A DNA stretch of 64,000 nt from Candidatus Nomurabacteria bacterium (lineage in GTDB: Bacteria > Patescibacteriota > Minisyncoccia > Phycocordibacterales > UBA918). Both the position numbers and the translations under genes were made by a program. Below, in pieces: positions 1 to 64,000 of the stretch (its first letter is position 1; each line of letters starts with the position of its first letter). The stretch is from the NCBI GenBank assembly GCA_020631995.1, contig JACKGJ010000001.1, positions 161,753-225,752 on the forward strand. Reading direction: 5' to 3'. The notes beneath the pieces are model-generated. The model was not told the origin of the DNA. It searched no databases and saw only the letters and a program-made list of their open reading frames with translations.

Positions 1-23
1 GAAGCACTAGAACTTGAGAGATG

Positions 24-49
24 GTCCGGCACATATGTGCCGGACTTTT
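24..49 (+). terminator. Rho-independent terminator of an off-window upstream + strand gene
   Basis: Perfect palindrome GTCCGGCACAT/ATGTGCCGGAC (24-45) followed by TTTT. Confidence 0.6.
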
Positions 50-96
50 GCTATATAATATATTTAATAACAGACAAGCGAACAGAAGCAATAAAT

Positions 97-696
97 ATGC
101 CTAAGAAAGTCATAGCAGTAGACTTCGATGATGTGGTTATGCACTTCAACGCCGGTTTCTTGGATTTCCATAATCGACTATTTGGAACTAGTCTGGTGTA
201 CGAAAACCTTACCCGTTACGATGATTGGGAAGTCGTATACGGTTGCGATAAAGACACAATGGCAGAAAGGGCACATAGCTTCTACCACTCCCCCGAGCAT
301 ATGTTGGCATCTCCAGTTTCTGGGGCAGTCGAAGCCATTAGACTTCTATCAGAAACCTATTCACTTCAGATAGTAACCAGTCGTCCAGACTCCACTCGTC
401 CACCCACACTCAAGTGGCTCGACAATCATTTTCCAAGGCTTTTCCATAACTTTCATTTTACCAACATCTATGCAGGAACCCTTGATACTAAACCAAAAGC
501 CAAGTCAGAAGTATGTCGTGAGATTGGTGCGATAGTACTGATAGATGACGCAATGAAGCACGCTCGAGATGTTGCAGATAGTGGTGTTCCTGTCTTGCTC
601 CCTGACCGACCATGGAACCAAGGACCAGATCATAAAGGGGTACATCGAGTACATTCCTGGGAAGAGACTGTGAATTGGATTCGTGATAATACTTAA
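97..696 (+). CDS. HAD-superfamily 5'(3')-deoxyribonucleotidase-like phosphatase
   Basis: ORF 37..696. The ATG at 97 gives MPKKVIAVDFDDVV with the HAD DxDxV nucleophile motif. TATAAT at 54-59 lies upstream. Confidence 0.6.
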   Translation: MPKKVIAVDFDDVVMHFNAGFLDFHNRLFGTSLVYENLTRYDDWEVVYGCDKDTMAERAHSFYHSPEHMLASPVSGAVEAIRLLSETYSLQIVTSRPDSTRPPTLKWLDNHFPRLFHNFHFTNIYAGTLDTKPKAKSEVCREIGAIVLIDDAMKHARDVADSGVPVLLPDRPWNQGPDHKGVHRVHSWEETVNWIRDNT

Positions 697-698
697 AC

Positions 699-730
699 AC
701 AAAACCCGACACACAAGTGTCGGGTTTTGT
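699..730. terminator. Bidirectional intrinsic terminator
   Basis: ACAAAACCCGACAC / GTGTCGGGTTTTGT 14-bp stem with A-run and T-run flanks, between convergent genes. Confidence 0.7.
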
Positions 731-756
731 TCAATCTATTTATTCAGTGGACCACT

Positions 757-951
757 TTATTGAGTAGTTTCACTTTCCCCACCTTCATCATTGCCACTTG
801 TTGGCACCTTCATATTGATATTAAACTCCGCGTTATCATCCTCGGGAGCGGCGTTTCCACTCATAAAGTACCAGACTCCAAAACCGACGATTGCGACTAA
901 CGCCACTACGATTAGTATTGTATTAACTCCTGAATTGTTATTGTCATCCAT
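757..951 (-). CDS. Small single-pass membrane protein (hypothetical)
   Basis: 64-aa ORF with a hydrophobic helix ILIVVALVAIVGFGVWYF and an acidic tail; no recognisable family. Confidence 0.35.
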   Translation of the reverse strand: MDDNNNSGVNTILIVVALVAIVGFGVWYFMSGNAAPEDDNAEFNINMKVPTSGNDEGGESETTQ

Positions 952-1061
952 AATGTTAGAGGGTTAATTGTTAAGATAACCTATACACCAAGACTAACTT
1001 TTAACAGAAATCTTTCTAGGGCCTGTGGTGCGTAGATTCTGATGTGTTAGAATCACGCCCA

Positions 1062-1454
1062 ATGTCTAAAAAAGATTTTAAGGTTTTCAAGAGTAGTGCT
1101 GGTTTCGGTCTCAAGACAATGCGTGACTGGAAGAAGGGTGACTTGGTAGTTGAATACACTGGAAAGAAAATTACCAATAAAGCGGCCGACGAAAAACCAA
1201 ACCGTTACTTATTTGACCTTGATGAGAAATGGACCATTGATGGCTCTCCCCGCTCTAACCTCGCCCGATACATCAACCATTCATGCAAACCAAACTGTGA
1301 ACCAGTTCACTACACCGACACTAACGAAATCGGTATTGAGGCCATACGAACCATTAAAGCTGGAGAGGAGCTAACATATGACTATGGAAAAGATCACTTC
1401 GAAGAGTACATTAAGCCATATGGTTGCAAATGTGGGCATCACTCAGAGAAGTAG
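1062..1454 (+). CDS. SET-domain protein (putative protein-lysine N-methyltransferase)
   Basis: SET signatures NHSCKPNC and ELTYDYG, with a C-terminal Cys pair (post-SET-like CKCG). ATG at 1062 preferred over GTG at 1044. Confidence 0.8.
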   Translation: MSKKDFKVFKSSAGFGLKTMRDWKKGDLVVEYTGKKITNKAADEKPNRYLFDLDEKWTIDGSPRSNLARYINHSCKPNCEPVHYTDTNEIGIEAIRTIKAGEELTYDYGKDHFEEYIKPYGCKCGHHSEK

Positions 1455-1594
1455 CTAAAGTGAAAAGTTAAAAATAGTAGGTTATGAATATACTGCCACC
1501 TATTCCCTATTCACTGATTTGTGTTATATTTTGACACAATCAGTCTAGAGACTAACTGGCGCCACATTAAACACTTTATACATTAAGACAAATC

Positions 1595-2272
1595 ATTCTG
1601 AACAAACCAAGAACCTTCATCAACTACAATAAAGACCGCACGCGAATCAACGCCGCCATTAGGGCGAAGGAGCTTCGTGTAATCGGGGCTAAAGGTGAAA
1701 ACCTAGGTGTGTTGTCTCTGGAAGACGCTAGGAAAGCTGCCGATGAAGCAAGTCTAGACCTAATCGAAATCTCTCCAAACGCCAATCCTCCGGTAGCAAA
1801 GATTATGGACTTTGGTCAATTTCGTTATGAGACCAAGCGCAAGAAGAGTGAAGTTAAAGCTAAGTCACACGTCACTGAAACTAAGTCAGTGCAGGTAAAG
1901 GTCATCACTGGTGACCATGACCAACAACTCAAGGCCAAACGAGCAGCTGAATGGCTATCCGAAGGCCACCGTGTTAAGGCTGATCTTTTCCTTTCTGGAC
2001 GATATAAGTATATGGATGAGGCTTTTCTAAAGTCACGCCTACAACGTTTCCTTCAGATTATCCCTATTGAGTATAAAATTGCAGACCCGATCAAGAAAAG
2101 TCCTAAGGGCTATACTGTAACGCTAGAGCGAGACGGCAAAGCTAAGTACGTGAAGGGTGTGGAACTGGAAGAGGTAAAGCCAACTAAAAAAGAAGATAAT
2201 GATAAGTCTCCTGACGAACCAAAGGTGAAAAAGAAGTCCTTAGATGAACTCATTGAAGGGGGCTTGATTTAA
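1595..2272 (+). CDS. infC: Translation initiation factor IF-3, probable non-AUG (ATT/ATC) start
   Basis: IF-3 motifs (LIEISPNANPPVAKIMDFGQFRYE). The frame stays open upstream of the tracked GTG back to the stop at 1568 and encodes the conserved INAAIRAKELRVIGAKGENLGV. That stretch has no ATG, only ATC 1592 and ATT 1595. Confidence 0.85.
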   Translation: MLNKPRTFINYNKDRTRINAAIRAKELRVIGAKGENLGVLSLEDARKAADEASLDLIEISPNANPPVAKIMDFGQFRYETKRKKSEVKAKSHVTETKSVQVKVITGDHDQQLKAKRAAEWLSEGHRVKADLFLSGRYKYMDEAFLKSRLQRFLQIIPIEYKIADPIKKSPKGYTVTLERDGKAKYVKGVELEEVKPTKKEDNDKSPDEPKVKKKSLDELIEGGLI

Positions 2273-2345
2273 GAGGGCTTTTGCTGTATATTTCTAACCA
2301 CTTTTGTCGCTTCTCACGGCAGAGAACCCCGAAACCAAATACTGT

Positions 2346-2537
2346 ATGAAAACAAACAAATCATATACCAAGCGTATAAAAGTCACTAAAAACGGCAAGC
2401 TTGTTGCTCGTAAGCCTGGTCAAAACCACTTTAACGCACGCCAGACTGGGCAGCAGAGACTTCGACGCAAGCGAACACAGCTGTTGAATTTGAGTAAGAA
2501 AATCACCCGACGTTTCCTACCAGGCAGTGGAGCCTAA
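2346..2537 (+). CDS. rpmI: 50S ribosomal protein L35
   Basis: MKTNKSYTKRIKVTKNGKLVARKPGQNH; sits in the infC-rpmI-rplT order. Confidence 0.9.
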   Translation: MKTNKSYTKRIKVTKNGKLVARKPGQNHFNARQTGQQRLRRKRTQLLNLSKKITRRFLPGSGA

Positions 2538-2574
2538 TCTCCAAAACTATAAACTGAAAACTAATTAATTATTT

Positions 2575-2919
2575 ATGTCACGTGTAAAAGGAGGATTGAT
2601 GGCTCAGAAGCGCCGTCGTAACATCCTCGAACAAGTAAAAGGATACCGTTTCGGTCGCTCTAAGAAAAAGCGTCAGGCTATTGAAGCAATTCATCATTCT
2701 GGACTTCACTCTTTCGCTCACCGTAAGGACAAGAAGGCTGACTACCGTTCTCTCTGGATTACCCGCATCAATGCAGCACTAAAGGCCCAAGGTCTTCAGT
2801 ACAGCCGTTTTGTAAAGGCAATGAAAGATAAGGGATTTGCAGTTGACCGTAAAATCCTCGCTACTCTAGCTAAGGATAAGCCAGAAGTTTTCACCCGAAT
2901 TGTTGACCAAGTAAAATAA
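2575..2919 (+). CDS. rplT: 50S ribosomal protein L20
   Basis: MSRVKGGLMAQKRRRNILEQVKGYRFGRSK. Confidence 0.95.
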   Translation: MSRVKGGLMAQKRRRNILEQVKGYRFGRSKKKRQAIEAIHHSGLHSFAHRKDKKADYRSLWITRINAALKAQGLQYSRFVKAMKDKGFAVDRKILATLAKDKPEVFTRIVDQVK

Positions 2920-2920
2920 A

Positions 2921-3038
2921 GCTTCCAAAATCAGGTAAATTCTAGGGCTTCAGAAATTTTGCTCGTCACCGTATGTCTATATACGGCTCGCTCACAAAAT
3001 TTCCTCCAGTCCGTCGAATTTCCTCTAATTTTGAAAGC
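2921..3038 (-). repeat. Structured intergenic hairpin element R1 (subfamily II)
   Basis: Starts 2 nt after the rplT stop and ends before terminator 3045-3073. Positions 2965-2999 are the exact reverse complement of 11661-11695. Outer stem is 2921-2931/3028-3038. Confidence 0.75.
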
Positions 3039-3044
3039 TTTAGC

Positions 3045-3073
3045 AAAACCCCGCGCCACTGGCGCGGGGTTTT
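3045..3073. terminator. Bidirectional intrinsic terminator (rplT / MBL gene)
   Basis: AAAACCCCGCGCC act GGCGCGGGGTTTT. Confidence 0.8.
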
Positions 3074-3108
3074 GTTATTTGTTATTACTATTACTATAGG
3101 ACTGATAC

Positions 3109-4473
3109 TTAAAACTCAATCTCTACCACCTCCTCAGGACCTGGGGCCACAGCATTTACTCCTAAGTAGTCACGGAGACGCTGGACCAAGAAGAGTGATG
3201 AGCGCTCCTCGCCCATCGCCACAAAGACTTGTTTGGCCTTGTCTCCCCCCTTTGCAACAAAGCTTACTAATTGGTCGCGATCAGCGTGGCCAGACCAACC
3301 TTGAATGCTAGCTACTTCTGCTTTCACCACCACTTTTTTCCCATCAATCTTAAGAGAAGGTGCACCGTCTTTTAGTCGTCGCCCAATACTACCGACCGAC
3401 TGGTAACCTACCAGCAACAGAATAGTATTGGGATTAGAGAGAAAATTCTGCTCGTGTTTTAAAATACGCCCACCGTGTGACATTCCACTACCAGCAATTA
3501 TCACCTTAGCTCCCTTGGTGCGATTAATCGCTTCAGAATCAGAAACACTACGGGTTAGTTTGAGTTTAGGAAAATCAAAAATATTGTCCCCTTTCTTAAT
3601 TTGTTCACGCACCGAATCTCTTAAGTACTTAGTCCGTTCTCTATAAATATCAGTCACCTCGATAGCTAATGGTGAATCCAAAAATACTGGTATTGGTTCT
3701 ATCTTGCCACTTTCCACCATATTATTAATTTCAAATAGCATTCCTTGGGTGCGCTCAAGTGAAAAAGCTGGAATAATAAGTGTACCTTTTTGTTTGATGG
3801 TCTTTTCCAGATACCCTTGGAGTAACTCACTTCTTTCCTCCACCTCTTCGTGCTGTCGGTCTCCATACACACTCTCAATCACTAAGTAGTCGTAGTCTTT
3901 GGGAATCACCGGCGGATTAAGCAGTGGTTGCGGGTCGTTTCCGATATCACCTGAAAAAGTGATGCGTCGACCGGCACGCTCTAGAGTAATTGAGGCCGAA
4001 CCAAGAATATGACCCACATCTGTAAATACGGCGGAAACACCATCCTTAAGTGCAAGAGTGGCTTCGTATTCAACCGGTTTCCATAGCCCAAGGGCTGCAG
4101 CAATATCCTCCTCTTTATAAAGTAGCGGAGTACCATACTTTTCTGACTCAAAAGACATCACCTTGAAAGCATCACGCAACATCACCCCAGCCAGCGCGAG
4201 CGTTGGCTCTGTGGAATAAATAGTTCCTTTAAAACCTTCCCGAACAAGCTTTGGAATGCGACCAATATGATCAGCGTGTGCATGGGTAACTAAAAGAAAA
4301 TCCACTACGGCAGGGTCATAAGAAAATGGATTATGATTTTCCTTTTCCTCAAAGCGATCTCCTTGAACCAATCCGCAATCAACTAAGATTCGAGAATCTC
4401 CCGTATCAAGGTGAAAATTTGCTCCAGTAACACTCCCTACCCCTCCATAAAAACCAAGTTTAGATTTACTCAT
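3109..4473 (-). CDS. MBL-fold beta-CASP family metallo-hydrolase (RNA-metabolising ribonuclease-like)
   Basis: HAHADH metal motif and 454 aa with beta-CASP-like architecture (GSGM...GHAD near the C-terminus). Confidence 0.75.
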   Translation of the reverse strand: MSKSKLGFYGGVGSVTGANFHLDTGDSRILVDCGLVQGDRFEEKENHNPFSYDPAVVDFLLVTHAHADHIGRIPKLVREGFKGTIYSTEPTLALAGVMLRDAFKVMSFESEKYGTPLLYKEEDIAAALGLWKPVEYEATLALKDGVSAVFTDVGHILGSASITLERAGRRITFSGDIGNDPQPLLNPPVIPKDYDYLVIESVYGDRQHEEVEERSELLQGYLEKTIKQKGTLIIPAFSLERTQGMLFEINNMVESGKIEPIPVFLDSPLAIEVTDIYRERTKYLRDSVREQIKKGDNIFDFPKLKLTRSVSDSEAINRTKGAKVIIAGSGMSHGGRILKHEQNFLSNPNTILLLVGYQSVGSIGRRLKDGAPSLKIDGKKVVVKAEVASIQGWSGHADRDQLVSFVAKGGDKAKQVFVAMGEERSSLFLVQRLRDYLGVNAVAPGPEEVVEIEF

Positions 4474-4856
4474 ACGTCTAACTGACTTACTCTTCTACCA
4501 ACAAAGTACCCGGCCATTCCGCCAAGTGCTCCCATAATAAGATCTAATATTGTGTCACCTACATAGTTACCTTCTTCGAAAGGTATGCCGATAGATACCT
4601 CAAAAACTTCCCATACAGATGCAACCAGTAATACAAAAGCGACCGTGCGAACTAATGTGAAGTACCGGTCCACTAACTTTGGGAAAAATCCCAAGAATGT
4701 CAGGAAGCCCAGCGCCACAGTTACCCCGCCTAAAAAATGCACCGGAATATCAAGCCAAAGATAGAGCCAGTAAAGGTGGAGTTCTAAAAATAAATAATGA
4801 AAAACCGCCAACATAATGGCTGATAGTCCAAAGAGTAAGGTGGTTGATTTAATCAC
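4470..4856 (-). CDS. Small polytopic membrane protein (about 4 TM, unknown family)
   Basis: 128-aa hydrophobic ORF with a GTG start. It overlaps the downstream MBL gene by 4 nt. Start is uncertain. Confidence 0.5.
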   Translation of the reverse strand: MIKSTTLLFGLSAIMLAVFHYLFLELHLYWLYLWLDIPVHFLGGVTVALGFLTFLGFFPKLVDRYFTLVRTVAFVLLVASVWEVFEVSIGIPFEEGNYVGDTILDLIMGALGGMAGYFVGRRVSQLDV

Positions 4857-4873
4857 TTGTATATTTTAACACT

Positions 4874-4901
4874 AAAAAACACGTTCTTGAGAACGTGTTT
4901 T
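4874..4901. terminator. Bidirectional hairpin terminator
   Basis: AAAACACGTTC ttga GAACGTGTTTT with A/T runs on both sides. Confidence 0.65.
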
Positions 4902-5078
4902 CGGGTGAGTCGCCAACGTATGTCCCTGGAAAAGTCCAGGTGGGCACCCTATCCGGCTCCCGCTGAAATTGGTCAGACTAGCTTTCCATTCTCATTGTTT
5001 GTCGTGAGTTCAGGCAGCCCTGACAAAAAAATTAACTCGGAACATACGGAAGCGACTCAATTTAAGAATATCATATAC
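4902..5078. ncRNA. Orphan structured RNA candidate (riboswitch-like leader or sRNA), class unknown
   Basis: No credible ORF. An 8-bp closing helix TGAGTCGC (4905-4912) / GCGACTCA (5051-5058) encloses several local hairpins. It is bracketed by terminators at 4874-4901 and 5079-5112. Confidence 0.3.
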
Positions 5079-5112
5079 AAAAAATGACAATACTTAAGTA
5101 TTGTCATTTTTT
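5079..5112. terminator. Bidirectional terminator after ndk
   Basis: AAAAATGACAATACTT/AAGTATTGTCATTTTT perfect palindrome. Confidence 0.75.
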
Positions 5113-5124
5113 GTATCTTAATTC

Positions 5125-5730
5125 TTATTCGTTCTTTCCGTCAAAGTTCACGTCATACATAATCCTTTCCTGCGCAGTCACGTAATTCATTATTTCTTCA
5201 CTCTTGAACCAAATAGCGATTTCACGTTCCGCCTCTTCTCTGGACTCAGACTGGTGAACCAAGTTTCTAACTGCTCGGTTTTCGTAAGTAGCATGTCCGT
5301 AAGAATCTACTGTGTAGTCACCACGAATGGTACCGACATCAGAAGTAGATGGTTCGGTAGTACCAACAATCTTAGTAACTACAGAGCAGGCTTGGTTACC
5401 TTCTAGGATTAGAGCCACTACTGGAGCAGCTGTCATATAGTGCACAATAGTGCGGATGATATCCTTACCGTATTCAATTGGCTCTTTAGTGATTTCTTGA
5501 CCTTGGGACTTAAGGTCTTCAATAACACCCTTACCTTTCCTTTCATACCACTCATCTGTTTTGTTGTAGTGTTCTAGGAGTTGAGCCTCAGTCGGAACAA
5601 TCATTTTAAGTGCTGAAATCTTAAGGCCAGTACGTTCAAAACGCTTAATTACTTCTCCAACCAAGGACCGCTGTACGGTGTCTGGCTTTAGGAGTACGAG
5701 AGAGCGTTCTTGATGTGGTAGTTTGTCCAT
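5125..5730 (-). CDS. ndk: Nucleoside diphosphate kinase (long form with internal insertion)
   Basis: LVLLKPDTVQRSLVGEVIKRFERTGLKI and a NLVHQSES active-site His region; 201 aa versus roughly 140-150 typical. Confidence 0.85.
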   Translation of the reverse strand: MDKLPHQERSLVLLKPDTVQRSLVGEVIKRFERTGLKISALKMIVPTEAQLLEHYNKTDEWYERKGKGVIEDLKSQGQEITKEPIEYGKDIIRTIVHYMTAAPVVALILEGNQACSVVTKIVGTTEPSTSDVGTIRGDYTVDSYGHATYENRAVRNLVHQSESREEAEREIAIWFKSEEIMNYVTAQERIMYDVNFDGKNE

Positions 5731-5830
5731 AAGATTTTGTATTTAAACGGTTCGTTAAAAAGTTAGCTCGAGTAATATACCTTAAAAGGTGTCGCAGAGC
5801 AAAGACTCCAAAATCATCCTACTTGAAGTG

Positions 5831-6622
5831 TTATGTGTCAGATTTAGAACTTAGAGTGAGAATTTCCGGTCCAGTTTCTGTAATTAAAACTGTATGCTCC
5901 ATATGTGCTGCAATACCACCATCTTCTGAGCGCACTGTGTAGCCATCCTCCTCGTCAAAAAATACCTCTTTACTTCCATAAATTATCATTGGTTCTATCG
6001 CCAGTACCATACCAGGCAGGAGTAACGCCCCTCTGTCGCCTTTTATGACGTAATTAGGTACCTGAGGCTCTTCGTGTAGTGAATACCCTACTCCGTGCCC
6101 ACATAGGTCTTCTACGATACCAAAGCCCTTGGGTACACTGGCTTCTACAGCCGCTCCGATAGCTGACACATAAGCGCCAGGTTGTGCGGCCTCAATGGCG
6201 GCGTGAAGGGCTTTCGCAGTCACCTTAATCAACTGCTTAGCTCCTTCACTGCCCTCACCACAAATGACAGTACGGGCAGAATCTACTACCATTTCTTTGT
6301 ATCCAATTACCAAATCGATACTGACCACATCCCCTTCTTTAAAAGTGCGTGGAGCTTCATTGGGAATTCCATGTACCACTTCCTCATTCAAAGATATGCA
6401 GGTAGCAGCCGGATACGGTCGTGGTGCAAAAGTCGGATGATAACCAAGAGTAATGGGCTCAAGGTTATATTTTTCCAAAAGCTCCATCGCCCTGTCGTCT
6501 ACATCAAGTGTGGTTGCCCCTGGTAGCACCTCCTTCTCTAACTCATCAAGCACCATCGCCAAAAGCTTCCCACCTTCGCGGAGTATTTTGATATCCTCTT
6601 CTGTTTTTAAAGTGATGCTCAT
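5831..6622 (-). CDS. map: Type I methionine aminopeptidase
   Basis: Typical MAP fold motifs (GYHP.., DxVSIDL, HGVGYSLHEEP, LAIEPM); follows adk as in spc operons. Confidence 0.9.
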   Translation of the reverse strand: MSITLKTEEDIKILREGGKLLAMVLDELEKEVLPGATTLDVDDRAMELLEKYNLEPITLGYHPTFAPRPYPAATCISLNEEVVHGIPNEAPRTFKEGDVVSIDLVIGYKEMVVDSARTVICGEGSEGAKQLIKVTAKALHAAIEAAQPGAYVSAIGAAVEASVPKGFGIVEDLCGHGVGYSLHEEPQVPNYVIKGDRGALLLPGMVLAIEPMIIYGSKEVFFDEEDGYTVRSEDGGIAAHMEHTVLITETGPEILTLSSKSDT

Positions 6623-6627
6623 TGGTT

Positions 6628-7227
6628 TTAATTCACTAAATCTAGCGCCTTCAATATTTCGTTATGAACTTCATCAATAGATAATTCTCCATTGATATCG
6701 TGTACCTTAGTATTTGAGCGCTGACGATAATACTCAACAACCGGTAAAGTCTGTTCACGATACCATTTCAGGCGCTCCTCGATGGAATCTGGGGTGTCAT
6801 CAGGACGAGCGCGAGAGCTCATACGCTCTCGTACTACCTCCTCTGGAGTATCGAGGTTGATGATATCAACATAATCACGTCCATAGAAAGATAGAGCGGA
6901 CTCTAACACCTTCGCTTCATCGATAATGCGCGGGAAACCATCTATTAGTAGATGGCACTGGTCGTCAAGATGGGTTCGCATAGCATCTCCCCACAACACA
7001 GTGGAGAGAAAGAGTGGTTGGAGTACACCAGTATTTAGTGTGTCTTGAATATGTTTCTCAGTGTAGCCTTCACCAGAGGCAGCCATTGCGCGAAACCGGC
7101 GCCCTGTCTGAATATCCAGCACCCGACGAGCAGGGTCCTTCTCTTTCAAAACTTTGTCTAACTCAGCAATCTGCGTTCCTTTACCACTACCTTGTGGGCC
7201 GATGAATATTACAGTTTTAGGTGTCAT
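6628..7227 (-). CDS. adk: Adenylate kinase (short-LID type)
   Basis: P-loop IFIGPQGSGKGTQ, LLIDGFPR, RPDDTPDSIEERL. Confidence 0.9.
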   Translation of the reverse strand: MTPKTVIFIGPQGSGKGTQIAELDKVLKEKDPARRVLDIQTGRRFRAMAASGEGYTEKHIQDTLNTGVLQPLFLSTVLWGDAMRTHLDDQCHLLIDGFPRIIDEAKVLESALSFYGRDYVDIINLDTPEEVVRERMSSRARPDDTPDSIEERLKWYREQTLPVVEYYRQRSNTKVHDINGELSIDEVHNEILKALDLVN

Positions 7228-7796
7228 TTGCTAATTGCCTTTAATACTTCCTGATAAACAACATCTTCGCTCTGGTCGGCATTGATCGTAATAACCTTAT
7301 CCTGACTTTCAAAAAACTCTAAAGAGTGGATAGTCTCATCATAGAAAGCTTGGAGTCGTTTCTTAATATTTTCTTCAGCATCAGACTGGTCACGCTGTCT
7401 CTTGCGCATACGCTCAATTACTACCTCATCTGGAGTATCTAGATGTAGCACAATGTACGGACGGGACAACATAGTGTGCATCTCGTGAAGCTTTTTAGCT
7501 TCCTCCGGCTTACGAGCCACACTTTCAAAGATTAGACCGTTATCTATATGCTCGGCCAAAATAGCATTGGCAAACAAATAGCTAGCCAGCCACTCTGGCA
7601 CCCATCCCGAAATATGGATGTCTCGGATATGTCGACCAAGGGAAGAGTCCTCAGCAGACAGCTCTCGCACCTTGTCGCCAGTGGAAAAAATGGGAAAACC
7701 AAGTTCTGTCGCCAAACGATGAGCCTGGGTGCCCTTACCGCACCCAGTCTTACCCATAAAAATTATACTCTGGTACGGAGTTTCTATCTGATTCAC
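7224..7796 (-). CDS. Divergent adenylate-kinase-like P-loop kinase (second tandem paralog)
   Basis: IFMGKTGCGKGTQ P-loop and adk-like length, but the DGFPR motif is replaced by FESVAR. Overlaps adk by 4 nt. Confidence 0.7.
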   Translation of the reverse strand: MNQIETPYQSIIFMGKTGCGKGTQAHRLATELGFPIFSTGDKVRELSAEDSSLGRHIRDIHISGWVPEWLASYLFANAILAEHIDNGLIFESVARKPEEAKKLHEMHTMLSRPYIVLHLDTPDEVVIERMRKRQRDQSDAEENIKKRLQAFYDETIHSLEFFESQDKVITINADQSEDVVYQEVLKAISK

Positions 7797-7875
7797 CCCA
7801 ACAGATTAGCAGATTTATTTGGTTCAGTAAAACAAAATATTACTCTCAGAAAGCACCTAATCAGTACTTTACACA

Positions 7876-7896
7876 AGTATATACTTTGTATATACT
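7876..7896. promoter_or_regulatory. Putative MazE operator palindrome in the mazEF promoter region
   Basis: AGTATATAC ttt GTATATACT perfect 9-bp inverted repeat ending 10 bp upstream of the antitoxin ATG. Confidence 0.5.
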
Positions 7897-7905
7897 ATTT
7901 ACATT

Positions 7906-8145
7906 ATGAAGACAAAAATCCAAAAATGGGGCAATAGCCTGGGAGTACGTTTGCCTAAAAGTATCACAGAACAAAAGGCTCTCCGAGCCGGACTTGGTGT
8001 TTCAATTGTGATTAAGGACAATCAAATCGTTATCGAGCCAAGAGAGGAGGAGTTATCACTGGAGTCTATGTTATCGACCGTATCAGCAGACAATATTCAC
8101 AAGGAAACTGACTGGTCCAAGGCTCAAGGAAATGAAGTATGGTGA
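7906..8145 (+). CDS. mazE: AbrB/MazE-family antitoxin
   Basis: MKTKIQKWGNSLGVRLPKSI SpoVT/AbrB swapped-hairpin motif; overlaps the toxin gene by 7 nt. Confidence 0.85.
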   Translation: MKTKIQKWGNSLGVRLPKSITEQKALRAGLGVSIVIKDNQIVIEPREEELSLESMLSTVSADNIHKETDWSKAQGNEVW

Positions 8146-8483
8146 ATAAAGTCTATATTCCAGACAGAGGAGACTTGGTGTGGGTTGACTTCAACCCTAC
8201 TCGAGGTAAGGAGCAGGCAAAAGTACGACCTGCTATTGTATTGTCCCCCAAAGCCTATAATCAAAAGATTAGCCTAGCCATCATGTGCCCTATTACCTCG
8301 GTTCAAAAGAACTACCCTTTTGAGGTGGTAGTGAGTGATAAAAAAGTGTCAGGAGTAATTTTGTCAGACCACGCTAGGTCACTTGACTGGAAGGCGCGAA
8401 ATACAAAATTTATTGCCAAAGCAAAACCAAGCGTAATCGCAGAAGTCCAAACAAAACTCGGACTTCTTGTTTGTGGTAAGTAG
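8139..8483 (+). CDS. mazF: MazF/PemK-family endoribonuclease toxin
   Basis: PDRGDLVWVDFNPTRGKEQAKVRPAIVLSP, the typical PemK N-terminus. Confidence 0.85.
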   Translation: MVNKVYIPDRGDLVWVDFNPTRGKEQAKVRPAIVLSPKAYNQKISLAIMCPITSVQKNYPFEVVVSDKKVSGVILSDHARSLDWKARNTKFIAKAKPSVIAEVQTKLGLLVCGK

Positions 8484-8492
8484 CAAATCAAA

Positions 8493-8529
8493 CAAAAATA
8501 GAACGGGCTAATTGCCCGTTCTATTTTTG
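8493..8529. terminator. Bidirectional terminator (mazF / secY transcript ends)
   Basis: CAAAAATAGAACGGGC taat TGCCCGTTCTATTTTTG. Confidence 0.8.
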
Positions 8530-8543
8530 TTTTAAATTAGTGA

Positions 8544-8699
8544 AATTGGATGCAGTTTCCTACTTAGATTCTGGGTGAGGATTTTTGGATGCAGTTTCGT
8601 CAGCTGGAAGGAGCTTTGCGACGGAGACGTAGGCGAACTACGGCGACCAAGCAAAGCGGCTGAAGCTGGCGGAAATGCGCCAAAAAGACCAGCCAGAAT
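8544..8699 (+). repeat. Structured intergenic hairpin element R2 (subfamily I) with an extra 5' half-copy
   Basis: GGATGCAGTT at 8587 pairs with AAATGCGCC at 8673. Outer stem is ATTCTGG 8568 / CCAGAAT 8693, abutting the secY stop. A second GGATGCAGTT lies at 8548. Confidence 0.75.
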
Positions 8700-9970
8700 T
8701 AGTATTCGCGCATTGAGACTTGAGCATCAACACGGCGCAAAAGATCCAACACCACCGACACCACAATAAGTAGTGCTGTACCACCAATAGCGAGAGCTGC
8801 AATACCTGTCACCATCTGCATACCAAGAGGTAGGACGGCTACTAGACCAAGGAATAACGCTCCCACTAGGGTGAGGCGAGTAATAAGTCCACCTAGGTAC
8901 TCGGCCGTTGCGCTACCAGGACGAAGCCCTGGTACGAATGCACCACTGCGTTGCAGGTTCTTCGATACAGCATCAGGATCAAAGGTCACAGCTGTGTAGA
9001 AGAAGGCAAAGAGGATAACTAGTACGAAATAGACGGCTGCGTAAGCAATTTGGTTATTAAAGAAAACCAAAAGCATTTCAGAAGCCCGAGCTACTCCAGC
9101 AATGTTGAAGCTAGACAGGACGTTCAGGAGCATCTGAGGGAAAAGTAGCATCGACATAGCGAAGATAATCGGTATAACACCTGCCTGATTAAGGCGAAGT
9201 GGTAAGTATGAAGAGGTTCCTCCGTAAGTCTGTCCCCCACGGCTTTGCTTAGCATAGGTGATTGGTACTGGGCGCTCCGCTTCTGTCATTACCACCACGG
9301 CATAGATAGTAGCTAAAGCGATGAGACCAAAGCCAAGATAAAGTGGCAACTGCGCTGGAGTATAACCAAACGCGAGCTGACTTACAGTAGCTGGCAGTCC
9401 GGCTACGATACCAGCGAAGATGATAATTGACACGCCGTTACCAATACCATACTCAGTAACTAGTTCACCGATCCACATAAGTAGAATGGAACCAGCCACA
9501 ATTAAGATTACGTTGGTCATAAAAGCAAAAGTGGACAATCCACTAATTACACCCTGACTCTGAAGTAGAGTAAGGAATCCATAACCTTGTAAAACACCAA
9601 GAGGTAGCGTAAGGAGACGAGAATACTGGGTAAAGCGAGCTCGTCCCGCTTCCCCCTCTTCAGTGTGCATACTCTTAAGTTTTGGTGACATCACTGTCAT
9701 CAACTGCATAATAATTGACGCAGTAATGAACGGCCCAACACCAAGCATTATGATAGACAGGTTAGCCAGTCCACCACCAGAGAAGATGTTTAGAAGTCCC
9801 AAGAATTGATTATTCTCGAAAAATTGCTGCAATACTACCGCATCGACTCCAGGAATAGGAATGGTCGATAGGGCTCTGAAGATGAATAGCGCCCCGAATA
9901 CAAACAGTAGACGATTTCGAATACTCTCATCGGTCAGCGCTATTTTCAGTTTATGTAGGAATTTATTCAT
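8699..9970 (-). CDS. secY: Preprotein translocase subunit SecY
   Basis: 423-aa polytopic protein with SecY motifs (GGGLANLSIIMLGVGPFITASI). Confidence 0.95.
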   Translation of the reverse strand: MNKFLHKLKIALTDESIRNRLLFVFGALFIFRALSTIPIPGVDAVVLQQFFENNQFLGLLNIFSGGGLANLSIIMLGVGPFITASIIMQLMTVMSPKLKSMHTEEGEAGRARFTQYSRLLTLPLGVLQGYGFLTLLQSQGVISGLSTFAFMTNVILIVAGSILLMWIGELVTEYGIGNGVSIIIFAGIVAGLPATVSQLAFGYTPAQLPLYLGFGLIALATIYAVVVMTEAERPVPITYAKQSRGGQTYGGTSSYLPLRLNQAGVIPIIFAMSMLLFPQMLLNVLSSFNIAGVARASEMLLVFFNNQIAYAAVYFVLVILFAFFYTAVTFDPDAVSKNLQRSGAFVPGLRPGSATAEYLGGLITRLTLVGALFLGLVAVLPLGMQMVTGIAALAIGGTALLIVVSVVLDLLRRVDAQVSMREY

Positions 9971-10047
9971 AGAATCAAGTATAAAGTTAAAAGTGAAAAG
10001 TTGAAAGTAGACCCTTTTTATAGAGCCGTGACTTAACCTTTCAACGT

Positions 10048-10497
10048 TTAACCAATGGTACCGCCAGCCTTCTCGATTTTTGCTTTAGCTGAAGCTGAAA
10101 CCTGACAATCGGTGAAGGTGAACTTCTTGGTTAGCTCTCCAGTTCCGAGAATCTTAACGAGTGGTGCACGCTTTCGTACAGAAGAAATAACTCCTGATGC
10201 AACCAAAGTCTTAGGAGTAATAGTTGCTCCTGCTTCAAAAGCCTTCTCAATAGCAGAAAGGTTAACTACTACTGGTAGAACACGCTCGGCGTTCACTGTT
10301 GCGGCACGGTTGACACCGTGACCACGAAGCTTAGGAAGCTTCTTGATCTGCTCACGCATTTCTGGGCGAGTAGAGTTACCCGCACGAGCGGTCTGACCCT
10401 TATGTCCGCGACCGGACATCTTGCCACGCTTACCACCACGACCAATACGGCGTGCTGTTTTTTTAGGTGACGTTGGTTTTAGTGAATGTAACTGCAT
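10048..10497 (-). CDS. rplO: 50S ribosomal protein L15
   Basis: MQLHSLKPT..RIGRGGKRGKMSGRGHKGQ. Confidence 0.95.
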   Translation of the reverse strand: MQLHSLKPTSPKKTARRIGRGGKRGKMSGRGHKGQTARAGNSTRPEMREQIKKLPKLRGHGVNRAATVNAERVLPVVVNLSAIEKAFEAGATITPKTLVASGVISSVRKRAPLVKILGTGELTKKFTFTDCQVSASAKAKIEKAGGTIG

Positions 10498-10557
10498 AAA
10501 ATTTGATTGAAAGTTAAAAGTTGAAAGCGTCTCAAGGCTCTTTCAGCTTTATAAACC

Positions 10558-11232
10558 TTAGGCTTTTAACTGTTTTAACGCTTCGACAGTAGCGCGGGCG
10601 TTGTTAAGCTTGTTCTTAGTTCGTGAAAGAAGCTTAGCTGTAACATCCTTAACGCCGGCCAATTCGAGAACAGTACGCGCAGAACTACCAGCAACCAGAC
10701 CACGACCAGGGGCTGGCATAATCATCACGCGACTAGAAGATAGCTTCTTTTCAACATCGTGAGCGATATGACTGTGTTCGTTCATCGGTACAGTAATCAT
10801 ATGCTTACGAGCGTCACGTACAGCTTTTTCAATAGCGAGCTGAGTGTCACCAGCCTTACCGATACCAACTCCCACTCGACCTTTCTTGTCTCCAATCACC
10901 ATTGATACAGAGAAAGAGAAACGACGTCCTCCACCCATAACACGAGTTACGCGACGGATAGAAATGATTTTCTGCTCAAACTCAGGTCGAGCGCGTTCGC
11001 CACGACCTCCAGCACCACGACGTGGTCGACGAGGATTACGACGGTCATTTGATTCTCCTCCCCTTCCACCTCTACCGCCCTGACCACGAGAACCACCAAA
11101 ACGAGTGGCTGGCTCTGTAGCTGGAGCAGTTTCTGCAGGTGCATCGGCAGTAGCAGTATCTGCTACTTTGTTTGTACCAGCCACTACATCTGTTGTAGGG
11201 TCGGTGACAATTTTAGCTTCCTGTTTTTCCAT
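10558..11232 (-). CDS. rpsE: 30S ribosomal protein S5 with a roughly 70-aa Ala/Thr- and RGG-rich N-terminal extension
   Basis: S5 core (IISIRRVTRVMGGGRRFSF..) preceded by a low-complexity region. Confidence 0.9.
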   Translation of the reverse strand: MEKQEAKIVTDPTTDVVAGTNKVADTATADAPAETAPATEPATRFGGSRGQGGRGGRGGESNDRRNPRRPRRGAGGRGERARPEFEQKIISIRRVTRVMGGGRRFSFSVSMVIGDKKGRVGVGIGKAGDTQLAIEKAVRDARKHMITVPMNEHSHIAHDVEKKLSSSRVMIMPAPGRGLVAGSSARTVLELAGVKDVTAKLLSRTKNKLNNARATVEALKQLKA

Positions 11233-11251
11233 AAATAAATTTGTGTTTTAA

Positions 11252-11605
11252 CTAGAATTTTAATCCTCCTTCGCGCGCTGCATCAGCCAAAATGGCGATG
11301 GCTCCCTGATAACGGAATCCTCCGCGGTCAAAGACCACCTTCTCGATTCCTTTACCAGTAGCAACCTTCGCAAGCTCAGTACCGAGGGCTTGAGCGCGCT
11401 CCAACAAGTTCTTACCTTTCTGCTTTCGAGTATCGAGAGCGGCAACAGTAACGCCGGCGCTATCATCAATAAGCTGGGCGTAAAGGCCGGTATTACTCTT
11501 GAAGACGGCCAAGCGAGGCTTCTCGCTGGTACCAATCACTCGAGCACGAATACGATTGTGTCGTGATACGCGGCGAGCTGTCTTTAGTTGTGTTTTAGTT
11601 TTCAT
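11252..11605 (-). CDS. rplR: 50S ribosomal protein L18
   Basis: RHNRIRARVIGTSEKPRLAVFKSN..FDRGGFRYQG. Confidence 0.95.
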   Translation of the reverse strand: MKTKTQLKTARRVSRHNRIRARVIGTSEKPRLAVFKSNTGLYAQLIDDSAGVTVAALDTRKQKGKNLLERAQALGTELAKVATGKGIEKVVFDRGGFRYQGAIAILADAAREGGLKF

Positions 11606-11626
11606 ACACCTTGTGATTTAAACTTA

Positions 11627-11734
11627 GGAAATTGGATGAAATCCGACGGGCTGGAGAAAGTTTTGTGAGCGAGCCGTATATAGACATACGGTGACAAGCA
11701 AAACTTTTGAAGCCCTAGGATTTCGCCGATTTCA
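11627..11734 (+). repeat. Structured intergenic hairpin element R3 (subfamily II) between rplF and rplR
   Basis: GGATGAAATCC...GGATTTCGCC middle stem. The 35-nt core 11661-11695 is identical (reverse complement) to 2965-2999. Confidence 0.75.
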
Positions 11735-11740
11735 TATTGT

Positions 11741-12274
11741 TTAAACAGCTTTCTTACCTTGCTTACGAATAATATATTCACCCTGATAGCGAATACCCTT
11801 GCCCTTGTAAGGCTCTGGCTTCTTCACCTTGCGTACGTCAGCCGCAAATTGGCCAATGGCTTCCTTGTCGACTCCCGTTACTGTCACGACACCCTTTTCT
11901 ACCACTACGTTAACTCCCTCAGGAATCTCTTTTTCTACCGGATGAGAGAATCCCATAAGAAGTACAAGCTTGTTGCCTTTCACTTCAGCACGGTAACCGA
12001 CTCCTTCGATTTCTAAAACCTTTTTGAAACCTTCGGTAACTCCGGTCACCATATTGCGAGCGTGCGCAGCGTAAGTACCCCACAGGGCCTTAGCTACAAC
12101 ACTACCCTCTTTTGGAGAGAAGGTAATAACGTTCCCTTCCATCTTAAGTTCAACATCATCTTTAATCTCGCGAGACAAAGAAGTGTTTCCCTTTTTCACA
12201 GTCAAGATACCACCTTCGAAAGTAGCTTCGACGCCGGCTGGCAGTATTACTGGTTGTTTTCCTAATCTAGACAT
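11741..12274 (-). CDS. rplF: 50S ribosomal protein L6
   Basis: MSRLGKQPVILPAGVE..; ATG at 12274 preferred. Confidence 0.95.
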   Translation of the reverse strand: MSRLGKQPVILPAGVEATFEGGILTVKKGNTSLSREIKDDVELKMEGNVITFSPKEGSVVAKALWGTYAAHARNMVTGVTEGFKKVLEIEGVGYRAEVKGNKLVLLMGFSHPVEKEIPEGVNVVVEKGVVTVTGVDKEAIGQFAADVRKVKKPEPYKGKGIRYQGEYIIRKQGKKAV

Positions 12275-12276
12275 AA

Positions 12277-12663
12277 TTACCAAATCTTAAACAACTGTTC
12301 GCCACCGACCTTTGCCTCACGAGCCTCACTGTCAGTGAGAATACCCTTTGGGGTAGAGAGGAAAAGATGGCCTTTGCCGAACTTGACTGGATAAATTTCT
12401 TCGACCTTAGCGTACAAACGACGTCCAGGCTTGGACACACGCTTCACATCACTAATGATGTGCTTGTCTCCTTCATACTTGAGGGTTACCTCAAGAGTTT
12501 TCTTTACGTCTTTGCCCTTAGTCTCAACTGCAGTTAGGTAACCAACAGCAGCAAGCTTCATAGCAATTGCTTCCTTTAATTTTGAGTGCGGGACAGACAC
12601 AACTGTATGTCCGACCGCTCCGGCATTCTTAAGCCGGATGATGAAATCTCCAATGTTATCCAT
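12277..12663 (-). CDS. rpsH: 30S ribosomal protein S8
   Basis: DNIGDFIIRLKNA.. Confidence 0.95.
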   Translation of the reverse strand: MDNIGDFIIRLKNAGAVGHTVVSVPHSKLKEAIAMKLAAVGYLTAVETKGKDVKKTLEVTLKYEGDKHIISDVKRVSKPGRRLYAKVEEIYPVKFGKGHLFLSTPKGILTDSEAREAKVGGEQLFKIW

Positions 12664-12676
12664 ATATGCTTAAGAA

Positions 12677-12862
12677 TTACCAAGAGCTCTTTTTAACTCC
12701 TGGGATAAGTCCCTCGTGCGCGTGCTCTCGAAAACAAATACGACAAAGATCGAAATCTCGCATATATCCATGCTTACGACCGCATTGAACGCAACGGCGA
12801 ACAACCCGACTCTTGTACTTTGGGGTACGCGTAGCGCGTACGATTACTGATGTTCGAGCCAT
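12677..12862 (-). CDS. rpsN: 30S ribosomal protein S14, type Z (zinc-binding, 61 aa)
   Basis: [23 protein letters not shown] with two CxxC pairs. Confidence 0.95.
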
Positions 12863-13096
12863 TTATTTTTTAGGGTTTAGGAAGTAGAAGTTGGAGATTG
12901 AGAGTATATATCGGCAAAACCGCATACATACCCCTCACTCTTAACTCCTCTCCCCTCTTTTTCAGAGTAGTATCGGCTAGATGTGCCGACTTGCTCTGCT
13001 TATAAACAGGGTCCTGGGACCCCTATGAAGTGCCGCCCAAACAGGCATCTATCGGCAAGTCATATTGCTCGCAACATTACCAGAATTTGGGTAAAA

Positions 13097-13130
13097 GTAA
13101 AGCCCCGCGCCAATTGGCGTGGGGCTTTAC
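13097..13130. terminator. Hairpin terminator immediately after rplE, inside the spc cluster
   Basis: GTAAAGCCCCGCGCC aatt GGCGTGGGGCTTTAC, 15 bp with one G.T. Confidence 0.65.
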
Positions 13131-13145
13131 TTAATTGTAAAAAAT

Positions 13146-13694
13146 TTAGGTCGCTACTTCTTCCTTCTGTAACGGAAGTCCTATGTGACGCAAAAACGCT
13201 TCAGCTTCAGTCTTAGTCTTAGCTGTAGTCACAATAGTAATAGCGAGTGAGAAAACATCGCGAATATCTTCGTCGGCGGTCTCAGGGAAAATAGTATGTT
13301 CCTTGATACCGAGAGTGATGTTACCCATATCATCAATTGCGGTAGTCTTAAGGCCACGGAAGTCACGAGTCTGAGGAAGAGCGATATGAATCAACTTATC
13401 GAAAAAGTGATGCATTCGTGCTCCGCGTAAAGTTACTTGGTAACCAATGATGTCACCCTCACGAAGTTTGAAAGACGCAATAGATTGCTTAGCTGGACGT
13501 GGAGATGGCTTCTGGCCAGTGATTTGTGCTAAACGATTGAAGATGGCTTCCTTTTTAGCCTTGTCTTCGATTTTTCCAATACCAACTGACACCACTACTT
13601 TATCTAGTCGTGGAGCCTGCATTACATTGGTGTATCCAAGACTTGACTTCAAAGCCTCAAATGCACCGTCTAGTTTTTCCTTTAGAGTTTTCAT
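13146..13694 (-). CDS. rplE: 50S ribosomal protein L5
   Basis: Position and L5 motifs (NVMQAPRLDKVVVSVGIG). Confidence 0.95.
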   Translation of the reverse strand: MKTLKEKLDGAFEALKSSLGYTNVMQAPRLDKVVVSVGIGKIEDKAKKEAIFNRLAQITGQKPSPRPAKQSIASFKLREGDIIGYQVTLRGARMHHFFDKLIHIALPQTRDFRGLKTTAIDDMGNITLGIKEHTIFPETADEDIRDVFSLAITIVTTAKTKTEAEAFLRHIGLPLQKEEVAT

Positions 13695-13713
13695 ATGCTT
13701 AATAATTGAAAGA

Positions 13714-14019
13714 TTAGATCTCCTTACCGGTTTTCTTGCTTACACGAACCTTCTTGTCCCCCTCTGTCTTGTAGCCAACACGTACTGGCTTTTTTCCATC
13801 TACGAGAGCAACGTTTGAAATATGCACTGGTGCAGCCTTCTTAATTACCTGTCCTTGTGAACGTACTCGCTTGTTTTTCTGGTGACGAGTAATAATGTTT
13901 ACCTCCTCAACCAAAACCTGTTCGGTCTTCGGAAAAACCTTCTCAATTTTGCCGGTCTTACCCTTATCCTTACCAGCGATGATTATGACGTTGTCTCCTT
14001 TCTTAATTTTCATAGACAT
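13714..14019 (-). CDS. rplX: 50S ribosomal protein L24
   Basis: MKIKKGDNVIIIAGKDKGKTGKI KOW motif. The exact start (14013, 14019 or the ORF-track TTG start at 14031) is uncertain. Confidence 0.9.
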   Translation of the reverse strand: MSMKIKKGDNVIIIAGKDKGKTGKIEKVFPKTEQVLVEEVNIITRHQKNKRVRSQGQVIKKAAPVHISNVALVDGKKPVRVGYKTEGDKKVRVSKKTGKEI

Positions 14020-14023
14020 AGGC

Positions 14024-14395
14024 TTAAACAACTTCAGGGGCTAATGAAACAATCTTTTGGTAACCAGCTTCAGCCAGTTCACGAGGAACTGGTCCGAATA
14101 CACGGTTGGCCTTTGGTTCTTTCTTCTCCTTATCAACCAATACAACGGCATTATCGTCGAAGCTCACGTATGAACCATCAACACGTCGGTATGGCTTCTT
14201 TTGACGTACCACTACTCCGTAAACAACATCCTTCTTCTTTACCTGCTTACGAGGTTCAGCTGTCTGTACAGAAAGCACCACCATCTCACCGAGTTCAGCA
14301 TAGCGCTTCCTAGAACCACCAAGTACTTTGAAAACACGGCCCATCTTACCGCCGGAGTTGTCTGTGATTTTAACTATAGTTTGTGGTTGAATCAT
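14024..14395 (-). CDS. rplN: 50S ribosomal protein L14
   Basis: MIQPQTIVKITDNSGGK. Confidence 0.95.
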   Translation of the reverse strand: MIQPQTIVKITDNSGGKMGRVFKVLGGSRKRYAELGEMVVLSVQTAEPRKQVKKKDVVYGVVVRQKKPYRRVDGSYVSFDDNAVVLVDKEKKEPKANRVFGPVPRELAEAGYQKIVSLAPEVV

Positions 14396-14401
14396 AAGCG
14401 A

Positions 14402-14659
14402 TTATTTAGTTAGGAGTGCGAAGCGCTTGCGCTTGCTGATTGGATGAGTCTCTATAATAGAAACTTTTGCTCCGACCGGGGCAGTGTTGCCAGCATCGTG
14501 AACCAAGTACTTCTTGGTTTGACGAATGAACTTCTTGTACTTAGGATGCTTCACGTAACGCTCCACAGCCACAGTACAAGTGTCCTGCATTAAAGAAGCC
14601 ACTACAGTGCCTTCAAACACTCGACCATTGCTATTTTCTGTTTTAATTTCTTTTGCCAT
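14402..14659 (-). CDS. rpsQ: 30S ribosomal protein S17
   Basis: RVFEGTVVASLMQDTCTVAVERYVKHPKYKK. Confidence 0.95.
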   Translation of the reverse strand: MAKEIKTENSNGRVFEGTVVASLMQDTCTVAVERYVKHPKYKKFIRQTKKYLVHDAGNTAPVGAKVSIIETHPISKRKRFALLTK

Positions 14660-14670
14660 ATAAATGAGTT

Positions 14671-14880
14671 TTATTCAGACTTAGCCTTAGGAGATGTGTC
14701 CAAGGTACGAGTCTTTAATTCAGTGAGTGAACGAGCCACATCCTTTCTCGCTTCACGCATCGCTCCCACATCTTTGCCACCGGTACCGAAACGGAAGTTT
14801 CGCAAAACCTCGCGCTTATCCTTTATCAAAGAAGCGAGTTCAGTGTCCTTCATCTTTTTTATTTCATTCATTTTTGCCAT
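14671..14880 (-). CDS. rpmC: 50S ribosomal protein L29
   Basis: MAKMNEIKKMKDTELASLIKDKREVLRNFRF; ATG at 14880 chosen. Confidence 0.9.
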   Translation of the reverse strand: MAKMNEIKKMKDTELASLIKDKREVLRNFRFGTGGKDVGAMREARKDVARSLTELKTRTLDTSPKAKSE

Positions 14881-14893
14881 ATAAATTTGAAGA

Positions 14894-15322
14894 TTACTCA
14901 CCGTCGCGGGCTACGACACGTCCCTTAAGTGGAAGCTTGGCGGTAGCTTTTCGCAATGCCTCGCGAGCAACCACTTCACTAACGCCGTCTACTTCGAATA
15001 AAACTCGACCAGGTGCAACCTCAAACACGAAGTGGTCTGGATCACCCTTACCCTTACCCATCGGAGTTTCAGCTGCCTTCTTAGTGATAGGGCGATCAGG
15101 GAAGATACGAATCCAAACACGACCAGTTTTGCCGAGAGTACGAGAAATCACACGACGCGCAGCTTCAATCTGATTACTACGCACACGTGCTGGGGAAGTA
15201 GCCTTAAGGCCAAATGAACCAAAGGATACAGTAATACCACGAGTATCCGGACGCGCTAGCTTAGCTTCGCTCTTACGAGCTACTTGCCACTTTCGGTGCT
15301 TTACTTTTTTAGGAAACAACAT
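14894..15322 (-). CDS. rplP: 50S ribosomal protein L16
   Basis: MLFPKKVKHRKWQ.. Confidence 0.95.
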   Translation of the reverse strand: MLFPKKVKHRKWQVARKSEAKLARPDTRGITVSFGSFGLKATSPARVRSNQIEAARRVISRTLGKTGRVWIRIFPDRPITKKAAETPMGKGKGDPDHFVFEVAPGRVLFEVDGVSEVVAREALRKATAKLPLKGRVVARDGE

Positions 15323-15330
15323 ATTAAATA

Positions 15331-16050
15331 TTATGAGTTACGAGATGGTGCTTTTGACTCCTCACGAGCCGGAGCATCAATAGCCGCACGACGATCAGTG
15401 AAAATGTCTCCCCGGTAAATCCACACCTTAATACCAATTACTCCATAAGGAAGGTTGGCGCGGATACGAGCAAAGTCGATGTCAGCACGTAGAGTCTGAA
15501 GAGGGATACGTCCCTTCTTTAGTTCTTCAACACGAGACATATCAGCTCCACCAAGACGACCAGACATCATAATACGTACACCTTGTACGTCACGATTAGC
15601 CATCACCTTCTCGATAGTCTGCTTAAGTACACGACGGAACTGCATACGCTTTTCAAGGCCTTCTGCTACCATCTGTCCAACTAGCTGTGCAGACACTTCT
15701 GGAGAACGAATTTCTTCGATATCAAGCTTGATTTCAGGCTTTTCGATAAGCTTTAGGGTACGAAGCAACATATCAATCTCCTTCTTAAGCTTCACTGCTC
15801 CCTCTCCGCTTCGCCCGATAACGAGCCCTGGACGAGCACTCTTCACAATAATGCGAATTTCTTTTTCATCGCGCTCAATCTCCACCACATCAACAGACAT
15901 ACCCTTCAACTTCTTGAAAAGGAATTTACGGATAGCTGCGTCAGTACGCAAGTATTCTCGAAAACGCTTAGGGTCAGTAGTGAACCAACGACTGCGCCAG
16001 TCACGGTTGATACCAATGCGTTGTATGAATGGGTGAGCTACGTGAGTCAT
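15331..16050 (-). CDS. rpsC: 30S ribosomal protein S3
   Basis: KH and S3-C motifs (HPFIQRIGINRDWRSRWF). Confidence 0.95.
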   Translation of the reverse strand: MTHVAHPFIQRIGINRDWRSRWFTTDPKRFREYLRTDAAIRKFLFKKLKGMSVDVVEIERDEKEIRIIVKSARPGLVIGRSGEGAVKLKKEIDMLLRTLKLIEKPEIKLDIEEIRSPEVSAQLVGQMVAEGLEKRMQFRRVLKQTIEKVMANRDVQGVRIMMSGRLGGADMSRVEELKKGRIPLQTLRADIDFARIRANLPYGVIGIKVWIYRGDIFTDRRAAIDAPAREESKAPSRNS

Positions 16051-16051
16051 A

Positions 16052-16369
16052 TTATTTTAATTCAACGGTTATGTGGCTAGAACGACGGTTGATTGGGGAC
16101 GCTGAACCGCGAGCACGAGGCATAAAACGAGTCATAACAGTTCCCTTGTCCACTGCAACCTTAGCAATCTTCAAACTCTCTACTGTACGACCAGTGTCCT
16201 TGGCATTAGCTACAGCAGAATTGATTACCTTAATGAAAGGTCCTGAAGCTTTCTTATCTACGAAAGACAAGTGCTTAATAGCGTCATTTACCTTCTTGCC
16301 ACGAACAAGGTCAGCGAGTAGTCGCACTTTACGAGGTGATTGACGGTAATTCTTAAGGATTGCTTTCAT
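16052..16369 (-). CDS. rplV: 50S ribosomal protein L22
   Basis: YRQSPRKVRLLADLVRGKKV. Confidence 0.95.
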   Translation of the reverse strand: MKAILKNYRQSPRKVRLLADLVRGKKVNDAIKHLSFVDKKASGPFIKVINSAVANAKDTGRTVESLKIAKVAVDKGTVMTRFMPRARGSASPINRRSSHITVELK

Positions 16370-16375
16370 ATAAAA

Positions 16376-16714
16376 CTATTTCTTAGTGTCACTTGACTTA
16401 GCGGCCTTAGCAGAAGCAATTTCTGCCTCCTTCTTCTTGATGTCCAGTTCCTTCTGCATCTTACCTCCGTGACGAAGGAACTTGGTAGTTGGAGAGAATT
16501 CACCGAGACAGTGACCCACCATTTCTTCAGAAACCATTACTTCGATGTGACTCTTGCCGTTATGTACACCAAAAGTGAATCCCACCATTTCTGGTGAAAT
16601 CATCGCATCGCGAGACCAGGTCTTAATGACTCCAGCTTGGTCTGGCTTCTTTCCGGCAATCTTCTTAAGAAGACGCTCGTCTAGATATGGGCCCTTATAT
16701 AGTGATCGTGACAT
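16376..16714 (-). CDS. rpsS: 30S ribosomal protein S19 with a Lys-rich C-terminal tail
   Basis: [28 protein letters not shown]. Confidence 0.95.
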
Positions 16715-16758
16715 ATAGATAAAACGCTAAGGCTGGCCTGAAATAAGGAAGTTTGTTT

Positions 16759-16860
16759 AAAATCAATGAGATGCAAGGCGGATGAGGAAAATAATGCGAG
16801 GTGAACTTAACGTTCAGAGAGCTTTATTTTCCGACATCCAACGTAGCAGGTCGTGATTTA
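16759..16860 (+). repeat. Structured intergenic hairpin element R4 (subfamily III) in the rplB-rpsS spacer
   Basis: Core 16784-16832 is GAGGAAAATAATGCGAGGTGAAC..GTTCAGAGAG..TTATTTTCC. It resembles 29378-29429 and 28628-28661. Confidence 0.7.
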
Positions 16861-17037
16861 AACTGACTTCTAAGTCAGAAGCCCGTGTGGATGAAGGTAA
16901 CGGCCTACCCCACACGAGTTCCCGACAAGTAGTGATTTGAGCTGTGCCGACCCGCCCTGCCAGGGGCTTTCGGGCATCAGTTCGGAACGGGGGCTATAGT
17001 ACGGGATTCGGTAGAAAAAGTCAACTAAATACATAAC

Positions 17038-17073
17038 AAGAAAACCCGCAAGCTTTTGCCTGCGGGTTTTCTT
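17038..17073. terminator. Hairpin terminator directly after rplB, inside the S10 cluster
   Basis: AAAACCCGCAAGC tttt GCCTGCGGGTTTT with A/T flanks. Confidence 0.7.
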
Positions 17074-17095
17074 GTCTAGAACTCAAATCTTGAGT

Positions 17096-17956
17096 CTATT
17101 TTTTACTTGTCATTCGTGGGCCTAACTTGCGTCTCTTAACAATAAACTTGTTAGATTGCTTCTTCGGACGACGAGTTTTCTGACCCTTACCGGTCGGACG
17201 ACCCTGAGCCGTACGAGAGCGCTTGTGTCCACGTGGCTGTACACCTTCTCCACCTCCGTGTGGGTGGTCTACGGCGTTCTTAGCAGTACCACGAGTCTTA
17301 GGACGAAGTCCCATATGACGAGCGCGTCCTGCCTTACCAATGTTCACTAGACGATTCTCTTCGTTTGAAACTTCACCAATGGAAGCCCAAGCGGTAGAGA
17401 TGATCTTGCGAATTTCAGTTGAAGGTAGACGAACCTGTGTGTAACCAGCGTCCTGCGCCACTACTTCAGCGTAGTTACCAGCAGAACGAGCGATACGAGC
17501 ACCAGCTCCTGGCTTCAACTCCACTGCGTACACAAATGTACCAACTGGAATCTTAGCAAGAGGGAGGCGGTTACCTAGAGTTGGGCGAGCATCTTCTGAG
17601 ACAGTGAAACTATCCCCTACCTGCATACGCTGTGGCACTAGGACATAACGTCGTTCACCATCGGCATAAAGCGCTAGGGCAATGAAACCTGTTCGGTACG
17701 GATCGTACTCGATAGTTTCAATTCGAGCTGGAATATCCTTCTTGTTGAAACGAAAGTCAATTTCACGATACTTACGCTTGTTACCGTTACCACGATACCA
17801 AACGGTAGTGCGTCCCTGACTGTTACGACCACCGGTTGAACGGCGACCCTTTACCAAAGCCTTGTGCGGAGTACTGGAAGTCGAAGACAATTTCTTCTTG
17901 TATTCGATTACGGTCATCCCGCGACGACCTGGTGATGTTGGTTTGTGTTTTTTCAT
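17096..17956 (-). CDS. rplB: 50S ribosomal protein L2
   Basis: HPHGGGEG motif, 286 aa with a basic C-terminal tail. Confidence 0.95.
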   Translation of the reverse strand: MKKHKPTSPGRRGMTVIEYKKKLSSTSSTPHKALVKGRRSTGGRNSQGRTTVWYRGNGNKRKYREIDFRFNKKDIPARIETIEYDPYRTGFIALALYADGERRYVLVPQRMQVGDSFTVSEDARPTLGNRLPLAKIPVGTFVYAVELKPGAGARIARSAGNYAEVVAQDAGYTQVRLPSTEIRKIISTAWASIGEVSNEENRLVNIGKAGRARHMGLRPKTRGTAKNAVDHPHGGGEGVQPRGHKRSRTAQGRPTGKGQKTRRPKKQSNKFIVKRRKLGPRMTSKK

Positions 17957-18002
17957 AATTTTACTTTGCGGGTACTACTGACCCATAACTGTAATTAGTA
18001 AT

Positions 18003-18362
18003 TTAGATCAATGAAATGCTATCGCCCTTCTTAAGGTATACGTAAGCTTTTTTCATTCCGTGTTGTGTCATCACTCGACCTTTCGAGCGAGACTTGAACT
18101 GCCTTGGACTTTTGTTGACGATGTTTATTCTCACCGGCGTCACACCATAGAAAGTCTTTACGGCCTCACGTACGTCAAATTTCGATGCAGAACGAGCTAC
18201 TTCAAAAGAGTAGATGTTCCTTTCATTCATCTTCATCGCCTTTTCGGTGATGCGAGGAGAACGAAGTACGAAAGAGAGGTCGCGGGCTACATCAGCACCG
18301 CCCGTGCTAACAGCTTTCTTTTCTTTCTTAGTGGTGGTTTTTTTCTGACTAAAGAGTGCCAT
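18003..18362 (-). CDS. rplW: 50S ribosomal protein L23 with a Lys/Thr-rich N-terminal extension
   Basis: Position and VLRSPRITEKA..YSFEV motif. Confidence 0.9.
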   Translation of the reverse strand: MALFSQKKTTTKKEKKAVSTGGADVARDLSFVLRSPRITEKAMKMNERNIYSFEVARSASKFDVREAVKTFYGVTPVRINIVNKSPRQFKSRSKGRVMTQHGMKKAYVYLKKGDSISLI

Positions 18363-18381
18363 ATTAATTAAGTTATTGTTT

Positions 18382-19047
18382 CTAGTTCGTTACGCGCTTT
18401 TCCAAAGTCTCAAGAGAGGCCTTTGGTTCAACCACGATAACGTACTTATAAGTTAGAAGATCAACTGGGTTGATATCCTTGGCCATTACAACTTCGAGAT
18501 TTCCAAAGTTTCGGAAACTCTTCTCAGTTGCAATATCACGAGTCGCCAACACTACTACTGCAGTATTCTTGCGCTTCGTTACTAATTCCTTCTGGTCAAT
18601 AGCGGTAGCCAAAGACTTAAGGATGTTCTTAGCGTCTTGAGCTTTCGGCTCAGCGAATGCTAATGAATCAACGAAGATAACTTCACCGTCTTGGTACTTG
18701 CGGGTCAAAGTAACTGCAAGTGCCTTGGCGCGAACCTTCTTGTTAATCTTGCGAGTATAGTCTTTCTCAGAGATTGGGCCGTGTGCCACACCTCCTCCAG
18801 TCCAAATCGGAGAGCGACGAGAACCGTGACGCGCACGTCCGGTACCCTTCTGCTTCCAAGGCTTTCGCCCTCCTCCACGTACTTCACCACGATCCTTGGT
18901 GTCGGCAGTACCAGCGCGGGCATTACCCTGCATCGCTACCACTACTTCATGTACCAAGTCAGCGTTCCAAGCGACGTTGAAAAGAGACTCTGGTAGAGTA
19001 ATTTCTGAAGCCTTGCCACCATCTTGTTTATATATTTGTGCTTTCAT
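18382..19047 (-). CDS. rplD: 50S ribosomal protein L4
   Basis: GGGRKPWKQKGTGRARHGSRRSPIWTGGGVAHGP. Confidence 0.95.
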   Translation of the reverse strand: MKAQIYKQDGGKASEITLPESLFNVAWNADLVHEVVVAMQGNARAGTADTKDRGEVRGGGRKPWKQKGTGRARHGSRRSPIWTGGGVAHGPISEKDYTRKINKKVRAKALAVTLTRKYQDGEVIFVDSLAFAEPKAQDAKNILKSLATAIDQKELVTKRKNTAVVVLATRDIATEKSFRNFGNLEVVMAKDINPVDLLTYKYVIVVEPKASLETLEKRVTN

Positions 19048-19064
19048 ATTATTGAATTACAAAT

Positions 19065-19694
19065 TTAGGCGGCAGCGCGCACTTCTACTAAAGTCCCCTT
19101 TCGACCAGGGATTGCTCCCTTTACGAGGATTGTATTCTCTTCAGCGTTTACTTGAACAATCTTAAGGTTCTTAACCGTAATACGGTCAGAGCCCATACGT
19201 CCAGCCATACGCATACCCTTGATAACGCGTCCTCCATCACGTCCTCCACCTCCAATAGAACCTGGAGCACGAAGTGAGTGCTTACGTCCGTGAGAAGCCA
19301 TGTCTCCATGGAAACCGTGACGCTTAACCACACCCTGGAAGCCCTTACCTTTTGAGGTAGATGACACAGTTACAGTGTCGCCAGCAGCAAAAACTGAAGA
19401 ATCAATTGTTGCACCCACCTCTATTCCGTCTAGCGCTTCACCTTGTGAAGCACGGGCACGAAACTCCTTCACGTAGCGCTTAGCGCCACCTTGGTGACCG
19501 AGGTCAGCCTTACCAAGTCGTGATTCCTTCTGCTCACCACCTGCTACCTGTACAGCGTCGTAACCGTCTTTCTCAGACGATTTCACAGCCGTTACAACTA
19601 GTGGAGTGACCCGAAGGATGGTTACTGGGAAACAGGTTCCCTTTTCATCAAAGACTTGAGTCATCTTGTCTTTGGTTCCTAAAATGAACTTCAT
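19065..19694 (-). CDS. rplC: 50S ribosomal protein L3
   Basis: SKGKGFQGVVKRHGFHG. Confidence 0.95.
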   Translation of the reverse strand: MKFILGTKDKMTQVFDEKGTCFPVTILRVTPLVVTAVKSSEKDGYDAVQVAGGEQKESRLGKADLGHQGGAKRYVKEFRARASQGEALDGIEVGATIDSSVFAAGDTVTVSSTSKGKGFQGVVKRHGFHGDMASHGRKHSLRAPGSIGGGGRDGGRVIKGMRMAGRMGSDRITVKNLKIVQVNAEENTILVKGAIPGRKGTLVEVRAAA

Positions 19695-19875
19695 TCAATC
19701 AGGCTTACATTAATAAATGTCTCTGACCAGAAACGGGTAATAAAAAACACGTTCCAGGACACAGCCACAAAACGCGGATAGTGCCCATTGGTTCTCAAGG
19801 ATGCAAGCACCCCGTCATCGAACTTAGGTCTTTAAGACCGCTGTACTATATAGTTTTTCAGCAAAAAAGCAAGGG

Positions 19876-20757
19876 TTAAACACCGATGCTGAACCGTACA
19901 TAAATCCCTGTTGGCAAAACTCGGTCGGAGGATGATTCTTTAATGTTCAGTGAACCAAAGGTGCCAGACGCTTTACCAAAAACACTTTCTACCGCTTGGG
20001 CAAATGATTCAGGAGCGAAGCCGGCGGCGTAACCAGAGAGAACCACGAATGAGCCGGGTTTCTCTGAGAGAATCTCTTTCAGATTCTTAAGGAGCGGGAC
20101 CAAATCATTTTCAATATGCCAGACCTGACCTTTAGCACCACGGCCAAAGGCTGGTGGATCTAAGATAATGCCGTCATACTTGGCTCCACGTCGCACCTCA
20201 CGCTTCACGAAGGCAGCGGCGTCGTCCACTATCCAGCGTACTGCATCATCAGGCAACTCACTCGCTTTAGCGTTCTCGCTCGCCCATTCCATTGATTGTT
20301 TAGAAGAATCAACGTGGGTCACTTTGGCTCCAGCGAGAGCGGCAGCGAGTGTGGCGGCACCCGTATACCCGAATAGGTTAAGAACACTTGGTGACTCTCC
20401 TCCCTTCTTCATATCCTTAACTTTTTCCATTATCCAAGTCCATTGACTGGCATGTTCTGGAAAAAGTCCGACGTGCTTGAAAGAAGTAAAATGAAGTTTG
20501 AAAGTGAGGTCTGCAAAATCTACCTGCCAATCAACAGGAGTGTCATCGTGAAGCGTCCACTTACCGTCCTTTGCTTCAGAAGTGAATTTGGCTTGAGCGT
20601 CTGACCATAAGTCGGACTTCAAAGGCATCCATATAGCTTGAGTATCTGGTCTATCGGTCGTGATTTTACCAAAACGCTCCAACTTACGACCATTACCTGA
20701 ATCAAGTAATTCGTAGTCGGGCCAAGATTTAGTTGTGATATCTTCTTTCTTCAACAT
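19876..20757 (-). CDS. Class I SAM-dependent (RlmI/RlmK-like) RNA methyltransferase
   Basis: VLNLFGYTGAATLAAALAGA SAM-binding motif I and ILDPPAFGRG motif IV. Confidence 0.7.
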   Translation of the reverse strand: MLKKEDITTKSWPDYELLDSGNGRKLERFGKITTDRPDTQAIWMPLKSDLWSDAQAKFTSEAKDGKWTLHDDTPVDWQVDFADLTFKLHFTSFKHVGLFPEHASQWTWIMEKVKDMKKGGESPSVLNLFGYTGAATLAAALAGAKVTHVDSSKQSMEWASENAKASELPDDAVRWIVDDAAAFVKREVRRGAKYDGIILDPPAFGRGAKGQVWHIENDLVPLLKNLKEILSEKPGSFVVLSGYAAGFAPESFAQAVESVFGKASGTFGSLNIKESSSDRVLPTGIYVRFSIGV

Positions 20758-20760
20758 AGT

Positions 20761-21519
20761 TTATTTGAGATGGTCAGGGTTCTGTCGACTCCACTCATAG
20801 AAAACGACTGCTCCTGAGACGGCAGCATTCAATGACTCAGCGCGAGTATGCATCGGGATAGAGAGCTTATAATCACAAAGCTCCAGGGACTTTTCGCGGA
20901 TTCCTCCACCTTCGTTCCCCACTACAAACACACTTGGTCGGTCAAATTTTGTTTCTGTTAGTTTCTCCCCTTCCATATCAAGCCCATAAATCCAAAAACC
21001 ACGTTCCTTTAATTCACGAAGGGTTTGGTTAACGTTTCCAACTGACACTACTGGAATCTTAAACACCATTCCAACTGAAGTTTTTACTACTGTGCCGGTA
21101 ATTGGCGCCTGTCTGTGCTCTGGGATAATCACACCAGAGAGACCAAGGGCAGCGGCCGAACGAATGATGGCCCCAAGGTTATGTGGGTCTTGCACCTCAG
21201 CACAGACTGCGATAGCTGGATTCTTTGTTACATCAATATTCTCCAGAAAAGTCTTTAGATCAGTCACTAAGGCTGTGGTGTTTAATATACCGATTACACC
21301 TTGGTGAACCGCGTTTTCACCAACTGTTCGGAGCTCGCCTCCACCGAGTGGTTTTACAGAAATATTGTTAGCAGTGGCTAATGCTACAATCTCTTTTTCC
21401 TCCTCAGGCCTTTCTAGAAACACGTTCTTAATAGCCTTTGGCTTATGACGAAGCGCCTCCGTCAGGGAATGACGGCCGTAGATATAGACTTTGTCGCTTT
21501 TTACTTTATCCTTTTTCAC
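20761..21519 (-). CDS. TrmH/SpoU-family 2'-O-ribose RNA methyltransferase (RlmB-like)
   Basis: SpoU motifs (DPHNLGAIIRSA, VVGNEGGGI, LNAAVSGAVVFYE). The ORF extends to 21579, but the GTG at 21519 (VKKDKV..) fits the family N-terminus. Confidence 0.75.
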   Translation of the reverse strand: MKKDKVKSDKVYIYGRHSLTEALRHKPKAIKNVFLERPEEEKEIVALATANNISVKPLGGGELRTVGENAVHQGVIGILNTTALVTDLKTFLENIDVTKNPAIAVCAEVQDPHNLGAIIRSAAALGLSGVIIPEHRQAPITGTVVKTSVGMVFKIPVVSVGNVNQTLRELKERGFWIYGLDMEGEKLTETKFDRPSVFVVGNEGGGIREKSLELCDYKLSIPMHTRAESLNAAVSGAVVFYEWSRQNPDHLK

Positions 21520-21596
21520 CTGTGCAATATAACACAATGAATAAAATGCACACGCTAGAGGTTGCAATTTTGGCGACACAGGTAGATTATGCAGTT

Positions 21597-21820
21597 AAGG
21601 AGACGGGAACGGTCCTCCGTCTCACTTGTTCCTGAAACTAGGACCGTATGGAGATTGAAATGGAAATCTACAGGATTTTCGGAAAGTCGTTAACGGCCTT
21701 CGAGCTACTCCTGTTATTCCACGTTCCGAACCCGTAGGACTACGAGGCCTACAGAGGTTCCCGCGACAGCGGTAGTGAACAATGTGGCGTCCGATGAGAA
21801 ATCATCGGACGCCATTTAAT
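21597..21820 (+). ncRNA. Candidate + strand small RNA (unknown class) among - strand genes
   Basis: TTGCAA (21562) - 17 nt - GATTAT (21585) promoter-like signal. A strand-specific terminator (13-bp stem 21785-21814, GAAA loop, then TTTAATTTT) exists only on the + strand. Several internal helices and no ORF. Confidence 0.35.
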
Positions 21821-21834
21821 TTTATTTCACATAC

Positions 21835-21867
21835 ACAAAAACCCAGACCAAAGGTCCGGGCTTTTGT
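21835..21867 (-). terminator. Terminator of the tuf-rpsJ transcript
   Basis: Hairpin ACAAAAGCCCGGACC / GGTCTGGGTTTTTGT on the - strand (two G.U pairs) followed by a T-run. Confidence 0.7.
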
Positions 21868-21895
21868 TGCAACTGGCAACACTAAACTTTTCTGT

Positions 21896-22020
21896 AAATC
21901 TTAAGAAATGGGATGCAGTTGTATTGGTTGGAGGAATTTTGACGACGGAGCCTTAGTTGACCTAAGGTGACCGAGACAAAATTCCGAAACCAGTGCAAAT
22001 GCGCCGATTTCTTAAGATTT
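21896..22020 (+). repeat. Structured intergenic hairpin element R5 (subfamily I), 3' of rpsJ
   Basis: A 14-bp perfect outer stem (21896-21909 / 22007-22020) overlaps the rpsJ stop codon. GGATGCAGTT is at 21911 and AAATGCGCC at 21997. The central hairpin is GGAGGAATTTTGACGACGGAGCCTTAG..CTAAGGTGACCGAGACAAAATTCC. Confidence 0.8.
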
Positions 22021-22390
22021 AGTTCATTTTGACGTCGATTGAGACTCCCGACGGCAATGACAAATTCGTCAATGCCTCCACCACCTTTGCACTCGGATTT
22101 AAGATGTCGAGCACACGCTTGTGCATTCGCATCTCAAATTGTTCTCGCGCATCTTTATCGATGAACGTCGAGCGGTTAACGGTGTACTTCTTGATTTCAG
22201 TCGGCAAAGGAATCGGACCTACTACCTGTGCGTCGAAACGCAAAGCAGTGTCAATTATTTGCTTGACTGAAGCATCAAGAATCTTGTTCTCGTAAGCACG
22301 CACACGAATGCGTAACTTCTGAGAATCAGGTGTAGCGACCTCCTTTTTCTTGGTGGTTCGCTTTACAGTCTTTTTTGTTGCAGTTGCCAT
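22019..22390 (-). CDS. rpsJ: 30S ribosomal protein S10 with a Lys-rich N-terminal extension
   Basis: LRIRVRAYENKILD..KDAREQFEMRMHKR; ATG at 22390. Confidence 0.95.
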   Translation of the reverse strand: MATATKKTVKRTTKKKEVATPDSQKLRIRVRAYENKILDASVKQIIDTALRFDAQVVGPIPLPTEIKKYTVNRSTFIDKDAREQFEMRMHKRVLDILNPSAKVVEALTNLSLPSGVSIDVKMN

Positions 22391-22465
22391 ATATTTGTTT
22401 TTCAATTTCAAACTTTCTCAAATTGGATATCGAGCCAAGAAAGCTCAGTGCCAACTTGGTAAGCT

Positions 22466-23650
22466 TTAAGCTACGATTTTTGTTACTACTCCCGCTCCTA
22501 CAGTCTTACCTCCTTCACGAATAGCAAATGACTGCTTTTCTTCAAGTGCCACAGGAGCCACTAGCTTAACCTTGAAGGTTGCTGTGTCACCTGGCATAAC
22601 CATCTCTACTCCGTCAGCCAAAGTAACCTCACCAGTTACGTCGGTAGTACGAACGTAGAATTGTGGCTTGTATCCGGTGAAGAATGGAGTGTGACGTCCA
22701 CCCTCGTCCTTAGAAAGTACGTATACTTCAGCTTCGAAGTCAGTGTGAGGAGAAACTGAACCTGGAGCAGCTAGTACCTGACCACGGTGTACATCCTCCT
22801 TCTTAGTACCGCGGATAAGGATACCAGCGTTGTCTCCAGCCTGAGCGGCGTCAAGAGATTTGTTGAACATTTCAACACCAGTAACAGTGGTCTTGGTAGT
22901 ATCTTTGATACCAACAATTTCGATTTCACCACCTACCTTGATAGCACCACGTTCTACACGACCAGTTACCACTGTACCGCGACCTTCAATAGAGAAGATG
23001 TCTTCAACCGGCATAAGGAACGGCTTGTCGAGTTCACGCTCTGGCATTGGGAAGTAAGTGTCCATAGTGTCAACGAGCTCAAGAACCTTCTGCCCGTATT
23101 CACCAGCAGGATCCTCAAGAGCCTTAAGACCAGAACCCTTGATAACAGGAGCATCGTTGTAGCCTTGAGCTGCAAGTAGTTCCTTGAGTTCTTCCTCAAC
23201 CAACATCAACATCTCTTCGTCTTGAACCATATCGCACTTGTTAAGGAAGACGATGATGTTAGGCACACCAACCTGCTTAGCAAGAAGAACGTGCTCACGT
23301 GTTTGAGGCATCGCACCGTCGGTCGCTGCAACCACTAGGATTGCACCGTCCATCTGGGCAGCACCAGTAATCATGTTCTTGATGTAGTCGGCGTGACCCG
23401 GAGCGTCGATGTGTGCGTAGTGACGATTAGGGGTCCAATATTCACTGTGGGAAAGTGAAATAGTAATACCACGCGCCTTTTCTTCAGGCGCCTTGTCAAT
23501 ATCTTCAACGGCCTTTACGTTTGCGCCGTATTCCCCACCCTTTCCATTGAGTACGTTTAGAATAGCAGCAGTGAGCGTAGTCTTACCGTGGTCAACGTGA
23601 CCAATGGTACCAACGTTCATGTGCGGCTTAGTACGATCGAAATCTGCCAT
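22466..23650 (-). CDS. tuf: Elongation factor Tu
   Basis: [25 protein letters not shown]. The upstream 49 codons of the ORF are treated as non-coding. Confidence 0.97.
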
Positions 23651-24037
23651 ATTAAATTTAGTACGTCTAAATGATAATGGCCCGCACACTGCTTTTTGAC
23701 ATAAGTGGAAAGCGGGATGTACGCCGAGTGGCAATGGCGCGAGAACATCGCACTGCCGCCTGGCACACATCACATAATAAAGAGCGCTATTCCACACAGC
23801 AAAAGCTATGTACAGGTGGGCGTATCGTACAGGAACCCAAAAAGAATTGCAATACCAATACTACTAATGTCTTTATCCTTCTATGTTCCAGTGTTTGTAC
23901 TTGTGTTCTTATGGGTCAAGAAAAGGCACTACTCTCACTTGCCATCTTAAAGTAAGCTTGGGAGGTTATATAACTTTTAAGGCAAATAAAAATGAGCGGC
24001 CTTGCTGACCGCTCATTTTTACTACCCTTCTCTCTTC

Positions 24038-25243
24038 TTATTGATTACATTTCTTTACTATAGCCTCACGGGTCATAGGACCAACAAAACCATAACCAGT
24101 CGTATCTATAGTGCCAGAGGACACAATATTATTTTTCTCTTGGAAGCGCTGTACAGCCCTTTCGGTTGCTACGCCAAAGAATCCTGTCACCTCACCCTCT
24201 GGATAAACAGAGTTGTCGAGTGCCAAGAATCTCTGCAAGCTAGAAACGTCGTTACCATTTACACCTCTCCATAAGTTACGAGAAAGAATTGGGCAAGAAG
24301 CATCGCCACTTGCGCTACCTGCTTCTAGATTAACCTCTCCATTTAAAGCTTGTACTCGCTTGATCAGATCTCGCACTAATTCACGCAGAGATTCAATAAC
24401 ACGTTCCTCGTCATCATCGTCAGCCTTTTCGGACGAAACGCTTTGATGACCAACTTTTATAAGAGCTTGCTGCTTATTGCTACCTATTGTTAAGGTAACA
24501 GTATAATTGCCTGCCTTACTATAGGTGTGGGAACTACTTAGAGATTGTGAAACCATAACACAAGTGTCACTTTGACTCTGTGCACGCACACTATTGCGTT
24601 TACCGTCACCCCAGTCAATATCATACCCATCACAAACACCAGCCCAGAATCGAGCATTGGCAACCATACCATTAACGGTTACGTTCAGACCCTGTACTGT
24701 CCCAGAACTATCATTCTGATTTGTGGTGCCACTATTGACCTTAGTGACTTGAGTTGTTGGCCAAGTACCTCCTCTTATCTCAATCTGCTTTAAAATTGAA
24801 TCTAAACTTGACTGCAGTTGATTTTCTAATTCATTATCAGAGCCAATAATGACAGTGACAGAACATTGAACCACACGACTCTGTGCATCCCATACATCTA
24901 GGCGGAAGTTAGTAGTTCTATCAATCTCAACATTTTTGGAACCATTTACGTCAATGTCCTCACCATTGCCTGGCACGGTAGATCCGACAGGCTGATTAGT
25001 GGTCAAATTCCATAATGTTACACCGTCAGCGTTAACTGTCTTCCAAGTCAACTTTACGGTGCCAGCTTCCTTTAGGGAACCTGGCTCAGAAACCATACTA
25101 CAGGTCGGCAAACCTGTGGTTGCTGTCTGAGCGTAGGCGCTAGTTGTGTAAGCAAAAGCTGAAACCATCACAGCTACCGCTAAGATGACAGCGGTAAATA
25201 AGCGAACATTTTGGATTGAAGATAAGTAAGTGTTTGTATTCAT
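24038..25243 (-). CDS. Secreted or anchored protein with a PKD-like domain and a C-terminal peptidoglycan-binding (PG_binding_1-like) domain
   Basis: N-terminal hydrophobic anchor, a DWGDG..HTYSKAGNYTVTLTI PKD signature, and LQRFLALDNSVYPEGEVTGFFGVATERAVQRFQ. Confidence 0.7.
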   Translation of the reverse strand: MNTNTYLSSIQNVRLFTAVILAVAVMVSAFAYTTSAYAQTATTGLPTCSMVSEPGSLKEAGTVKLTWKTVNADGVTLWNLTTNQPVGSTVPGNGEDIDVNGSKNVEIDRTTNFRLDVWDAQSRVVQCSVTVIIGSDNELENQLQSSLDSILKQIEIRGGTWPTTQVTKVNSGTTNQNDSSGTVQGLNVTVNGMVANARFWAGVCDGYDIDWGDGKRNSVRAQSQSDTCVMVSQSLSSSHTYSKAGNYTVTLTIGSNKQQALIKVGHQSVSSEKADDDDEERVIESLRELVRDLIKRVQALNGEVNLEAGSASGDASCPILSRNLWRGVNGNDVSSLQRFLALDNSVYPEGEVTGFFGVATERAVQRFQEKNNIVSSGTIDTTGYGFVGPMTREAIVKKCNQ

Positions 25244-25378
25244 AATATTTAGAATAAATAATGGCTATTAAATTAAAAAGAAAAAGATATCTCGCGCTGA
25301 GATACCTCCTTACTTTCAAGTGTGCCCTACTTACCCAAATAATCAAAAGAATAGTTGTGGATAAGTCAAATAAGTAAC

Positions 25379-25422
25379 AGAAATACAAAGAGCCGGCCCT
25401 AGGGCCGGCTCTTTGTATTTCT
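25379..25422. terminator. Very long perfect hairpin terminator after fusA
   Basis: 21-bp stem AGAAATACAAAGAGCCGGCCC ta GGGCCGGCTCTTTGTATTTCT, overlapping the fusA stop by 1 nt. Confidence 0.8.
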
Positions 25423-27593
25423 TAATCCTCAATCTCCTTAGGCACAAATCCTCGAGCTTTCTTGATATCTTCAGCAATGTTTGGCGGAACGACAGCGTAG
25501 TGATCAAACTCCATTACCATATTGGCACGACCTTCAGTCATAGAGCGCAAAGTAGTGGTGTAACCAAAGAGTTCGGAAAGTGGCACCTTAGCACGGATAA
25601 CCTTCACCATATCGCGATCATCCATACCTTCTACCATACCGCGCTTTGAAGCCAAGTTTCCGTTGATATCACCCATAAACTGCTCTGGAGTAGTGATTTC
25701 AATCTTCATCACTGGCTCAAGAATCACAGCTCCAGCCCTCTTGGCACCATCTTTAAAAGCGTTGATAGCAGCAAGTTTGAAGGCAATTTCGGAAGAGTCC
25801 ACATCATGGAAACTACCGTCATATAGCTCAACTGAGACGTCCTCCATCTTGTACCCCGCCACCATACCGCGAGCCATAGCTTCTTTTACTCCCTTCATTA
25901 CTGCTGGGATAAATTCATTTGGAATAACACCTCCCTTGATACTATCGATAAACTCGAAGTGATCTTCGCGAGTAACATTCTTCTTTACCTCTTCACCTTC
26001 TGCTAGAGGCTCCATAGGTTTGATGCGAATCTTAACGTGACCATATTGACCACGACCACCAGTCTGCTTGATGTATTTGTATTCTGATTCAGCCTCACGC
26101 TGGATAGTTTCACGATAAGCTACCTGTGGCTTACCAACATTAGCTTCCACACCAAACTCCCTCTTCATACGATCAACGATGATTTCAAGGTGAAGCTCAC
26201 CCATACCAGCAATAATAGTTTCAAGGGTCTCATCGTCAGTCGAGATGCGTAGGGTTGGGTCTTCATCAGACAACTTCTTCAACGCCATACCCATCTTCTC
26301 TTGGTCGTTCTTAGTCTTAGGTTCAATACGAAGTGCCACCACTGGTTCTGGGAAGACAATCTGTTCTAGCATCAAAGGCTTACCCTCCTCACATAATGAG
26401 TGAGAAGTTTTCACATCCTTAAGCCCTACTCCAGCGGCAATTTCTCCTGCGTATACCGCTTCGATTTCAGTACGCTTGTCAGCCTGTAGCCGCACAATAC
26501 GACCTAGACGTTCCTTCTCACCAGTATTGGCGTTTAGAATATAACTACCAGACTTCACAACTCCTGAGTAAACACGGAAGAAAGTTAGTGCACCTACGAA
26601 TGGGTCAGTCTGTAGCTTGAAAGCAAGTGCACAGAAGGGTTCATCGTCACTCGCACTTCGAGTCTCCTCTTCACCGGTCTTTGGGTTAGTTCCCTTTACT
26701 GGAGGTAGGTCAGTTGGAGCTGGAAGATAATCTACCACTGCATCAAGAATCAACTGGACCCCAACGTTCTTAAGTGCAGAACCAGTCATTACTGGGAAAA
26801 TGGCGTTGTTAATCACCGCCTTACGAAGAGTTTTCTGCAGTTCTTCGTATGAAGGAATAACACCATCTAGATAAGCAGTCATCTGTTCATCGTCGTTTTC
26901 AACAATTCGCTCAACTAGCTCAGCATGGTATTTCTCTGCATCAGCCTTATATTCTTCAGGAATTTCCTGCTCAATAACATTCATTCCCATATCACCCTCG
27001 AAGGTATAAGCCTTCATTTTGAGAAGATCGATAACTCCCTTAAGTTGGTCTTCTTTGCCCCATGGCAGTTGGAAACGAACAGCCTTTGGAGATAGGCGTT
27101 TGAGGATTGAAGCGTATGAACGCTCAAAGTCAGCGCCGGTGCGGTCCATCTTGTTGATGAAACAGATACGAGGTACCCCAGCCTCATCAGCATAGCGCCA
27201 GTTGGTCTCAGACTGAGGCTCTACACCTGCTACACCATCGAACACTACGATAGCACCGTCGAGTACACGCATCGAACGCTTTACCTCAGCAGTAAAGTCG
27301 ATGTGTCCTGGAGTATCAATAATATTGAAATTGTACTTGTGTTCCTTGCTGATTCGGTCGGGATTGAGTGAAGGAGTCCACTGACAAGAAATAGCAGCAG
27401 CTGTAATAGTGATACCGCGTTCGCGCTCCTGATCCATCCAGTCGGTTACCGTCTCACCATCGTGTACCTCACCGATTTTGTGGGACATACCGGTATAGAA
27501 AAGCACACGCTCAGAAGTGGTGGTCTTACCAGCGTCTACGTGGGCAACAATACCGAAGTTACGCAATTTTTCTAATGGAAATTCTCGGGCCAT
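25422..27593 (-). CDS. fusA: Elongation factor G
   Basis: [24 protein letters not shown], 723 aa. Confidence 0.97.
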
Positions 27594-27625
27594 AAATAAT
27601 TTGCTTCTGGGGATTAGGTTTTAGT

Positions 27626-27694
27626 AAAAACGTCTGTCCGTCCATCCCTCGGGCTGACGCCCGGGGCATTGGCGGACAGAACCGGGCGTTTTTT
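27626..27694 (-). promoter_or_regulatory. Terminator-like attenuator hairpin in the fusA 5' leader
   Basis: On the - strand, a nested hairpin (CTGTCCG../..CGGACAG enclosing CCCCGGGC GUCA GCCCGAGGG) is followed by ACGTTTTT about 30 nt upstream of the fusA ATG. Confidence 0.45.
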
Positions 27695-27939
27695 CTAGAA
27701 TAGGAACATCCTCCGGATGTACAGCGGAAGCGGAGTACTGGCTGTCGCCAGTTCCGCTACCGTCGGCGATTCATCCCAGAGCTGACGCTCGGGACATTCT
27801 CGCCGTACGCTAGTAAACTTTCAATAACAAAAGCGCGCGAGCGCTACGAAAGTGTCGGTACTATACGGTATTTGTACAAATTCAGCAACCAAGGATGTCA
27901 CAAAACCTTATAGAAACTTTGTAGTATCATATAGGCATT

Positions 27940-28524
27940 ATGATAATCGGAATTGCTGGACCAACAGCCAGTGGTAAAACCACTATAGCGAGAATGCTTG
28001 AAGAAGAGTATGGAGCAGTGCGTCTGCGTTATTCGAGTATTCTCTCTGAAATGGCCGTTGAACGTGGCCTCGACCCTGATGATAAAGCTACCCTCCAAGG
28101 ACTTTTTCTGAATGAGCGCGAAACACGTGGCGAAGACTTCCTAACCAAGGAAATGGAGGAGCGCGTAGAGAGACTCGATAAAGACTTCATAGTGATTGAA
28201 GGTAATCGCCGACTGGTAGACATTGATACTCTACGCCGTATTGCTACGACTCGTAGTGACTCACTCAACCTCCTTTTTATCGACGCATCTCGTGAAACTC
28301 GTTTTGACCGATACAATGAACGCTTGGTTTCCCAAGGAGAAGAACCGATTTCATTTGAGGAGTTCACTGCACTTGAAGCCAATGATGCTGAAGACGAAAT
28401 CGACGACCTAAAGACAATCTTCGAGAAAGAGGGTCTGATTATTAACACTGACGATCAGAATGCGGAAGCTGTGTTTAAGGAAATCAAAATCCTCCTCACC
28501 AAAACAGAAAAACTGACTCCCTAG
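27940..28524 (+). CDS. P-loop nucleoside/nucleotide kinase-like protein (CoaE/uridine-kinase-like fold)
   Basis: MIIGIAGPTASGKTTIARML Walker A at the extreme N-terminus; family assignment tentative. Confidence 0.55.
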   Translation: MIIGIAGPTASGKTTIARMLEEEYGAVRLRYSSILSEMAVERGLDPDDKATLQGLFLNERETRGEDFLTKEMEERVERLDKDFIVIEGNRRLVDIDTLRRIATTRSDSLNLLFIDASRETRFDRYNERLVSQGEEPISFEEFTALEANDAEDEIDDLKTIFEKEGLIINTDDQNAEAVFKEIKILLTKTEKLTP

Positions 28525-28582
28525 TGGTAACTGAGATTTTCTAGTGCCAGAAACAAGACAAGGTGAAATAAGTTAAGGCCAA

Positions 28583-28707
28583 GAAAACTGCAAAATTTAG
28601 ATGAATCACGAGGCGAACAAGAAAAAAGACCCGAGGTGAACTTGATTGTTCATCGAGGGTCTTTTTTCGCAGTTCAACAAAGTGAGTCGCTAAATTCTGC
28701 AGTTTTC
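28583..28707 (+). repeat. Structured intergenic hairpin element R6 (subfamily III) whose centre doubles as a terminator, 3' of rpsG
   Basis: An 18-bp outer stem (28583-28600 / 28690-28707, one mismatch) abuts the rpsG stop. The centre is AAAAAAGACCCGAGGTGAAC ttgatt GTTCATCGAGGGTCTTTTTT. Confidence 0.75.
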
Positions 28708-29177
28708 TACCAAGCGAAGTGTGCGAACGCTCGGTTAGCCTCCGCCATCTTATGTACATCATCCTTCTTCTTCACGGCAGCACCTTCGTTCTTAGCGGCC
28801 AAGAGAATCTCAGCTGCGAGTGCCTTGAACATTGGTACGCCCTTGGCGCCACGAGCAGAACCAATCATCCAACGTAGAGCTAGAGAGGTACGACGTTCAG
28901 GACGTACTTCTCGAGGAACTTGGTAGTTTGCACCACCAACACGACGAGAACGTACTTCCATCAGTGGACCAGCGTTTTGAAGTGCAGTCTTGTATACCTC
29001 AACTGGGTCACCTCCCTCCTTGTCATTCTTAATGAGCTCAAAAGCAGCGTAAACCACCTTGCGAGCAGTTTCCTTCTGCCCACGTAGCATCACGTAGTTT
29101 ATAAGTTTTTCCACCATCTCATCGCCAAACTTAACGTCAGGCTGGAGAGTTGGTCTTTTTTTAATTGGTCTTCGCAT
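28707..29177 (-). CDS. rpsG: 30S ribosomal protein S7
   Basis: MRRPIKKRPTLQPDVKFGD.. Confidence 0.95.
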   Translation of the reverse strand: MRRPIKKRPTLQPDVKFGDEMVEKLINYVMLRGQKETARKVVYAAFELIKNDKEGGDPVEVYKTALQNAGPLMEVRSRRVGGANYQVPREVRPERRTSLALRWMIGSARGAKGVPMFKALAAEILLAAKNEGAAVKKKDDVHKMAEANRAFAHFAW

Positions 29178-29238
29178 AATGTTCTTTCGTTATCTAAAGC
29201 GAGATACTTAATAATTTTAAAAGGCGGAAACTGTCTAC

Positions 29239-29339
29239 AGTTGTCACCTTTAGAGGAGAATTCACGAGTGAGACGTAGTCAACCTACGACGACTAGTGGA
29301 TTCTCCAAAAAGGAGGCAAATTGTGCTTTTCTCACAACT
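29239..29339 (+). repeat. Structured hairpin element R7a in the rpsL-rpsG spacer
   Basis: GGAGAATTCAC (29255) / GTGGATTCTCC (29296) form an 11-bp stem around GAGTGAGACGTAG tcaac CTACGACGACTAG. Outer pair is AGTTGT/ACAACT. Confidence 0.65.
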
Positions 29340-29352
29340 TTCAAGAAGTAAG

Positions 29353-29457
29353 AAATTGGATGGAGAGCGAGACGTGCGAGGAAAATAATACGAGGTGAAC
29401 TTCAATTGTTCAGTGAGTATTATTTTACCGAAGCACAACGACGCCATCCGCCAATTT
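29353..29457 (+). repeat. Structured hairpin element R7b (subfamily III), abutting the rpsL stop
   Basis: AAATTGG/CCAATTT outer stem and GGATGG/CCATCC pair. Core 29378-29429 is GAGGAAAATAATACGAGGTGAAC..GTTCAGTGAG..ATTATTTTACC. Confidence 0.75.
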
Positions 29458-29458
29458 A

Positions 29459-29869
29459 TTATTTCTTGGGTGCTTTGGTTCCGTAACGTGAGCGCGACTG
29501 CATACGCTTGTCTACTCCGGTCGCATCGTACTTACCACGTACCACGGTGTAGTTAACACCAATGTCTTTCACACGACCACCACGGACCAATACTACGGAG
29601 TGCTCCTGGAGAGTGTGCCCGATACCTGGGATGTAGGCAGTGATTTCTTGTCCGTTGGTAAGACGTACACGAGCAATCTTACGAATAGCAGAGTTTGGCT
29701 TACGAGGAGTCTTAGTAGTGACACGAGTACAAACTCCACGCTTAAACGGTGAGTTGTATTCGTTAGGACGATTCTTGATCTTATCGAAACCAGACGACAA
29801 AGCAGCCACTTTGGTTTTGTGAGCTGGGTCGCGACGTCGCTTCTTAATTAGTTGTTTTATTGTTGCCAT
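29459..29869 (-). CDS. rpsL: 30S ribosomal protein S12
   Basis: [29 protein letters not shown]. Confidence 0.97.
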
Positions 29870-30115
29870 ATGCAATTAGCTCGCACACTCTACTATATGT
29901 AAATAATTTTGCAAGAAAAAACCGCCGCGATGCGACGGGTGCCAAGGGGCAAGGATTCTTATCTGCCGAGACGTGTGGTTTTCGGCCACCAGACAGTTTA
30001 TCCTTGCCCCTCAACTTTTTGACCATTGAGGGACCAGCCGGTGAAGAGAAGTCGTGCAGTAACTTCTCGCTTTTGTCTCGGTTATCTCGATTTCTTGTTT
30101 AAGTATAACAGTTTC

Positions 30116-30760
30116 TTAGAAGAAGGAAATTCCAGTAATAAGTATGAATGCAGAAGACACCAACTTAGCAAACGGTGCCCAGAAAAGATTAATAAAGATG
30201 AATATAAAGATGAAGGTGCCGATAAGGCCCCACCTTTCAAAACTATGCACGAAACTTCGATATTTCATCATAAGACTAAGTGGCAGAAACGGCTGGATTA
30301 TCTTAGAGCCATCCAATGGTGGAATCGGAATCATATTAAAGAAAGCCAGCAAGATGTTTATGTATACAACATATGAGGAGAGCTCGATGAAAGCACTATT
30401 GAGAGACAACACCTCACTGAAGCGAATCATCATTCCAAATAAGAGTGCAATTGCAATATTGACGGCCGGACCGGCAAAAGCCACCTTGGCCTCTCCCCAC
30501 TTTTGGTCCCTCAGATTATAAGGATTGTATGGAACCGGCTTAGCCCAACCAAATAAAATACCGGCATTAGAGAAGAAAAGTAGTGCCGGAACAATAACTG
30601 AACCAAGTAGATCGATATGTACCAGTGGGTTAGGTGAAAGGCGACCCTGAAGCCTGGCTGTCGGATCTCCAAGCCAATCGGCCATATAGCCGTGGGCCAT
30701 TTCGTGGAGAATGATTGAGATAATTAAAGCGACGATAATTACGATTGCAGTAAATTCCAT
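30116..30760 (-). CDS. Site-2 protease family (M50-like) membrane zinc metalloprotease
   Basis: HEMAHG zinc motif in a TM helix, polytopic; ATG at 30760 (MEFTAIV..) chosen. Confidence 0.75.
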   Translation of the reverse strand: MEFTAIVIIVALIISIILHEMAHGYMADWLGDPTARLQGRLSPNPLVHIDLLGSVIVPALLFFSNAGILFGWAKPVPYNPYNLRDQKWGEAKVAFAGPAVNIAIALLFGMMIRFSEVLSLNSAFIELSSYVVYINILLAFFNMIPIPPLDGSKIIQPFLPLSLMMKYRSFVHSFERWGLIGTFIFIFIFINLFWAPFAKLVSSAFILITGISFF

Positions 30761-30868
30761 ATGGTCATATGTTAACTCATAAATGAGGCTCCACAAAGCC
30801 GAAGTCCAGAGAGAGTACCTGTCCAACGATTGCAAAATCAATACCCTGTGGTAATATGGCGCCCACGT

Positions 30869-31111
30869 ATGGCAAAAGTATGTCAAATCACTGGTAAGTC
30901 CACCCAAGTTGGTGGCCGCTACTCAAACCGCACTCGTGCGACGCAGTTTAACCCTTGCGGCAAAGTTCGTCGTGCTCCAAACATTCAGAAGAAGCGTATC
31001 TTCGTTCCTGAAATTGATAGCTTCGTAACTATCAACGTTTCTACCAAAGGACTCCGAACTATGAATAAGAATGGTGCATATAAGACTCTCAAGGAAGCAA
31101 AACTTATCTAA
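30869..31111 (+). CDS. rpmB: 50S ribosomal protein L28
   Basis: MAKVCQITGKSTQVGGRYSNRTRATQ. Confidence 0.9.
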   Translation: MAKVCQITGKSTQVGGRYSNRTRATQFNPCGKVRRAPNIQKKRIFVPEIDSFVTINVSTKGLRTMNKNGAYKTLKEAKLI

Positions 31112-31233
31112 ATCCCTGAAATCGGCGCATTTGTACTTGCTTCAATCGAAGCTCTCCCGCGCCGTATAATCAAATACGTCTTGGTCAAGATTCTCCTTCC
31201 AGCAAGCACAACTGCATCCAATTACAGAAATTT
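31110..31233 (-). repeat. Structured intergenic hairpin element R8 (subfamily I, inverted), 3' of rpmB
   Basis: The + strand shows GGCGCATTT (31124) ... AACTGCATCC (31210), the reverse complement of the R5 ends. The outer stem 31110-31118 / 31225-31233 overlaps the rpmB stop. Confidence 0.8.
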
Positions 31234-31254
31234 AAAGTTTAGTTAAACAATCTA

Positions 31255-31290
31255 AGAAAAGCCCGGAAGCAAATGCTTCCGGACTTTTCT
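31255..31290. terminator. Bidirectional terminator (rpmB / ComEC-MBL gene)
   Basis: AGAAAAGCCCGGAAGC aaat GCTTCCGGACTTTTCT. Confidence 0.75.
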
Positions 31291-32168
31291 TATTTAAGTG
31301 TGACGTTCTCTCCATCCGACCAAAAGACAACCTTCCCATTTTCTGCTGTTCTTAAGGTTGTCACTCCAAAGTTAAAAAGTGCGTCAGTTACTTCTATATG
31401 TGGATGACCATATGAATTATCAGCTCCGGCTGATATGACAGCGTACTCAGGGTCCACCTCCACCAAGAAAAGCTCTGAGGTCGACGTATGTGAACCATGA
31501 TGCCCTGCTTTCAAAACATCGCTCTCTAATTTTTCTCCTTCAACCAAAACTAAATATTCTTCAATCGACTTTGGTGAGTCTCCAGTCAACATAAAGGCCG
31601 TATCACCATAGACCAATCGAGCAACAATAGAGGACGTGTTACTTTCGAGCTCACTGGCATCAATGTCTGGGAACAGAATCTCTAGATATACGTTGTGACC
31701 TAGGTCATATCGCTGTCCACGTCGCGCAAAGTGCACCTCTCCTCCCTCCTCTTCTATCTTACGTACAACTAATTTCCACACTCCAGTTTCACTTTCGTTT
31801 TCAGTACGTATGACGTTACTTACATCGAAACGGTCAAGTACCACAGCTAAACCTCCTATATGATCTGCGTCTGGATGAGTCACTAACACATAATCAATGT
31901 CCCTGTCGGAAAAACTCATTACCTTACTCAGTTGGCGCAGAACACTACTATCTCGTCCGGAATCAATTAGCATTTGCTTGCCACCTGGTGACTGGATGAA
32001 GATGGCGTCGCCTTGCCCTACGTCGAGAAATACTACACAAAGTACATTTGAGTCACATACAGGTGGCCCTATGGGCTTTAAAGAGATCTCAGGCCACCAA
32101 GCGAGCACGAGAGCTGTTACCATCACCGCAAGCACCATCAGTCTATTCTTAATTACTCTTTCATCCAT
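31290..32168 (-). CDS. ComEC/Rec2 C-terminal-type MBL-fold hydrolase domain protein (stand-alone)
   Basis: VFLDVGQGDAIFIQSPGG..VLVTHPDADHIGG..GHHGS with an N-terminal membrane anchor. Confidence 0.75.
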   Translation of the reverse strand: MDERVIKNRLMVLAVMVTALVLAWWPEISLKPIGPPVCDSNVLCVVFLDVGQGDAIFIQSPGGKQMLIDSGRDSSVLRQLSKVMSFSDRDIDYVLVTHPDADHIGGLAVVLDRFDVSNVIRTENESETGVWKLVVRKIEEEGGEVHFARRGQRYDLGHNVYLEILFPDIDASELESNTSSIVARLVYGDTAFMLTGDSPKSIEEYLVLVEGEKLESDVLKAGHHGSHTSTSELFLVEVDPEYAVISAGADNSYGHPHIEVTDALFNFGVTTLRTAENGKVVFWSDGENVTLK

Positions 32169-32182
32169 GATTTGTTATTATA

Positions 32183-32749
32183 ATGCCTATGACTTACGAA
32201 CCTAAAAAATTTAATATCCCTGAGCTCACTGGTATTTCGAAGCAATCAATTGATGAGCACATTAAACTCTACGAGGGCTATGTGAAACACGTAAACCATA
32301 TCCGCGGAGAAATGGATAACGTTAAAGATGATTATGCTCGCTCTGAGATGACTAGGCGACTAGGGTTTGAATTTGGTGGAATGCGTAACCACGAATACTA
32401 CTTCGAGCAGTTTGAAATTGGGCCAAGCTCTCTTCCCGACGGAAAACTTAAGTCTTTGATTGAGGCACAGTGGGGCTCTCTAGAGAAGTTTATCGAACAC
32501 TTTAAAAAGCTTGCTAGTACCCGCGGGGTTGGTTGGACAATGCTGTATATCGACCGCCAAAATGGTGGACTCATTACTGCCTGGGTGGATGAACAGCACT
32601 TTGGCCAACTAGCAGACCTTGATATCGTACTAGGACTCGATATGTGGGAGCACTCATATATGCTCGACTACCCACCAAGTGAAAAACTTAAATATGTTGA
32701 TGCATTCTTCCAAAATCTAAACTGGGAAACAGTTGCTAAAAGAGTCTAA
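32183..32749 (+). CDS. Fe/Mn-family superoxide dismutase-like protein
   Basis: The DMWEHSYMLDY motif matches the DxWEHAYY signature; an N-terminal His-containing helix (DEHIKLYEGYVKHVNH) is present. Confidence 0.75.
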   Translation: MPMTYEPKKFNIPELTGISKQSIDEHIKLYEGYVKHVNHIRGEMDNVKDDYARSEMTRRLGFEFGGMRNHEYYFEQFEIGPSSLPDGKLKSLIEAQWGSLEKFIEHFKKLASTRGVGWTMLYIDRQNGGLITAWVDEQHFGQLADLDIVLGLDMWEHSYMLDYPPSEKLKYVDAFFQNLNWETVAKRV

Positions 32750-34257
32750 ATCTCTTTTATAGTCCAACCCTTTAACTCATCAACTTCCCGCACACTCCAC
32801 CACAAGACGAGTGCTATTAGTGCGTAACCCAGTGGCACAAACCAAAACGAAAAGGCTGGAACTGTAAATGATGCAAATGGCAACTCGCCGAACCACTCGG
32901 CTATTACTATTATGTACGTGAGGGACAGATGTGTAACAAAGGCTAATGGTGTCGCTAGAGACAACGAAACGAAGGCCACCATACCAGTCAAAAATGTTAG
33001 CAACATTGAAACAGCCACCATCGGCAAAACCAAAACATTTACAATAACTGCCACCACTGAAAATTCGCCTATTTGATAAAGGAGAAGAGGTAATACAAAA
33101 AGCTGTGTGGCTAATGTAGCTACCAAGAATTCACGTGCCCCTAAAGGCGACGGCATTGTCCGAAGTCGTTCCTGTAAGTCTGGGGCTACTAATATGAGTC
33201 CGAGTGTGGCAATAAAGGAAAGCTGGAAGCCCACGTCAAAGGCCAGCGAGTACGGATTCCAAATAAGCATAATAAATCCAGCTAACATTAGTCCTCGTAG
33301 TACGAGATAGATACGTCCTGTTAACCCCACAATGAGAAGGAGTGAGGCCATCAAACAAGCGCGCACAACCGTTGCACTCAAACCAACCATAAGTGCGAAT
33401 ATGACTATGCCTACCAATCCAAAACCAACACTAAAACGTCTGCCAAATACCTGCCCTAATACATAAAGGATGAAGGTCACTACAATCATCACATTGTATC
33501 CAGAGAGAACAACTATATGAATGATGCCTGTCTTCCTAAAAGTAGTTTCTAGATCTTCTCCTAGGGCACGCTTCACTCCGAGAAGTAACCCTTCGCTTAG
33601 TCCTACCTGAGGCTCAGGCATCAGCAGTTCGAGCTTCTGCATAAAGGTATGCTTAAGGTCAAGAATTTTACTGATAAAGTCATACGCACCGCCTTCAGAT
33701 AGTCTCTCCACTTCTGCTCTGCGAATCGTATAACCCACACCTTTCGCTAAGAGGTACCCGGGATAGTTAAACGTACGACCCAAGTCAGTTTCGAACGCTT
33801 CAGGTTTTTCTAGCACTCCCTCCACTAATACTCTGTCTCCGTAATTCCATTCTTCGCCAGGATAAGCAAGTGCTAAAATAAGTCCATAATCAGTTTTTAT
33901 ATAAAGATGAATGGAGTTAGCACGAGCCTCCGGCTCGCGCCATATCACTCCCTCAAGCACCACTTCACTCCCAAGCATTTCTTCCAACTTTGACTCTGTG
34001 CTATTTAAAATAGCAAAATCCATTCGAAGCGCCCCGAGTGCGAAAGACATTATTGTTAAGGAGATAAGAAGTAGGCCAGGCAGAGGACGAGAACCTTGGA
34101 CTCTCGCTCCCTGCCCAACCAAACCAACCACTACCGCCAGCAATACTAGAAGTGCAATCTCAGACAAAGAAAACCGCGCGAATGAACGCGCGAAAATTCC
34201 AAGGGCAAAAGCAATGATTGCGGAATAAAATAAAATTCCACCATCATTTAGCCTCAT
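32746..34257 (-). CDS. comEC: ComEC/Rec2 competence channel protein (membrane part, no MBL domain)
   Basis: 503-aa polytopic protein with an N-terminal OB-like region then many TM helices (GIIHIVVLSGYNV competence-domain motif). Confidence 0.75.
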   Translation of the reverse strand: MRLNDGGILFYSAIIAFALGIFARSFARFSLSEIALLVLLAVVVGLVGQGARVQGSRPLPGLLLISLTIMSFALGALRMDFAILNSTESKLEEMLGSEVVLEGVIWREPEARANSIHLYIKTDYGLILALAYPGEEWNYGDRVLVEGVLEKPEAFETDLGRTFNYPGYLLAKGVGYTIRRAEVERLSEGGAYDFISKILDLKHTFMQKLELLMPEPQVGLSEGLLLGVKRALGEDLETTFRKTGIIHIVVLSGYNVMIVVTFILYVLGQVFGRRFSVGFGLVGIVIFALMVGLSATVVRACLMASLLLIVGLTGRIYLVLRGLMLAGFIMLIWNPYSLAFDVGFQLSFIATLGLILVAPDLQERLRTMPSPLGAREFLVATLATQLFVLPLLLYQIGEFSVVAVIVNVLVLPMVAVSMLLTFLTGMVAFVSLSLATPLAFVTHLSLTYIIVIAEWFGELPFASFTVPAFSFWFVPLGYALIALVLWWSVREVDELKGWTIKEI

Positions 34258-34260
34258 ACT

Positions 34261-34683
34261 CTACTTTTTGGCTTTCTCGTCCAAAGCTTCATTCACCAAG
34301 CGGTCTGCCTCTTTGTTTTCTTCCCGCCTTACGTGGGAAAGTGAGAGTTTGGAAAAATGCGCTCGTAGGTCCTGTATCTCTAAAAAGATACTTCTAAGAC
34401 CTGGATTTTTAACCTTATACTCTCCAGCCAACTGCTTAACTACTAGTTCACTATCAAGCTTCCAATCAATTTCTAAATCTGTAGTCTCTTTACCGAAACG
34501 AGCTTTAAGGACCTGAAGTCCCCGCAAAACAGCAGTGTATTCCGCTATGTTATTAGTGCTTTCTCCAATATATTCTGCAACTTCTTCAAGAATTTCGTTC
34601 TTTTCAGTCTCAATAACGACACCAATGGCCGCTGGTCCAGGGTTGCCTCTGGCTCCCCCGTCGGAATGTACAATCAGTTTCAT
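34261..34683 (-). CDS. rnhA: Ribonuclease HI
   Basis: HSDGGARGNPGPAAIG..NNIAEYTAV..DSELVVKQ..NKEADRL catalytic DEDD pattern. Confidence 0.85.
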   Translation of the reverse strand: MKLIVHSDGGARGNPGPAAIGVVIETEKNEILEEVAEYIGESTNNIAEYTAVLRGLQVLKARFGKETTDLEIDWKLDSELVVKQLAGEYKVKNPGLRSIFLEIQDLRAHFSKLSLSHVRREENKEADRLVNEALDEKAKK

Positions 34684-34690
34684 AATTTAC

Positions 34691-34987
34691 TTATGATAAC
34701 ACTTTGAGGGCGTCTTCTCGAAACGCTTCAGTCTCCTCTTCCAAAATCACTTTAAACATCGGAAACGCATCTGAAAGAATTAAATGCAAATCATCTTTGT
34801 CTGCATAGGCCTCGAGCATATGAGCAAAGTGTTCACCTGTTGATTCATCACTTTCTGTAATAAATCTCAACACTGAACTTTCTAAAATCAAACCACCAAG
34901 ATCCGCCAAAAATACCATCTTCTCGTCTTCAGACATTTCCGAGAAGTGAAACAGGTCCGCTATGTTTTTTTGGATTTCTGTTGTCAT
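34691..34987 (-). CDS. Small acidic hypothetical protein
   Basis: 98-aa ORF, tightly spaced within the operon, no recognisable motif. Confidence 0.45.
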   Translation of the reverse strand: MTTEIQKNIADLFHFSEMSEDEKMVFLADLGGLILESSVLRFITESDESTGEHFAHMLEAYADKDDLHLILSDAFPMFKVILEEETEAFREDALKVLS

Positions 34988-34999
34988 AGATATTTTTTA

Positions 35000-37618
35000 T
35001 TAAGCGACTCTTTGACCACTAGTTACTCGTGACAAATATTGCGTTAAAGTCTCATTATCATTAGCAGAGACCATCTGATTCTGCTTCTGAAGTGTTTCTC
35101 CCCACTTAGTCACACCCTCAGCACTTAAATTGCGATTAGCCAGCTCTTCCTCTAGATTTGGGCTACTGACCATCTCTTTAAACTGACCAACGGTCATCTG
35201 ATCTGGATTAAGGGCCTCCCAAGTTCCTGTGATATTTGGATTAGTATTTAAGAACAAACGATCAAATAAACCAACCTTAGGATTTTCGACTGAACTTACG
35301 TAACTCTGTACAGCTTCACTGTTATTAGCGGCTGCTTCAGGAATGAAGTTAGCATCACGCACCGGCATATCACCTGGTTGTGGTAATTCCCCACTAAAAG
35401 GGGTGGCCTCCGGCACAGAATTGTCATTGGCAGTTGGGGGCAAATCATCTGTCATTTTGTCAGAATTCTGTAACCAATCAGACACAGTCATGTTTGGATC
35501 AAGCTCTCCTCCTCTACCAGCCAAACTTTGGTACATGTCCCTAAAATCATTTTTGTCGATACCCAATTCTTCCAAACGAGCATCTACTTGGGGATTATTT
35601 TGTGAAATATCAGATGCAATCTTCTCCACCTCCATTATCGTCAGATTATTAAAATCTTTTACCTGACTATATGATTCCATTTGTGGAGTTGAATCCAAGC
35701 TAACTGGCCCACTTTCAGAAAACTGTTCGGTGGTAGGGGCAGGTCCGGAAGGAGTTTCTGACACCTCTGGTGCTGTAATTAAAGATTCACTTGAGCCTGA
35801 AGATTCTTGGTTCATTAGTTCTACTAACTTCTCGTCTAACATTGAAACATTGATGGTTTCGCCTGGATGAATCAGGTGAATGTTGCCACCACTTTTAACC
35901 GCACCCACTTCTTTAGCAAATTCTGGATTTTGGTCGCAATAATCAAAAAGTTTATCAAGCCAGTATCTTCTATCGGCTAAAGACATGTCAGTTACAATTT
36001 CTGACTTTCCGCCGACTGGATTATTGTCTGGACCTTTGCCCTCCATAATATTCCAGGCATTGTCTCCACGTTCTACTGTATGTGTTACAGCTGGCTCAGC
36101 AAAAACATCCTCCTCGTGTTCATAATTTTCATGAGGCTCATGGTCGGGTCCTATATGTTCTTCAGATAAACTTTCTCCACCACTGTCCCTAGGAATAGCT
36201 TCTTCACCCCCACTAGCATGTGGTTTCATCTCAGCGTGATTTGTGGGGTCAGGAGTAGTCTCACTAGGGGCAGTCACTGCATCTTGATTAAAAGACTCCT
36301 TCACATCTGGATACATCTTTTCCGCCACACTTGCGTCACCCATTTGTTGCAACGACTCAGTCTGAGAGACTGCATCGGTTGGAGTATTTGTAACATCAGG
36401 GATTGTACTCTCTGCCCCTAGTCCACCCACAAACCCAGCGGTTGTCATACCAGCACTTGCTCCTGCAATTTTTGAAGCGGTTTTTGATAAATTTGTTCTT
36501 GTCTCCACATCATTCGTTAAATAATCCATTTTCCCATCTTCATCCAAAAAAGATTTCTCGAAAAAATCACTGCCTAGATTAGAAGTGGCATTTATGAGTT
36601 TTTTTCGTCCAGAGGCAATCCAGGTTTTATCTAATATTTTATATGTTCCAATACCTACACCTAGTCCAGCCGCCATACCTGCTATCACCACAGGGAAAGC
36701 GCCACCAGATAGCACAGTTGCCCCTAACGCAATTCCACTCATGGTCTTATACTTATTTCTCTGCAAGACTGCTAGTGATCGACCAACGTTGCTCTCATCC
36801 CAAACCTTATCAATTGTTGTCCCTTGAAGTTCTAGGCGCTTTTTATGAACACCAGTAATTAAGTGTTGAGCTAGCATGCTCTGATAACGCTTATCTACCG
36901 CCTCAGGACCACCGTATTCCTTTGATGATTGAGTAATGGCAGAAGTTTTAATCCTAGGACTGATACTTCCCTTGCGAACATTCAATAAACTCTTTGCCGC
37001 TGAATGATATTCTCGCCTAGCTGTTGTTGATGCGTTTTGAAGAGCCTTCAATTCTCCACTTAATTTAGGTTGAAGTCCAAAAGTTCTACGGACACCTCTC
37101 AACAGCGCTGATTGGGACTCAATGTGTTTTTGATACTTATCATTATATTCTGCCTCCAACTTATGTGCCCGATCCCTTGATTCTTTCCAGCTATCATAAA
37201 CCATCTCATATGCAGCCAAATTTTCTGGTGACGGGTCTCTTTGTGCCTGTCTTCTCATTGCAAGTTCTTTTGCTGAAATAGCGTTCTCGATTACGTTTTT
37301 TTTGTCGTCTTTAGATAAACTGTTTTCTGTTTGAAGTGGCATTTCTTCTGCCTGTTTTGCCAACACTGCATTTCTAGCAGCCCCATACACGACCTTCTGT
37401 GAAGCAATGGCAGGTACGTCACCCTCCTTCACTTTTTCTACCGCCTTATTTAATTTTGAAACGTCATTATCTTTAGAATCGACAGCAAACGCTGGTGTAT
37501 TATCTGCCTTATCTTCTTTAACTATGATCTTTGGGGCATCTCCACTCAAAAACTCCTGATGAGGTTGCTCTGGCACACCTTCAAAATCAAATTTAGGTTC
37601 TTTCCTTTCCTCTAGCAT
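35000..37618 (-). CDS. Large (872 aa) hypothetical membrane protein with central Gly/Ala-rich TM segments and a LysM-like C-terminal region
   Basis: TM stretch GIALGATVLSGGAFPVVIAGMAAGLGVGIGTY and a LysM-like HTVERGDNAWNI..IHPGETINV. The long uninterrupted ORF lies directly downstream of the ATPase gene. Confidence 0.6.
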   Translation of the reverse strand: MLEERKEPKFDFEGVPEQPHQEFLSGDAPKIIVKEDKADNTPAFAVDSKDNDVSKLNKAVEKVKEGDVPAIASQKVVYGAARNAVLAKQAEEMPLQTENSLSKDDKKNVIENAISAKELAMRRQAQRDPSPENLAAYEMVYDSWKESRDRAHKLEAEYNDKYQKHIESQSALLRGVRRTFGLQPKLSGELKALQNASTTARREYHSAAKSLLNVRKGSISPRIKTSAITQSSKEYGGPEAVDKRYQSMLAQHLITGVHKKRLELQGTTIDKVWDESNVGRSLAVLQRNKYKTMSGIALGATVLSGGAFPVVIAGMAAGLGVGIGTYKILDKTWIASGRKKLINATSNLGSDFFEKSFLDEDGKMDYLTNDVETRTNLSKTASKIAGASAGMTTAGFVGGLGAESTIPDVTNTPTDAVSQTESLQQMGDASVAEKMYPDVKESFNQDAVTAPSETTPDPTNHAEMKPHASGGEEAIPRDSGGESLSEEHIGPDHEPHENYEHEEDVFAEPAVTHTVERGDNAWNIMEGKGPDNNPVGGKSEIVTDMSLADRRYWLDKLFDYCDQNPEFAKEVGAVKSGGNIHLIHPGETINVSMLDEKLVELMNQESSGSSESLITAPEVSETPSGPAPTTEQFSESGPVSLDSTPQMESYSQVKDFNNLTIMEVEKIASDISQNNPQVDARLEELGIDKNDFRDMYQSLAGRGGELDPNMTVSDWLQNSDKMTDDLPPTANDNSVPEATPFSGELPQPGDMPVRDANFIPEAAANNSEAVQSYVSSVENPKVGLFDRLFLNTNPNITGTWEALNPDQMTVGQFKEMVSSPNLEEELANRNLSAEGVTKWGETLQKQNQMVSANDNETLTQYLSRVTSGQRVA

Positions 37619-37654
37619 ATGGTAATTAACATAATACCATCCAGCCTCGTCTCG

Positions 37655-40387
37655 TTAGAGGTATCGTGCGGATATCTCCATTTCCACCTGGCGACGAGGA
37701 CGGGCGTGGCGCTGATATGACTGCTCCACTATATTCTTAACTCTTTCTGGATCTACCGCCTCTGGAGGAAGAGTCTTTATATTGAAAGGCTTGACCGGAC
37801 TGCCGTTAGCTAGGATACGTACGAAAGCTTGGCGATTCTCTACATTCATTAAGTCCCGAGAGGTAAACACTGGAGCGAATTGTGACTCTAAAAATTCTGC
37901 ATCGTCGGGACCGACTCGGAAAGAAGCCATAGAACCGACGTTTCCAAAGACAGCATCACGAATTCCTTCGTCCAGCTGTGCAATAAACTGGTGTGCAACT
38001 GTGAGACCAAGCTTGTACTTACGAGCTTCTGACAAAATGGCGGAAATGGAGTCGGTAGAGATATTCTGGAACTCATCCATATGCAGGAAGAACGGAGAAT
38101 AACCCTTGGTGATATCGTCAGCACGAGAAAGCGCCGCCATCAGTATCTTGCCCACAATAATCATACCAATTAGGTTGGCATTGATTTCACCTAAGCGACC
38201 CTTAGAGAGGTTGACCAACAAAATTTTCTTTTCATCCATCAAACGACGGAAGTTAAATGACGAAGTTTGTTGCCCAATTATCGGTCTAATGAAATCGTTG
38301 GCGGTGAATACATCAAATTTAGAGGTGATGTACGGCACGATATTTTCAAGAGACGCTTCTCCACCGGCCTTGGTCGCAATATCATTCCAAAACTGCGCTA
38401 CTACTGGGTTCTTGGTCTTCGAAAGTTTCATCTTTCGATATGACTCATCGGCAAACACTCGTGAAATATCAAGCAGAGTAGAACCACTAGCTGGGTCTTC
38501 GAGCACGAGCAAAGTAGCATTTCTAAAGTATTGTTCAAACATCGGACCCATACTTTCCGGCACAGCACCGTAAAGTTTCTGGAATATTGAAAAGAGTTCA
38601 TTAACCACAAAAGTCTTCTGCTCTGGATGCGACTCATCAAACTCGAGCATATTGAGTCCAAGCACCATATCGGTCCGAGCTGGATCAAAGTAAATGACGT
38701 CATTCTCCCTCTCTGGAGGTACAGCACCAAGCACATCAGCAATATCAGTGCCGTGCGGATCAATCATACATACCCCATGACCCTCTTTGATGTCTTGAAT
38801 GAGCATATTCTTCATCAGGGTCGTCTTTCCAGTACCAGTTTGACCAATGATATAGAAATGGCGCATTCTGTCTTCAAGAGAAATGCGAACCTTAGTCTCA
38901 GTACCACGAAAATCATTAACACCAAGCAAAGTTCCCTCGCTTGGTAAACCACCTGGTGCTGGTGCTGCGGTAGTTTGGTTTTGACGAAGTTGCGGAGAAT
39001 CTTTGGAAGCTGTAAAAGCAGGTAAATGCATTACGGTAGTCATCTCCTCAATACTCCAAATCATTCTCTCTCGCTCATTCCACATACGAAGAGAGAAGTT
39101 TTTTAAGAGTTCAGCCGCTCCACTCCCTACCTGGTCCTTCCAGGTGATACGATTGCCCCGACCGTTTTCGAATTGACCAAAGCCTGACTTAATATCTCCC
39201 AGTATCGCCTTTGCTTCTGCTTCACTCGCGGCTGACGTGACGACCCGTAGCGAAACCGACACCATTGAACTCTTTAGCTTTTTACCAAACTCTTCTAAAA
39301 GAGTTTGGTCGATGGCACCTGCTCGTTCGGCTTTTTTAGCCTTCTCCTTTTCTTCGGCTTCTTTGTTTTTAAAGGCGCCAAATATTTCCTTCACTGCCTT
39401 CGAGGCAATTCCTGCTTCAGTTTTAGCTAGAGAGGCATCCAAACTTTCACCCTTTCTAATGTCTTCGAGTACTCCCTCACCTTTCCTTAAGTAGTCGTCA
39501 CGACGCGGACCAACCACAAACTGCACTGCCGCACCTTCACCCTGCTCATTTATTTTTGAAAAACTATTGAGAATGACGCCGAGTGGATCTACATCAAAAT
39601 CTTGGTATGAAGAAAGTGGATATAGCCAATGTCTCTCCAACTGAGCATAACTAGCAACAGACACTCCTGATTCATTGAAAATGTTGTAGTCGTCTTGGCA
39701 CTCTGAGACAGTGGCGTTTGGGAAAATACCAAGTATTTGTTTCTCAAGCAGTCTTGATTGGTCTCTCGCAATGCCGATATAGAAAACAAAGTCATTGCTA
39801 CCATTTTCATTTGCTATCTCGAAGGTGAAATTGGTACCAGTATTATTTGCTACATTGGCCAACATACCTGAGTAAAATTGCTCCATTCCGGAAACAAGCT
39901 CTTGAAGAGACTTTTCTTTATTTTCCTCACCTGATTCTGGTAGGCGAATCTCATACAGTGACATATGGAGGGGCTTCCATAGAGGATCCTTCTCTGAAAA
40001 ATTCGCTAGTGGTAAGTCGGAAGCGATATAGCGTACAAGGGCACGATGTAGGTCGTCTATTAAGTGAGGGTTTCCCGTCTTCTCAGCGACCAACATTACA
40101 TTCTTGACCCCCTTCAAAGGCAAGAGTGCCAGAAGCGCCTCTATCTGGTCATCGTGAGTCTCCTCCTTGAGTCCCATCGCTGTCATATTCACAAGCCGGT
40201 CTGGCATTTTGCGATCTTCAGGCAAGGCGGCCTGAGTCGGCATCACCCGATAAGTCTCCACGGCCTCCGCTGCTGCATCTTCTTTCGGCATTCCATCACG
40301 CTCGCTCTGCAAGCGCTTCACTTCTTGACGCAACAGTGCAATCTCATCTTCAGGCGCCGGAAATTTTCTTTCTGGTAAAGATTCCAT
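37655..40387 (-). CDS. VirD4/TraG-VirB4-like (FtsK-HerA superfamily) P-loop ATPase, 910 aa, no obvious TM anchor
   Basis: Walker A IIGQTGTGKTTL, IDPHG, Walker B FFLHMDEFQN, then EARKYKLGLTVAHQFIAQL as in T4SS coupling proteins. The 500-aa N-terminal domain is unassigned. Confidence 0.7.
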   Translation of the reverse strand: MESLPERKFPAPEDEIALLRQEVKRLQSERDGMPKEDAAAEAVETYRVMPTQAALPEDRKMPDRLVNMTAMGLKEETHDDQIEALLALLPLKGVKNVMLVAEKTGNPHLIDDLHRALVRYIASDLPLANFSEKDPLWKPLHMSLYEIRLPESGEENKEKSLQELVSGMEQFYSGMLANVANNTGTNFTFEIANENGSNDFVFYIGIARDQSRLLEKQILGIFPNATVSECQDDYNIFNESGVSVASYAQLERHWLYPLSSYQDFDVDPLGVILNSFSKINEQGEGAAVQFVVGPRRDDYLRKGEGVLEDIRKGESLDASLAKTEAGIASKAVKEIFGAFKNKEAEEKEKAKKAERAGAIDQTLLEEFGKKLKSSMVSVSLRVVTSAASEAEAKAILGDIKSGFGQFENGRGNRITWKDQVGSGAAELLKNFSLRMWNERERMIWSIEEMTTVMHLPAFTASKDSPQLRQNQTTAAPAPGGLPSEGTLLGVNDFRGTETKVRISLEDRMRHFYIIGQTGTGKTTLMKNMLIQDIKEGHGVCMIDPHGTDIADVLGAVPPERENDVIYFDPARTDMVLGLNMLEFDESHPEQKTFVVNELFSIFQKLYGAVPESMGPMFEQYFRNATLLVLEDPASGSTLLDISRVFADESYRKMKLSKTKNPVVAQFWNDIATKAGGEASLENIVPYITSKFDVFTANDFIRPIIGQQTSSFNFRRLMDEKKILLVNLSKGRLGEINANLIGMIIVGKILMAALSRADDITKGYSPFFLHMDEFQNISTDSISAILSEARKYKLGLTVAHQFIAQLDEGIRDAVFGNVGSMASFRVGPDDAEFLESQFAPVFTSRDLMNVENRQAFVRILANGSPVKPFNIKTLPPEAVDPERVKNIVEQSYQRHARPRRQVEMEISARYL

Positions 40388-40404
40388 TTAGGAATATTAT
40401 ATCA

Positions 40405-42078
40405 TCAGATAGTTTCGACTATGTCGACAATACGCAATCTCGTCTGCCAACGATTCATAAAAAATGATTCTTCTACGTGCGCCAGAAGATTTAAAGGCTC
40501 ATTAATAGCTGGAGTAACTTGATATTGTTCCGGCTTTGCAAAAAAGGCGATGGCTTCAATTTTGTTGTTTAGCGTTTCAAAAATTAGCTTCAAGTGCTCC
40601 TTGGTTTTACCAAACTGTTCAATCTGCAACGGCTTTACGTTTTTAAAAGCGAACAATGGCTTCTTATTTCCAGCTCCGTATGGTGCAACTGACCGCAATG
40701 TAGATAATAAATCGCGGGTTATATCCTCAAGCGATAAGACCGCATCAATACTAACTTCTTCATTTGCCAAAGCTTTGTCCCCTAAAGAAATGTACGAATC
40801 GTTTAGTGCTTGTCCCAGATGAAAAACCGAGTCCTCTTTGACTGCGAAACCGCCTGAAGCGTGGTGTCCACCGTGTTCCAAGAAATGTTGTTCGGCCCCT
40901 TCCATAATTTTCACCACACTAATCGAAGAACCACTGCGACACGAGCCCTTTATTACACCATTACCATCCCGTCCCCACAGAAACACTGGCCGGTTATGCT
41001 CCTCTGCCAGCCCATTAGCACATAGTCCAACAAGTGCCGGTCGCCACTCCGGGTTTCCCATCACGATAATATCTGGCAAATCAATTATTTCGGACATTCG
41101 TCTCCTTAATTCCTTAGTCATTGAGGCAACCATTCCTTTTCTTTCATTATTTAACTTTTCAAGATGTGTAGCACGAGCTCCGGCACTCCCTTCTTCTTTA
41201 TCAGATAACATCAAGAAGGCATCTTCCGGTGAGTCCATCCGTGAGGCGGCATTAATGCGTGGTGCGATAGTGAAACCGATATCGTCTTCGGTTAAATATC
41301 TTTGGTCGGCTCTGGCTTTGCGAAGCAAATGTTGAAGTCCTGGGCGACGAGACTTGCGCAGGACTTGAAGGCCAAAGTGAGCAAAGACCCGGTTTTCACC
41401 AATAAGTGGCACCATATCACCAATGGTCGCAATACCCACCATATCAAGCCACCATTTTTCATGGCCAGGCTTAACTGCAAAATCTCCTCTAGTGAGCGTG
41501 GCTTCAGCAAGCTTAAAAGCCACAGCTGCTCCACAAATATGTGGGAATGGGTAACTATCTCCAACACGTGGATTCACTATCGCCACAGCTATAGGTAACC
41601 TATCCTTCGGTTCATGGTGGTCCGTGACAATTAAATCCACACCAAGCGAAGTTGCCTTATCAGCCGCCTCCAAATCTGAAGTTCCACAATCTATAGTAAT
41701 GATTAGCTGAACTCCCTCATTGGCTAGTTTTTCGACTGCCATTTCACTTAGACCGAAACCTTCAAAGTGACGATGAGGAATATAGTTAATGAAGTTGTCG
41801 TAGCCAATCGCTTTAAAGAAATCGTGAAGTATCACGGCGCCTGGGATACCGTCACAATCGTAATCAGAATAAATCGCTATCTTTTCTTGATTTTTTATAG
41901 CAAGAAGCAGGCGCTCTACTGCCACTTCCATATCATTAAGTAGAAACGGATCATGACGTCCTTTTTCGTAGTCTGGATTTAAGAAAGATTCTGTGTCTTC
42001 CACCGAAACTCCACGCACTTTAAGCAAATGGTTCAAAAGATTTTCCTCCTTTCGCTCAATCAAAGTGTACTTGGACAT
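40405..42078 (-). CDS. recJ: Single-stranded-DNA-specific exonuclease RecJ
   Basis: DHH motifs (YSDYDCDGI, TIDCGT, VTDHHEP); ATG at 42078 (MSKYTLIERK). Confidence 0.9.
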   Translation of the reverse strand: MSKYTLIERKEENLLNHLLKVRGVSVEDTESFLNPDYEKGRHDPFLLNDMEVAVERLLLAIKNQEKIAIYSDYDCDGIPGAVILHDFFKAIGYDNFINYIPHRHFEGFGLSEMAVEKLANEGVQLIITIDCGTSDLEAADKATSLGVDLIVTDHHEPKDRLPIAVAIVNPRVGDSYPFPHICGAAVAFKLAEATLTRGDFAVKPGHEKWWLDMVGIATIGDMVPLIGENRVFAHFGLQVLRKSRRPGLQHLLRKARADQRYLTEDDIGFTIAPRINAASRMDSPEDAFLMLSDKEEGSAGARATHLEKLNNERKGMVASMTKELRRRMSEIIDLPDIIVMGNPEWRPALVGLCANGLAEEHNRPVFLWGRDGNGVIKGSCRSGSSISVVKIMEGAEQHFLEHGGHHASGGFAVKEDSVFHLGQALNDSYISLGDKALANEEVSIDAVLSLEDITRDLLSTLRSVAPYGAGNKKPLFAFKNVKPLQIEQFGKTKEHLKLIFETLNNKIEAIAFFAKPEQYQVTPAINEPLNLLAHVEESFFMNRWQTRLRIVDIVETI

Positions 42079-42106
42079 AGTCAATATGGTGACTATAATA
42101 ACATTT
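42079..42106. promoter_or_regulatory. 28-bp divergent promoter region with overlapping -10 boxes (recJ / HIT gene)
   Basis: TATAAT on the + strand (42094-42099) ends 7 nt before the HIT ATG. TATAGT on the - strand (complement of 42092-42097) lies 13 nt before the recJ ATG. Confidence 0.5.
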
Positions 42107-42508
42107 ATGACTGATTCTATTTTTTCACAGATTATTGCCCGCGAAATCCCCTCACAATTCGTATATGAAGACGAGGTTTGTGTGGTCATTATGGATAAGT
42201 TCCCGAGTACAAAGGGACAGACTTTAGTTATTCCTAAAAAAGGAGTGGACTATGTCTTTGACCTAGACGACTCTACCTATTCACACATCTTCAGTGTAGC
42301 TAAGAAGATTGCCTTAGCTTCTGATAAAGCACTCCATCCCAAGCGCACCTGCCTGGCCGTCGAAGGTTTTGAAGTTCCTCATACCCATATCAAGATTTAT
42401 CCTGTTTATGACACAAGTCGAGGCCTTGGTCCGTTTCTTTCCAGTGGAGAAATGGCTGATGACACAGAACTAGCCAGTCTCGCAGAACAGATTAAAAAAT
42501 GTCTTTAA
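42107..42508 (+). CDS. HIT-family (histidine triad) nucleotide hydrolase
   Basis: IFSQIIAREIPSQFVYEDE.. and HTHIKIYP histidine triad. Confidence 0.85.
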   Translation: MTDSIFSQIIAREIPSQFVYEDEVCVVIMDKFPSTKGQTLVIPKKGVDYVFDLDDSTYSHIFSVAKKIALASDKALHPKRTCLAVEGFEVPHTHIKIYPVYDTSRGLGPFLSSGEMADDTELASLAEQIKKCL

Positions 42509-42539
42509 AAAATCCGCGACTGATTGTCGCGGATTTTTT
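42507..42539. terminator. Bidirectional terminator (HIT / pgk)
   Basis: AAAAAATCCGCGAC tgatt GTCGCGGATTTTTT. Confidence 0.8.
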
Positions 42540-42542
42540 ATT

Positions 42543-43730
42543 TTATTTTTGATAGTGCAAAACTGCATCAATGGCAGGCAGTGTTCCTTTCTCTAAGAAC
42601 ACGAGCATAGCTCCTCCGGCAGTAGAGAGAAAACCAAAACGATTTTGCAGGCCAAGTGAGCGGATAGCAGCAATGGTGTCACCTCCACCGACTACGCTAT
42701 AAGCAGAGGAAGACGCTAACATCCGCGCCAAGGTTTCAGTACCAAAAGAAAAACCTTTTTCGAAATTACCGAGTGGCCCGTTCCACAAAATCGTCTTAGC
42801 GTCACTAGTTAGCCGTTCCAACTCTTTCAAGGTCTTCGGACCAGCATCATAAATATATTCCTCTGGTAAAACAGCCTGAATACCCACCTCCCTTCTCTTT
42901 ACTCCATCCGTCACCACCACATCACTCGGTACTGAGATGTTCTCTAGCTCTAAAATTGGATTACCAGTTAAATCTACGTCTGACACCAACGACTTTCCTA
43001 TTTCGTAACCTCTGGCTTTTAATATATCGTGGACTAAGGCACCTCCGATAAAAAGCCTGTCGTAAATACGTGCGTAACGAGTGACCAAAGGAAGCTTAGT
43101 TTCAAATTTTGCTCCACCTAGTATAAACACCGCCGGATGTTTCGGTTCCATTACCTTCAAAAGAGCGTCGTATTCACGTATGAAACTAAACCCGAAGTAG
43201 CTCGGCAAATATTTAGGTATCCCAATAATAGAAGTGTGCTCGCGATGTGAGTCAGAAAAGGCATCGTTGATATATAAATCCCCAAGTAATGCAAGTTCCT
43301 TAGCGAACGACTCATCATTGGTTCCCTCGCGTAGGTCTTGGCGCAGGTTTTCCAGAAGAATTGCTTCACCATTTTCTAAATGTGACACTTTCTCACCAGC
43401 ATTACTTATCTCACCTCCCCACCTTATTGGAGTAAGAAGACCAAGTGCCTCACAGACTGGTTTTAAACTCTCATCTTTCTCTCTTCCGATGTGTGCAATA
43501 ACGACAACCTTAGCTCCAGCGTTCTTTAAAAACTCAATCGACTCTACCGCTTGCTCAAGACGGAATGTTTCAGTTACTTTTCCGTTTTCCACCGGAGCAT
43601 TCAAAGAGGCCCGAAGCAAAACCCTTTTTCCTTTTAAGTCTTTAATGCCCTCAATGGAAGGAAGAGTATGTGTGTTGGAGCTTATTTCACTTTTAGTCCT
43701 GAAAAATTTAAACAAATCGAGCATAGTCAT
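42543..43730 (-). CDS. pgk: Phosphoglycerate kinase
   Basis: PGK motifs (RASLNAPV.., GGGDT, STAGGA). Confidence 0.93.
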   Translation of the reverse strand: MTMLDLFKFFRTKSEISSNTHTLPSIEGIKDLKGKRVLLRASLNAPVENGKVTETFRLEQAVESIEFLKNAGAKVVVIAHIGREKDESLKPVCEALGLLTPIRWGGEISNAGEKVSHLENGEAILLENLRQDLREGTNDESFAKELALLGDLYINDAFSDSHREHTSIIGIPKYLPSYFGFSFIREYDALLKVMEPKHPAVFILGGAKFETKLPLVTRYARIYDRLFIGGALVHDILKARGYEIGKSLVSDVDLTGNPILELENISVPSDVVVTDGVKRREVGIQAVLPEEYIYDAGPKTLKELERLTSDAKTILWNGPLGNFEKGFSFGTETLARMLASSSAYSVVGGGDTIAAIRSLGLQNRFGFLSTAGGAMLVFLEKGTLPAIDAVLHYQK

Positions 43731-44490
43731 CAGCTATTTTAATGATTGAAACAAACTCCTTAGCGTCTAAGCTGGCCCCACCTATAAGGAAGCCATCGAC
43801 TGTCCCTACCTTGAGTAACTCCTCAGCATTATCCTCATTCACTGACCCACCGTATATAATTCTGACCATCGAAGCCTTTTCGCGTGGATAGATGTCAGAT
43901 AAAACTTTTTGAATAAACAACTTCATCTCCTCTACCTGAGAGGCGTTTGCATTCTTTCCACTACCAATGGCCCAGACTGGCTCATAGGCAATGATTACCC
44001 GACTCAAGTCCTCAACCTTAACACCCGCAAGGGTGGCACTGAGCTGGTCTTCTACCACATTGAAGTAGTCACCCGTACTATCACGACTTTTTTCACCCAC
44101 ACATATAATTGCTGAGGACTTCACTTCGTGAAGAGCGAGCACTTTCCGATTTATCATTTGGTCGGTCTCACCATCGGCACGTCGTTCGCTATGTCCTACA
44201 ATGGAACACTTCACACCAAAGCTACGTAATTGTGACACTGAAACTTCTCCAGTGTGAGCACCTTCCGGATGAAAAGACACGTCTTGAGAAACAAACTCAA
44301 TTTTTTGGGGACCAGCCATTTCCTTAAGGTCAATAATAAATGGCAAAGGTGGAGCAATAGCTACATCAGACTGGCCTTTTCTTCCCACCAAACCCTTCTG
44401 CACATCCACCCAAATCTTTTCAGCTCTAGCCAAGGTGGCCGGATTCATTTTCCAGTTACCAACAATAAAGGGTCTTACCCGTTTTTTCAT
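43708..44490 (-). CDS. tpiA: Triosephosphate isomerase
   Basis: IVGNWKMN, GHSERR, AYEPVWAIGSG. Confidence 0.93.
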   Translation of the reverse strand: MKKRVRPFIVGNWKMNPATLARAEKIWVDVQKGLVGRKGQSDVAIAPPLPFIIDLKEMAGPQKIEFVSQDVSFHPEGAHTGEVSVSQLRSFGVKCSIVGHSERRADGETDQMINRKVLALHEVKSSAIICVGEKSRDSTGDYFNVVEDQLSATLAGVKVEDLSRVIIAYEPVWAIGSGKNANASQVEEMKLFIQKVLSDIYPREKASMVRIIYGGSVNEDNAEELLKVGTVDGFLIGGASLDAKEFVSIIKIADDYARFV

Positions 44491-44596
44491 AGGAAAATTG
44501 TATCACGCTTTACTGGCAAAATTCCCAAACGACAAAGCTAGGTGCTCATTTTGGAGTTTTGTGCCTCCTTTTTCCTCCTAGCACTGGTTCGCTTTG

Positions 44597-44742
44597 CTCA
44601 CAACGCGTTTCCTGACTCAGGTCAGGACCGGAGGGAACAAGAAACTATTCTTGTTCTGCCCACCTAACGCTTGCTCGTTTCACTCACAACGCGTTTCCTG
44701 ACTCAGGTCAGGACCGGAGGGAACAAGAAACTATTCTTGTTC
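44597..44742. repeat. Tandem duplication (two 60-bp near-identical units, 86-bp period) carrying nested palindromes
   Basis: Positions 44597-44656 and 44683-44742 are identical. Each holds AACGCGTT, CCTGAC tcag GTCAGG and a GAACAAGAA acta TTCTTGTTC hairpin. Confidence 0.85.
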
Positions 44743-46218
44743 CCTCCACTCGATGAACTGATAATTATCAGAAGTCTTTGGGGTCAAAGGTGGTGGGTCG
44801 ATAGCTAGGTCACGGTCATAGTAGTCGTAGCGATACTCAAAGCCATTGCAGTACACACCTCCGGAGCATACCCATTTAGTACCAACGCGACCATTCGAGA
44901 CCACTGTTCCATTAGTGGTCAGTGAATTGCGGTACATATAGTCACTCATCGAATTTTGAATGCGCACGTAATCAGGATTAGAATCAGCAGAGTTACTATT
45001 ACTAACATAGTAGTATGGCCGATGGAACTTTCCTTTCTGCGCCAAAAAAATACCGTTTATCGACATATTATCTGGTACATCTAGACCAATATTGATGTTT
45101 TCTTCGGCGATTAGTAGGAGGCCTGAGTCTTCATTAGCATAAGTGAGGTTACCAACAATAACTACTCTTGGATCTGTCGTGGAGTCAGGTGCGGCAGCGG
45201 CAACTGTCACTCGTCCATTTATCACGCCCTCCACCCACACATTGTCCTCAAAGAAAATAACACTACAAGAAGAAGGTATAGAGTACGTCCCCACTGTCGT
45301 TGCACTGTTCAAAAAGTTTTTACTGTGACCCCAAGCATTACCTTTGGCCTTACTCGACTTTGCCTTTTTTAGTGTATATGTACCATTTGAGTTAAATACA
45401 ACATAATAACCAGCCTCACCGGAAGGTCCATAGTATTGACCACCTGAATTGGTAGCACGATCTTTTATGTCAGAAAGGTCTACCGTTACTCCTGTGAAAC
45501 TAACTGGTGGTACAGACCATTGCCACAAATCAGAACCATCCCCGTCACCAAACACTCCATTGACACTGGTCCAATTACTAGCAAATTGTGGACTTGCAGT
45601 ACAAATATCAAGGTAGTAGCACCATGAGCTCGTTTGTCCGCTAGTCACTTTAGAGTTATTGAGTCCATCCATACGCACAAAGCCATTGGAATGATATGGT
45701 CCATAGATAATACGATCAGGACCGGCCCAGACATTGGCATTAACGATGTGTGAGAACTCTGCTACGTTGGGCCTAGCATAACGAGCATAGACTATTCTTT
45801 CTATATTTGGTTCTTTGGTTGTATAACCTGTCGAAGTAATATCAATAGAAGTCACCGCTCCACACGCTAGGTTGCCATCCACCTCCAAAGAATACTCCCC
45901 AATTACATCGCCCTCTGGGTCACTAAACGGAACTACATAAGGGCCAGCTTCTCCAGTACCGTTTTGGATATCATCAGGATGGTGAGCTAGAAACCATTTG
46001 TAGTAGTTAAGCCCAGCCTCTGCAATTTGAAGGGCTTGCTCACTATTTAATTTGGCATTAGATATTTTCGAGCCAGTAATAGTAAAACCCATAAAGGCTG
46101 TAAAAATAGTGAAGAACACGGCCCCAAACACTAAGAGTAATACCACTAAGTAGCCCCTAGAAAGATTATGGTTCGCTACTTCGTTGTGTTGATCTGAACT
46201 TTTAAATTTAAATGTCAT
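44731..46218 (-). CDS. PilX-like / pilus-associated protein with an N-terminal hydrophobic anchor (495 aa)
   Basis: N-terminus ..SRGYLVVLLLVFGAVFF is pilin-like but lacks Glu5. Sits in the operon with the prepilin-like genes. Confidence 0.55.
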   Translation of the reverse strand: MTFKFKSSDQHNEVANHNLSRGYLVVLLLVFGAVFFTIFTAFMGFTITGSKISNAKLNSEQALQIAEAGLNYYKWFLAHHPDDIQNGTGEAGPYVVPFSDPEGDVIGEYSLEVDGNLACGAVTSIDITSTGYTTKEPNIERIVYARYARPNVAEFSHIVNANVWAGPDRIIYGPYHSNGFVRMDGLNNSKVTSGQTSSWCYYLDICTASPQFASNWTSVNGVFGDGDGSDLWQWSVPPVSFTGVTVDLSDIKDRATNSGGQYYGPSGEAGYYVVFNSNGTYTLKKAKSSKAKGNAWGHSKNFLNSATTVGTYSIPSSCSVIFFEDNVWVEGVINGRVTVAAAAPDSTTDPRVVIVGNLTYANEDSGLLLIAEENINIGLDVPDNMSINGIFLAQKGKFHRPYYYVSNSNSADSNPDYVRIQNSMSDYMYRNSLTTNGTVVSNGRVGTKWVCSGGVYCNGFEYRYDYYDRDLAIDPPPLTPKTSDNYQFIEWREQE

Positions 46219-46831
46219 ATTCTTTTAAGTTTCGAAGTGATGCACTAGAGCGTAAATGATATTTGCCCGGCTCTCTAATAGGATCAACATTTACCACCAT
46301 TGCCACATCAATATGCCTCACTTCACTCACACCAGTCCCTGACAACTCTACTCCCTGATTGTTATAGTAGGTAAACATTATCACTCCCTCAAGGTCATTA
46401 TGTACATATTCAGAGATTGTTTCCGTACGACTTGGTTCACTAGCATAGACAGCCGGAATTCCGCTGGACTCATATATGTATTTAAATAGAGTTTGATCAA
46501 CTATCTCGTAGCGCACCAGCTCTACACTATTATCTCTATCAATGTCACTATAAAACTCCACACTAGAAGTAGCGCGATTCACTAATGGAAAAGCACCATT
46601 GTCGGAGTAGGTCATTTCACGCAGGTCACGAACTAAAAGTTCAATACCCTTTCGAGCACTGTCTACCTGATAAGCCTGAGCTATGGTGTAGGCATTGTAG
46701 CGATAAAAAGAGGATATCACCGTCATAATGGCGATAGACAATATACTGAAGAGGGCGAGGACTACTACAGTTTCCACTAGAGTCATCCCTCTTGATTGTG
46801 TGTATTTGTTATTTAAAAAAGTAAGTCGCAT
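46208..46831 (-). CDS. Prepilin-type N-terminal cleavage/methylation domain protein (minor pilin or pseudopilin-like)
   Basis: Leader MRLTFLNNKYTQSRG then MTLVETVVVLALFSI (G/xTLxE signature). Confidence 0.75.
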   Translation of the reverse strand: MRLTFLNNKYTQSRGMTLVETVVVLALFSILSIAIMTVISSFYRYNAYTIAQAYQVDSARKGIELLVRDLREMTYSDNGAFPLVNRATSSVEFYSDIDRDNSVELVRYEIVDQTLFKYIYESSGIPAVYASEPSRTETISEYVHNDLEGVIMFTYYNNQGVELSGTGVSEVRHIDVAMVVNVDPIREPGKYHLRSSASLRNLKEYDI

Positions 46832-46836
46832 AAATA

Positions 46837-48576
46837 TTAACTACTCGGACTTAGGGTAATGACTGTCATTACATTTCCATTTACTGTGATGGTACCAGAG
46901 TAAGAAGTGTAACCGGCTTGTGAAACATCAACAGTGAAACTATCCAGAAGCGGTAAGTCACCAAAGAAAGCTTGACCATAAGCAGAAGCAGACACTGTCT
47001 CACTATAACCTGTGCCTGAAAGCTGAACTGTTGCCCCACTTAACGGCAAGCCATTTTGGTCGGTCACTGTAATATGCAGCGTACGAGTTGTATGTGGAAC
47101 CAACTCAAAGGCCAAAATAGTATTTGCACCTGGGGCAATGGTATAAGGCAAAACTCCACTCACTTCTTTAATATCGTAACCTTCTGTCGCACCGTCGACG
47201 GTAATTGTGTAAACATCCCACTCTAATGATAACGGGCTAAGACCGTCCGCATCAGTAATAGTGGAATCTTGATATTTCAGAACCCCACTACCAATGGTCT
47301 TGGTACCAGTCAAATCAAAGGTAAGGTCCGCAATCGGTGGTTCAGATTCAACATAACCAAGTCGCCAACTTTCTATTAAAGGTGTAGCAAGCGGGTCAGA
47401 ACTATCCAAATTGGCGCGGAGGGCAAGGCGTGGGAAAGTACTGCTTGCCAAATGAGAAATGTCGACAGAGCCAGACGTGAAGCCAACGGAGTTTCCTGGT
47501 AACAGCGTGTCATCTACCAAAGTATAAACACCGCCGGACTCTTGATAGAGACTCACACTTGCTGAGGTGCTGGTCGAAGTTGTAACACTCCACTCAAACG
47601 TATCCCAGGAAGAGAATTCGGCAGGAGCAGTGGTGGTCGAGTAGGCATATCCAGATGAATAATAGCTACCCTCTATTGAAGTCAGACTGACACTTCCACC
47701 TGACACCTCTGTATTATTCATCTGTGCTAATAAATCTGAACTGGTGAATTCATCAATAAATTCTTGTACTACCGGTTCTCCAAAGGCTCTTAAAGTAAGG
47801 TCTGCCAATTTATCAATACTAAAATACATTGTAGTGATAGTGCTAGAGGCTACTGCCACATGTGGCGGACTAGGATCAGGATTCTCTACTGTCACGTCGT
47901 AAGTTTGGTCGGTGGAATAACCACTTTTCGTAACAGTAATCTGGTAACCGCCACCCGGTGGCACCCCTGGCACAATCACACGTCCCGATACATTAGTACT
48001 TACCGTCACGTCCACAGTACTGGTGGCCAAGGCATCGTTGTAGATTCTGACGGAAGCACCATCTACTGCTTCGACCACAGAGTCAAATACATTTACTATG
48101 AGAGTACCTCCTCCGGAAGAAGTCTCCATACCTTTTGGTGATATGTCAGTAACAAGGGAGAGATTTTTTTCTTCTCCTCTAATTTCCCAAGTGTATTCAA
48201 CCTTTATCCGCTTACTATCTTCAAGTATGCCGTTCTCGTCACTACCTTCAAGGCCGTCCTCAGGCCTATCGACATACAGCACTAACACACGCTCGGTATA
48301 ATCAATGCCATTTAAAGTGCTAGTGCTAGTTTGCGGTATTGCTCCCGACGGCACTCCGTCTACCGTCCCAATGGCGTCATAGTTCAAAGAGCGGATGTAT
48401 TCCATTTTAGACAGTGCCAAGGAACGAGCACCAGTTTCCGCCTTACTGTGTCCAATAAGTTCAACCATCAACTTCACACCACTCAGTAGTCCACCAAAAA
48501 ACAAAAGAAGGATTGCGGACGCAATCACCACTTCAACAAGTGAGAAACCTCCAGAACGAGTTCTACCTATTACCAT
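46837..48576 (-). CDS. Large prepilin-type protein (579 aa) with repeated beta-sandwich-like segments
   Basis: MVIGRTRSGG then FSLVEVVIASAILLLF. Recurrent V..V.D..G.P..GA.V motifs resemble carboxypeptidase-regulatory-like domains. Confidence 0.7.
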   Translation of the reverse strand: MVIGRTRSGGFSLVEVVIASAILLLFFGGLLSGVKLMVELIGHSKAETGARSLALSKMEYIRSLNYDAIGTVDGVPSGAIPQTSTSTLNGIDYTERVLVLYVDRPEDGLEGSDENGILEDSKRIKVEYTWEIRGEEKNLSLVTDISPKGMETSSGGGTLIVNVFDSVVEAVDGASVRIYNDALATSTVDVTVSTNVSGRVIVPGVPPGGGYQITVTKSGYSTDQTYDVTVENPDPSPPHVAVASSTITTMYFSIDKLADLTLRAFGEPVVQEFIDEFTSSDLLAQMNNTEVSGGSVSLTSIEGSYYSSGYAYSTTTAPAEFSSWDTFEWSVTTSTSTSASVSLYQESGGVYTLVDDTLLPGNSVGFTSGSVDISHLASSTFPRLALRANLDSSDPLATPLIESWRLGYVESEPPIADLTFDLTGTKTIGSGVLKYQDSTITDADGLSPLSLEWDVYTITVDGATEGYDIKEVSGVLPYTIAPGANTILAFELVPHTTRTLHITVTDQNGLPLSGATVQLSGTGYSETVSASAYGQAFFGDLPLLDSFTVDVSQAGYTSYSGTITVNGNVMTVITLSPSS

Positions 48577-48673
48577 TCTATATATAGTACAACGTCGGCG
48601 TCGTTATTTTGGCTACACTCACTTGATAAAGATTAGAGTCATACACTTTTCTTTCACTTCCAACTTCAATTTT

Positions 48674-48861
48674 CTAAAACTTTTAAAAGTGGATGCACCA
48701 CACGGGCACTTCCGTTTTCATAGTCGAGCAAGCTCTCCTTGAAAACTAGGTCGCAGTTGTGCTGGTTGGAGGAATTTTGGCGACAGAGCCTTAGAACAAA
48801 CTAAGGTGACCAAGACAAAATTATGAAACCAGTGCAAATGCGCCACTTTTAAAAGTTTTAG
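48674..48861 (+). repeat. Composite structured hairpin element R9 (subfamily I with an internal insertion), 3' of pilC
   Basis: A 17-bp perfect outer stem (48674-48690 / 48845-48861) overlaps the pilC stop. GGATGCA is at 48691, GGTCGCAGTT at 48749 and AAATGCGCC at 48836. The core closely matches R5 by eye. Confidence 0.8.
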
Positions 48862-50081
48862 ATACTGTCGGAGATAGAGTAGATTGGAGCAATCATAGCC
48901 AACGCAAAGAAACCAACAGTACCCCCAATCACCACCATTAAAAGTGGTTCGATTATCGTTGATAAGTCCTTAGTCTTTCTCTCTACTTCATTTTCGTAAA
49001 AAACCGCCAACTCTTTCATCATATTACCCACCTCTCCTGTCTCCTCTCCCACCAAAAGCATCTCCCCGACAAAGACTGGATAGAGTTTTTCGTTTGCTAA
49101 GAAAACGCTTGAGAGAGGTTTCCCTTCTTCTACTGCCTTACGAGCTTTATCCAAAATTGGTTTGTAGTAGACGTTTTGTACTACGTCTTTAGTAATCTCG
49201 AGTGCTCGCATCACATCAACACCTGAAGTGAGTAAAGATGAAAGAGTACGGGCAGTGCGAGCAGAGTTAACCTCCTTCACCATCATACCGATAATAGGAA
49301 GGCGTAGAATGAGAAAGTGAAATACCAATTTTCCAATTCGGGTGCGCAGGAAATATATAAAAGCTACGATGAAACCAAAGAAACTACCCAAAGCCACTGC
49401 AGTATTGTTAGCCATAAAATCTGAGGCTGAAATCAGCGCCTGAGTAGTAGCCGGCAAATCTACATTTAGGCTTTTAAAGGTACCGGTAATGGATGGCATC
49501 ACATAAATCATCATCACGATTCCGATACCAAACATAATGGTAAGAACGATGGCAGGATAAACCATTGCTCCCTTAATCTTCTTTTTAAGTGTTGATGACC
49601 GTTCCATCTGGACAGCTAGGAGTTTTAGAGTTTCAGAAAGTCCTCCACCCTCTTCTCCCGCTCGGACCATTGCTACATAAAGATCATCAAATACACGTGG
49701 GTGTGCCTTAATTGCTTCGTTAAATTGCTCTCCCTTCTGAATTCGTTCACGTACATCAGTAATCACAGCCTTCAGCTTCGGGTTTTTACTTTGCCGCTCA
49801 ATAACCGAAAGCGCGCGCGAAAGCGGAAGACCTGCCGTGAGCATTGCACCTAGGTTTCGTGTCATTAAAACTAACTGGTCAGTGGAGACGCGGCTTATGA
49901 GTGCGTTGAACTTGTCCACATTCAATAACTTCTTGATGGAAAAACTTCCTTCTTCTACGACTTCGGTAACCACTACACCTTTCTCGCGGGCAATGTCATA
50001 CACAGCAAAACGGTCCGGAGCTTCGACGGTTTCGCGAGCATCCTGTCCGTCTTTAGTTGTGCCTGTGTATGTAAATTTCAT
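48858..50081 (-). CDS. pilC: Type IV pilus / T2SS platform protein (GspF/PilC family)
   Basis: 407 aa with two GspF repeats and 3 TM segments. Confidence 0.9.
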   Translation of the reverse strand: MKFTYTGTTKDGQDARETVEAPDRFAVYDIAREKGVVVTEVVEEGSFSIKKLLNVDKFNALISRVSTDQLVLMTRNLGAMLTAGLPLSRALSVIERQSKNPKLKAVITDVRERIQKGEQFNEAIKAHPRVFDDLYVAMVRAGEEGGGLSETLKLLAVQMERSSTLKKKIKGAMVYPAIVLTIMFGIGIVMMIYVMPSITGTFKSLNVDLPATTQALISASDFMANNTAVALGSFFGFIVAFIYFLRTRIGKLVFHFLILRLPIIGMMVKEVNSARTARTLSSLLTSGVDVMRALEITKDVVQNVYYKPILDKARKAVEEGKPLSSVFLANEKLYPVFVGEMLLVGEETGEVGNMMKELAVFYENEVERKTKDLSTIIEPLLMVVIGGTVGFFALAMIAPIYSISDSI

Positions 50082-50089
50082 ATTAAATA

Positions 50090-51838
50090 TTACTCGTTGA
50101 TGACACGGAGAACTTCTTCAAGTGAAGTAACTCCCCTGGCAGCTTTGAAAATTCCATCTTCCAACATCGTAAGCATTCCTTCACCTCTGGCTATCTCCTC
50201 AATGTCATCGGCAGTTCCGCCGGCGGTCACCTTCTCTTTCAAAGCTGGTGATATCGACAAAACCTCATGGATTCCCATTCGGCCTTTGTATGCAACCTCG
50301 TCATCTATGCCTTCTTTAGGTCGATAAAAAGGAATCGAAGACCAGGTAGCATCCTTAGCAACCACTCCCTCTTCTTTAAGAGAAGTTAATACTTTTTCGA
50401 GATTCGCGTGACGCTCAAGATTTTTTCTCTCCGCATCAGAAAGTGTATAGGCTTCTTTCTCACTCGTGAGCTTACGCACCAAACGCTGACCGACAGCTAC
50501 TCGCAAAGTGGAAACAAGGAGAAATGACTCAACCCCCATCTCCATCAGACGTGCTACTGTGCCAGACGCTGAGTTCGTGTGTACAGTCGCCAATACCAAG
50601 TGACCAGTCAAAGCCGCATTAATGGCAAGATTGGCAGTCTCTTGATCACGAATCTCCCCAACCATAATAATGTCTGGGTCCTGACGCATTAGAGATCGTA
50701 AACCATTGGCGAAAGTAAAACCAATGTCAGGCTTAACCTGAGTTTGATTCACTCGGGGCATTTGGTATTCAATCGGGTCCTCAATAGTTGAGATATTTAC
50801 CTCTGGAGTATTGAGTAGGTCTAAGACCGTGTAGAGTGTAGTGGTCTTTCCTGAACCAGTTGGTCCAGTAACCAGAATGATTCCGGTAGTTTGCTTCATC
50901 GCGCCATGCACTCGCTCTAGAGACACGCCATGAAACCCTACCCCTTCGAGGGTAAAGCCACTTCTATTCTCACGCAAAAGACGCATTACCACCTTTTCTC
51001 CAAAGAAAATCGGTAACATCGATACACGGAAAGAAACTTTCTGGCTATCCATTTCCATTTTGAAACGTCCATCTTGTGGTAGTCGTTTTTCGTCGAGCTT
51101 TAAGTTAGACAAAACCTTAATACGCGCCACGATGCTGTTTGCAGCTACTTTTGGCAAAGTCATAGCGTCATGCAATATACCGTCTATGCGATATCGCACT
51201 AAGACTTCAGTCTCCATCGGTTCGATATGTATGTCAGATGCACCTTGAATAATGGCGTGACGAAGCAGTGTGTCTACAATTCGCACTACTGGTAAGTCTT
51301 CTGCTAACTTTTTCAAGTCAGCTTCATTCATTTCCTCAGCCGGTTCTCCGGCAACCTTTAGAGTAGATGCTTCTCCAGCAATAATGTCACCGAACTCATC
51401 TTTGAGGGTCTTCTGGTACTGAAGCAACACCTCGCGCATACTGTCATTGTCAGTTAGACGAGGCAAAATCTTCAACCCTACTTTCTTCTTTATAAAATCA
51501 ATCGCTGGTAAGTCGGCGGTATTAAGCATCGCAACCTCCAAAGTGTTGTCGGTCTTCTTGTATGGAACGATATTATGATTGCGAGCAATTGGTTCTGGAA
51601 TCAACGATAAAATACTAAAATCAATCTTCTGTCCCTTGAGAGATACGAAAGGAATACCCAACACATAGGATTCGATACGGCGTAAATCATCCTCCTTTAA
51701 ATAGCCACCAGCTAAAAGAGCGTCGGATAGAGTACGACTCTCCCGTTTTGCTGTTGCTTCAGCAGAAGACAGGTCGGTTTTTGAAACCAGACCAGCATCG
51801 GCGATGAAACGCTTAAGTTGTGAATCTTGTATGCGCAT
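50090..51838 (-). CDS. pilB: Type IV pilus assembly ATPase (GspE/PilB family)
   Basis: Walker A GPTGSGKTTT, an Asp box, a His box, and an N-terminal GSPII_E_N-like domain. Confidence 0.92.
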   Translation of the reverse strand: MRIQDSQLKRFIADAGLVSKTDLSSAEATAKRESRTLSDALLAGGYLKEDDLRRIESYVLGIPFVSLKGQKIDFSILSLIPEPIARNHNIVPYKKTDNTLEVAMLNTADLPAIDFIKKKVGLKILPRLTDNDSMREVLLQYQKTLKDEFGDIIAGEASTLKVAGEPAEEMNEADLKKLAEDLPVVRIVDTLLRHAIIQGASDIHIEPMETEVLVRYRIDGILHDAMTLPKVAANSIVARIKVLSNLKLDEKRLPQDGRFKMEMDSQKVSFRVSMLPIFFGEKVVMRLLRENRSGFTLEGVGFHGVSLERVHGAMKQTTGIILVTGPTGSGKTTTLYTVLDLLNTPEVNISTIEDPIEYQMPRVNQTQVKPDIGFTFANGLRSLMRQDPDIIMVGEIRDQETANLAINAALTGHLVLATVHTNSASGTVARLMEMGVESFLLVSTLRVAVGQRLVRKLTSEKEAYTLSDAERKNLERHANLEKVLTSLKEEGVVAKDATWSSIPFYRPKEGIDDEVAYKGRMGIHEVLSISPALKEKVTAGGTADDIEEIARGEGMLTMLEDGIFKAARGVTSLEEVLRVINE

Positions 51839-51978
51839 TCCTCCAAATATCCACTGACTAATTTCCAGCCAGTTTGTGCATACATTGTATCATTCATATT
51901 TGACTAATCGTGTGAGAGTTGCACACATATATAAAAAGAAAGGCCGGTTCGCATTTGCGAGCCGGCACTTGTTGTTCT

Positions 51979-52170
51979 TCATTCTTGGAACGCTCCCAAC
52001 ATAGGAAGGATCCGAGAGTAGGCTGTCTCGACAGCCCTTTCGGTCTGGTCCGCCTCGATGACTGTCTCAATCGAGAGAGACGGTGTTTTGGACTCACTGC
52101 CTATATGGGCATCCATATAGGCATAGGCTCCAAAAACAACGACGGCGATTGCTGCTACCCAGGTACTCAT
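51979..52170 (-). CDS. Small membrane or secreted protein (hypothetical)
   Basis: GGAGAA 6 nt upstream of the ATG at 52170. Hydrophobic N-terminus MSTWVAAIAVVVFGAYAY. Followed by a hairpin terminator around 51940-51967. Confidence 0.45.
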   Translation of the reverse strand: MSTWVAAIAVVVFGAYAYMDAHIGSESKTPSLSIETVIEADQTERAVETAYSRILPMLGAFQE

Positions 52171-52318
52171 TACTATTCTCCTCGGTTTTATACAATCTTT
52201 ATCATAACACAAATGACACTACGAGTCAATAGCTAACCTAACCTCTTTCTCCTTTTATCCATATTTAAAGCCATTTAATGGAAATAGCGCAAAAACCCTA
52301 GCTTTTACCTTGATACAG

Positions 52319-52346
52319 TTGCCTTTTTCCAGCAGAGTGATATAGT
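52319..52346 (+). promoter_or_regulatory. Putative nusA promoter
   Basis: TTGCCT (52319) - 16 nt - TGaTATAGT (extended -10, hexamer 52341-52346). Confidence 0.5.
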
Positions 52347-52363
52347 ACAAACACGACTGAAAC

Positions 52364-52391
52364 GCTCGGCCACTCGGCCGGGCTTTCTTTT
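52364..52391 (+). promoter_or_regulatory. Terminator-like hairpin in the nusA leader (possible attenuator)
   Basis: GCTCGGCC actc GGCCGGGC (8 bp, one U.G) followed by TTTCTTTT, 19 nt before the nusA ATG. Confidence 0.45.
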
Positions 52392-52409
52392 ATCAAATTA
52401 ATTTTTAAT

Positions 52410-53804
52410 ATGTTTGACTTAAAGGTAATTCACTCCGTTTTAACGGAAATGGAAGAAGAGCGTGGAATTCCACGTGAGCGTATGATGGAGGCGATTGAAC
52501 AATCACTCGCCACTGCATACAAGAAAGAGTTCGGGAAGCGCGGGCAGATTATTCGTGCCAAATTTGATATATCCGCAGGCACAACAAACTTTGAACAAGT
52601 GAAGATTGTTGTGGACGATACAATGCTCAAGTCTGATGAAGAGGTAGAAGAGGAGGTAGAAGAAAGAGAGACCCATCGTAAGGACTATCATAAGGAAGAA
52701 GAAGTATTGATTCCTTCAGAAGATCGTAAGGTTCGTTTTGACCCAGAAAAGCATATTATGATTGATAGTGCTCGTCTGATTAAGAAAGACGTCACCCTTG
52801 GTGAGGAACTAGTTTTTCCGCTTGAACCTAAAGACGACTTCGGACGTATCGCAGCTCAAACTGCAAAACAGGTCATTATTCAGAAAGTACGCGAAGCAGA
52901 AAAGGATGCTGCTATCTCTGAGTTTGGTCAGAAGGAAGGGGATATTGTGATGGGGCACGCTCAACGCTTTGAACGTGGCAATCTTTATGTAGACCTTGGT
53001 CGCATCACTGCCATAATGCCTTATGAAGAACAAATCCCTGGGGAACGTTTCAAGCCAGGAGAAAGAATCCGTGCCCTCCTACTACGAGTAGAAGAGACAT
53101 CACGTGGTGTTTTCGTTAAACTCTCTCGCTCACACCCAGAATTTCTTTCTGCGCTCTTCGCTATTGAAGCGCCTGAACTACAAACTGGTGCTGTTGAAGT
53201 AAAGGCCATTGCTCGCGAAGCAGGAAGCCGTTCTAAAATTGCTGTTGCCTCTCGAGATCAGCACCTAGACCCTGTCGGCTCTCTGGTTGGACAACGTGGT
53301 GTACGTGTATCTACCGTAATGAGCGAACTAGGTGGTGAAAAAATAGACATCATCGAATGGTCAGAAAAGCCGGTTGAGTTTATCGAAGACTCACTTTCCC
53401 CTGCTCGCGTATTGTCAGTTAAGATTGAGTCCGAACCAGATGCAGAGACAGGTACCCACGGACACGCCACAGTTGAAGTAGCTTCTGATCAGCAGTCTTT
53501 GGCTATTGGACGTGGCGGACAGAACGTTCGTTTGGCTGCCAAGTTAACTGGCTGGAAAATCGACATTGTCTCTCAGAAAGGTGAAGAGTTAGCTGAAGCT
53601 GATGCTGAGGAAGTGAAAATTGCAGAGCTTCCAGTAAAAGAACCAACCGCAGAGGAAGTAGAAACACCTAACATTGGCGAGGTAGAGACTGTTGAGACCG
53701 AGGCAGATGAGCCGACCAAAGACCGTGATAAACTCGACATTGATGAAGCTGACGAAGTAGACACTCCAGAGGAAGCTGAAGAAAATCTTAATGATTCCAA
53801 ATAG
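52410..53804 (+). CDS. nusA: Transcription termination/antitermination factor NusA (acidic insertion and acidic C-terminal tail)
   Basis: NusA N-terminus, then S1 and KH motifs (GERIRALLLRVE.., GQRGVRVSTVMSELGGEKIDI, GRGGQNVRLAAKLTGWKIDI). Confidence 0.92.
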   Translation: MFDLKVIHSVLTEMEEERGIPRERMMEAIEQSLATAYKKEFGKRGQIIRAKFDISAGTTNFEQVKIVVDDTMLKSDEEVEEEVEERETHRKDYHKEEEVLIPSEDRKVRFDPEKHIMIDSARLIKKDVTLGEELVFPLEPKDDFGRIAAQTAKQVIIQKVREAEKDAAISEFGQKEGDIVMGHAQRFERGNLYVDLGRITAIMPYEEQIPGERFKPGERIRALLLRVEETSRGVFVKLSRSHPEFLSALFAIEAPELQTGAVEVKAIAREAGSRSKIAVASRDQHLDPVGSLVGQRGVRVSTVMSELGGEKIDIIEWSEKPVEFIEDSLSPARVLSVKIESEPDAETGTHGHATVEVASDQQSLAIGRGGQNVRLAAKLTGWKIDIVSQKGEELAEADAEEVKIAELPVKEPTAEEVETPNIGEVETVETEADEPTKDRDKLDIDEADEVDTPEEAEENLNDSK

Positions 53805-53841
53805 AAAACTGTATACTTAACTAATAATTAATTAACAATCT

Positions 53842-54360
53842 ATGAATCTTCTACACGACATTCCCGCCGGAACAGCAGATGAGATGAACGTTATCATTGA
53901 AATACCAAAATTTTCTAAGAACAAGTACGAGATTGATAAGGAAACTGGCATCATTGCGCTTGACCGCGTAATGCACTCAGCGCAGGATTATCCTTTCGAC
54001 TACGGCTTCGTTCCTCAAACGTTATTTGACGATGGTGACGCTCTCGACGTAGTACTACTCACTACTTACCCACTAGCACCAAGTATCCTAGTGAAGGCTC
54101 GACCAGTGGCCATTATGGAAATGGTGGACGGAGGGGAACGTGATGACAAAGTGGTAGCTATACCAGTAGATGATCCACGTTTTGATCACATAAAAGACAT
54201 AGGAGACCTCAATCCTCACTTCCAAAAGGAGATGACTCACTTCTTCGAGACCTATAAAAAGGTACAGAATAAAGAAGTCTCTATTGGAGAATGGCATGGC
54301 GCAAAAGAAGCAAAAGAAGCATTTCAAAAGAGTTGTGAAATGTACACAAACGCAAAATAA
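53842..54360 (+). CDS. ppa: Inorganic pyrophosphatase (family I)
   Basis: IEIPKFSKNKYEIDKETG..YPFDYGFVPQT..DGDALDV. Confidence 0.92.
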   Translation: MNLLHDIPAGTADEMNVIIEIPKFSKNKYEIDKETGIIALDRVMHSAQDYPFDYGFVPQTLFDDGDALDVVLLTTYPLAPSILVKARPVAIMEMVDGGERDDKVVAIPVDDPRFDHIKDIGDLNPHFQKEMTHFFETYKKVQNKEVSIGEWHGAKEAKEAFQKSCEMYTNAK

Positions 54361-54366
54361 CCCTTC

Positions 54367-54415
54367 ACACAACGAAAAAGCTAGGAGTCTTCGACTCCTA
54401 GCTTTTTCGTTGTGT
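54367..54415. terminator. 23-bp perfect hairpin terminator after ppa
   Basis: ACACAACGAAAAAGCTAGGAGTC ttc GACTCCTAGCTTTTTCGTTGTGT. Confidence 0.8.
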
Positions 54416-54518
54416 ATAAAACACCTAGTTAATTACTACTAAGGCGCCTTATAATCAAGGGCAAGCGGTAGTTAAGCCGTTCTAATTTGTAACTCTCATT
54501 TGAATCCTTCTAAGCTTT

Positions 54519-55325
54519 ATGCATAAACAACAAAGTCCTATTTCTGTGTCTTCAACCGTTTGGGCACTATTAGTAACTGCTGTAGTTCTATTAGTAGCAG
54601 CTTCAGCAAGCGCCCAGACCGACGACGCTGTAGCAGATGATTCAGTTCCAGTTAGCGATGTTAACCAGGTAGATCCAGCTCCCCCAGCAAATATACCTCC
54701 AGCACGTATGCGTGACCCTGCCACCACAAATAGGGTCAACGGCGTAGCACCACTACCGAGCAATGCTATGAGAGAGGTTAGACCAGCAAACTCCAACGGG
54801 ACTTTGATGGATGCCCTACCAACAAATGCCTCAACTACTAACCGAATACACGCTTGGCACGAAGCAGTTACGAGCCGTAAGGCAAGATTGGAAGAAAAAC
54901 GCATCGCCTTACAAAACGCCAGCACTACTCGACAAGCACGTCTTGGTGACGCCGTACGGTCTAACGTTACTGTTGGAGCTAGTAGAATCACTACTGTCTT
55001 AAGTAACGCCATAGCAAAGAGCATCAGTATCAACGAACGACTAGCAAGTAAGGCTGGGGAATTGGAAGCTCGTGGCAATGATATGTCTGCAGTGAACACA
55101 CTGGTGTCGGAAGCGAATGAGTTGTTGAGATTAGCTATGGAAGCACTAGAGGGAATTACCATAAACACAGAGTACGCAGTAACCTCAGACAACCCATTGG
55201 CAGACTGGGAGGCTGTACGCCAACAATTCAGTGAAGTACGTGACCTGATTAAAAGTGCTCATGAGGTTATGCGTGAGGCAACCACAATTATCAAAACCAA
55301 TATCAGTTCAGCAGACGATAATTAA
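54519..55325 (+). CDS. Secreted hypothetical protein (helical, Ala/Asn/Thr-rich)
   Basis: Signal-peptide-like N-terminus VWALLVTAVVLLVAASASAQT; preferred over the antisense shadow ORF 54482..55192. Confidence 0.6.
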   Translation: MHKQQSPISVSSTVWALLVTAVVLLVAASASAQTDDAVADDSVPVSDVNQVDPAPPANIPPARMRDPATTNRVNGVAPLPSNAMREVRPANSNGTLMDALPTNASTTNRIHAWHEAVTSRKARLEEKRIALQNASTTRQARLGDAVRSNVTVGASRITTVLSNAIAKSISINERLASKAGELEARGNDMSAVNTLVSEANELLRLAMEALEGITINTEYAVTSDNPLADWEAVRQQFSEVRDLIKSAHEVMREATTIIKTNISSADDN

Positions 55326-55342
55326 TTAGTAAGCAGTCGATT

Positions 55343-55735
55343 ATGGAACAAAATAACAACACCCCAAGCGAAGCACCAATGATCCCAGAATCTGAAATGA
55401 AGCTACCAGAAGAATCATTAAATGGAGCCCCTCAAACACCAGCACCTAAAGGTCACCTATTTAATCCACTGCTAGTAGCACTGTTAGTAATATTGTTAGC
55501 TATCTTAGCTGTAGTAATAATCTGGGGAGAAGAATTAATTGAAATAGTATGGCCACAAGAAACAGCAGAACCACAACAACTACCTGAGGGGGAGGTGTCC
55601 AATAATGAAGCTAGCGAAATTGAACAATGGGAATCAGAAATAGATGAAATGGACTTAAGTGGGATTGAGACTGAGATGACTTCAATTGAAGCTGAAATAG
55701 AAGCAGAGACAACTGCCACCTCAACCACACAATAG
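55343..55735 (+). CDS. Single-pass membrane protein with an acidic C-terminal region (hypothetical)
   Basis: TM helix LFNPLLVALLVILLAILAVVIIW and a Glu-rich tail. Confidence 0.5.
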   Translation: MEQNNNTPSEAPMIPESEMKLPEESLNGAPQTPAPKGHLFNPLLVALLVILLAILAVVIIWGEELIEIVWPQETAEPQQLPEGEVSNNEASEIEQWESEIDEMDLSGIETEMTSIEAEIEAETTATSTTQ

Positions 55736-55790
55736 TGACAAAGGATTAATCTTAAAAACACCTGTGACTATGAGTTGCCGGTGTTTTTGC

Positions 55791-56087
55791 TTACATCATC
55801 TAGTACAAACCCTTGAAGAAGCCCGTCTGACATGCTTTAATGCGCCCTTGCTTGTCCCGTTTAAATCCTATAGAGATCACGGCTAATCGACCAACGTTGG
55901 TCACCGCGGACAAATAACTTGGCTTTACTGGAATGTCGAATTCGGCCACGAGCATCCGCTCGGGGCTGAATGCGACATATATAACAAGGGTCGGCGGAGG
56001 CCGACTCCTTATCCAGAAAAAGACGCCTGGTTCATTCGTCTAATGCCCTGTGGCGTAAGCCAAGGCATTTGACGAATGACGTTTTTA
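55791..56087 (+). promoter_or_regulatory. Roughly 300-nt structured non-coding region ending in a terminator-like hairpin just upstream of tig
   Basis: No ORF. It contains several strong hairpins and a terminal hairpin 56032-56079 plus TTTTT, 20 nt before the tig ATG. ACTTGGCTTTAC (55917) is complementary to the terminator loop GTAAGCCAAGG (56055). Confidence 0.4.
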
Positions 56088-56106
56088 TTTAATAATTTTA
56101 TACTAT

Positions 56107-57237
56107 ATGGACTTCAAAAAAGACTTTGGCGTAGAGAAGGTAGAGGGCTCACAAGTCAAAATAACTGGTGAAATACCTTACGAAGAGGTAGCAAAGCACC
56201 GTGCCAAGACCATAAAGGCATTGGGTAAGAATATGAAAGTAGATGGCTTCCGTGAAGGGCATGTGCCTGAGGCTATTGTAGTGCAAAAAATCGGTGAGAT
56301 GGCCCTTCTAACCGAGATGGCTGAATCAGCTCTCGCAGCTACTTATCCTGAGATATTAAAGGCACACAAAATTGACGCCATTGGTCACCCTAAAATTGAA
56401 ATAACTAAGATTGCTCTAGAAAACCCACTTGGCTTCACTGCTCACGTAGCGGTTTTACCAGAAATTAAATTGGCTGACTACAAGAAAATCGCTAAAACTC
56501 TAAACAAGGAGAAGGAAGATGTCCTTGTAACTGACGAAGACGTAGAGAAGCAAGTAAACGATATCCTTCGTCAAAAAGCTGCCTACGAGCGCCTACAAAA
56601 GAAGGCACAATCTGGCGAAAAGGAATCCCATACCCATGCTGACGGCACAGTCCATGAAGGTCCTGCACACGACGATTCTGGCAAACCACTTGAGGATATA
56701 AATGACCTAGAGATTCCAGAGCTCACAGATGAGGTAGTTAAAACCTTGGGGGCACCTGGCCAGTTTGAAACAGTAGATGATTTTAAGACCAAGCTACGCG
56801 AACACTTGGAAATCGAAAAGAAACGCGAAGCTGAAGCAAAGCATCGAGCAGCGGTGACGGACAAAATAATCGAAGAAAGTCAATTTGAAATACCTCAGGT
56901 ATTAGTTGACTCTGAAATCGGGCAAATGTTTTCTCAAATGGAAGAAGATATTAAGCGGGCCAATCTGTCGATGGATGATTATCTAAATCATATGAAGAAA
57001 ACTCGTGAGGACTTAAAGAAAGAATGGGCACCGACTGCTGAAAAGCGTGCCCGACTTCAATTAGTCCTAAATGAAATAGCTAAGTCTGAAGAGATATTGC
57101 CAGACCCAGCCAAGGTAGAAGAAGAAGCAAAACACCTCCTAGAGCACTACAAAAATGCTGATGCTACTAGGGTAAAAATCTACGTGGCGTCTGTGATGCA
57201 GAACGACGAGGTGATGAAATTCTTGGAAAGCCAGTAA
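56107..57237 (+). CDS. tig: Trigger factor lacking the central PPIase domain
   Basis: N-terminal ribosome-binding signature GFREGHVP and C-terminal arm regions. It is only 376 aa, with a short His-rich linker where the FKBP domain normally sits. Confidence 0.85.
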   Translation: MDFKKDFGVEKVEGSQVKITGEIPYEEVAKHRAKTIKALGKNMKVDGFREGHVPEAIVVQKIGEMALLTEMAESALAATYPEILKAHKIDAIGHPKIEITKIALENPLGFTAHVAVLPEIKLADYKKIAKTLNKEKEDVLVTDEDVEKQVNDILRQKAAYERLQKKAQSGEKESHTHADGTVHEGPAHDDSGKPLEDINDLEIPELTDEVVKTLGAPGQFETVDDFKTKLREHLEIEKKREAEAKHRAAVTDKIIEESQFEIPQVLVDSEIGQMFSQMEEDIKRANLSMDDYLNHMKKTREDLKKEWAPTAEKRARLQLVLNEIAKSEEILPDPAKVEEEAKHLLEHYKNADATRVKIYVASVMQNDEVMKFLESQ

Positions 57238-57249
57238 CCAACCACCATA

Positions 57250-57280
57250 GAAACCGCAAGAATAAATCCTTGCGGTTTTT
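57250..57280 (+). terminator. Terminator after tig
   Basis: AAACCGCAAG aataaatc CTTGCGGTTTTT. Confidence 0.7.
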
Positions 57281-57420
57281 ATTATCGTGCAATGCTTGAT
57301 ATCAAGATAAGTGCATCTACTTAAACTTTCTGCTAGGATTGCAGAGTCAGAGCCTATCCACGATCTCATCGTAACCCAAAGTGGCTAGGCTCTTAGATAA
57401 TTTAAATTTGGAATTGAAAT

Positions 57421-58026
57421 ATGGAAATGAAAAATAACAGTGAAATAATGAGCCAATTGGTACCGATGGTGATTGAAAAGACCATTGGTGGTGAACGCGC
57501 CTACGACATCTACTCACGACTGCTTAAGGAGCGTATTATCTTCGTAACTGGTCATATTGAAGACCATATGTCTAACTTGGTGGTAGCACAGCTACTATTC
57601 CTAGAGGCTGAAGACCCAAAGAAAGACATATATATGTACATCAACTCCCCAGGAGGAAGCGTAACTTCAACCTTGGCAATGATTGATACTATGAATCACA
57701 TCAAGCCAGATGTGGCGACTGTCTGTGTTGGTATGGCCGCTTCCGGCGGAGCTCTCCTCCTCTCTCAAGGAGCTAAAGGAAAGCGCTTTGCGCTTCCTAA
57801 TGCTGAGGTGATGATTCATCAGCCACTGGGAGGTGCGCAGGGTCAGGCTTCCGACATTGAAATTACAGCCCGTCATATCATCGCCACTCGTGATCGTCTA
57901 AACAAAATGTTGTCGAAAGCCACCGGTAAGCCGATCGCACAGATTGAAAAGGATGTGGACCGAGACTTCTTTATGTTGGCAGAGGATGCTAAGAAATATG
58001 GCATCATCGACCAGGTCTACAAATAA
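57421..58026 (+). CDS. clpP: ATP-dependent Clp protease proteolytic subunit
   Basis: [29 protein letters not shown], active-site GMAASGG and HQP. Start could be 57421, 57427 or 57448. Confidence 0.93.
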
Positions 58027-58028
58027 TT

Positions 58029-58161
58029 TTATAAACTTGTGACGATGATGAGACGGAGCGTTGTGAGGCACGACTAATGTCCTGTCGTGACGAACCGCGA
58101 GTCCGGACAGGAAGTGCTTATGAATGAAATGAATTAGCAACTTGACGTTCATCGACCAAGT
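58029..58161. repeat. Structured hairpin element R10 between the clpP stop and its terminator (same architecture, divergent core)
   Basis: 12-bp perfect outer stem TTTATAAACTTG / CAAGTTTATAAA, second stem GACGATGA/TCATCGAC, inner hairpin TCCTGTC..GACAGGA. Confidence 0.6.
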
Positions 58162-58180
58162 TTATAAATAGTTACTAACC

Positions 58181-58217
58181 AAAACCAGCTCGACGCCTTT
58201 GGCGTCGGGCTGGTTTT
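58181..58217 (+). terminator. Terminator after clpP and element R10
   Basis: AAAACCAGCTCGACGCC ttt GGCGTCGGGCTGGTTTT. Confidence 0.8.
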
Positions 58218-58300
58218 CATTTACCCCCTAATCTGCTAATGTAAGATAACAGTACGACAGACACGACATAGAGCTGGATTATCACCATAACCAATTAAAC

Positions 58301-59821
58301 ATGCCGACATTAATAGTCGTCGGCGCGGCCATACTAGCTGGAATCGCAATTGGATACGTAGCCAGATACTGGCACGCTATCTTCCAGAGCTCATCTTTGG
58401 AGTTGGACATTAAGCAAAAGTCGCTCCACGCAGAAGAGAAAGCCCTGAAAATAATCGAGAAAGCCGAAGAGAAGGCCGCCGCCATCGAAAAGGAAACCAA
58501 GATCGCCTGCCGGACCCTGGAGGAAAAGTTAGAACAGAAAGAGAACCGACTGAATAAAAAGGAAGAGCTTTTGGACCAACGCCAAATAGACGTCGACTCA
58601 CAAATCGAGAACGTTCGCGGAAAAATCGAGGAAGTGAAGGCTATCAAGTCACGTCTTGATAGTCGCCAAGGTGAACTTGACCAAAAACTCGAAGAAATTG
58701 CTGGACTAACCCGCGATGAGGCATACGCCCGATTGCTGGATAATCTTGAAAAGGAACGCGAAAGCGATCTGGTTGGTCGTATCCGCAAGTTAGAAGTATC
58801 TGGTGAAGAACAATATGAAGAGCGTGCTCGCGACCTACTTCTTGCCGCTATCCACCGAGTAGGTAACTCTATGCCAGGCAACGTAATGACCGCGAGTGTC
58901 GAGCTACCAAGTGACGATCTCAAGGGAAAGATAATTGGTAAAGAAGGACGTAATGTGCGAGCATTCGAGAGAATGACTGGCGTGGACGTACTCATAGATG
59001 ACACACCTGGATACATCGTTCTATCCTCTTTTGACCCGATTCGTCGTGAGATAGCGAGAGTCGCCCTAGAGTTGTTATTGAAAGATGGTCGAATTCAGCC
59101 AGCAAAGATAGAGGAAATGGTGGAAGAGGCCCGCAAGCAAGTGGCCAAAACAGTTCGCCAGATGGGTGAAAAAGCCGCTTACGAAGCTGGAGTTCCAAAT
59201 CTCCATCCCGACCTTATCACTATTCTTGGCCGTCTCCATTTCCGTACAAGCTACGGGCAAAATGTATTGTGGCACTCAGTAGAAATGGCACACATCTCCG
59301 GTATCATCGCCAAAGAAATAGGAGCTGACGAGGCAGTTGCTAGAGCTGGCGCATTGTTACATGACATTGGTAAAACCGTAAGTCATGAAGTGCAAGGTAC
59401 CCACGTTGAGATTGGTATCCGCATCCTGCAGAAATATGGGGTGGATGAGAAAGTTATCTTAGCGATGCGCGCTCACCACGAAGAATATCCATACGAAACA
59501 CCAGAATCAATAATTGTGCAGGTTGCTGATTCCCTATCAGGTAGTCGCCCTGGAGCTCGTCGAGACTCTATGGAAAACTACATCAAACGTTTGACTGACC
59601 TTGAAGCTATTGCCACTGCAATAGTGGGGGTAGATAAGGCATTTGCCATTTCGGCTGGACGCGAAATTAGAGTATTGGTTAATCCAGACCAGCTAACTGA
59701 TATGGCCACACACGAACTAGCTCGCACTATCGCCACAAATATCGAAACACAGTTGCGATATCCTGGTGAAATTAAAGTGCACGTTATACGCGAAACAAGA
59801 GTTATCTCGTACGCAAGATAA
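58301..59821 (+). CDS. rny: Ribonuclease Y
   Basis: N-terminal TM helix, coiled coil, KH (KGKIIGKEGRNVRAFE) and HD (LLHDIGK) domains. Confidence 0.92.
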   Translation: MPTLIVVGAAILAGIAIGYVARYWHAIFQSSSLELDIKQKSLHAEEKALKIIEKAEEKAAAIEKETKIACRTLEEKLEQKENRLNKKEELLDQRQIDVDSQIENVRGKIEEVKAIKSRLDSRQGELDQKLEEIAGLTRDEAYARLLDNLEKERESDLVGRIRKLEVSGEEQYEERARDLLLAAIHRVGNSMPGNVMTASVELPSDDLKGKIIGKEGRNVRAFERMTGVDVLIDDTPGYIVLSSFDPIRREIARVALELLLKDGRIQPAKIEEMVEEARKQVAKTVRQMGEKAAYEAGVPNLHPDLITILGRLHFRTSYGQNVLWHSVEMAHISGIIAKEIGADEAVARAGALLHDIGKTVSHEVQGTHVEIGIRILQKYGVDEKVILAMRAHHEEYPYETPESIIVQVADSLSGSRPGARRDSMENYIKRLTDLEAIATAIVGVDKAFAISAGREIRVLVNPDQLTDMATHELARTIATNIETQLRYPGEIKVHVIRETRVISYAR

Positions 59822-59822
59822 A

Positions 59823-59853
59823 ACAAAACCGGCACCCAAGTGCCGGTTTTGTT
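59823..59853. terminator. Bidirectional terminator (rny / PDT gene)
   Basis: ACAAAACCGGCAC ccaa GTGCCGGTTTTGT. Confidence 0.8.
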
Positions 59854-60418
59854 ATATCTTGGTCGCAACCAAAAACATCGTGTAGTTATACTTCAAATCT
59901 TGTATCGATTCTTCTAGAATATCCAAACCATATCGCTCGGCTGCACGACGTGACGCAATTACCGCAGTAGTATCTGGTAGTTCCCCACTTTGTAGTGCCT
60001 TAGCGGCAGCAGCAGTATCTTTAAATGGGACAATGTCTGCTTCTGGCCATATTCTCTTTATATACATTCGACACTGCTTCAGCGCCTGATCGTGTGAGGT
60101 AATAGTTTTAATCTCCGAAGCTGTGATTCCTTTTTTCACTAAAAGATGATGATGTACATCCAGCTCAAACATTTTTTCAATACCAAACCGATGTTTAGCC
60201 ATAGCGCAGACTGCCTCAATAACTATTCCACCATTGGAGTTCTCTATCGGAAAAATACCCTTATCTATAGAGCCTTTTTCTAATTCCGATAATACAATTT
60301 CAGCGGTAATCAAAGGAAGGATTTCAGTATTCTCTAGCTGCTCGGTTTTAACATAGAGTTCTCCAGCCATTTCCGAAAAACTACCAACATCTCCCATCAC
60401 ACCAATCTTAATTGACAT
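59852..60418 (-). CDS. Prephenate dehydratase catalytic (PDT) domain protein without an ACT domain
   Basis: GDVGSFSEMA, PIENSNGGIV, TSHDQALKQC, IQDLKYNYTMFLV match PDT motifs; 188 aa. Confidence 0.7.
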   Translation of the reverse strand: MSIKIGVMGDVGSFSEMAGELYVKTEQLENTEILPLITAEIVLSELEKGSIDKGIFPIENSNGGIVIEAVCAMAKHRFGIEKMFELDVHHHLLVKKGITASEIKTITSHDQALKQCRMYIKRIWPEADIVPFKDTAAAAKALQSGELPDTTAVIASRRAAERYGLDILEESIQDLKYNYTMFLVATKI

Positions 60419-60603
60419 AAATAGTAGATTACCACAGCAGATTGTCGTAGCAAAAGCATTTTAATAGCAACACAATATATTGGCTTTGAGAAGTGATTGC
60501 CCGTATAAAACCTTGCTATATAATGTGTTTAAGCCAACAATTATGGCAAGCGTGATCTCTAAAGATCTAATCGTCACCATTAACAACTCATAAAATATTA
60601 ACT

Positions 60604-60876
60604 ATGAACAAAGCAGATATCATCACAAAGGTACACGAAACCCTAAACACTACTAAGGCTGATGCAGAAAGAGCTGTGGAGTGTGTTATCGACTCTATCA
60701 CTAACTCTCTTAAGAGTGGTCAGGAAGTATCTATCGCTGGACTTGGCATTTTCTCAGCCAAGATGCGTGAGGCGCGCACTGCGCGTAATCCACGTACAGG
60801 TGAAGCTATTGAAGTACCGGCAATGCGTGTACCGAAGTTCCGCGCTGCAAAGGGATTGAAGGACGCTGTTAAATAG
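60604..60876 (+). CDS. hup: HU-family DNA-binding protein
   Basis: MNKADIITKV.. GLGIFSAKMREARTARNPRTGEAIEVPA. Confidence 0.93.
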   Translation: MNKADIITKVHETLNTTKADAERAVECVIDSITNSLKSGQEVSIAGLGIFSAKMREARTARNPRTGEAIEVPAMRVPKFRAAKGLKDAVK

Positions 60877-60891
60877 TTGCTCCTTTGAAGT

Positions 60892-60921
60892 AAAAACAGC
60901 GGCTGAGAAGTCGCTGTTTTT
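60892..60921. terminator. Bidirectional terminator after hup
   Basis: AAAAACAGCG gctgagaagt CGCTGTTTTT. Confidence 0.75.
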
Positions 60922-60923
60922 GT

Positions 60924-61094
60924 TTGGGCACGGGGAATCTACCCGGAATAGCGGCTACTTTGCTTCATTTCATTCGCAAACTAGGCTCGCTTTCCTGGTC
61001 GGCGCCTCCTCGTTTCTTCTCTTTGGAAGGAGAAGAAACATCGTCCGGCGCTTCGATTCCCGACGCAAGACACGCAGGTGTCTTGCTTGCCCGC
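60924..61094 (-). other. Degenerate, expanded tRNA-Gly-like unit or tRNA 3'-end duplication
   Basis: On the - strand it starts with GCGGGCA, which is the tRNA-Gly 5' acceptor strand. A 10-bp hairpin has loop CTTCCAAA, containing the tRNA-Gly anticodon-loop heptamer. It ends with GATTCCCCGTGCCC, 14/14 identical to the tRNA-Gly T-arm and acceptor 3' part. Confidence 0.4.
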
Positions 61095-61148
61095 ACTGCA
61101 TATGAAAAGCCGCCCTTTAGAGGGCGGCTTTTCATATGCAGTGCGGGC
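61089..61148. terminator. 27-bp perfect palindrome (terminator) that includes the 3' acceptor strand of tRNA-Gly
   Basis: GCCCGCACTGCATATGAAAAGCCGCCC tttaga GGGCGGCTTTTCATATGCAGTGCGGGC. Confidence 0.7.
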
Positions 61149-61212
61149 ACGGGGAATCGAACTCCGATATTCTGCTTGGAAGGCAGACGTTTTACCACTA
61201 AACTATGCCCGC
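61142..61212 (-). tRNA. tRNA-Gly (anticodon UCC), CCA not encoded
   Basis: Hand-folded cloverleaf: acceptor GCGGGCA/TGCCCGC, D stem GTTT/AAAC, anticodon stem TCTGC/GCAGA with loop CTTCCAA, and T arm CGGAG TTCGATT CCCCG (one A.C mismatch). Confidence 0.88.
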
Positions 61213-61298
61213 ATCGTCGGCGATTCTAGCACGAAACCATAGCTTATTCCAGTTATTAAAACTTGTGTTTGTATACGAATCATCATACATTTTAGGTA

Positions 61299-62408
61299 AT
61301 GAAAGTGCTGATCATTAACTCAATATTTATTTTGCTATCCAGTACTGTCTTAACAACTGGAGCCTTACTAGTATGGAATCAAGAAGGAGTCTTCCTTCAG
61401 TCTGATAATGCAGCCGCAGTGGCCAATAGCAATGATGCTTATAGAGAGGAGAAAAATGAGGATGACTTTATAGCGTTTAATGAAATTATCGATAAGGCAC
61501 TGAAACAAAACGACGTGACTGAACACGACTCTTTTGCTACAGAAGAAGTAGATAATGACCCCGAAGAAAACTCAGAGTCAGACACATCGATCACACCTCC
61601 TGAAAATCTTGGCGATGCTATAGTGAACATCGTCTGTGTACAAGCCACTGATCAATACAAACGTCGCATTTCAGGTACTGGTTTCTTTATAAGTTCCCGA
61701 GGCGTAATCCTCACCAACGCTCATGTGGGGCAGTTTCTTCTCTTGGCTGGCGTGGAAGCATTTGGAGAAACTTCTTGCTCTGCCACTACAGGTATAGAGG
61801 GAGCGCCAACCTATGATGTAAAGTTGTTATACATCTCCCCCACTTGGCTTCTTGAGAACGCTAACTCACTTAATGACAATAACCCTCGTGGTACTGGCGA
61901 AAATGACTTCGCACTATTGTTTGTAACCAGTAACACGGGGAATGAATTACCCAACTCATCATTTTCTTACCTTCCTCCTGCTACCAACCCTCTTTCCAAA
62001 GCCCTTAAGGACGATACAGTCATTCTAGTTGGTTATCCAAAAGAAGACGGCGCTAAGGTTGGAAAGAGAACTACCGCCACAACTACAGTAACTGAACTCT
62101 ATACTTTCAAGACTGGTGGCGGTGCAGATATCTTTTCTTTGGGTTCCTCACCACTTGGGCATACTGGTACTTCTGGAGGACCAGTAATTGACCATTTTGG
62201 TAGATCAATCGGTGTAATCACGACCAAGGAGTCTGGTACGACCATTCTAAACGCCATTACAATGGCTCACATTGACCGCTCAATTAAAAGCGAGACGGGT
62301 ATTGATCTTATATCAATTTTGCAAGGGGACCTCAATCAACGAGCCACTCTTTTTAACGAGACAATATCACCTATTTTGCAAGCAATACTAGTCAAAAGTA
62401 ACGACTAG
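61299..62408 (+). CDS. Membrane-anchored trypsin-like (S1/S1C-type) serine protease
   Basis: N-terminal TM helix, GTGFFISSRGVILTNAHV (His region) and GTSGGPVID (catalytic Ser). Confidence 0.75.
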   Translation: MKVLIINSIFILLSSTVLTTGALLVWNQEGVFLQSDNAAAVANSNDAYREEKNEDDFIAFNEIIDKALKQNDVTEHDSFATEEVDNDPEENSESDTSITPPENLGDAIVNIVCVQATDQYKRRISGTGFFISSRGVILTNAHVGQFLLLAGVEAFGETSCSATTGIEGAPTYDVKLLYISPTWLLENANSLNDNNPRGTGENDFALLFVTSNTGNELPNSSFSYLPPATNPLSKALKDDTVILVGYPKEDGAKVGKRTTATTTVTELYTFKTGGGADIFSLGSSPLGHTGTSGGPVIDHFGRSIGVITTKESGTTILNAITMAHIDRSIKSETGIDLISILQGDLNQRATLFNETISPILQAILVKSND

Positions 62409-62614
62409 TGGCGAAAAGTGTTGTTATCCACTAAAAAAACTTGAACCAATGTGACTATTCGGGTTAGGATAACCCTCGCGTCGGTTGTTATGAACGACGC
62501 ACTGTTCTTTATCTACGCCATCATTTCTGATGGTTTCTATCTTTGCAAAGAACAAGAAAAAACCGCCTTCAAGCGGTTTTCTTGTATTTGATACCGGAGT
62601 TAGGAGAAATACTA

Positions 62615-63874
62615 TTAAGTCCCCTTTTCTCCTGTTTCTTCAGCTTCTAAATCAATTCCTAGACCTACCATTGTATCCTCTAGAGCCTTAACTATTTCCA
62701 GAATTTCCAATATTAAAGCCTCAGCTTTTTTCAACTCACCAGCTGTCAAATATCTCTTTGCTTCAATTTCTATTAAACGATACTGCGAAATAGTATCCGC
62801 TATAGCTATGTAGTCATTAGAGGAGGGCTTGAGTTGTTTAAGACCAGTCTCCACCATAGCAATGGTTGTTGAGGCATTTGAAAGGTTCAGCTGCATTGCA
62901 TTAAACTTTTCTTCATCAGTTGGCACTATCGGCACTAAATCTTCAATAGTTACGTTTTCACGCACTTCGAGTTTCGTCATAAAACTAATCAGTTTCTGTG
63001 TATTACTGAGGGCTTCAGTCAGAAGCAAAGTGGCACCAGCCTTATCTTGCTCTTTCAATTTATTAGCACTTTCTACTTTAGTCTTTACATCATTCAAACG
63101 TCTTTCGATATCAGATTTTTGTTCAGGACTTGCTACATTTCCCAAACTATTAAGGTATTCATACGCACGAGTTGTTTCAACTTCAATTCTTGAAAGAATC
63201 TTTTCATACGAAACTGTACTTCCACTTAGTTGAGTGGTAGCCGCCTTGTTTACAGCTCCAAACAATACTGATGAAGTGGCCGAATCTGAACTTCCCTTCT
63301 TAGTCAAAATTTCAGCTGAAACCTGCAAGGTTGAAGTGAGAGAAATTTCAGCCAAAGTCGCCTCGTCATTGTCAGTAGCACGAATAGAAGCAATACCTTC
63401 ACGAGCGGCTTCACTGTGTTGTTTAATAGCTTCTGCCACGTCAGCTTCTGCGTCAGGGGTGAGGCGACCGCTGTCAGCTAATAAGTCAGCCTCAGCTAGT
63501 CGACGCTCTAAGCGTTCTGTCTCCCACTCCACTTTTTGATAAGGGGAAGAAACCATCGCTCCTCGCAATTCTTCATTAAAACGTACCTTGATTGGATAGA
63601 GAGTGTCCCCTGGCAAAGCATCTTCAGCCATTACTGGCACTACCACAAATACCAAAACCGCAGCCACACCAGCAAAGCGTCCCACCAACCAACCGTTAAT
63701 AGAAACTGAAAATCGCTTCTTGCTTTTAACATAATCAGAGGTAGACCCTACCCCACCAGGTAATGGATGGTACTCCATATACGACAAGAGGCGTTCGCGT
63801 AATTCATTGCGTTCGTAAGAGCTCAGTCTGAGCTTTTCTGATCGTTTCTTAAATTGTTCTGCAAATTTTTTCAT
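62615..63874 (-). CDS. Membrane protein downstream of a sigma factor (possible anti-sigma/DUF5667-like)
   Basis: Cytoplasmic N-terminus, one TM helix (FAGVAAVLVFVVVPV), long helical ectodomain; start overlaps the upstream stop (ATGA). Confidence 0.5.
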   Translation of the reverse strand: MKKFAEQFKKRSEKLRLSSYERNELRERLLSYMEYHPLPGGVGSTSDYVKSKKRFSVSINGWLVGRFAGVAAVLVFVVVPVMAEDALPGDTLYPIKVRFNEELRGAMVSSPYQKVEWETERLERRLAEADLLADSGRLTPDAEADVAEAIKQHSEAAREGIASIRATDNDEATLAEISLTSTLQVSAEILTKKGSSDSATSSVLFGAVNKAATTQLSGSTVSYEKILSRIEVETTRAYEYLNSLGNVASPEQKSDIERRLNDVKTKVESANKLKEQDKAGATLLLTEALSNTQKLISFMTKLEVRENVTIEDLVPIVPTDEEKFNAMQLNLSNASTTIAMVETGLKQLKPSSNDYIAIADTISQYRLIEIEAKRYLTAGELKKAEALILEILEIVKALEDTMVGLGIDLEAEETGEKGT

Positions 63875-64000
63875 TTTTGTTTTTCATCTTCCGCTCCCCC
63901 AAGACGTCTATCTTCCCTCTTCTTCTCTTCCGTCTCAATGGCTAAGCGGAGGGCCTTCAGTGCCCTATGTAACCGTACTGACACTACGTTCTCCGATTCC
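63871..64000 (-). CDS. Sigma-70 family (ECF-like) sigma factor, C-terminal fragment (5' end outside window)
   Basis: The translation ..SENVVSVRLHRALKALRLAIE.. resembles the region 4 helix-turn-helix. Confidence 0.55.
   Translation of the reverse strand, partial: ESENVVSVRLHRALKALRLAIETEEKKREDRRLGGAEDEKQK

Follow-up and report, generated by a model that had tools for sequence, protein, structure and literature searches.

A family of 100-130-nt hairpin repeats located at stop codons in Paceibacteria

The analysed DNA comes from an uncultivated, ultra-small CPR/Patescibacteria bacterium of the class Paceibacteria. In a 64,000-nt stretch of its genome, referred to here as the window, we found a hairpin repeat of 100-130 nt that appears to be undescribed; its 10 copies are located directly 3' of stop codons of essential genes. 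A preliminary description had reported ten intergenic long imperfect hairpins, and this was confirmed by comparing each site with 200 dinucleotide shuffles. Long unbranched imperfect hairpins were present at 10/10 listed sites, with z-scores from -4.4 to -13.2 on the better-folding strand and from -2.5 to -11.1 on its complement. The MAFFT alignment of the ten sites gave a common consensus, which indicates a single family in both sequence and structure, and an identity of up to 87-92% between copies at different sites shows that they are clear homologues. As had been proposed, a covariance model was built and relatives were scanned. With filters off and at E<1e-3, the model matched exactly the ten sites and nothing more in the 64 kb. 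In 80 ribosomal-protein loci of related Paceibacteria it identified 84 copies, and unrelated metagenome contigs yielded 39 additional distinct ones, with 0 matches in 760 kb of control DNA (unrelated viral loci). The search of Rfam release 15 with the entire window at the gathering threshold returned tRNA only. E-value scans of six of the ten copies and of 16850-17100, adjoining a seventh, gave only generic hairpin or terminator matches far below the threshold, in agreement with the earlier remark that it was not recognised as a described RNA or repeat family. The family occupies ~1.25-1.4 kb, or ~2% of the window, close to the ~1.3 kb in 64 kb estimated before. The hairpin at 58029-58161, directly 3' of the clpP stop codon and moderately stable (z -3.4), had been considered related; it shares the general design only, is missed by the covariance model on both strands, and is not a member of the family.

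The copy of rplT (L20) lies at 2917..3040 (+) and its hairpin begins at the stop codon (2917-2919). Its purine-rich strand is the - strand, it scores 87 bits (z -8.7 / -6.8), it is 92% identical to the orthologue in a relative (L003:18798-18922), and a separate intrinsic terminator is located 3' of it at 3046-3076. The secY copy at 8568..8701 (-; stop codon 8699-8701; purine-rich strand +; 86 bits) is 87% identical to the copy found 3' of rpsJ in another relative, L097. Beside it, at 8543..8558 (+), lies a solo fragment, AAATTGGATGCAGTTT, from the 5' arm of an older copy; a solo fragment of the same kind is present at L003:13814-13829. In the rplF(L6)-rplR(L18) spacer, which is 3-27 nt long in 49/63 relatives, the copy at 11617..11743 (-; 96 bits) begins at the L6 stop codon (11741-11743) and is flanked on both sides by GTTTAAA, after which the Shine-Dalgarno sequence and ATG of L18 come. 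It is 88% identical to L003:10544-10669. The copy at 16750..16872 (-; 27 bits, E 8e-4) represents subtype B with the apex CGAGGTGAAC..GTTCA..GAG, lies on the 5' side of rpsS, with a conserved GC-rich stretch of non-coding sequence upstream of the copy, and is 96.7% identical to L003:5416-5537. The rpsJ (S10) copy at 21895..22021 (-; stop codon 22019-22021) has a 14-bp perfect outer stem, 103 bits, and z -13.2, and is followed by a terminator at 21838-21868; L097 carries a different subtype at this site. The tuf-rpsJ spacer contains an internally deleted stub at 22412..22468 (-), which retained both ends and has ~35 nt in place of the ~100-nt core. The stub still folds into a mini-hairpin from the tuf stop codon (z -3.1), and the orthologous site of L097 holds a full copy.

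Further along the window, the rpsG (S7) copy of subtype B at 28583..28709 (-; stop codon 28707-28709; 28 bits, E 6.5e-4; z -10.0 / -11.1) is convergent with a + strand kinase gene. The rpsL-rpsG spacer is occupied by a tandem pair. The first copy, of subtype B, begins at the rpsL (S12) stop codon (29459-29461) and extends over 29347..29461 (-; 40 bits), and the second one is at 29228..29340 (-; 65 bits). The rpmB (L28) copy at 31109..31236 (+; purine-rich strand -; 83 bits) is an apparent exception in orientation; it lies 3' of a + strand ORF (30830-31111; Pfam Ribosomal_L28, 2e-14) and therefore obeys the orientation rule described below. The pilC copy at 48669..48861 (-; core 48744-48847; 84 bits) has its stop codon (48858-48860) inside an 18-bp outer stem and bears an additional branch (48692-48743) that contains a GGATGCA fragment. 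The sites 8544-8699 and 48674-48861, previously described as single elements, are composites, each consisting of a full copy and a fragment or branch.

Folding bore out the plan proposed earlier, in which each copy is built of an outer stem, an A/T-rich middle stem, purine-rich internal loops, and a short apical hairpin. The copies share conserved ends, which had been overlooked and read AAATTGGATG...GCGCCAATTT on the purine-rich strand, and the same words recur in the loops of different subtypes and species. The outer stems had been said to differ completely and yet always to pair. The copy-specific pairing stood: the 12-nt flanks outside the model pair with their own partner at a mean of -6.6 kcal/mol, compared with -1.7 kcal/mol for permuted partners, and 0/100 permutations reached -6.6. 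The complete difference did not, since the basal stem AAATTGG/CCAATTT is conserved across copies, as are several internal words. Purines constitute 66% of the unpaired model columns, and mismatched cells are R.R in 132 cases vs Y.Y in 34. On the better-folding strand, G.U pairs outnumber A.C (127 vs 54), and a U.G (G.T) pair is conserved in 49/84 and 34/39 copies. GTAG/CTAC occurs only within the apical stem of some subtypes, never as an unpaired end tag. Judged by gene context, the purine-rich, better-folding strand is antisense to the predicted mRNA, which would carry the weaker-folding strand with pyrimidine loops. The preliminary description had missed this antisense position of the purine-rich G.A strand.

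The hairpin base is located at the stop codon or a few nucleotides from it, in a fixed orientation relative to the upstream gene. About 80% of copies abut the stop codon of an opposite-strand gene, which had not been noticed before. When ORF ends were searched from -15 to +40 nt relative to the edge of the model, a long opposite-strand ORF ended nearby in 63/84 and 33/39 copies, mostly at 7-14 nt, with a mode of 8-10. The orientation rule holds in 10/10 window copies, including those 3' of the + strand genes L20 and L28. Single contigs contain opposite orientations less than 1 kb apart, each tracking gene direction; the orientation follows the gene and not replication. What remains downstream of the copy is either the old spacer, including the ribosome-binding site of the next gene, or a terminator of its own: many copies are followed by a separate GC-rich terminator, and many lie within operons, with the next start codon 20-40 nt further on. 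At secY, a ~125-nt hairpin starting 0-6 nt from the stop codon was observed in ~40/71 loci. The family is not confined to the ribosomal and pilus operons emphasised at first, as copies elsewhere lie 3' of RNR, gyrA, and tuf genes.

Comparison of close relatives showed that copies are gained, exchanged, and decaying. L003 and L097 (~88% nucleotide identity in shared genes) hold copies absent from the window, namely after L35, in L3-L4, 5' of L3, after L2, and after tuf. In 13/15 relatives the L3-L4 spacer holds no copy (<=17 nt); L003 has TAA[126 nt]TAA there, with the old spacer after it, and this is the only clean junction with a direct repeat (TAA/TA; TAA[126 nt]TAA against TAA). TA/TAA flanks occur in most, not all, copies, and the TA flanks are indistinguishable from stem extension because TA is self-complementary. 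The difference between genomes at site 1 is equally explicable as a deletion between AAAAC repeats. At the rpsJ and secY sites, close relatives carry different subtypes, that is, the occupant was replaced, and the similarity of secY-site hairpins barely follows SecY similarity (rho 0.17). Decay products in the window comprise one stub (22412..22468) and solo arms. We detected neither a transposase nor a long element bearing these arms in ~1.6 Mb of loci, nor did any pair of 5' and 3' arms lie at a spacing of 0.2-6 kb in the window or L003-L113, a weak negative as these are loci rather than whole genomes. Together, the homologous copies, conserved ends, presence/absence, subtype replacement, and decayed stub do not support the contrast with a copy-paste mobile element drawn originally.

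Signs of the selection for structure suggested at the same time were found, and the original interpretation is partly supported. The stems, which vary between copies, covary strongly: paired cells account for 91-94%, a share that is 68-73% for shuffles and 29-48% for slid controls, with double changes in 22-24/25 pairs, in alignments that were fitted to the model; palindromic DNA repeats yield the same signal. Orthologous copies are 88, 92, and 97% identical, compared with 68.5% at 1,463 four-fold sites, and compensatory changes distinguish orthologues, e.g., L057/L059 and L011/L049. The structure and sequence of copies are thus conserved beyond the synonymous rate, and the copy-specific outer stems pair. 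Helix covariation and conservation at orthologous sites, the marks of a generic cis-regulatory RNA, are both present. The repeat is gained and lost like a mobile element, but its conservation exceeds that of silent codon positions, which makes it probable that it is of importance to the mRNAs carrying it.

We consider it somewhat more probable than all other readings together that these copies form a new non-autonomous, MITE/REP-like family of mobile palindromes of Paceibacteria, transcribed together with the gene whose 3' end they follow and constrained as RNA. As in MITEs (70-300 bp, with terminal inverted repeats), the whole element is a small imperfect palindrome (100-190 nt) with the conserved ends AAATTGG.../...CCAATTT and without an ORF, and the copies are dispersed with presence/absence variation (10 in 64 kb, 84 + 39 elsewhere). 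A putative transposase would insert the element at TA/TAA, often that of the stop codon. The copy would then be co-transcribed with the upstream gene and fold into a hairpin; the insert would be looped out, so the stop codon would remain beside the downstream ribosome-binding site or terminator. The hairpin may also shield the upstream message at its 3' end. Copies inserted at other places or in the opposite orientation would be purged; in the mRNA they would present several Shine-Dalgarno-like GGAGG/GAGG loops and a helix of much greater strength. Selection at the level of the host, acting on the RNA, would subsequently preserve the hairpin and loops. Against the mobile palindrome stand the negative searches for a transposase, the single clean target duplication, and the alternative deletion at site 1. 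In addition, the conservation above the synonymous rate, the conserved loops, and the stop-anchored secY hairpin fit host function better than a purely selfish element, and the antisense position of the better-folding strand is not predicted by an RNA-level account.

Several known systems resemble this family. ERIC/IRU elements of enterobacteria and Yersinia, of the MITE class, are ~120-nt non-coding imperfect palindromes in transcribed intergenic regions by coding sequences; they form RNA hairpins that can affect mRNA fate and are variable among relatives. The present family is similar in palindrome size, lack of coding capacity, presumably transcribed intergenic placement, predicted RNA hairpin, and variable presence, but shows no sequence similarity, belongs to another phylum, and differs in its near-fixed orientation, stop-codon hairpin base, copy-specific outermost stems, and orthologues whose conservation exceeds the synonymous rate. 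Correia/NEMIS of Neisseria and RUP of pneumococcus are TA-duplicating MITEs of 100-150 nt with inverted-repeat ends. The common TA/TAA flanks and the one TAA[insert]TAA junction recall them; in the present family, however, the outermost sequences are unconserved between copies, no IS630-like partner was found, and the orientation bias and stop-codon anchoring are much stronger. Mycobacterial MIRUs, which are intercistronic in operons and have one orientation, overlap stop and start codons with their ends and preserve coupling. They share the intercistronic placement and single orientation, but are translated tandem direct repeats, not hairpins. Cyanobacterial SDR and Nezha MITEs are hairpin repeats with nested or composite copies, like those described here, although of unrelated sequence and host lineage, and we know of no stop-codon rule for them. 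Integron attC sites are comparable by analogy only (imperfect hairpins, structure conserved over sequence, strand asymmetry, gene 3' ends); the present family has no integrase or cassette array, and its neighbours are core ribosomal genes in conserved order. The MITE class is described in PMC3733652, where Nezha is listed as a member. REPs and MITEs are known from within 20 bp of ORF 3' ends; their subfamilies differ by compensating changes in the stem and include G.T pairs, and they work as hairpins of RNA (PMC3733652). The likeness to REP/BIME is that most REPs lie downstream of ORFs, often within 20 bp of the 3' end, that their subfamilies use alternative stem residues which remain complementary, along with G.T pairs, and that REPs are believed to function as RNA hairpins (PMC3733652); the present elements are 3-5 times longer and multi-helix, with conserved internal loops, and no RAYT was seen in the 10-20-kb loci. 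They do not fit the REP/BIME definition, a 20-40-bp palindrome with a GTAG/CGTC end tag (PMC3733652), being 100-130 nt long and untagged.

The strongest competitor, to which we give about a one-in-four chance, is that the element is primarily a host cis-acting RNA, a stop-anchored mRNA hairpin with pyrimidine-rich, anti-Shine-Dalgarno-like loops (CCUCC, CACCUCG), and mobility is secondary, through occasional duplication. It could serve in processing or 3'-end protection (e.g., RNase III, a barrier to 3' exonuclease) or tune termination and re-initiation between cistrons. The orthologue identity of 88-97% against 68.5% at four-fold sites, the loop words kept across subtypes and species, the ~125-nt hairpin 0-6 nt from the secY stop codon in ~40/71 loci, the compensatory changes (L057/L059, L011/L049), the strict tie of orientation to the gene, and the stub that keeps folding from the stop codon all argue for it. 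However, the mRNA would carry the weaker-folding strand, and occupancy is patchy: the L6-L18 spacer is empty (15-23 nt) in most relatives, close relatives differ, and occupants are swapped. In addition, secY-site similarity barely tracks SecY (rho 0.17), and a 3' barrier would be redundant where a copy precedes an ordinary terminator, as it often does.

It is rather improbable that the repeat is a REP-like single-stranded-DNA element, whose purine-rich strand, with its G.T and G.A pairs, would form the hairpin on which an HUH/Y1 enzyme (RAYT or IS200/IS605-type) or a similar one acts; the strand asymmetry would then reflect this DNA strand and not an RNA. DNA tolerates tandem 5'-YGAR-type mismatches as stable structures, and the strand asymmetry favours the non-mRNA strand, with the U.G (G.T) pair conserved in 49/84 and 34/39 copies. 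REPs, too, are found near ORF 3' ends, and RAYTs bind them in the form of single-stranded DNA (PMC3733652). The length of 100-130 nt instead of 20-40, the lack of a GTAG/CGTC end tag, an orientation that tracks transcription and not the replication strand, and no Y1 transposase seen in the 10-20-kb loci speak against it. Independent small RNA genes read from the purine-rich strand, antisense to the operons, are very unlikely: the best fold is indeed on that strand, together with RNA-like G.U and G.A features, but the flanks hold no conserved promoter or terminator, merely the outer stem and neighbouring genes, ten paralogues each sit precisely at a stop codon, and presence/absence varies among close relatives. 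Least credible of all are intrinsic (Rho-independent) terminators or attenuators, or chance A/T-rich low complexity, given that the hairpins, though placed after genes, have long, A/T-rich, interrupted stems with no T-run and no U-tract behind a GC-rich stem, that the genuine, canonical terminators of this genome are separate, look different, and often directly follow the element, that many copies are intra-operonic, 20-40 nt ahead of the next start codon, and that z-scores, model specificity, and covariation exclude chance, including the low-complexity artefact feared at the outset.

Besides the mobile palindrome family that we favour, a domesticated, Paceibacteria-specific RNA device may be considered, with a probability of about one in four. 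It would be stop-anchored, with anti-Shine-Dalgarno-like pyrimidine loops, held by purifying selection in essential operons and spread by a mobile-element mechanism. If this were true, the device would set ribosome termination and re-initiation, or the cutting and protection of polycistronic mRNA, and it would provide a general layer of post-transcriptional control in organisms with very few regulators.

Each of the ten sites proposed in the preliminary description folds as a long, unbranched, imperfect hairpin. The folds exceeded chance expectation, with z-scores against dinucleotide shuffles of −4.4 to −13.2 for the better-folding strand and −2.5 to −11.1 for its complement. BLAST and MAFFT comparisons revealed that the sites are homologous and form one family, the identity reaching 89% between the copies at 2921 and 11627 and 87% between those at 21896 and 48745. 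The family consensus is AAATTGGATGcAGTTG..TGGAGGAA..GAG.GAG-apical stem-GGTGAC..CAAATGCGCCGATTT. Subtype A comprises the copies at 2921, 8582, 11629, 21906, 29228, 31121 and 48744, and subtype B those at 16759, 28594 and 29353. Forty-one copies were used to build a covariance model, and a scan of the window with its filters off matched, at E<1e-3, exactly the ten sites and nothing further. The site at 58029, previously regarded as a related element, gave no match in this filter-free search with the family model. The hairpin at 58027-58163 begins directly after the clpP stop codon; its purine-rich strand is the mRNA strand, and its z-score is about −3.4 on both strands.

The suggested design with purine-rich loops applied to one strand of the family, on which 66% of the unpaired columns were purines. 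Mismatches on this strand were R.R in 132 cases vs Y.Y in 34, and G.U pairs numbered 127 vs 54 A.C, one conserved U.G included. The purine-rich strand forms the more stable fold, by 3-22 kcal/mol relative to the complement. No known Rfam family matched at gathering or E-value thresholds, and such repeats were not found described in the literature on Patescibacteria, Parcubacteria or CPR. The family is thus apparently undescribed in this literature, and probably of the known MITE/REP kind.

The position of the copies relative to genes was determined in the 84 copies from related loci. A long ORF opposite the purine-rich strand ended near the model edge in 63 of them, at a distance of 7-14 nt in 51 of those 63 (mode 8-10), and ORFs in the "sense" arrangement were short and showed no distance peak. 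The independent metagenome set gave 33 of 39 copies with an opposite-strand ORF ending near the edge. Read in the mRNA sense, the hairpin starts at the stop codon or a few nucleotides from it, and the stop codon is base-paired in about 63-73% of copies (TAA..TTA, TAG..CTA, TGA..TCA). The MFE profile of the family climbs in steps at the stop codon (0.49, 0.63, 0.73, 0.83) and is not razor-sharp. On its 3′ side, a copy is followed either by the Shine-Dalgarno sequence and start codon of the next gene or by a GC-rich intrinsic terminator distinct from the element, for which reason the element itself was rejected as a terminator.

The copies in the window lie after rplT, secY, rplF, rpsJ, rpsG, rpsL (tandem pair), rpmB and pilC; the remaining one is preceded by a conserved non-coding stretch. 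The family is not confined to ribosomal-protein and pilus operons; in the metagenome set, the upstream genes include rplB, rplF, rpsJ, rplW and pilC, but also ribonucleotide reductase, gyrA and tuf. All ten window copies obey the orientation rule, including the one at 31110, a seeming exception that follows an overlooked L28 gene on the plus strand. Copies after plus-strand genes are flipped, and single contigs carry opposite orientations less than 1 kb apart, matching the gene directions. This indicates that the orientation is tied to transcription and not to the replication strand.

For a general count of stems at stop codons, one-mismatch 8-mers were too loose and MFE domains too noisy, and exact 8-bp stems were used. 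The cleaned count showed a broad enrichment after stops in these genomes without a sharp peak; therefore, anchoring at the stop codon is a trait of this family. About 40 of 71 loci have a hairpin of ~125 nt that begins 0-6 nt past the secY stop, and the similarity of these hairpins scarcely follows SecY similarity (rho 0.17). In L003, the locus of a close relative, another imperfect hairpin of 82 nt (3803-3886) stands directly after the rplW (L23) stop and is missing from the window, so more than one hairpin family lands at stop codons.

Covariation was assessed in model-fitted alignments, in which a palindromic DNA repeat would give the same signal as RNA: paired cells made up 91.4% vs 68.4% in shuffles (29-48% in slid controls), with 219 vs 61 double-change cells, and the independent set gave 94.3% vs 73.2% paired, with compensatory changes at 24 of 25 pairs. 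RNAalifold on a MAFFT alignment of the secY-site hairpins in the mRNA sense recovered only two inner helices. The claim that outer stems are copy-specific and nevertheless pair was borne out in the 12 nt outside the model, where the duplex energy was −6.6 kcal/mol with the own partner vs −1.7 kcal/mol with permuted ones. Duplex energies were used since register shifts weakened the signal of an ungapped pair count in the flanks.

Beyond the window, 80 related ribosomal-protein loci were scanned with the covariance models, which yielded first 59 and later 84 copies. Metagenome loci collected by a strict DNA pattern, 31 in all, contain 47 model matches, of which 39 are distinct. These copies indicate that the family spans a bacterial class. 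Unrelated viral loci (760 kb) gave zero model matches, and the model is therefore specific. In viral contigs, a loose pattern produced about 120 chance matches, none with model support, and a strict pattern two weak ones (25 bits); the one of these two that was inspected (L235) lay inside a phage ORF. No evidence of phage carriage was found in the viral contigs tested by pattern and model.

The window has a G+C content of 42-47%, and most of its genes are on the minus strand. It contains a ribosomal-protein cluster without L30, along with secY, tuf, fusA, nusA, pilB/pilC and comEC. The identical secY protein was matched solely on metagenome contigs. An ENA contig with the same secY (L001) was assembled as a head-to-head palindrome and is likely chimeric, with the join arisen at a hairpin. 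Among species representatives, the closest are Patescibacteria of the Paceibacteria group, with UBA6201 (locus L003, L6 92% identical) as the best match. Cyanobacterial repeats (SDR, Nezha, HIP1) were our first guess and were dropped, as the proteins and related loci belong to Patescibacteria/Paceibacteria. A mazE/pemK toxin-antitoxin pair (7937-8483), between duplicated adenylate kinase genes and secY, had no L003 match by megablast. The cluster at 32746-40387 adjoins recJ and pilus genes and encodes ComEC, an RNase H/RVT_3-like protein, a TraD/VirD4-like coupling ATPase and an 872-aa protein without a family match; the module may serve DNA uptake or transfer.

Turnover was followed against L003 and L097, in which the genes shared with the window are 88% identical at the nucleotide level and four-fold sites 68.5%. 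Orthologous copies were 88%, 92% and 97% identical vs 68.5% at 1,463 four-fold sites. L003/L097 copies missing from the window are found after the rpmI, rplB and tuf genes, 5′ of rplC and in the rplC-rplD spacer. Of 15 relatives, 13 have no more than 17 nt between rplC and rplD. L003 has TAA[126 nt]TAA there, with the old spacer behind it; judged from this sequence, the copy is an insertion bounded by a TAA/TA direct repeat. Between rplF and rplR, 49 of 63 loci have a spacer of 3-27 nt, and a patchy subset holds copies. Close relatives carry differing subtypes at the rpsJ and secY sites; the L097 rpsJ copy is 87% identical to the window secY copy, and the L097 tuf copy 92% identical to the window rplT copy. 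The tuf site of the window retains only a 54-nt stub that keeps both ends and still folds, and solo arm fragments are also present. In locus L065 (10405 region and L6-L18 spacer), a mini-hairpin, TAAGGTTCAAAATAgcagTATTTTGAATT, probably a further apex-deleted stub, stands where L062, L023, L026 and L015 have the full-length element. Some copies elsewhere carry extra apical branches common to different species. A search by widely spaced arms in the window and loci L003-L113 found no long, autonomous element with the same arms.

Other non-coding features were noted in the window. The GC-rich stretch at 16870-17034 (minus strand), between the rplB terminator (about 17035-17075) and a subtype B element, contains a promoter-like TTGACT-17 nt-TACTAT; its identity to L003:5262-5416 is 95%, vs 68.5% at four-fold sites. 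It had no Rfam match, its fold z-score is just −0.7, and a 54-codon ORF over it is broken by indels in L003; the stretch may represent a small RNA missing from the annotation, or a regulatory region. Between tpiA and the next gene (44574-44745) lie two tandem 86-nt units, 87% identical, each holding short palindromes (CCTGACTCAGGTCAGG, GAACAAGAAACTATTCTTGTTC). Perfect palindromes with 21-29-nt arms and 0-4-nt loops at 25379-25422, 5075-5116, 54367-54415 and 61088-61149 are probably bidirectional terminators; one of them directly borders the fusA stop codon, and another extends into the 3′ end of a tRNA gene (61142-61212). Look-alike intrinsic terminators (AAAACCCG..loop..CGGGTTTTGTT) at 701-731, 3046-3076, 21838-21868 and 59824-59854 represent the appearance of genuine terminators in this genome.

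The elements had been read as selection for structure rather than mobile copy-paste. The constraint on structure and sequence agrees with the first half of this statement, but copies were gained, swapped and decayed between relatives. On balance, the reading we favor for the family is that of a MITE/REP-like mobile palindrome under selection on both structure and sequence. Known REPs/MITEs share with it the 3′-end location, compensating subfamilies and a proposed RNA role (PMC3733652). Under the mobile-palindrome reading, copies would persist in a single orientation and only where they immediately follow a stop codon. If inserted there, a copy would spare the next ribosome-binding site, and the hairpin would loop the insert out; the simplest account of this placement is that operon spacers are only 15-23 nt. 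In the other orientation, the mRNA would carry a far more stable helix together with three or four GGAGG/GAGG loops, from which we infer that these additions may have fixed the orientation.

Neither the conserved loops nor conservation far above the synonymous rate fits a purely selfish element, and both speak for a chiefly host-functional RNA; the better-folding strand is antisense, however, which does not fit a simple mRNA element, and we hold that explanation for less likely. A single-stranded-DNA (HUH-type) element appears improbable, and antisense sRNAs, terminators or chance share among them the little that is left. A k-turn was rejected for its unsuited loop geometry, retron msd or attC for the lack of an adjoining reverse transcriptase or integrase, and small ORFs for the lack of conservation in the short GTG/TTG frames.

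The genomes of CPR/Patescibacteria are ~1 Mb and usually viewed as streamlined, with few repeats and few regulators. Here, ~2% of the core-gene region is one hairpin family. The repeats will affect MAG assembly, 3′-end gene calling and non-coding RNA searches in CPR genomes, and the covariance model is a clade marker. Given the strict stop-codon and orientation rules and the conservation above silent sites, the family is either an example of how a minimal genome tolerates a mobile palindrome in its most constrained operons, or an unrecognized post-transcriptional element of these uncultivated bacteria.

Follow-up and report, generated by a model that had tools for sequence, protein, structure and literature searches.

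What sets the orientation of the hairpin repeats that lie against the 3' ends of genes in this stretch of DNA, and on which strand is the hairpin maintained? The window (the whole stretch that was analysed, 64 kb of a Candidatus Nomurabacteria genome, which belongs to the Patescibacteria and not to the cyanobacteria) carries 10 full copies of a mobile hairpin repeat of 110 to 135 bases. The copies fall into two related classes, with seven belonging to class A, the commoner one, and three to class B; a partial arm and an internally deleted remnant also are present. The strand bearing the GGATG-type arm is referred to here as the GGATG strand. Core matches among genome contigs all came from MAGs of Patescibacteria (25 of 25), and viral contigs and plasmids gave none; as far as sampled, the repeat is confined to this group of ultra-small genomes (CPR). 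No Rfam family corresponds to it, and no description of it was found in the published literature. Relatives for comparison were taken from other CPR genomes and from metagenomes (loci such as L021, L024, L027, L032, L047, and L061).

Pfam analysis identified the neighboring genes as rplT and rpmB on the + strand and as secY, rplR, rplF, rpsS, rplB, rpsJ, rpsG, rpsL, and a pilC-like T2SSF gene on the - strand. Two class A copies have their GGATG strand on -: one at 2918 to 3045, which starts within the rplT TAA stop (2917 to 2919) and is followed by a terminator hairpin at 3046 to 3076, and one at 31108 to 31240, 3' of rpmB (30830 to 31111, +) and upstream of a terminator hairpin near 31262 to 31290. 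All other full copies have it on +. The class A copy at 8566 to 8700 is flush with the secY stop codon (8699); a second class A copy is represented next to it by a partial 5' arm (TTTAAATTAGTGAAATTGGATGCAGTT; 8530 to 8560, +), and on the mRNA the full copy is followed by a hairpin at about 8497 to 8530. Another class A copy (11611 to 11745) occupies the whole rplF-rplR spacer, with the rplF TAA stop (11741 to 11743) inside its terminal TTTAAA and the rplR ribosome-binding site about 3 nt beyond its other end. The last three paired bases of the class A copy at 21893 to 22024 are the rpsJ TAA stop (22019 to 22021), and a terminator hairpin comes next on the mRNA (21838 to 21868). In the tuf-rpsJ spacer, 22412 to 22465 retains the outer-stem arms of a class A copy (TAAAGCTT...ATTTGAGAAAGTTT), with no strand assigned; we regard it as an internally deleted remnant because the relative at L047 has an intact class A copy at the same site. 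The class A copy at 48733 to 48861 overlaps the TAA stop of the pilC-like gene (48858 to 48860). The class B copies are found in the long rplB-rpsS spacer (16751 to 16862, 38 nt upstream of rpsS), against the rpsG stop codon (28580 to 28710; stop at 28707) in a spacer convergent with a + strand kinase-like gene (27940 to 28524), and flush with the rpsL stop codon (29348 to 29460; stop at 29459). The last of these stands in tandem, within the rpsL-rpsG spacer, with a class A copy that is degenerate (29222 to 29335). A first-pass annotation of this DNA had listed nine copies, all of which are present where it placed them; it missed the degenerate tenth copy, the partial arm, and the remnant. It also did not recognize mobility, the CPR host, or the existence of two classes.

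Comparison with relatives revealed that copies are gained and lost between close genomes. L047, which is 82 to 95% identical to the window, differs from it in filled and empty sites and has copies at tuf-rpsJ and rplC-rplD, where the window has no full copy; its tuf-rpsJ copy is 92% identical to the rplT copy of the window. L021 has additional copies within the infC-rpmI-rplT operon, and the position 3' of rpmB is taken by class A in the window and by class B in L027. Copies join the flanking DNA at TA, in most cases that of a TAA or TAG stop: abutted genes end in TAA, TAG, and TGA in 35, 10, and 0 cases, compared with 237, 105, and 50 elsewhere (p = 0.005). The TA..TA flanks are palindromic, which makes a target duplication indistinguishable from a terminal inverted repeat. 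Most abutted genes are highly expressed housekeeping genes, and 19 of 44 encode ribosomal proteins. Neither a transposase nor a partner element with matching ends was found.

In the window, the GGATG strand is opposite the mRNA of the stop-codon-abutted gene in 10 of 10 full copies. The first-pass annotation had described this arrangement, with the arm on + beside the - strand genes (the secY, rplF-rplR, rplB-rpsS, rpsJ, rpsG, rpsL, and pilC copies) and flipped at rplT and rpmB, and had ascribed it to transcription rather than replication; the arrangement is confirmed and the attribution is supported. Among callable nonredundant class A copies, 53 of 56 (about 95%) are antisense to the abutted gene, leaving three exceptions, and within individual 8-kb loci (L021, L024, L027, and L061) the orientation of copies reverses where gene direction does. 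Even in convergent spacers, the gene against which the copy lies is on the opposite strand in 11 of 12 cases. The rule extends to class A in relatives and not to class B, where orientation is not strict (7:3, antisense to sense). The sense copies are in relatives; at the L032 spot orthologous to the rplB-rpsS copy, a class B copy is reversed. In three genomes, sense class B copies, which put the strong strand in the mRNA, lie directly upstream of rpsG, rpmI, and rpsS and fold at -48 to -59 kcal/mol (folded with flanks). Strong hairpins in operon mRNAs therefore are tolerated at least sometimes.

The two strands of a copy differ in how well they fold. Each copy is one long imperfect hairpin, and on the GGATG strand it forms a helix of about 60 bp with almost no interruption, in which G.U pairs and purines set against purines keep the arms together. 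At these positions the complement has A.C and pyrimidine-pyrimidine mismatches, at a cost of about 15 kcal/mol. In the nine copies of the window that were folded, the GGATG strand was the more stable by 5.5 to 26 kcal/mol; it was the more stable also in all 50 nonredundant class A copies compared (means of -53.6 and -38.3 kcal/mol), and class B shares the asymmetry. The class A consensus folds at -37.3 kcal/mol on the GGATG strand and at -18.0 kcal/mol on the complement, whose 26 consensus pairs are a strict subset of the 37 on the GGATG strand; no complement-specific consensus pair was found in the 50 copies. The hairpin is conserved with massive covariation, since 91.4% of cells are paired, compared with 71% in shuffles and at most 53% in slid controls, and the 226 double-change cells (71 in shuffles) were reached by 0 of 500 shuffles.

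Mismatches point to the same strand. The first-pass annotation had counted about a dozen G.T and one A.C; the direction was right, and the ratio was overstated for the window alone, where a strand-neutral alignment of arm against arm gave 30 G.T and 15 A.C (p = 0.036) and isolated helix mismatches numbered 8 and 2. Minimum-free-energy folds of the window copies contained 38 G.U on the GGATG strand and 16 on the complement (class A, 33 and 11; class B, 5 and 5). In the consensus helices of the 50 class A copies, the counts were 146 G.U and 18 A.C. In columns that alternate between G-C and A-U, the intermediate is G.U, never A.C; 111 G.U cells are in columns with more than 5 copies, whereas A.C never exceeds 2 copies per column. 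In columns with at most 2 copies, G.U and A.C are equally frequent (17 and 18). These rare variants are recent, and inserted copies thus decay symmetrically; the pairing constraint is on the GGATG strand only and acts on the lineages that spread. Mutation bias was excluded as the source of the G.U excess: at 4-fold sites on the sense strand, A/G is 2.07 and T/C is 2.25, ratios for transitions that are close to symmetric, with a slight tilt in the wrong direction. The most conserved positions of all are unpaired purines on the GGATG strand, including 5'-GGA/3'-GA loops (5' GGA in 48 of 50 class A copies; 3' GA in 50 of 50, a feature that the search pattern did not impose) and GA..RAG/GYGAC.RA. 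The ends of the repeat vary and covary, and these internal purines are its invariant part. The suggestion that it is the antisense strand that folds is thus supported, as the location of the pairing constraint, by the G.U-only toggles, the strict-subset complement, and the placement of the purines.

The reading that we tentatively favor, at somewhat less than even confidence, is that the repeats are two related classes of nonautonomous mobile palindromic elements that propagate through a single strand and are sorted by selection on orientation. Propagation would go through the GGATG strand as a single-stranded DNA or RNA intermediate, and the invariant purine loops may be the feature by which it is recognized. 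Insertion itself would be unoriented, because the target TA is palindromic. Selection then would purge copies that place the strong, GGAGG/AUG-bearing strand in the mRNA of an essential operon, where it could act as a roadblock, an attenuator, a target for double-strand RNase, or a spurious ribosome-binding site. Persistence would be limited to copies that contribute only the weakened complement to the mRNA. Miniature inverted-repeat elements (MITEs) that target TA usually are partnered by a DDE cut-and-paste enzyme, which would have no need of a full-length, strand-specific hairpin. In convergent spacers a strong 3' hairpin ought to be nearly harmless, yet the bias is present there too; insertion that is itself oriented, or an antisense-directed function, would account for this at least equally well.

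MITE-like repeats (ERIC/IRU of enterobacteria, Correia/NEMIS of Neisseria, RUP/BOX/SPRITE of pneumococcus) likewise are noncoding, dispersed elements of 100 to 150 bp that form a single long hairpin in spacers beside or inside operons, are cotranscribed, and vary in presence between strains. Correia elements also target TA. In our repeat, however, the ends are variable and the internal unpaired purines are invariant, the pairing-constrained strand is the one absent from mRNA, there is no known partner insertion sequence, and the hosts are Patescibacteria. ERIC is reported to have orientation-dependent effects on mRNA, and BOX, RUP, and SPRITE have a mild orientation bias of about 61% that mirrors coding bias (PMC3049150), well below that of class A. 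REP/BIME/REPIN elements also are palindromic and occur mostly just downstream of ORFs, between codirectional or convergent genes and often <20 bp from the stop; G.T pairs are common in their stems, and their RAYT (IS200/IS605-type) transposases act on single-stranded hairpin DNA (PMC3733652). The resemblance extends to stop-codon proximity and stem G.T pairs. REPs are 20 to 40 bp with a GTAG or CGTC tag, whereas our repeat is 110 to 135 nt with no consistent tag, and the REP G.T pairs were read as evidence of mRNA function, while ours are on the opposite strand.

An unlikely alternative is that mobility is itself oriented, the substrate being the GGATG strand, or an RNA with the complement as cDNA, and integration or excision being set by the DNA strand that transcription exposes. 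The cDNA of a GGATG RNA could be pasted into the exposed nontemplate strand of heavily transcribed genes, or excision could remove any copy in which the nontemplate strand is the active one. This would suit a one-strand constraint operating on propagating lineages, purine loops suggestive of a protein that recognizes a folded single strand, orientation tied to transcription even in convergent spacers, enrichment at highly transcribed genes, and precise junctions at the stop-codon TA. There is precedent in the integron attC site, of which only the bottom (non-mRNA-like) strand is the folded, functional substrate (PMC5027507, PMC2727003, PMC5371416). Like our repeat, attC sites are imperfect palindromes of similar length, directly after an ORF in fixed orientation, with structure conserved over sequence and with unpaired features. 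Unlike attC sites, our copies are closely related in sequence, have R''/R' core sites in 0 of 100 copy-strands, and lie in no cassette arrays and near no integrase; what would count as "cassettes" are ribosomal genes, essential and in conserved order. The neighborhoods of the copies examined yielded no reverse transcriptase, HUH, or tyrosine enzyme, and in the window only an RNase H-like gene is present. Against oriented mobility there also are the three class A and three class B exceptions. By the simple logic of the IS200/IS605 family, the active strand is expected on the sense (lagging-template) strand, and the opposite is observed here.

Slightly less probable again is a benefit to the host, in which a polar hairpin at the 3' end of a busy gene stops or destabilizes antisense and convergent read-through transcripts. 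The strong fold would form only in RNA made against the gene, and the A.C-weakened version would let sense transcription pass. Were selection acting in situ on an antisense RNA, it would account for orientation, for the G.U/A.C asymmetry, and for the flush 3'-end position. The layout of A-tract, hairpin, and T-tract at gene 3' ends is shared with bidirectional intrinsic terminators, of which a polar version could arise through G.U/A.C asymmetry; the lower stem beside the T-tract forms on the GGATG strand alone (-9.7 kcal/mol), the strong strand faces the incoming gene in the 11 convergent spacers noted above, and highly expressed functions are overrepresented among the abutted genes. However, the T-tract is short and equal on both strands (means of 3.8 and 3.7 T over the 8 nt that follow the stem; only 4 of 23 and 6 of 29 copies reach 5 T), and a terminator scan flagged none of the copies. 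The stem is about 60 bp, compared with 5 to 15 bp in such terminators; separate canonical GC-rich terminators follow several copies, and many copies lie between cotranscribed genes. No antisense promoter was evident. Variable presence among close relatives, the copy deleted in the window, and sense class B copies inside operons also argue against this function, as does the parity of rare G.U and A.C, which speaks against strong in situ selection on each copy.

It is improbable that the weakened mRNA hairpin is the working form, with its A.C mismatches kept on purpose, either as a 3' stabilizer or as a loop-out that joins the upstream stop to the downstream start for translational coupling. All copies are cotranscribed, those at rplT, rpsJ, rpmB, and secY lie between stop codon and terminator, the hairpin base is the stop codon with the next ribosome-binding site after the other end, and the mRNA version retains a fold of about -38 kcal/mol. 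For such an element, G.U should be found on the mRNA strand and A.C should not be tolerated there, the reverse of the 146 and 18 counted; the mRNA version has no consensus pair of its own, the conserved loops become pyrimidine-pyrimidine mismatches on mRNA, and copies come and go between relatives. Chance orientation combined with strand-biased mutation is highly improbable: most window genes are on -, so that the seven + copies could be chance in the window alone, where the mismatch count is marginally significant, but the class A census across many genomes with its flips within loci, the parity of rare variants, and the 4-fold ratios contradict it. In class A, the well-folding strand is almost always the one that is not in the mRNA, which is the reverse of what would be expected of a transcribed RNA hairpin.

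Repeat finding, sequence reading and profile searches located two related classes of long imperfect palindromes in the window, with 10 full copies between them. Class A copies (sign, strand carrying the GGATG arm) lie at 2918-3045 (-), 8566-8700 (+), 11611-11745 (+), 21893-22024 (+), 31108-31240 (-) and 48733-48861 (+), with a degenerate copy at 29222-29335 (+) and a stray class A 5' arm at 8530-8560. Class B is represented by copies at 16751-16862 (+), 28580-28710 (+) and 29348-29460 (+). Class A measures ~125-135 nt, with the ends GAAATTGGATGCAGTT ... AAATGCGCCGATTTC and the core TGGAGGAAnTTTTG..GAGCC-loop-GGTGAC..CAAAAT; class B is ~110 nt long, with the core GAGGAAAATAAT.CGAGGTGAAC-loop-GTTCA..GAG. 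Both share an outer AAATTGGATG/CC.ATTT stem and a GGAAAAT...ATTTTCC-GAA module. Repeat length is 110-135 nt overall, and no conserved ORF was found inside the repeats in the window or in the 8-kb repeat-bearing loci from other CPR genomes and metagenomes (L-numbers). Pfam analysis identified the neighboring genes as rplT and rpmB on the + strand and secY, rplR, rplF, rpsS, rplB, rpsJ, rpsG, rpsL and a pilC-like T2SSF gene on the - strand. In the case of rplT, rpsJ, rpmB and secY, the copy comes after the stop codon and is followed by a distinct GC-rich terminator hairpin. Because they precede the terminator, these copies certainly are transcribed, and the mRNA has the CATCC complement.

To search for relatives, we used a degenerate pattern (43 bits) built on the class A core, which matches 6 of the 7 class A copies of the window and nothing in shuffled sequence. 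Among 185,579 species, represented by one genome each, it matched 25 places in 23 loci, all in Patescibacteria MAGs (labeled Saccharibacteria, UBA918, UBA6201, Kaiserbacteria, Paceibacterota and Minisyncoccia, plus a pond MAG labeled only "bacterium"). A metagenome scan gave 36 further matches. With duplicates removed, the loci hold 70 nonredundant copies, 60 of class A and 10 of class B. Saccharibacteria loci have the gene order of the window, with 68 to 80% nucleotide identity in the ribosomal operons, which suggests a Saccharibacteria-like source for the window, and a metagenomic contig is 100% identical to window positions 12019-22520 (all contigs with an exact S10 match were metagenomic). 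The S10 protein itself (22019-22411) has a lysine-rich N-terminal extension of ~25 residues (MATATKKTVKRTTKKKEVATPDSQ), and its first-start ORF call includes 7 extra codons upstream of the likely ATG. No viral contig matched the core pattern and no PLSDB plasmid matched the repeat, so a plasmid or phage carrier was dropped. Cyanobacterial repeats of the Nostoc SDR or Nezha type were dropped as well, since S10, L20 and all related loci belong to Patescibacteria. The sole Rfam 15 match in the window at the gathering score was a tRNA-Gly; the repeats were unmatched, and E-values up to 10 added only chance-level miRNA and leader matches. Two tandem 86-nt units at 44574-44745 (87% identical), in the gap that separates the start of tpiA from the stop of an unannotated 495-aa gene, each with two short hairpins (CCTGACTCAGGTCAGG and GAACAAGAAACTATTCTTGTTC), also had no Rfam match. 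Our literature search found no account of such repeats in CPR bacteria. The repeats are a CPR-specific mobile family of hairpins in two classes, apparently new and undescribed so far, with an unusual strand logic.

Mobility is evident from orthologous sites that differ in occupancy, a presence/absence polymorphism of the MITE type. At locus L047, which is 82 to 95% identical to the window, the tuf-rpsJ spacer carries a class A copy 92% identical to the rplT copy of the window, which has only the outer-stem arms there; a further L047 copy lies between rplC and rplD, where the window spacer is 17 nt. L021 has extra copies in infC-rpmI-rplT relative to the window. After infC, L021 carries ~150 nt that the window lacks (3364-3520), and beyond the new stop codon a piece of the old infC 3' end (gggggcttgatttaag) survives. 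The site behind rpmB is occupied by class A in the window and by class B in L027. The rpsL-rpsG spacer contains B and then A in the window, both antisense to the flanking genes, is empty in L027, and at L020 (5989-6241) contains adjacent A and B copies that point in opposite directions. L009 and L026 carry copies in tandem. Most copies have a TA on either side (TA..TA), and the outermost stem sequences differ among copies; TA being palindromic, a target duplication is inseparable from the stem. The abutting stop codons are TAA in 35 cases, TAG in 10 and TGA in none, versus 237, 105 and 50 for other genes (P = 0.005). Ribosomal-protein genes account for 19 of the 44 abutting genes, and the others include EF-Tu, EF-G, NusG, SecY, ATP synthase subunits, a cold-shock protein, gyrase, ribonucleotide reductase and pilus genes. 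The junctions are TA sites at the stop codons of busy genes.

Short (<~300 bp), noncoding, multicopy and dispersed, the repeats resemble MITEs, from which they differ in that no autonomous full-length partner encoding a transposase was found: the subset of window ORFs scanned yielded no transposase domain, and in 477 kb of loci no ORF was bracketed by two half-elements. They are closest in behavior to ERIC, Correia or RUP-type MITEs and REPs, being downstream of ORFs, cotranscribed and polymorphic.

In order to determine how the repeats are oriented, genes were called with a codon-usage log-odds model trained on the long ORFs of the loci and checked on the window and on L022, where atpB, atpE and atpF were correctly recovered. 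The first-pass annotation had claimed that the GGATG strand is opposite to the flanking genes, and this holds for the gene abutting every full copy in the window. Across the loci, an opposite-strand gene lies at the 3' end of the GGATG strand in 52 class A copies; adding the copy at rpmB in the window, overlooked by the caller, brings the antisense total to 53 of 56 callable copies (two-sided binomial, ~1e-12, on a count that includes orthologous copies of related genomes). Since several of the 53 are orthologous, the distinct gene sites number ~35. Random orientation is thus excluded for class A, whose antisense orientation is near-fixed; pneumococcal repeats have an orientation bias of only ~61% (PMC3049150). 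Where the foot of the hairpin could be cleanly located, the stop codon overlaps it or lies within ~4 nt. In 11 of 12 convergent spacers, it is the opposite-strand gene that the copy abuts.

The class A exceptions are L012, a sense copy between a membrane-protein gene and a tRNA, and L031 and L061, in divergent spacers. Two further apparent sense copies were rejected: L022 was a gene-calling error, the real genes (atpB, atpE and atpF) being on the other strand, and the L014 copy abuts a cold-shock gene. Long spurious wrong-strand ORFs run through or beside repeats at L012 (3004-3429) and L022 (4499-5431), one of them being in part a translated tRNA, and such repeats probably give rise to false gene calls in CPR MAGs. 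Class B is less uniform, with 7 antisense and 3 sense copies. The latter immediately precede rpsG (L020), rpmI (L021) and rpsS (L032) and put the strong strand into the mRNA; upstream of rpsS, the window and L032 copies occupy the orthologous spot in opposite orientations. The window rplB-rpsS spacer measures 380 nt, so that the S10 operon appears split. Beyond the repeat (16863-17095) it contains a strong terminator-like hairpin (17076-17035, -), a promoter-like site (17024-16996, -) and a 54-aa ORF (16870-17034) with no Pfam match, and a 150-nt stretch is 82% identical to L032, compared with ~73% for the flanking genes.

Both orientations occur within one locus, following gene direction, in L021, L024, L027 and L061. 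The correlate therefore is transcription and not replication, as had been proposed from the window, where the rplT and rpmB copies are flipped; replication-linked orientation is ruled out. At ~51900-52400 of the window, gene direction turns from - to + at a cumulative GC skew minimum, and this region could be a replication origin; if so, rplT and rpmB would be head-on genes. L007 has a class A repeat downstream of, and antisense to, a 16S rRNA operon. A LAGLIDADG homing-endonuclease ORF adjoins the 16S rRNA gene there (658-2774), an rRNA-intron arrangement that is common in CPR bacteria.

The fold of the repeats is conserved. RNAalifold predicted 37 pairs from 30 copies, with compensatory changes in 31 of them. 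Paired cells amounted to 91.4%, compared with 71.0% in shuffles, and double-change cells to 226, compared with 71; none of 500 shuffles attained the observed values. When the 3' partner was shifted by 1 to 3 columns, pairing fell to 35 to 53%.

The fold is better on one strand. The GGATG strand was stabler than its complement in the nine window copies folded (by 5.5 to 26 kcal/mol), in 25 of 25 genome copies and in all 50 nonredundant full-length class A copies, where comparing both strands, as the first-pass annotation had suggested, gave mean energies of -53.6 and -38.3 kcal/mol for the GGATG strand and the complement. For the alignment fold, the values were -37.3 and -18.0 kcal/mol. The 26 consensus pairs of the complement are a strict subset of the 37 of the GGATG strand. 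In the union of pairs from the two folded strands, none was specific to the complement, which removes the objection that the folding program favors G.U; a strand-neutral alignment of the arms agrees. Within the 37 pairs of the 50 class A copies, we counted 146 G.U versus 18 A.C on the GGATG strand, which bears out the predicted inequality. Where a column alternates between G-C and A-U, the intermediate is G.U and never A.C (for example, GU 11/AU 10/GC 9 and CG 18/UG 7/UA 4), and 37 of 50 copies have the T.G of GGATGCA/TGCGCC. The lower stem formed by these two arms contributes -9.7 kcal/mol on the GGATG strand and is unformed on the mRNA strand. The hand count behind the original claim, a dozen G.T to one A.C, was right in direction and too steep for the window alone, where strand-neutral alignment of the arms gave 30 G.T versus 15 A.C, isolated helix mismatches 8 versus 2, and minimum-free-energy folds 38 G.U pairs on the GGATG strand versus 16 on the complement (class B, 5 versus 5). 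Across all class B copies, the GGATG strand folds better in 10 of 10, with 27 G.U versus 11 A.C.

The best conserved positions are unpaired purines, namely a 3' GA (50 of 50 copies, not imposed by the scan pattern) and a 5' GGA (48 of 50), and the apical internal loop sets GA..RAG against GYGAC.RA. We tentatively read these purine loops as tandem sheared G.A pairs; in the complement, pyrimidine-pyrimidine mismatches take their place. A canonical kink-turn in the loops was considered and set aside: by eye, a kink-turn-like layout fits one subfamily (GAGCGAG/UGACGAG) and not the others. Pairing is constrained on the GGATG strand alone.

Strand-biased mutation does not account for this asymmetry. 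At 4-fold sites on the sense strand, A/G is 2.07 and T/C is 2.25, so transitions are almost strand symmetric, with a slight lean in the wrong direction. Furthermore, rare G.U and rare A.C cells are equally frequent: A.C never exceeds 2 copies per column (18 cells in all), and 17 G.U cells fall in columns with at most 2 copies, whereas 111 fall in columns with more than 5. The rare changes, presumably recent, are symmetric, and spreading is limited to G.U variants. From this we infer that the GGATG-strand fold is required for a lineage to propagate and is not defended at each inserted copy.

Likeness to known systems is partial. REPs are 20- to 40-bp palindromes with a GTAG or CGTC end tag, shorter than the present repeats; among 50 class A copies, 9 have GTAG and 5 have CGTC close to an end, at no fixed position, and the window ORFs scanned include no RAYT (Y1 HUH) transposase gene. 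In REPs, G.T pairs are regarded as a sign of a functional mRNA form (PMC3733652). For a hairpin that folds solely on the non-mRNA strand, the nearest functional analogy is offered by integron attC sites and their bottom strand (PMC5027507, PMC2727003, PMC5371416). Class A shares with attC a constraint on one folded strand and a dominant orientation, and the likeness is one of function only. The core sites R'' (RYYYAAC) and R' (GTTRRRY) were found at both ends in 0 of 100 copy-strands, no intI integrase is among the window ORFs scanned, and the neighbors are ribosomal-protein operons in conserved order with no cassette array. Identity with attC or REP was rejected on the absent core sites, the wrong genomic context for attC and the lack of a consistent tag. 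An intrinsic (rho-independent) terminator is ruled out too: the T-tract after the lower stem is weak (mean, 3.8 T in 8 nt; at least 5 T in 4 of 23 copies) and equal on both strands, and a terminator scan flagged no repeat copy. Four perfect palindromes with arms of 21 to 29 bp (25379-25422, 61088-61149, 54367-54415 and 5075-5116) probably are bidirectional terminators; one is loopless and flush with the fusA stop codon, after which L027 has a class A repeat instead, and another overlaps the 3' end of the tRNA-Gly gene (61141-61212, -).

We tentatively favor an explanation in which orientation arises after insertion. Copies would enter at TA without fixed orientation, those that place the strand with the strong fold, which carries GGAGG and AUG, in essential mRNAs would be lost, and the strong-strand fold would be needed in a single-stranded step of propagation. 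This account is weakened by the sense class B copies and by the 11:1 bias in convergent spacers, which keep two rivals alive. One is an intrinsically oriented, strand-specific mechanism, which we consider unlikely. The other is a barrier facing antisense transcription; the short T-tract, equal on both strands, speaks against it, and we consider it quite unlikely. No dedicated antisense promoters were evident. The first-pass annotation had suggested that the folding strand is an antisense transcript or single-stranded DNA, or that the mRNA version is deliberately interrupted by mismatches. A constraint on the GGATG strand agrees with the first part; an mRNA-level element with pairs kept weak on purpose conflicts with the direction of the G.U/A.C signal and is improbable. 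In sum, what the first-pass annotation observed is confirmed and extends to other genomes, and its interpretation has partial support. Chance or mutation bias is excluded.

Beyond the favored account of insertion and loss, the GGATG strand may itself be the working molecule, a structured single strand recognized by a dedicated protein through its invariant GGA/GA and tandem-GA loops, an idea to which we assign a low probability. In its milder form, the repeat would be a CPR-specific antisense-directed insulator. In its boldest form, it would be a SINE-like RNA, the cDNA of which (the poorly folding complement) would be pasted into the exposed non-template strand of heavily transcribed genes. 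If true, the SINE-like version would account in one step for the antisense orientation, the bias toward ribosomal and other busy genes, the one-strand constraint on propagating lineages and the symmetric decay after insertion.

The ratio of G.U to A.C is a standard criterion for the functional strand of a conserved hairpin, and in operon repeats that strand normally is the mRNA. Here, a well-sampled, strongly covarying repeat family across CPR lineages points to the other strand, and its orientation is ~95% consistent. This means that the repeats matter as single-stranded DNA or as antisense RNA, or else that selection shapes how poorly the mRNA folds. The repeats cause assembly breaks and spurious ORF predictions (among them ORFs extending across a repeat) and are usable as a strain-typing marker. 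Patescibacteria have tiny genomes, few described mobile elements and almost no genetics, and an abundant repeat inside their ribosomal-protein operons offers a way into the transcription, RNA turnover and mobile-DNA biology of CPR bacteria.

Follow-up and report, generated by a model that had tools for sequence, protein, structure and literature searches.

Why do the ribosomal protein operons of a Candidatus Nomurabacteria bacterium carry the same 35 nt twice, in opposite orientations and between stems whose base pairs are swapped? Within the window, by which we mean the whole 64-kb stretch of DNA analysed, the 35-mer TTTTGTGAGCGAGCCGTATATAGACATACGGTGAC lies at exactly two sites, 11661-11695 on the + strand and, as the exact reverse complement reported in an earlier note on this DNA, 2965-2999 on the - strand. 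No third site was found in the window even when 3 mismatches were allowed; the chance expectation is 0, and dinucleotide shuffles of the window gave 0 matches. The two sites are the cores of longer elements, here called copies a and b, which align over 113 nt with 85% identity (11620-11732 against the reverse complement of 2928-3040). No similarity was found between their flanks (rplF and rplR against rplT and a terminator). Together with subfamilies that cut across insertion sites, this shows, at the level of sequence comparison, that copies a and b are paralogous.

Copy a spans 11617-11740, between rplF (L6, 11741-12283, - strand, stop codon at 11741-11743) and rplR (L18, 11252-11605, - strand), which starts 12 nt after it. 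Its better-folding strand, hereafter the motif strand, is the + strand, both by folding and by the score of the covariance model R1 (125.8 bits on + versus 32 on -), and the mRNA (- strand) carries the complement. The TAA stop codon of rplF forms part of the outer stem of the element (GTTTAAAC ... GTTTAAA). Copy b spans 2920-3043 with its motif strand on - (110.3 bits; folding agrees). It starts 1 nt past the stop codon (2917-2919) of rplT (L20, 2575-2919, + strand) and ends just before a canonical intrinsic terminator, a hairpin with T runs on both sides at 3041-3077 (+). As this terminator lies downstream of it, copy b falls within the rplT 3′ UTR. An orthologous copy follows rplT in UBA6201 (locus L042). 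The earlier note had placed both copies at the right loci with extents slightly too short, and its statement that each copy is flipped with its neighbouring gene agrees with the Pfam assignments of L20 (+), L6 (-) and L18 (-).

The shared 35 nt consist of the 7-bp stem of the apex with its loop and, flanking it, the purine-rich internal loop. In the consensus structure, 30 of the 38 stem pairs are the same in copies a and b, both of subfamily II. Among the 8 that differ, 6 are compensatory double changes that keep the pair, so that the swapped base pairs noticed in the flanking stems are real; among the 6, the GAAAGUUUUG stem has an A-U replaced by G-C and a G-C replaced by A-U, and AAAUCC/GGAUUU has a C-G replaced by U-A. 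In the remaining 2 pairs, a single change abolishes pairing in copy b. Of the unpaired hairpin positions, 1 in 31 differs.

Both copies belong to a larger family of imperfect hairpins of ~125 nt, whose apex is the 35-mer in a and b. Searching R1 on the window and on 42 related Patescibacteria loci (cut-off E<1e-10) yielded 52 copies, 7 of them in the window. Besides a and b, these are copy c (c/d subfamily; 21894-22018, +, 125.3 bits), directly after the rpsJ stop codon (Pfam S10); copy d (48732-48857, +, 109.7 bits), directly after the stop codon of a pilC-like T2SS-F gene (Pfam); copy e (31111-31236, -, 109.8 bits), directly after the stop codon of rpmB (Pfam L28, + strand) and, like copy b, flipped along with its gene; copy f (8570-8694, +, 104.8 bits), 5 nt after the secY stop codon, with an orthologue in L005 and a diverged one in L008; and a divergent copy between rpsL and rpsG (29216-29340, +, 58.4 bits; Pfam S12/S7). 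The latter is in tandem with type III hairpin i (29353-29460, +), which follows the rpsL stop codon. Two other type III hairpins are h (28594-28700, +), after the rpsG stop codon, and g (16759-16860, +), upstream of rpsS, a distant relative that has terminal motifs in common with the family. There are also fragments. Behind the tuf stop codon, a remnant of 56 nt with an internal deletion (22410-22465) retains both ends (AGCTT... and ...GAGAAAGTTT) of the full subfamily II element present at the same site in L054, and an orphan 5′ arm (TTTAAATTAGTGAAATTGGATGCAGTTTCC; 8532-8561, +) adjoins copy f and a PemK/MazE module. An element split around this module was considered and rejected, as its second half was not found. 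The repeats amount to ~1 per 6 kb in the window, where they sit within the str, S10, spc, tuf and infC-rpmI-rplT operons; in relatives they are also found in rRNA operons.

Identity among the copies of one genome is only 60-85%, and no conserved ORF was found within the element. Matches in the genome scan were almost solely to Patescibacteria MAGs, while a metagenome scan with the subfamily II core returned only 3 loci and the viral contigs scanned contained no copies. The SecY of the window is 100% identical to a 'Ca. Nomurabacteria' protein and 98% identical to one from 'Ca. Kaiserbacteria', and the family belongs to Paceibacteria-type CPR bacteria, to which it is specific. One repeat-bearing rRNA contig (L024) is labelled Anaerolineaceae in the genome collection. 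Rfam 15 at gathering thresholds recognised a single tRNA in the window and none of the repeats; at E<=10 it gave nothing for copy a and, for copy c, only a chance Leu_leader match (19 bits against a cut-off of 50). Literature searches on CPR bacteria found no prior description of interspersed palindromic repeats. Small palindromic repeats as such are known; this family of them is new and has an unusual strand asymmetry.

This asymmetry emerges from the way in which the hairpin is conserved. Over the 52 copies, 92.9% of cells are paired and 33 of the 38 pairs show double changes, counts that come from model-fitted alignments of related sequences and hence do not represent independent events; 0 of 500 shuffles scored as high and slid controls were 36-46% paired. 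The earlier proposal of a structured-repeat subfamily with compensatory changes holds in this larger sample. On the motif strand, however, there are 171 G·U pairs and 25 A·C pairs. Copies a and b have fold energies of -56 and -53 kcal/mol on the motif strand versus -41 and -41 on the sense strand, and RNA folding favours the motif strand in 9 of 9 window copies (DNA parameters point in the same direction), the sense folds being weaker by 13-23 kcal/mol in six main-family copies and by 6-12 in three type III hairpins. From the pair counts and the fold energies it follows that the strand under structural selection is the complement of the mRNA. The stem folded in the earlier note is real, but it was drawn on the mRNA strand. 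In these alignments compensatory changes keep the hairpin intact, and they do so specifically on the strand opposite to the transcript.

Base composition follows the same strand: the motif strand has a GC skew of +0.23 in 52 of 52 copies and 74% of its unpaired positions are purines, as in the GGA/GA internal loop and in the GAG...UGA around the apical stem. A mutational origin of the asymmetry was considered and rejected, since deamination would put the wobbles on the sense/leading strand, and both the fourfold-site skews and the GC skew of the window go deamination's way or are neutral. At fourfold-degenerate sites the sense strand has T > A and G about equal to or below C, and hence lacks the A/C excess that a mutational origin needs.

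The hairpin is a single, interrupted stem of ~55 bp whose arms are not palindromic in themselves. Conservation is highest in the internal loops and apex and lowest at the termini, the reverse of what is expected of a TIR element bound by a transposase. A conserved 1-nt bulge lies on the 5′ arm of the motif strand, as does the additional base of the GGA/GA loop. In copy a, a 4/5-nt unpaired stretch lies beyond a 7-bp outer stem, where c, L036 and others have a continuous stem, and GTAG is confined to the apical stem of some subfamilies (as CGTAG; others have CGTAT or CTTAG). A K-turn or sarcin-ricin reading of the GGA/GA loop was checked by hand and rejected, as the K-turn register moves the next 10-bp helix by 2 nt. 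The hairpin ribozyme and other small ribozymes were likewise discarded, having no Rfam match.

The elements are placed with nucleotide precision. They start 0-1 nt past the stop codon, which forms the outermost stem, and end 5-20 nt before the next SD/start; in rRNA operons they lie ~20 nt beyond the 23S end, and 16S ends are also used. An open frame of 120 aa or more, read on the strand opposite to the motif and ending between -25 and +12 nt from the element (mode 0-1), accompanies 33 of 53 non-redundant copies, whereas no such frame was found on the motif strand (0 of 53). The 33 frames end in TAA (27), TAG (5) or TGA (1), against a background of 195, 104 and 79. Six rRNA-operon copies have the same polarity, none of these 33 gene-adjacent and 6 rRNA copies being reversed; overall, the motif strand is the template strand in ~40 copies and one copy is reversed. 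Orientation is hence essentially invariant relative to transcription, and the link between orientation and the upstream transcription unit suspected from two copies is fixed in the larger sample too. Copies b and e are inverted along with their genes within a stretch whose skew does not change, which led us to reject an orientation set by replication, and a dnaA/oriC at the gene-strand switch is excluded by a NusA gene at 52410.

On the sense strand the elements read 5′-TAAAC...GTTTA-3′, with TAG covarying with ...CTA, and most copies have the ends 5′-TAAACTTCC...GGAAGTTTA-3′. The ends can be written (Y)TAAAC / GTTTA(R), and some copies lack AAC/GTT (AAAGC in b, AAATC in c). About half of the copies have TA at both ends, a dinucleotide that, being self-complementary, is indistinguishable from an extension of the stem; in many copies, those of rRNA spacers among them, the palindrome continues in bases other than TA (TCATTGACA...TGTCAATGA, CCTCGGCGA...TCGCCGAGG). 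Two 7-nt direct repeats, TTTAAAC in a and AAGCTTT in b, were considered as target-site duplications and turned out to be common element ends, because b and the copies in L042 and L054 begin identically. The available empty sites are too different in their spacers to set the element borders.

Comparison with relatives reveals that sites turn over. Between rplF and rplR, L008 and L010 have no element and L005 has one of c/d type. The site of copy b after rplT is unoccupied in L005 and filled in L042, the rplC-rplD site is filled in L005 and empty in the window, tuf is followed by a full element in L054 and by the 56-nt remnant in the window, and rpsJ by an f-type element in L054 and a c-type one in the window. 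Between the window and L005, secY is 91% identical in nucleotides. Our alignments show that among species this close (91% in secY) one and the same site may be filled, empty, internally deleted or taken by another subfamily. Other sites, after secY and after SIMPL, are occupied across species, and no presence/absence differences were seen among contigs of the same species (L005/6/7, L008/9, L010/11).

The cores turn over as well. A sister strain (L003/L004) equals the window over 11310-11833 save for 14 differences, all of them packed into 11669-11705, which indicates that the apical core was swapped between copies by short conversion tracts. It is plausible that copy b donated the core allele that copy a has in the window; the donor of the L003 allele was found neither in the window nor in any collected locus. 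The apical loops of a and b are alike in the window, while b-type arms elsewhere (the rplT copy of L042, the tuf copy of L054) carry a different loop, and subfamily II arms are joined to other cores in L010, L051 and L040. Such combinations show that the copies trade their apical module through very short conversion tracts. The 35-nt identity from which this work started is real, but constraint is not its sole cause: it probably reflects core exchange together with constraint on the core, and the arm differences between a and b would be older compensatory substitutions between two arm lineages.

What kind of element behaves in this way? The reading that we favour, and hold at about even confidence, is a small non-autonomous mobile palindrome, similar to MITE, REP or ERIC elements, that is active as one folded strand and whose cores are shuffled by gene conversion. 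In its functional form it would be single-stranded DNA, namely the bottom (template) strand in the folded state, and a putative structure-specific enzyme would recognise it by the conserved loops and apex, much as integron integrases recognise attC bottom strands or HUH/RAYT enzymes recognise REP hairpins. The host would tolerate insertions only just beyond the end of a gene or RNA, and in the orientation that places the weaker hairpin, with A·C mismatches, in the transcript, where the element may be a passive or mildly useful intercistronic or 3′-UTR hairpin. A single-stranded DNA stage is suggested by the strand asymmetry, which a bottom-strand RNA would fit as well. No transposase, integrase or HUH gene was found in the 64-kb window or the annotated neighbouring loci, and no cognate IS in the window or in loci L005-L011, which were annotated with Pfam. 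Nor was any larger, autonomous element seen that shares the ends of the repeat. In the loci screened, the solo-arm scan returned noise and known fragments, with no solo arms flanking an ORF. The 60-85% identity within a genome gives no sign of a recent burst; this counts against mobility, as does the uniform occupancy seen among contigs of one species.

Several known systems resemble this repeat in part. Bacterial MITEs measure less than 200 bp and carry TIRs with TA at the termini, and their transcripts form long stem-loops (PMC2229807). Our elements are likewise short, non-coding and dispersed (~125 nt; 7 copies and 3 type III hairpins in 64 kb), have TIRs with TA termini, though these vary more than the interior, and show filled and empty sites after rplF, rplT, rplC, tuf and rpsJ (window, L005/L054, L008, L010, L042). 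They are not A+T-rich relative to the genome (GC 0.33-0.56, mostly 0.40-0.46, versus 0.444 for the window). With ERIC/IRU, Correia/NEMIS and RUP (Delihas 2008, PMC2229807) they share a size range (100-170 bp in those families), the lack of coding capacity, many dispersed copies, a layout in which the whole element is one long imperfect stem-loop with TA termini, a location in transcribed intergenic space with co-transcription with flanking genes, and filled/empty sites that vary between relatives; the orientation-dependent effects of ERIC on mRNA are a further likeness. Unlike them, our repeat is fixed to the nucleotide at the stop codon in an essentially invariant orientation, conserves loops and apex over termini, keeps its structure on the strand left out of the gene's transcript, and has a CPR bacterium as host.

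The attC sites of integrons offer a strand-level parallel. They too are imperfect palindromes of similar length immediately 3′ of an ORF, in which structure outweighs sequence (Nivina et al. 2016, PMC5027507), and their folded bottom strands are purine-rich and contain 1.24 G:T mispairs versus 0.39 on the top strand (PMC5027507). In our repeat, as in attC, the ORF-complementary strand folds better, with an excess of G:T and purine-rich unpaired positions, and AAC...GTT lies near the ends in many copies. It nevertheless departs from attC in its R box (RYYYAAC/GTTRRRY), having one extra A in the ends, and in having no conserved stretch of 5-6 unpaired nt like the central spacer that separates the R box of attC from its L box. 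The extrahelical bases of attC lie opposite the AAC arm, whereas the bulges of our repeat are on the same arm as AAC. Moreover, attC sites stand in a cassette array beside intI/attI, in contrast to a repeat dispersed over the str, S10, spc, infC-rpmI-rplT, tuf and rRNA operons. In the window no recombinase gene was found, and no integrase was seen.

REPs and REPINs (PMC3116915, PMC3733652) are also abundant extragenic palindromes at gene ends, REPINs being ~100-nt hairpins; their mobility is thought to act on folded single strands, and their populations evolve within a genome. A REP, however, is a 20-40 bp unit with a terminal GTAG/CGTC tag and a REPIN is two inverted REPs, whereas our repeat has no such architecture and no terminal tag, and its copies differ from one another far more than do the members of a REPIN population. 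No RAYT gene was seen in the annotated parts (64 kb and scattered loci). Neither do the elements resemble intrinsic terminators, which have a short GC-rich stem and a U run at the end of a unit: a terminator scan calls none of them, their positions are internal to operons (rplF-rplR, rpsL-rpsG, 23S-5S), and a canonical terminator distinct from copy b lies behind it. Class C group II introns insert after intrinsic terminators, and some IS elements target REP or attC hairpins. These 3′-end-homing elements share with ours an oriented, apparently structure-guided insertion just downstream of genes, but they are autonomous and encode their own enzymes, whereas our repeat is a 125-bp non-coding hairpin.

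The family could instead be a host cis-acting RNA in the sense transcript, spread and homogenised by recombination instead of transposition and serving as a processing site (for RNase III, Y or J, or 3′ exonucleases), a stability barrier or a device for stop-start translational coupling. Its placement fits well: always within transcription units, 0-1 nt past stop codons and 5-20 nt ahead of the next SD/start, and just past 23S and 16S ends, where processing occurs. The sense strand still folds far beyond its shuffles (z of -5.8 and -7.2), some sites (after secY and SIMPL) are occupied across species, RNase J and RNase Y are encoded in the genome, and ERIC effects on mRNA stability depend on orientation (PMC2229807). 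Selection on the sense RNA, however, predicts G·U pairs on the sense strand, and the opposite is found, 171 against 25, together with weaker sense folds; a stabiliser would be expected on the stronger strand, and related species have empty orthologous sites with no obvious compensation. We consider this explanation unlikely, though not negligible.

If the selected strand works as RNA, the element might instead be a polar terminator or insulator against antisense transcripts, or a cis-antisense small RNA. As a terminator it would offer antisense transcription a strong hairpin followed by AUUUUGG..UUU, the sense polymerase reading through the mismatched version. The asymmetry and the purine-rich loops are what one typically finds in a structured RNA, here on the motif strand, the main stem is followed by a U-rich tract, and polarity tracks transcription rather than genome strand (b and e being flipped with their genes). 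Yet no conserved promoter was found upstream of the motif strand, where the flanks are unrelated gene starts and consensus scans gave nothing consistent; f-type copies have A tracts instead of U tracts past the stem on both strands, a 55-bp stem goes far beyond the needs of a terminator, and the genome already has canonical GC-rich terminators. We regard a bottom-strand RNA as rather improbable.

Equally improbable to us is a MITE of the classical kind, moved by double-strand cut and paste and belonging to an IS630/Tc1-like transposon that duplicates a TA target, its insertions surviving only in the TA of stop codons, where the terminal A/G of the element restores TAA or TAG. In about half of the copies the sense ends are TA|AAC...GTT|TA, sensible empty sites can be reconstructed for a, b, e and the L054 rpsJ copy, and the occupied stops are enriched in TAA and TAG with TGA nearly absent; bacterial MITEs typically have TA termini and TA targets, and RUP has been connected with IS630-Spn1 (PMC2229807). 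Such an element should nonetheless be found in both orientations, against 0 reversed among the 33 gene-adjacent and 6 rRNA copies, and it gives no reason for compensation over the full length, for strand-specific G·T pairs or for termini that are the least conserved part. The rRNA-spacer and other copies lengthen the palindrome with non-TA bases, and no transposase was found in the window or the annotated loci. Finally, a recent segmental duplication or chance match, which has nothing but the identity itself in its favour and against which the earlier note had argued, is refuted by the 0 matches expected, by similarity that stops at the element borders between unrelated flanking coding sequences, and by dozens more copies at other sites and in other genomes.

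A bolder form of the favoured mobile palindrome, which we put forward tentatively and think unlikely to be right in full, is that the family makes up, in CPR bacteria, a new class of sites that are structure-specific and act as single-stranded DNA: dispersed hairpins, attC-like but unrelated to attC, whose folded template strand would be recognised by a putative recombinase or nuclease that homes them one-way past a stop codon or rRNA end and swaps their apical modules.

The genomes of CPR/Patescibacteria are regarded as streamlined, with an estimated size of ~1 Mb for the host group. If the family is real, its stop-codon precision, invariant polarity and structure on the non-sense strand point to a structure- or strand-specific mechanism outside known MITE biology, and the strand-level parallel with attC suggests that strand-selective hairpin sites may exist more widely than in integrons. 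It would affect gene calling, with stop codons inside repeats, as well as operon and terminator prediction, would be relevant to assembly and binning (as for the Anaerolineaceae-labelled contig), and could provide a strain-typing marker in Paceibacteria. Should the single-stranded DNA-site reading be true, these bacteria would harbour a mobile or recombination system without a described relative, inside the most conserved operons of a minimal genome.

Copy a (11617-11740, +), after rplF, and copy b (2920-3043, -), after rplT, share the identical 35-mer described in the earlier note, in opposite orientation, at 11661-11695 (+) and 2965-2999 (-). No third site was found in the window with three mismatches allowed, and shuffled sequences gave 0 matches. 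It lies in the middle of an inverted match of 113 nt (11620-11732 versus 2928-3040, 85% identity). BLAST with 161-nt queries showed that the similarity ends at the element borders, so that this is not a segmental duplication including coding sequence. When both copies are placed on the consensus structure, 30 of the 38 pairs are unchanged, and of the remaining eight, six are double changes that preserve pairing, including the three swaps pointed out in the earlier note; among 31 unpaired positions there is a single difference. Pfam places L20 at 2575-2919 (+), L6 at 11741-12283 (-) and L18 at 11252-11605 (-), in agreement with the claim that each copy is flipped together with its neighbouring gene. 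The initial finding is hence real, and its interpretation is supported and extended here.

Repeat finding revealed more relatives of a and b in the window. A covariance model (R1) built on eight copies detected seven solid ones: a and b, which belong to subfamily II, c after rpsJ (21894-22018), d after a pilC-like gene (48732-48857), e after rpmB (31111-31236), f after secY (8570-8694), and one between rpsL and rpsG. The window and 42 loci, gathered by exact-protein look-ups and one degenerate-pattern scan of GTDB genomes, yielded 52 copies at E<1e-10; matches of the scan came almost exclusively from Patescibacteria MAGs. No Rfam family matches the repeat, the viral contigs scanned contained zero copies, and no account of such repeats in CPR was found in the literature. 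The host, whose window has a GC content of 44% and a SecY that matches a protein labelled Candidatus Nomurabacteria at 100% identity and a Ca. Kaiserbacteria protein at 98%, is a Paceibacteria-type CPR bacterium. Three distantly related hairpins, which we call type III (g, 16759-16860; h, 28594-28700; i, 29353-29460), have the ends GAAATTGGATG... / ...CGCCAATTT in common with the family but a centre of their own, GAGG..TGAAC with a GTTCA loop. Between rpsL and rpsG, element i and an R1-type copy stand in tandem, and a type III copy in the UBA6201 locus L042 (3590-3712) lies in the opposite orientation, directly upstream of rpmI.

The window holds other features. In the rplB-rpsS gap (16870-17095, - strand), a terminator hairpin is accompanied by a promoter-like site (TTGACT-17-TACTAT) and by ~130 nt of GC-rich sequence; there is no convincing Rfam match, and the fold does not surpass that of shuffles (z -1.2). 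An 86-nt unit holding two small hairpins is present in tandem duplicate (44574-44745, 87% identical) between tpiA and an ORF of 495 aa that Pfam does not match, and an inverted repeat with perfect 29-nt arms around a 4-nt spacer (61088-61149) overlaps the final bases of a tRNA (61142-61212, -). Conserved operons are interrupted by two methyltransferase genes between rpsJ and rplC (19876-21579) and by an opposite-strand kinase-like gene between rpsG and fusA (27940-28524).

The position of the copies relative to genes is highly constrained. In 33 of 53 non-redundant copies a frame of at least 120 aa, a filter below which small genes fall (for example rpmI in L042, whose stop codon carries a copy), ends between -25 and +12 nt from the element, most commonly at 0-1 nt. 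All these frames are antisense to the motif strand (the better-folding one) and none lies on it. The outer stem opens with the stop codon as its first triplet: the sense strand ends are 5'-TAAAC...GTTTA-3', or TAGAC paired with GTCTA, and occupied stops are TAA 27, TAG 5 and TGA 1, where the background is 195/104/79. The start codon of the next gene follows 5-20 nt past the element. Several copies left unassigned by the ORF test are located in rRNA operons, antisense to the rRNA: ~20 nt past the 23S 3' end (L024 1846-1970, L026 351-474, L015 6523-6628 and L027 1246-1351), downstream of a 23S match and before the 5S (L016 1931-2055), or 150 nt past the 16S (L029 4250-4375). The L024 record is labelled Anaerolineaceae yet carries a CPR-type repeat, and may be a mis-binned contig. 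About 40 copies have a single polarity relative to transcription; as an exception, a divergent copy from a distant genome (L040) appears reversed, and the L038 copy sits between divergent genes. Copies b and e of the window share the inverted orientation of their genes inside a region of constant GC skew, and therefore polarity tracks transcription and not the chromosome strand.

In the 52-copy alignment, which is model-fitted and composed of related sequences, so that pair changes are not independent events, standard pairs occupy 92.9% of cells and 33 of 38 pairs show both-sided changes. The observed pairing values were reached by 0 of 500 shuffles, and sliding the partners as a control lowered pairing to 36-46%; despite the fitting and relatedness, the covariation signal is far beyond controls. 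Conservation is highest at unpaired positions, with an internal loop of 5'-GGA-3' opposite 5'-GA-3' and purine-rich bases GAG...UGA flanking an apical stem of 5-7 bp, and lowest in the outer stem, which is still paired through copy-specific sequences.

The motif strand, which begins GAAATTGGATG, outfolds its complement in 9/9 window copies (-56.3 versus -41.4 kcal/mol for a, -52.9 versus -40.7 kcal/mol for b), a difference that holds under DNA parameters. Counted across the family, G·U cells number 171 and A·C cells 25, distributed over 24 of the 38 pairs. Skews on the motif strand are +0.23 for GC (52/52 copies) and +0.11 for AT, and purines make up 74% of its unpaired positions. A mutational origin was considered and rejected: deamination on the non-template/lagging-template strand would give sense-strand wobbles, and the sense-strand A/C excess needed is absent from fourfold-site composition. 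Because fourfold sites lack this excess, we read the asymmetry as structural selection acting on the folded motif (template) strand. An RNA element of the host that works in the sense transcript would account for the location of the copies, rRNA spacers included, but not for this asymmetry. The asymmetry would be expected of an RNA made from the bottom strand, be it a polar antisense terminator or a small RNA, but scans found no promoter for it that recurs across copies.

Copies differ between the window and loci L005/L054, whose secY is 91% identical at the nucleotide level. After rplF, where the window carries copy a, L005/L054 have a c/d-type element and L008 and L010 are empty; after rplT, copy b has no counterpart in L005/L054, and the site is occupied in UBA6201 (L042). 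The rplC-rplD site is empty in the window and filled in L005/L054, and the element after rpsJ is c-type in the former and f-type in the latter. The site after secY is occupied in the window (copy f), in L005/L054 and in L008, and that after SIMPL in L008 and L010. After the tuf stop codon, where L005/L054 have a full subfamily II element, the window has a 56-nt remnant (22410-22465) retaining both ends of the L054 element; its centre was therefore deleted. Same-species contigs compared showed no differences in copies, and since copies of one genome are only 60-85% identical, there was no recent burst. An orphan 30-nt element arm (8532-8561) adjoins a MazE/PemK toxin-antitoxin pair (7906-8561) that has its own terminator, lies on the opposite strand between the secY and adenylate-kinase genes, and is missing from L008 and L010; the other half of the element was sought beyond this module and not found.

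Subfamily II arms recur across several genomes around an identical or almost identical core, in a set partly fetched by core-requiring patterns and hence biased toward it. II-type arms carry different cores in L010, L051 and L040, and arms and core are therefore separable modules. In the decisive comparison, L003/L004 are identical to window 11310-11833 save for 14 differences clustered in 11669-11705, whereas L002 has the window allele of the copy a core; the L003/L004 pattern is that of a conversion tract no longer than about 45 nt and limited to the apical module. No donor of the L003 core allele was found in the window or the related loci searched. In the window, the core of a equals that of b, apical loop included, whereas b-type arms elsewhere (after rplT in L042, after tuf in L054) surround another loop. 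Exchange between copies within one genome, added to constraint, best accounts for the 35-nt identity. The six arm differences that are compensatory would be older than this exchange, because a-like and b-like arms are both found in other genomes. Strains are also mosaic over window 10975-13437 (compared with L002, L003 and L004), L002 being identical to the window over 11208-11851 and about 6% diverged in rplF and beyond, which suggests that homologous recombination between strains is frequent.

Our results show a paralogous structured repeat family, placed on stop codons or RNA ends, with a polarity fixed relative to transcription, whose copies are gained, lost and replaced at given sites and whose apical module is swapped between copies. 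A classical TA-duplicating MITE would suit the TA/stop-codon logic, whereas covariation, asymmetry and polarity speak against it. Bacterial MITEs are <200 bp, with TIRs, TA termini and long stem-loop transcripts (PMC2229807), features that the repeat mostly shares; nevertheless, conservation is lowest at its ends, and any duplication of TA would look the same as an extension of the stem. No transposase turned up in the window or in annotated related loci. The active form may be the folded template strand as single-stranded DNA, which would be recognised by a putative enzyme; insertions would be tolerated only just past the gene end, in the orientation giving the transcript the weaker hairpin. 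Integron attC sites offer a precedent for a strand-specific folded hairpin site 3' of ORFs: they lie immediately 3' of ORFs, the recombined strand is the bottom one, and it is purine-rich, with 1.24 G:T mispairs versus 0.39 on the top strand (PMC5027507). However, of the defining attC features the repeat lacks the R box, the array beside intI and the unpaired central spacer, and its extrahelical bases are not on the attC side; the likeness is a mechanistic analogy and not family membership. In the lineage of the host, for which the literature searched describes no small palindromic interspersed repeats, this repeat is a new family of that known kind and, in certain features, also a new variant.
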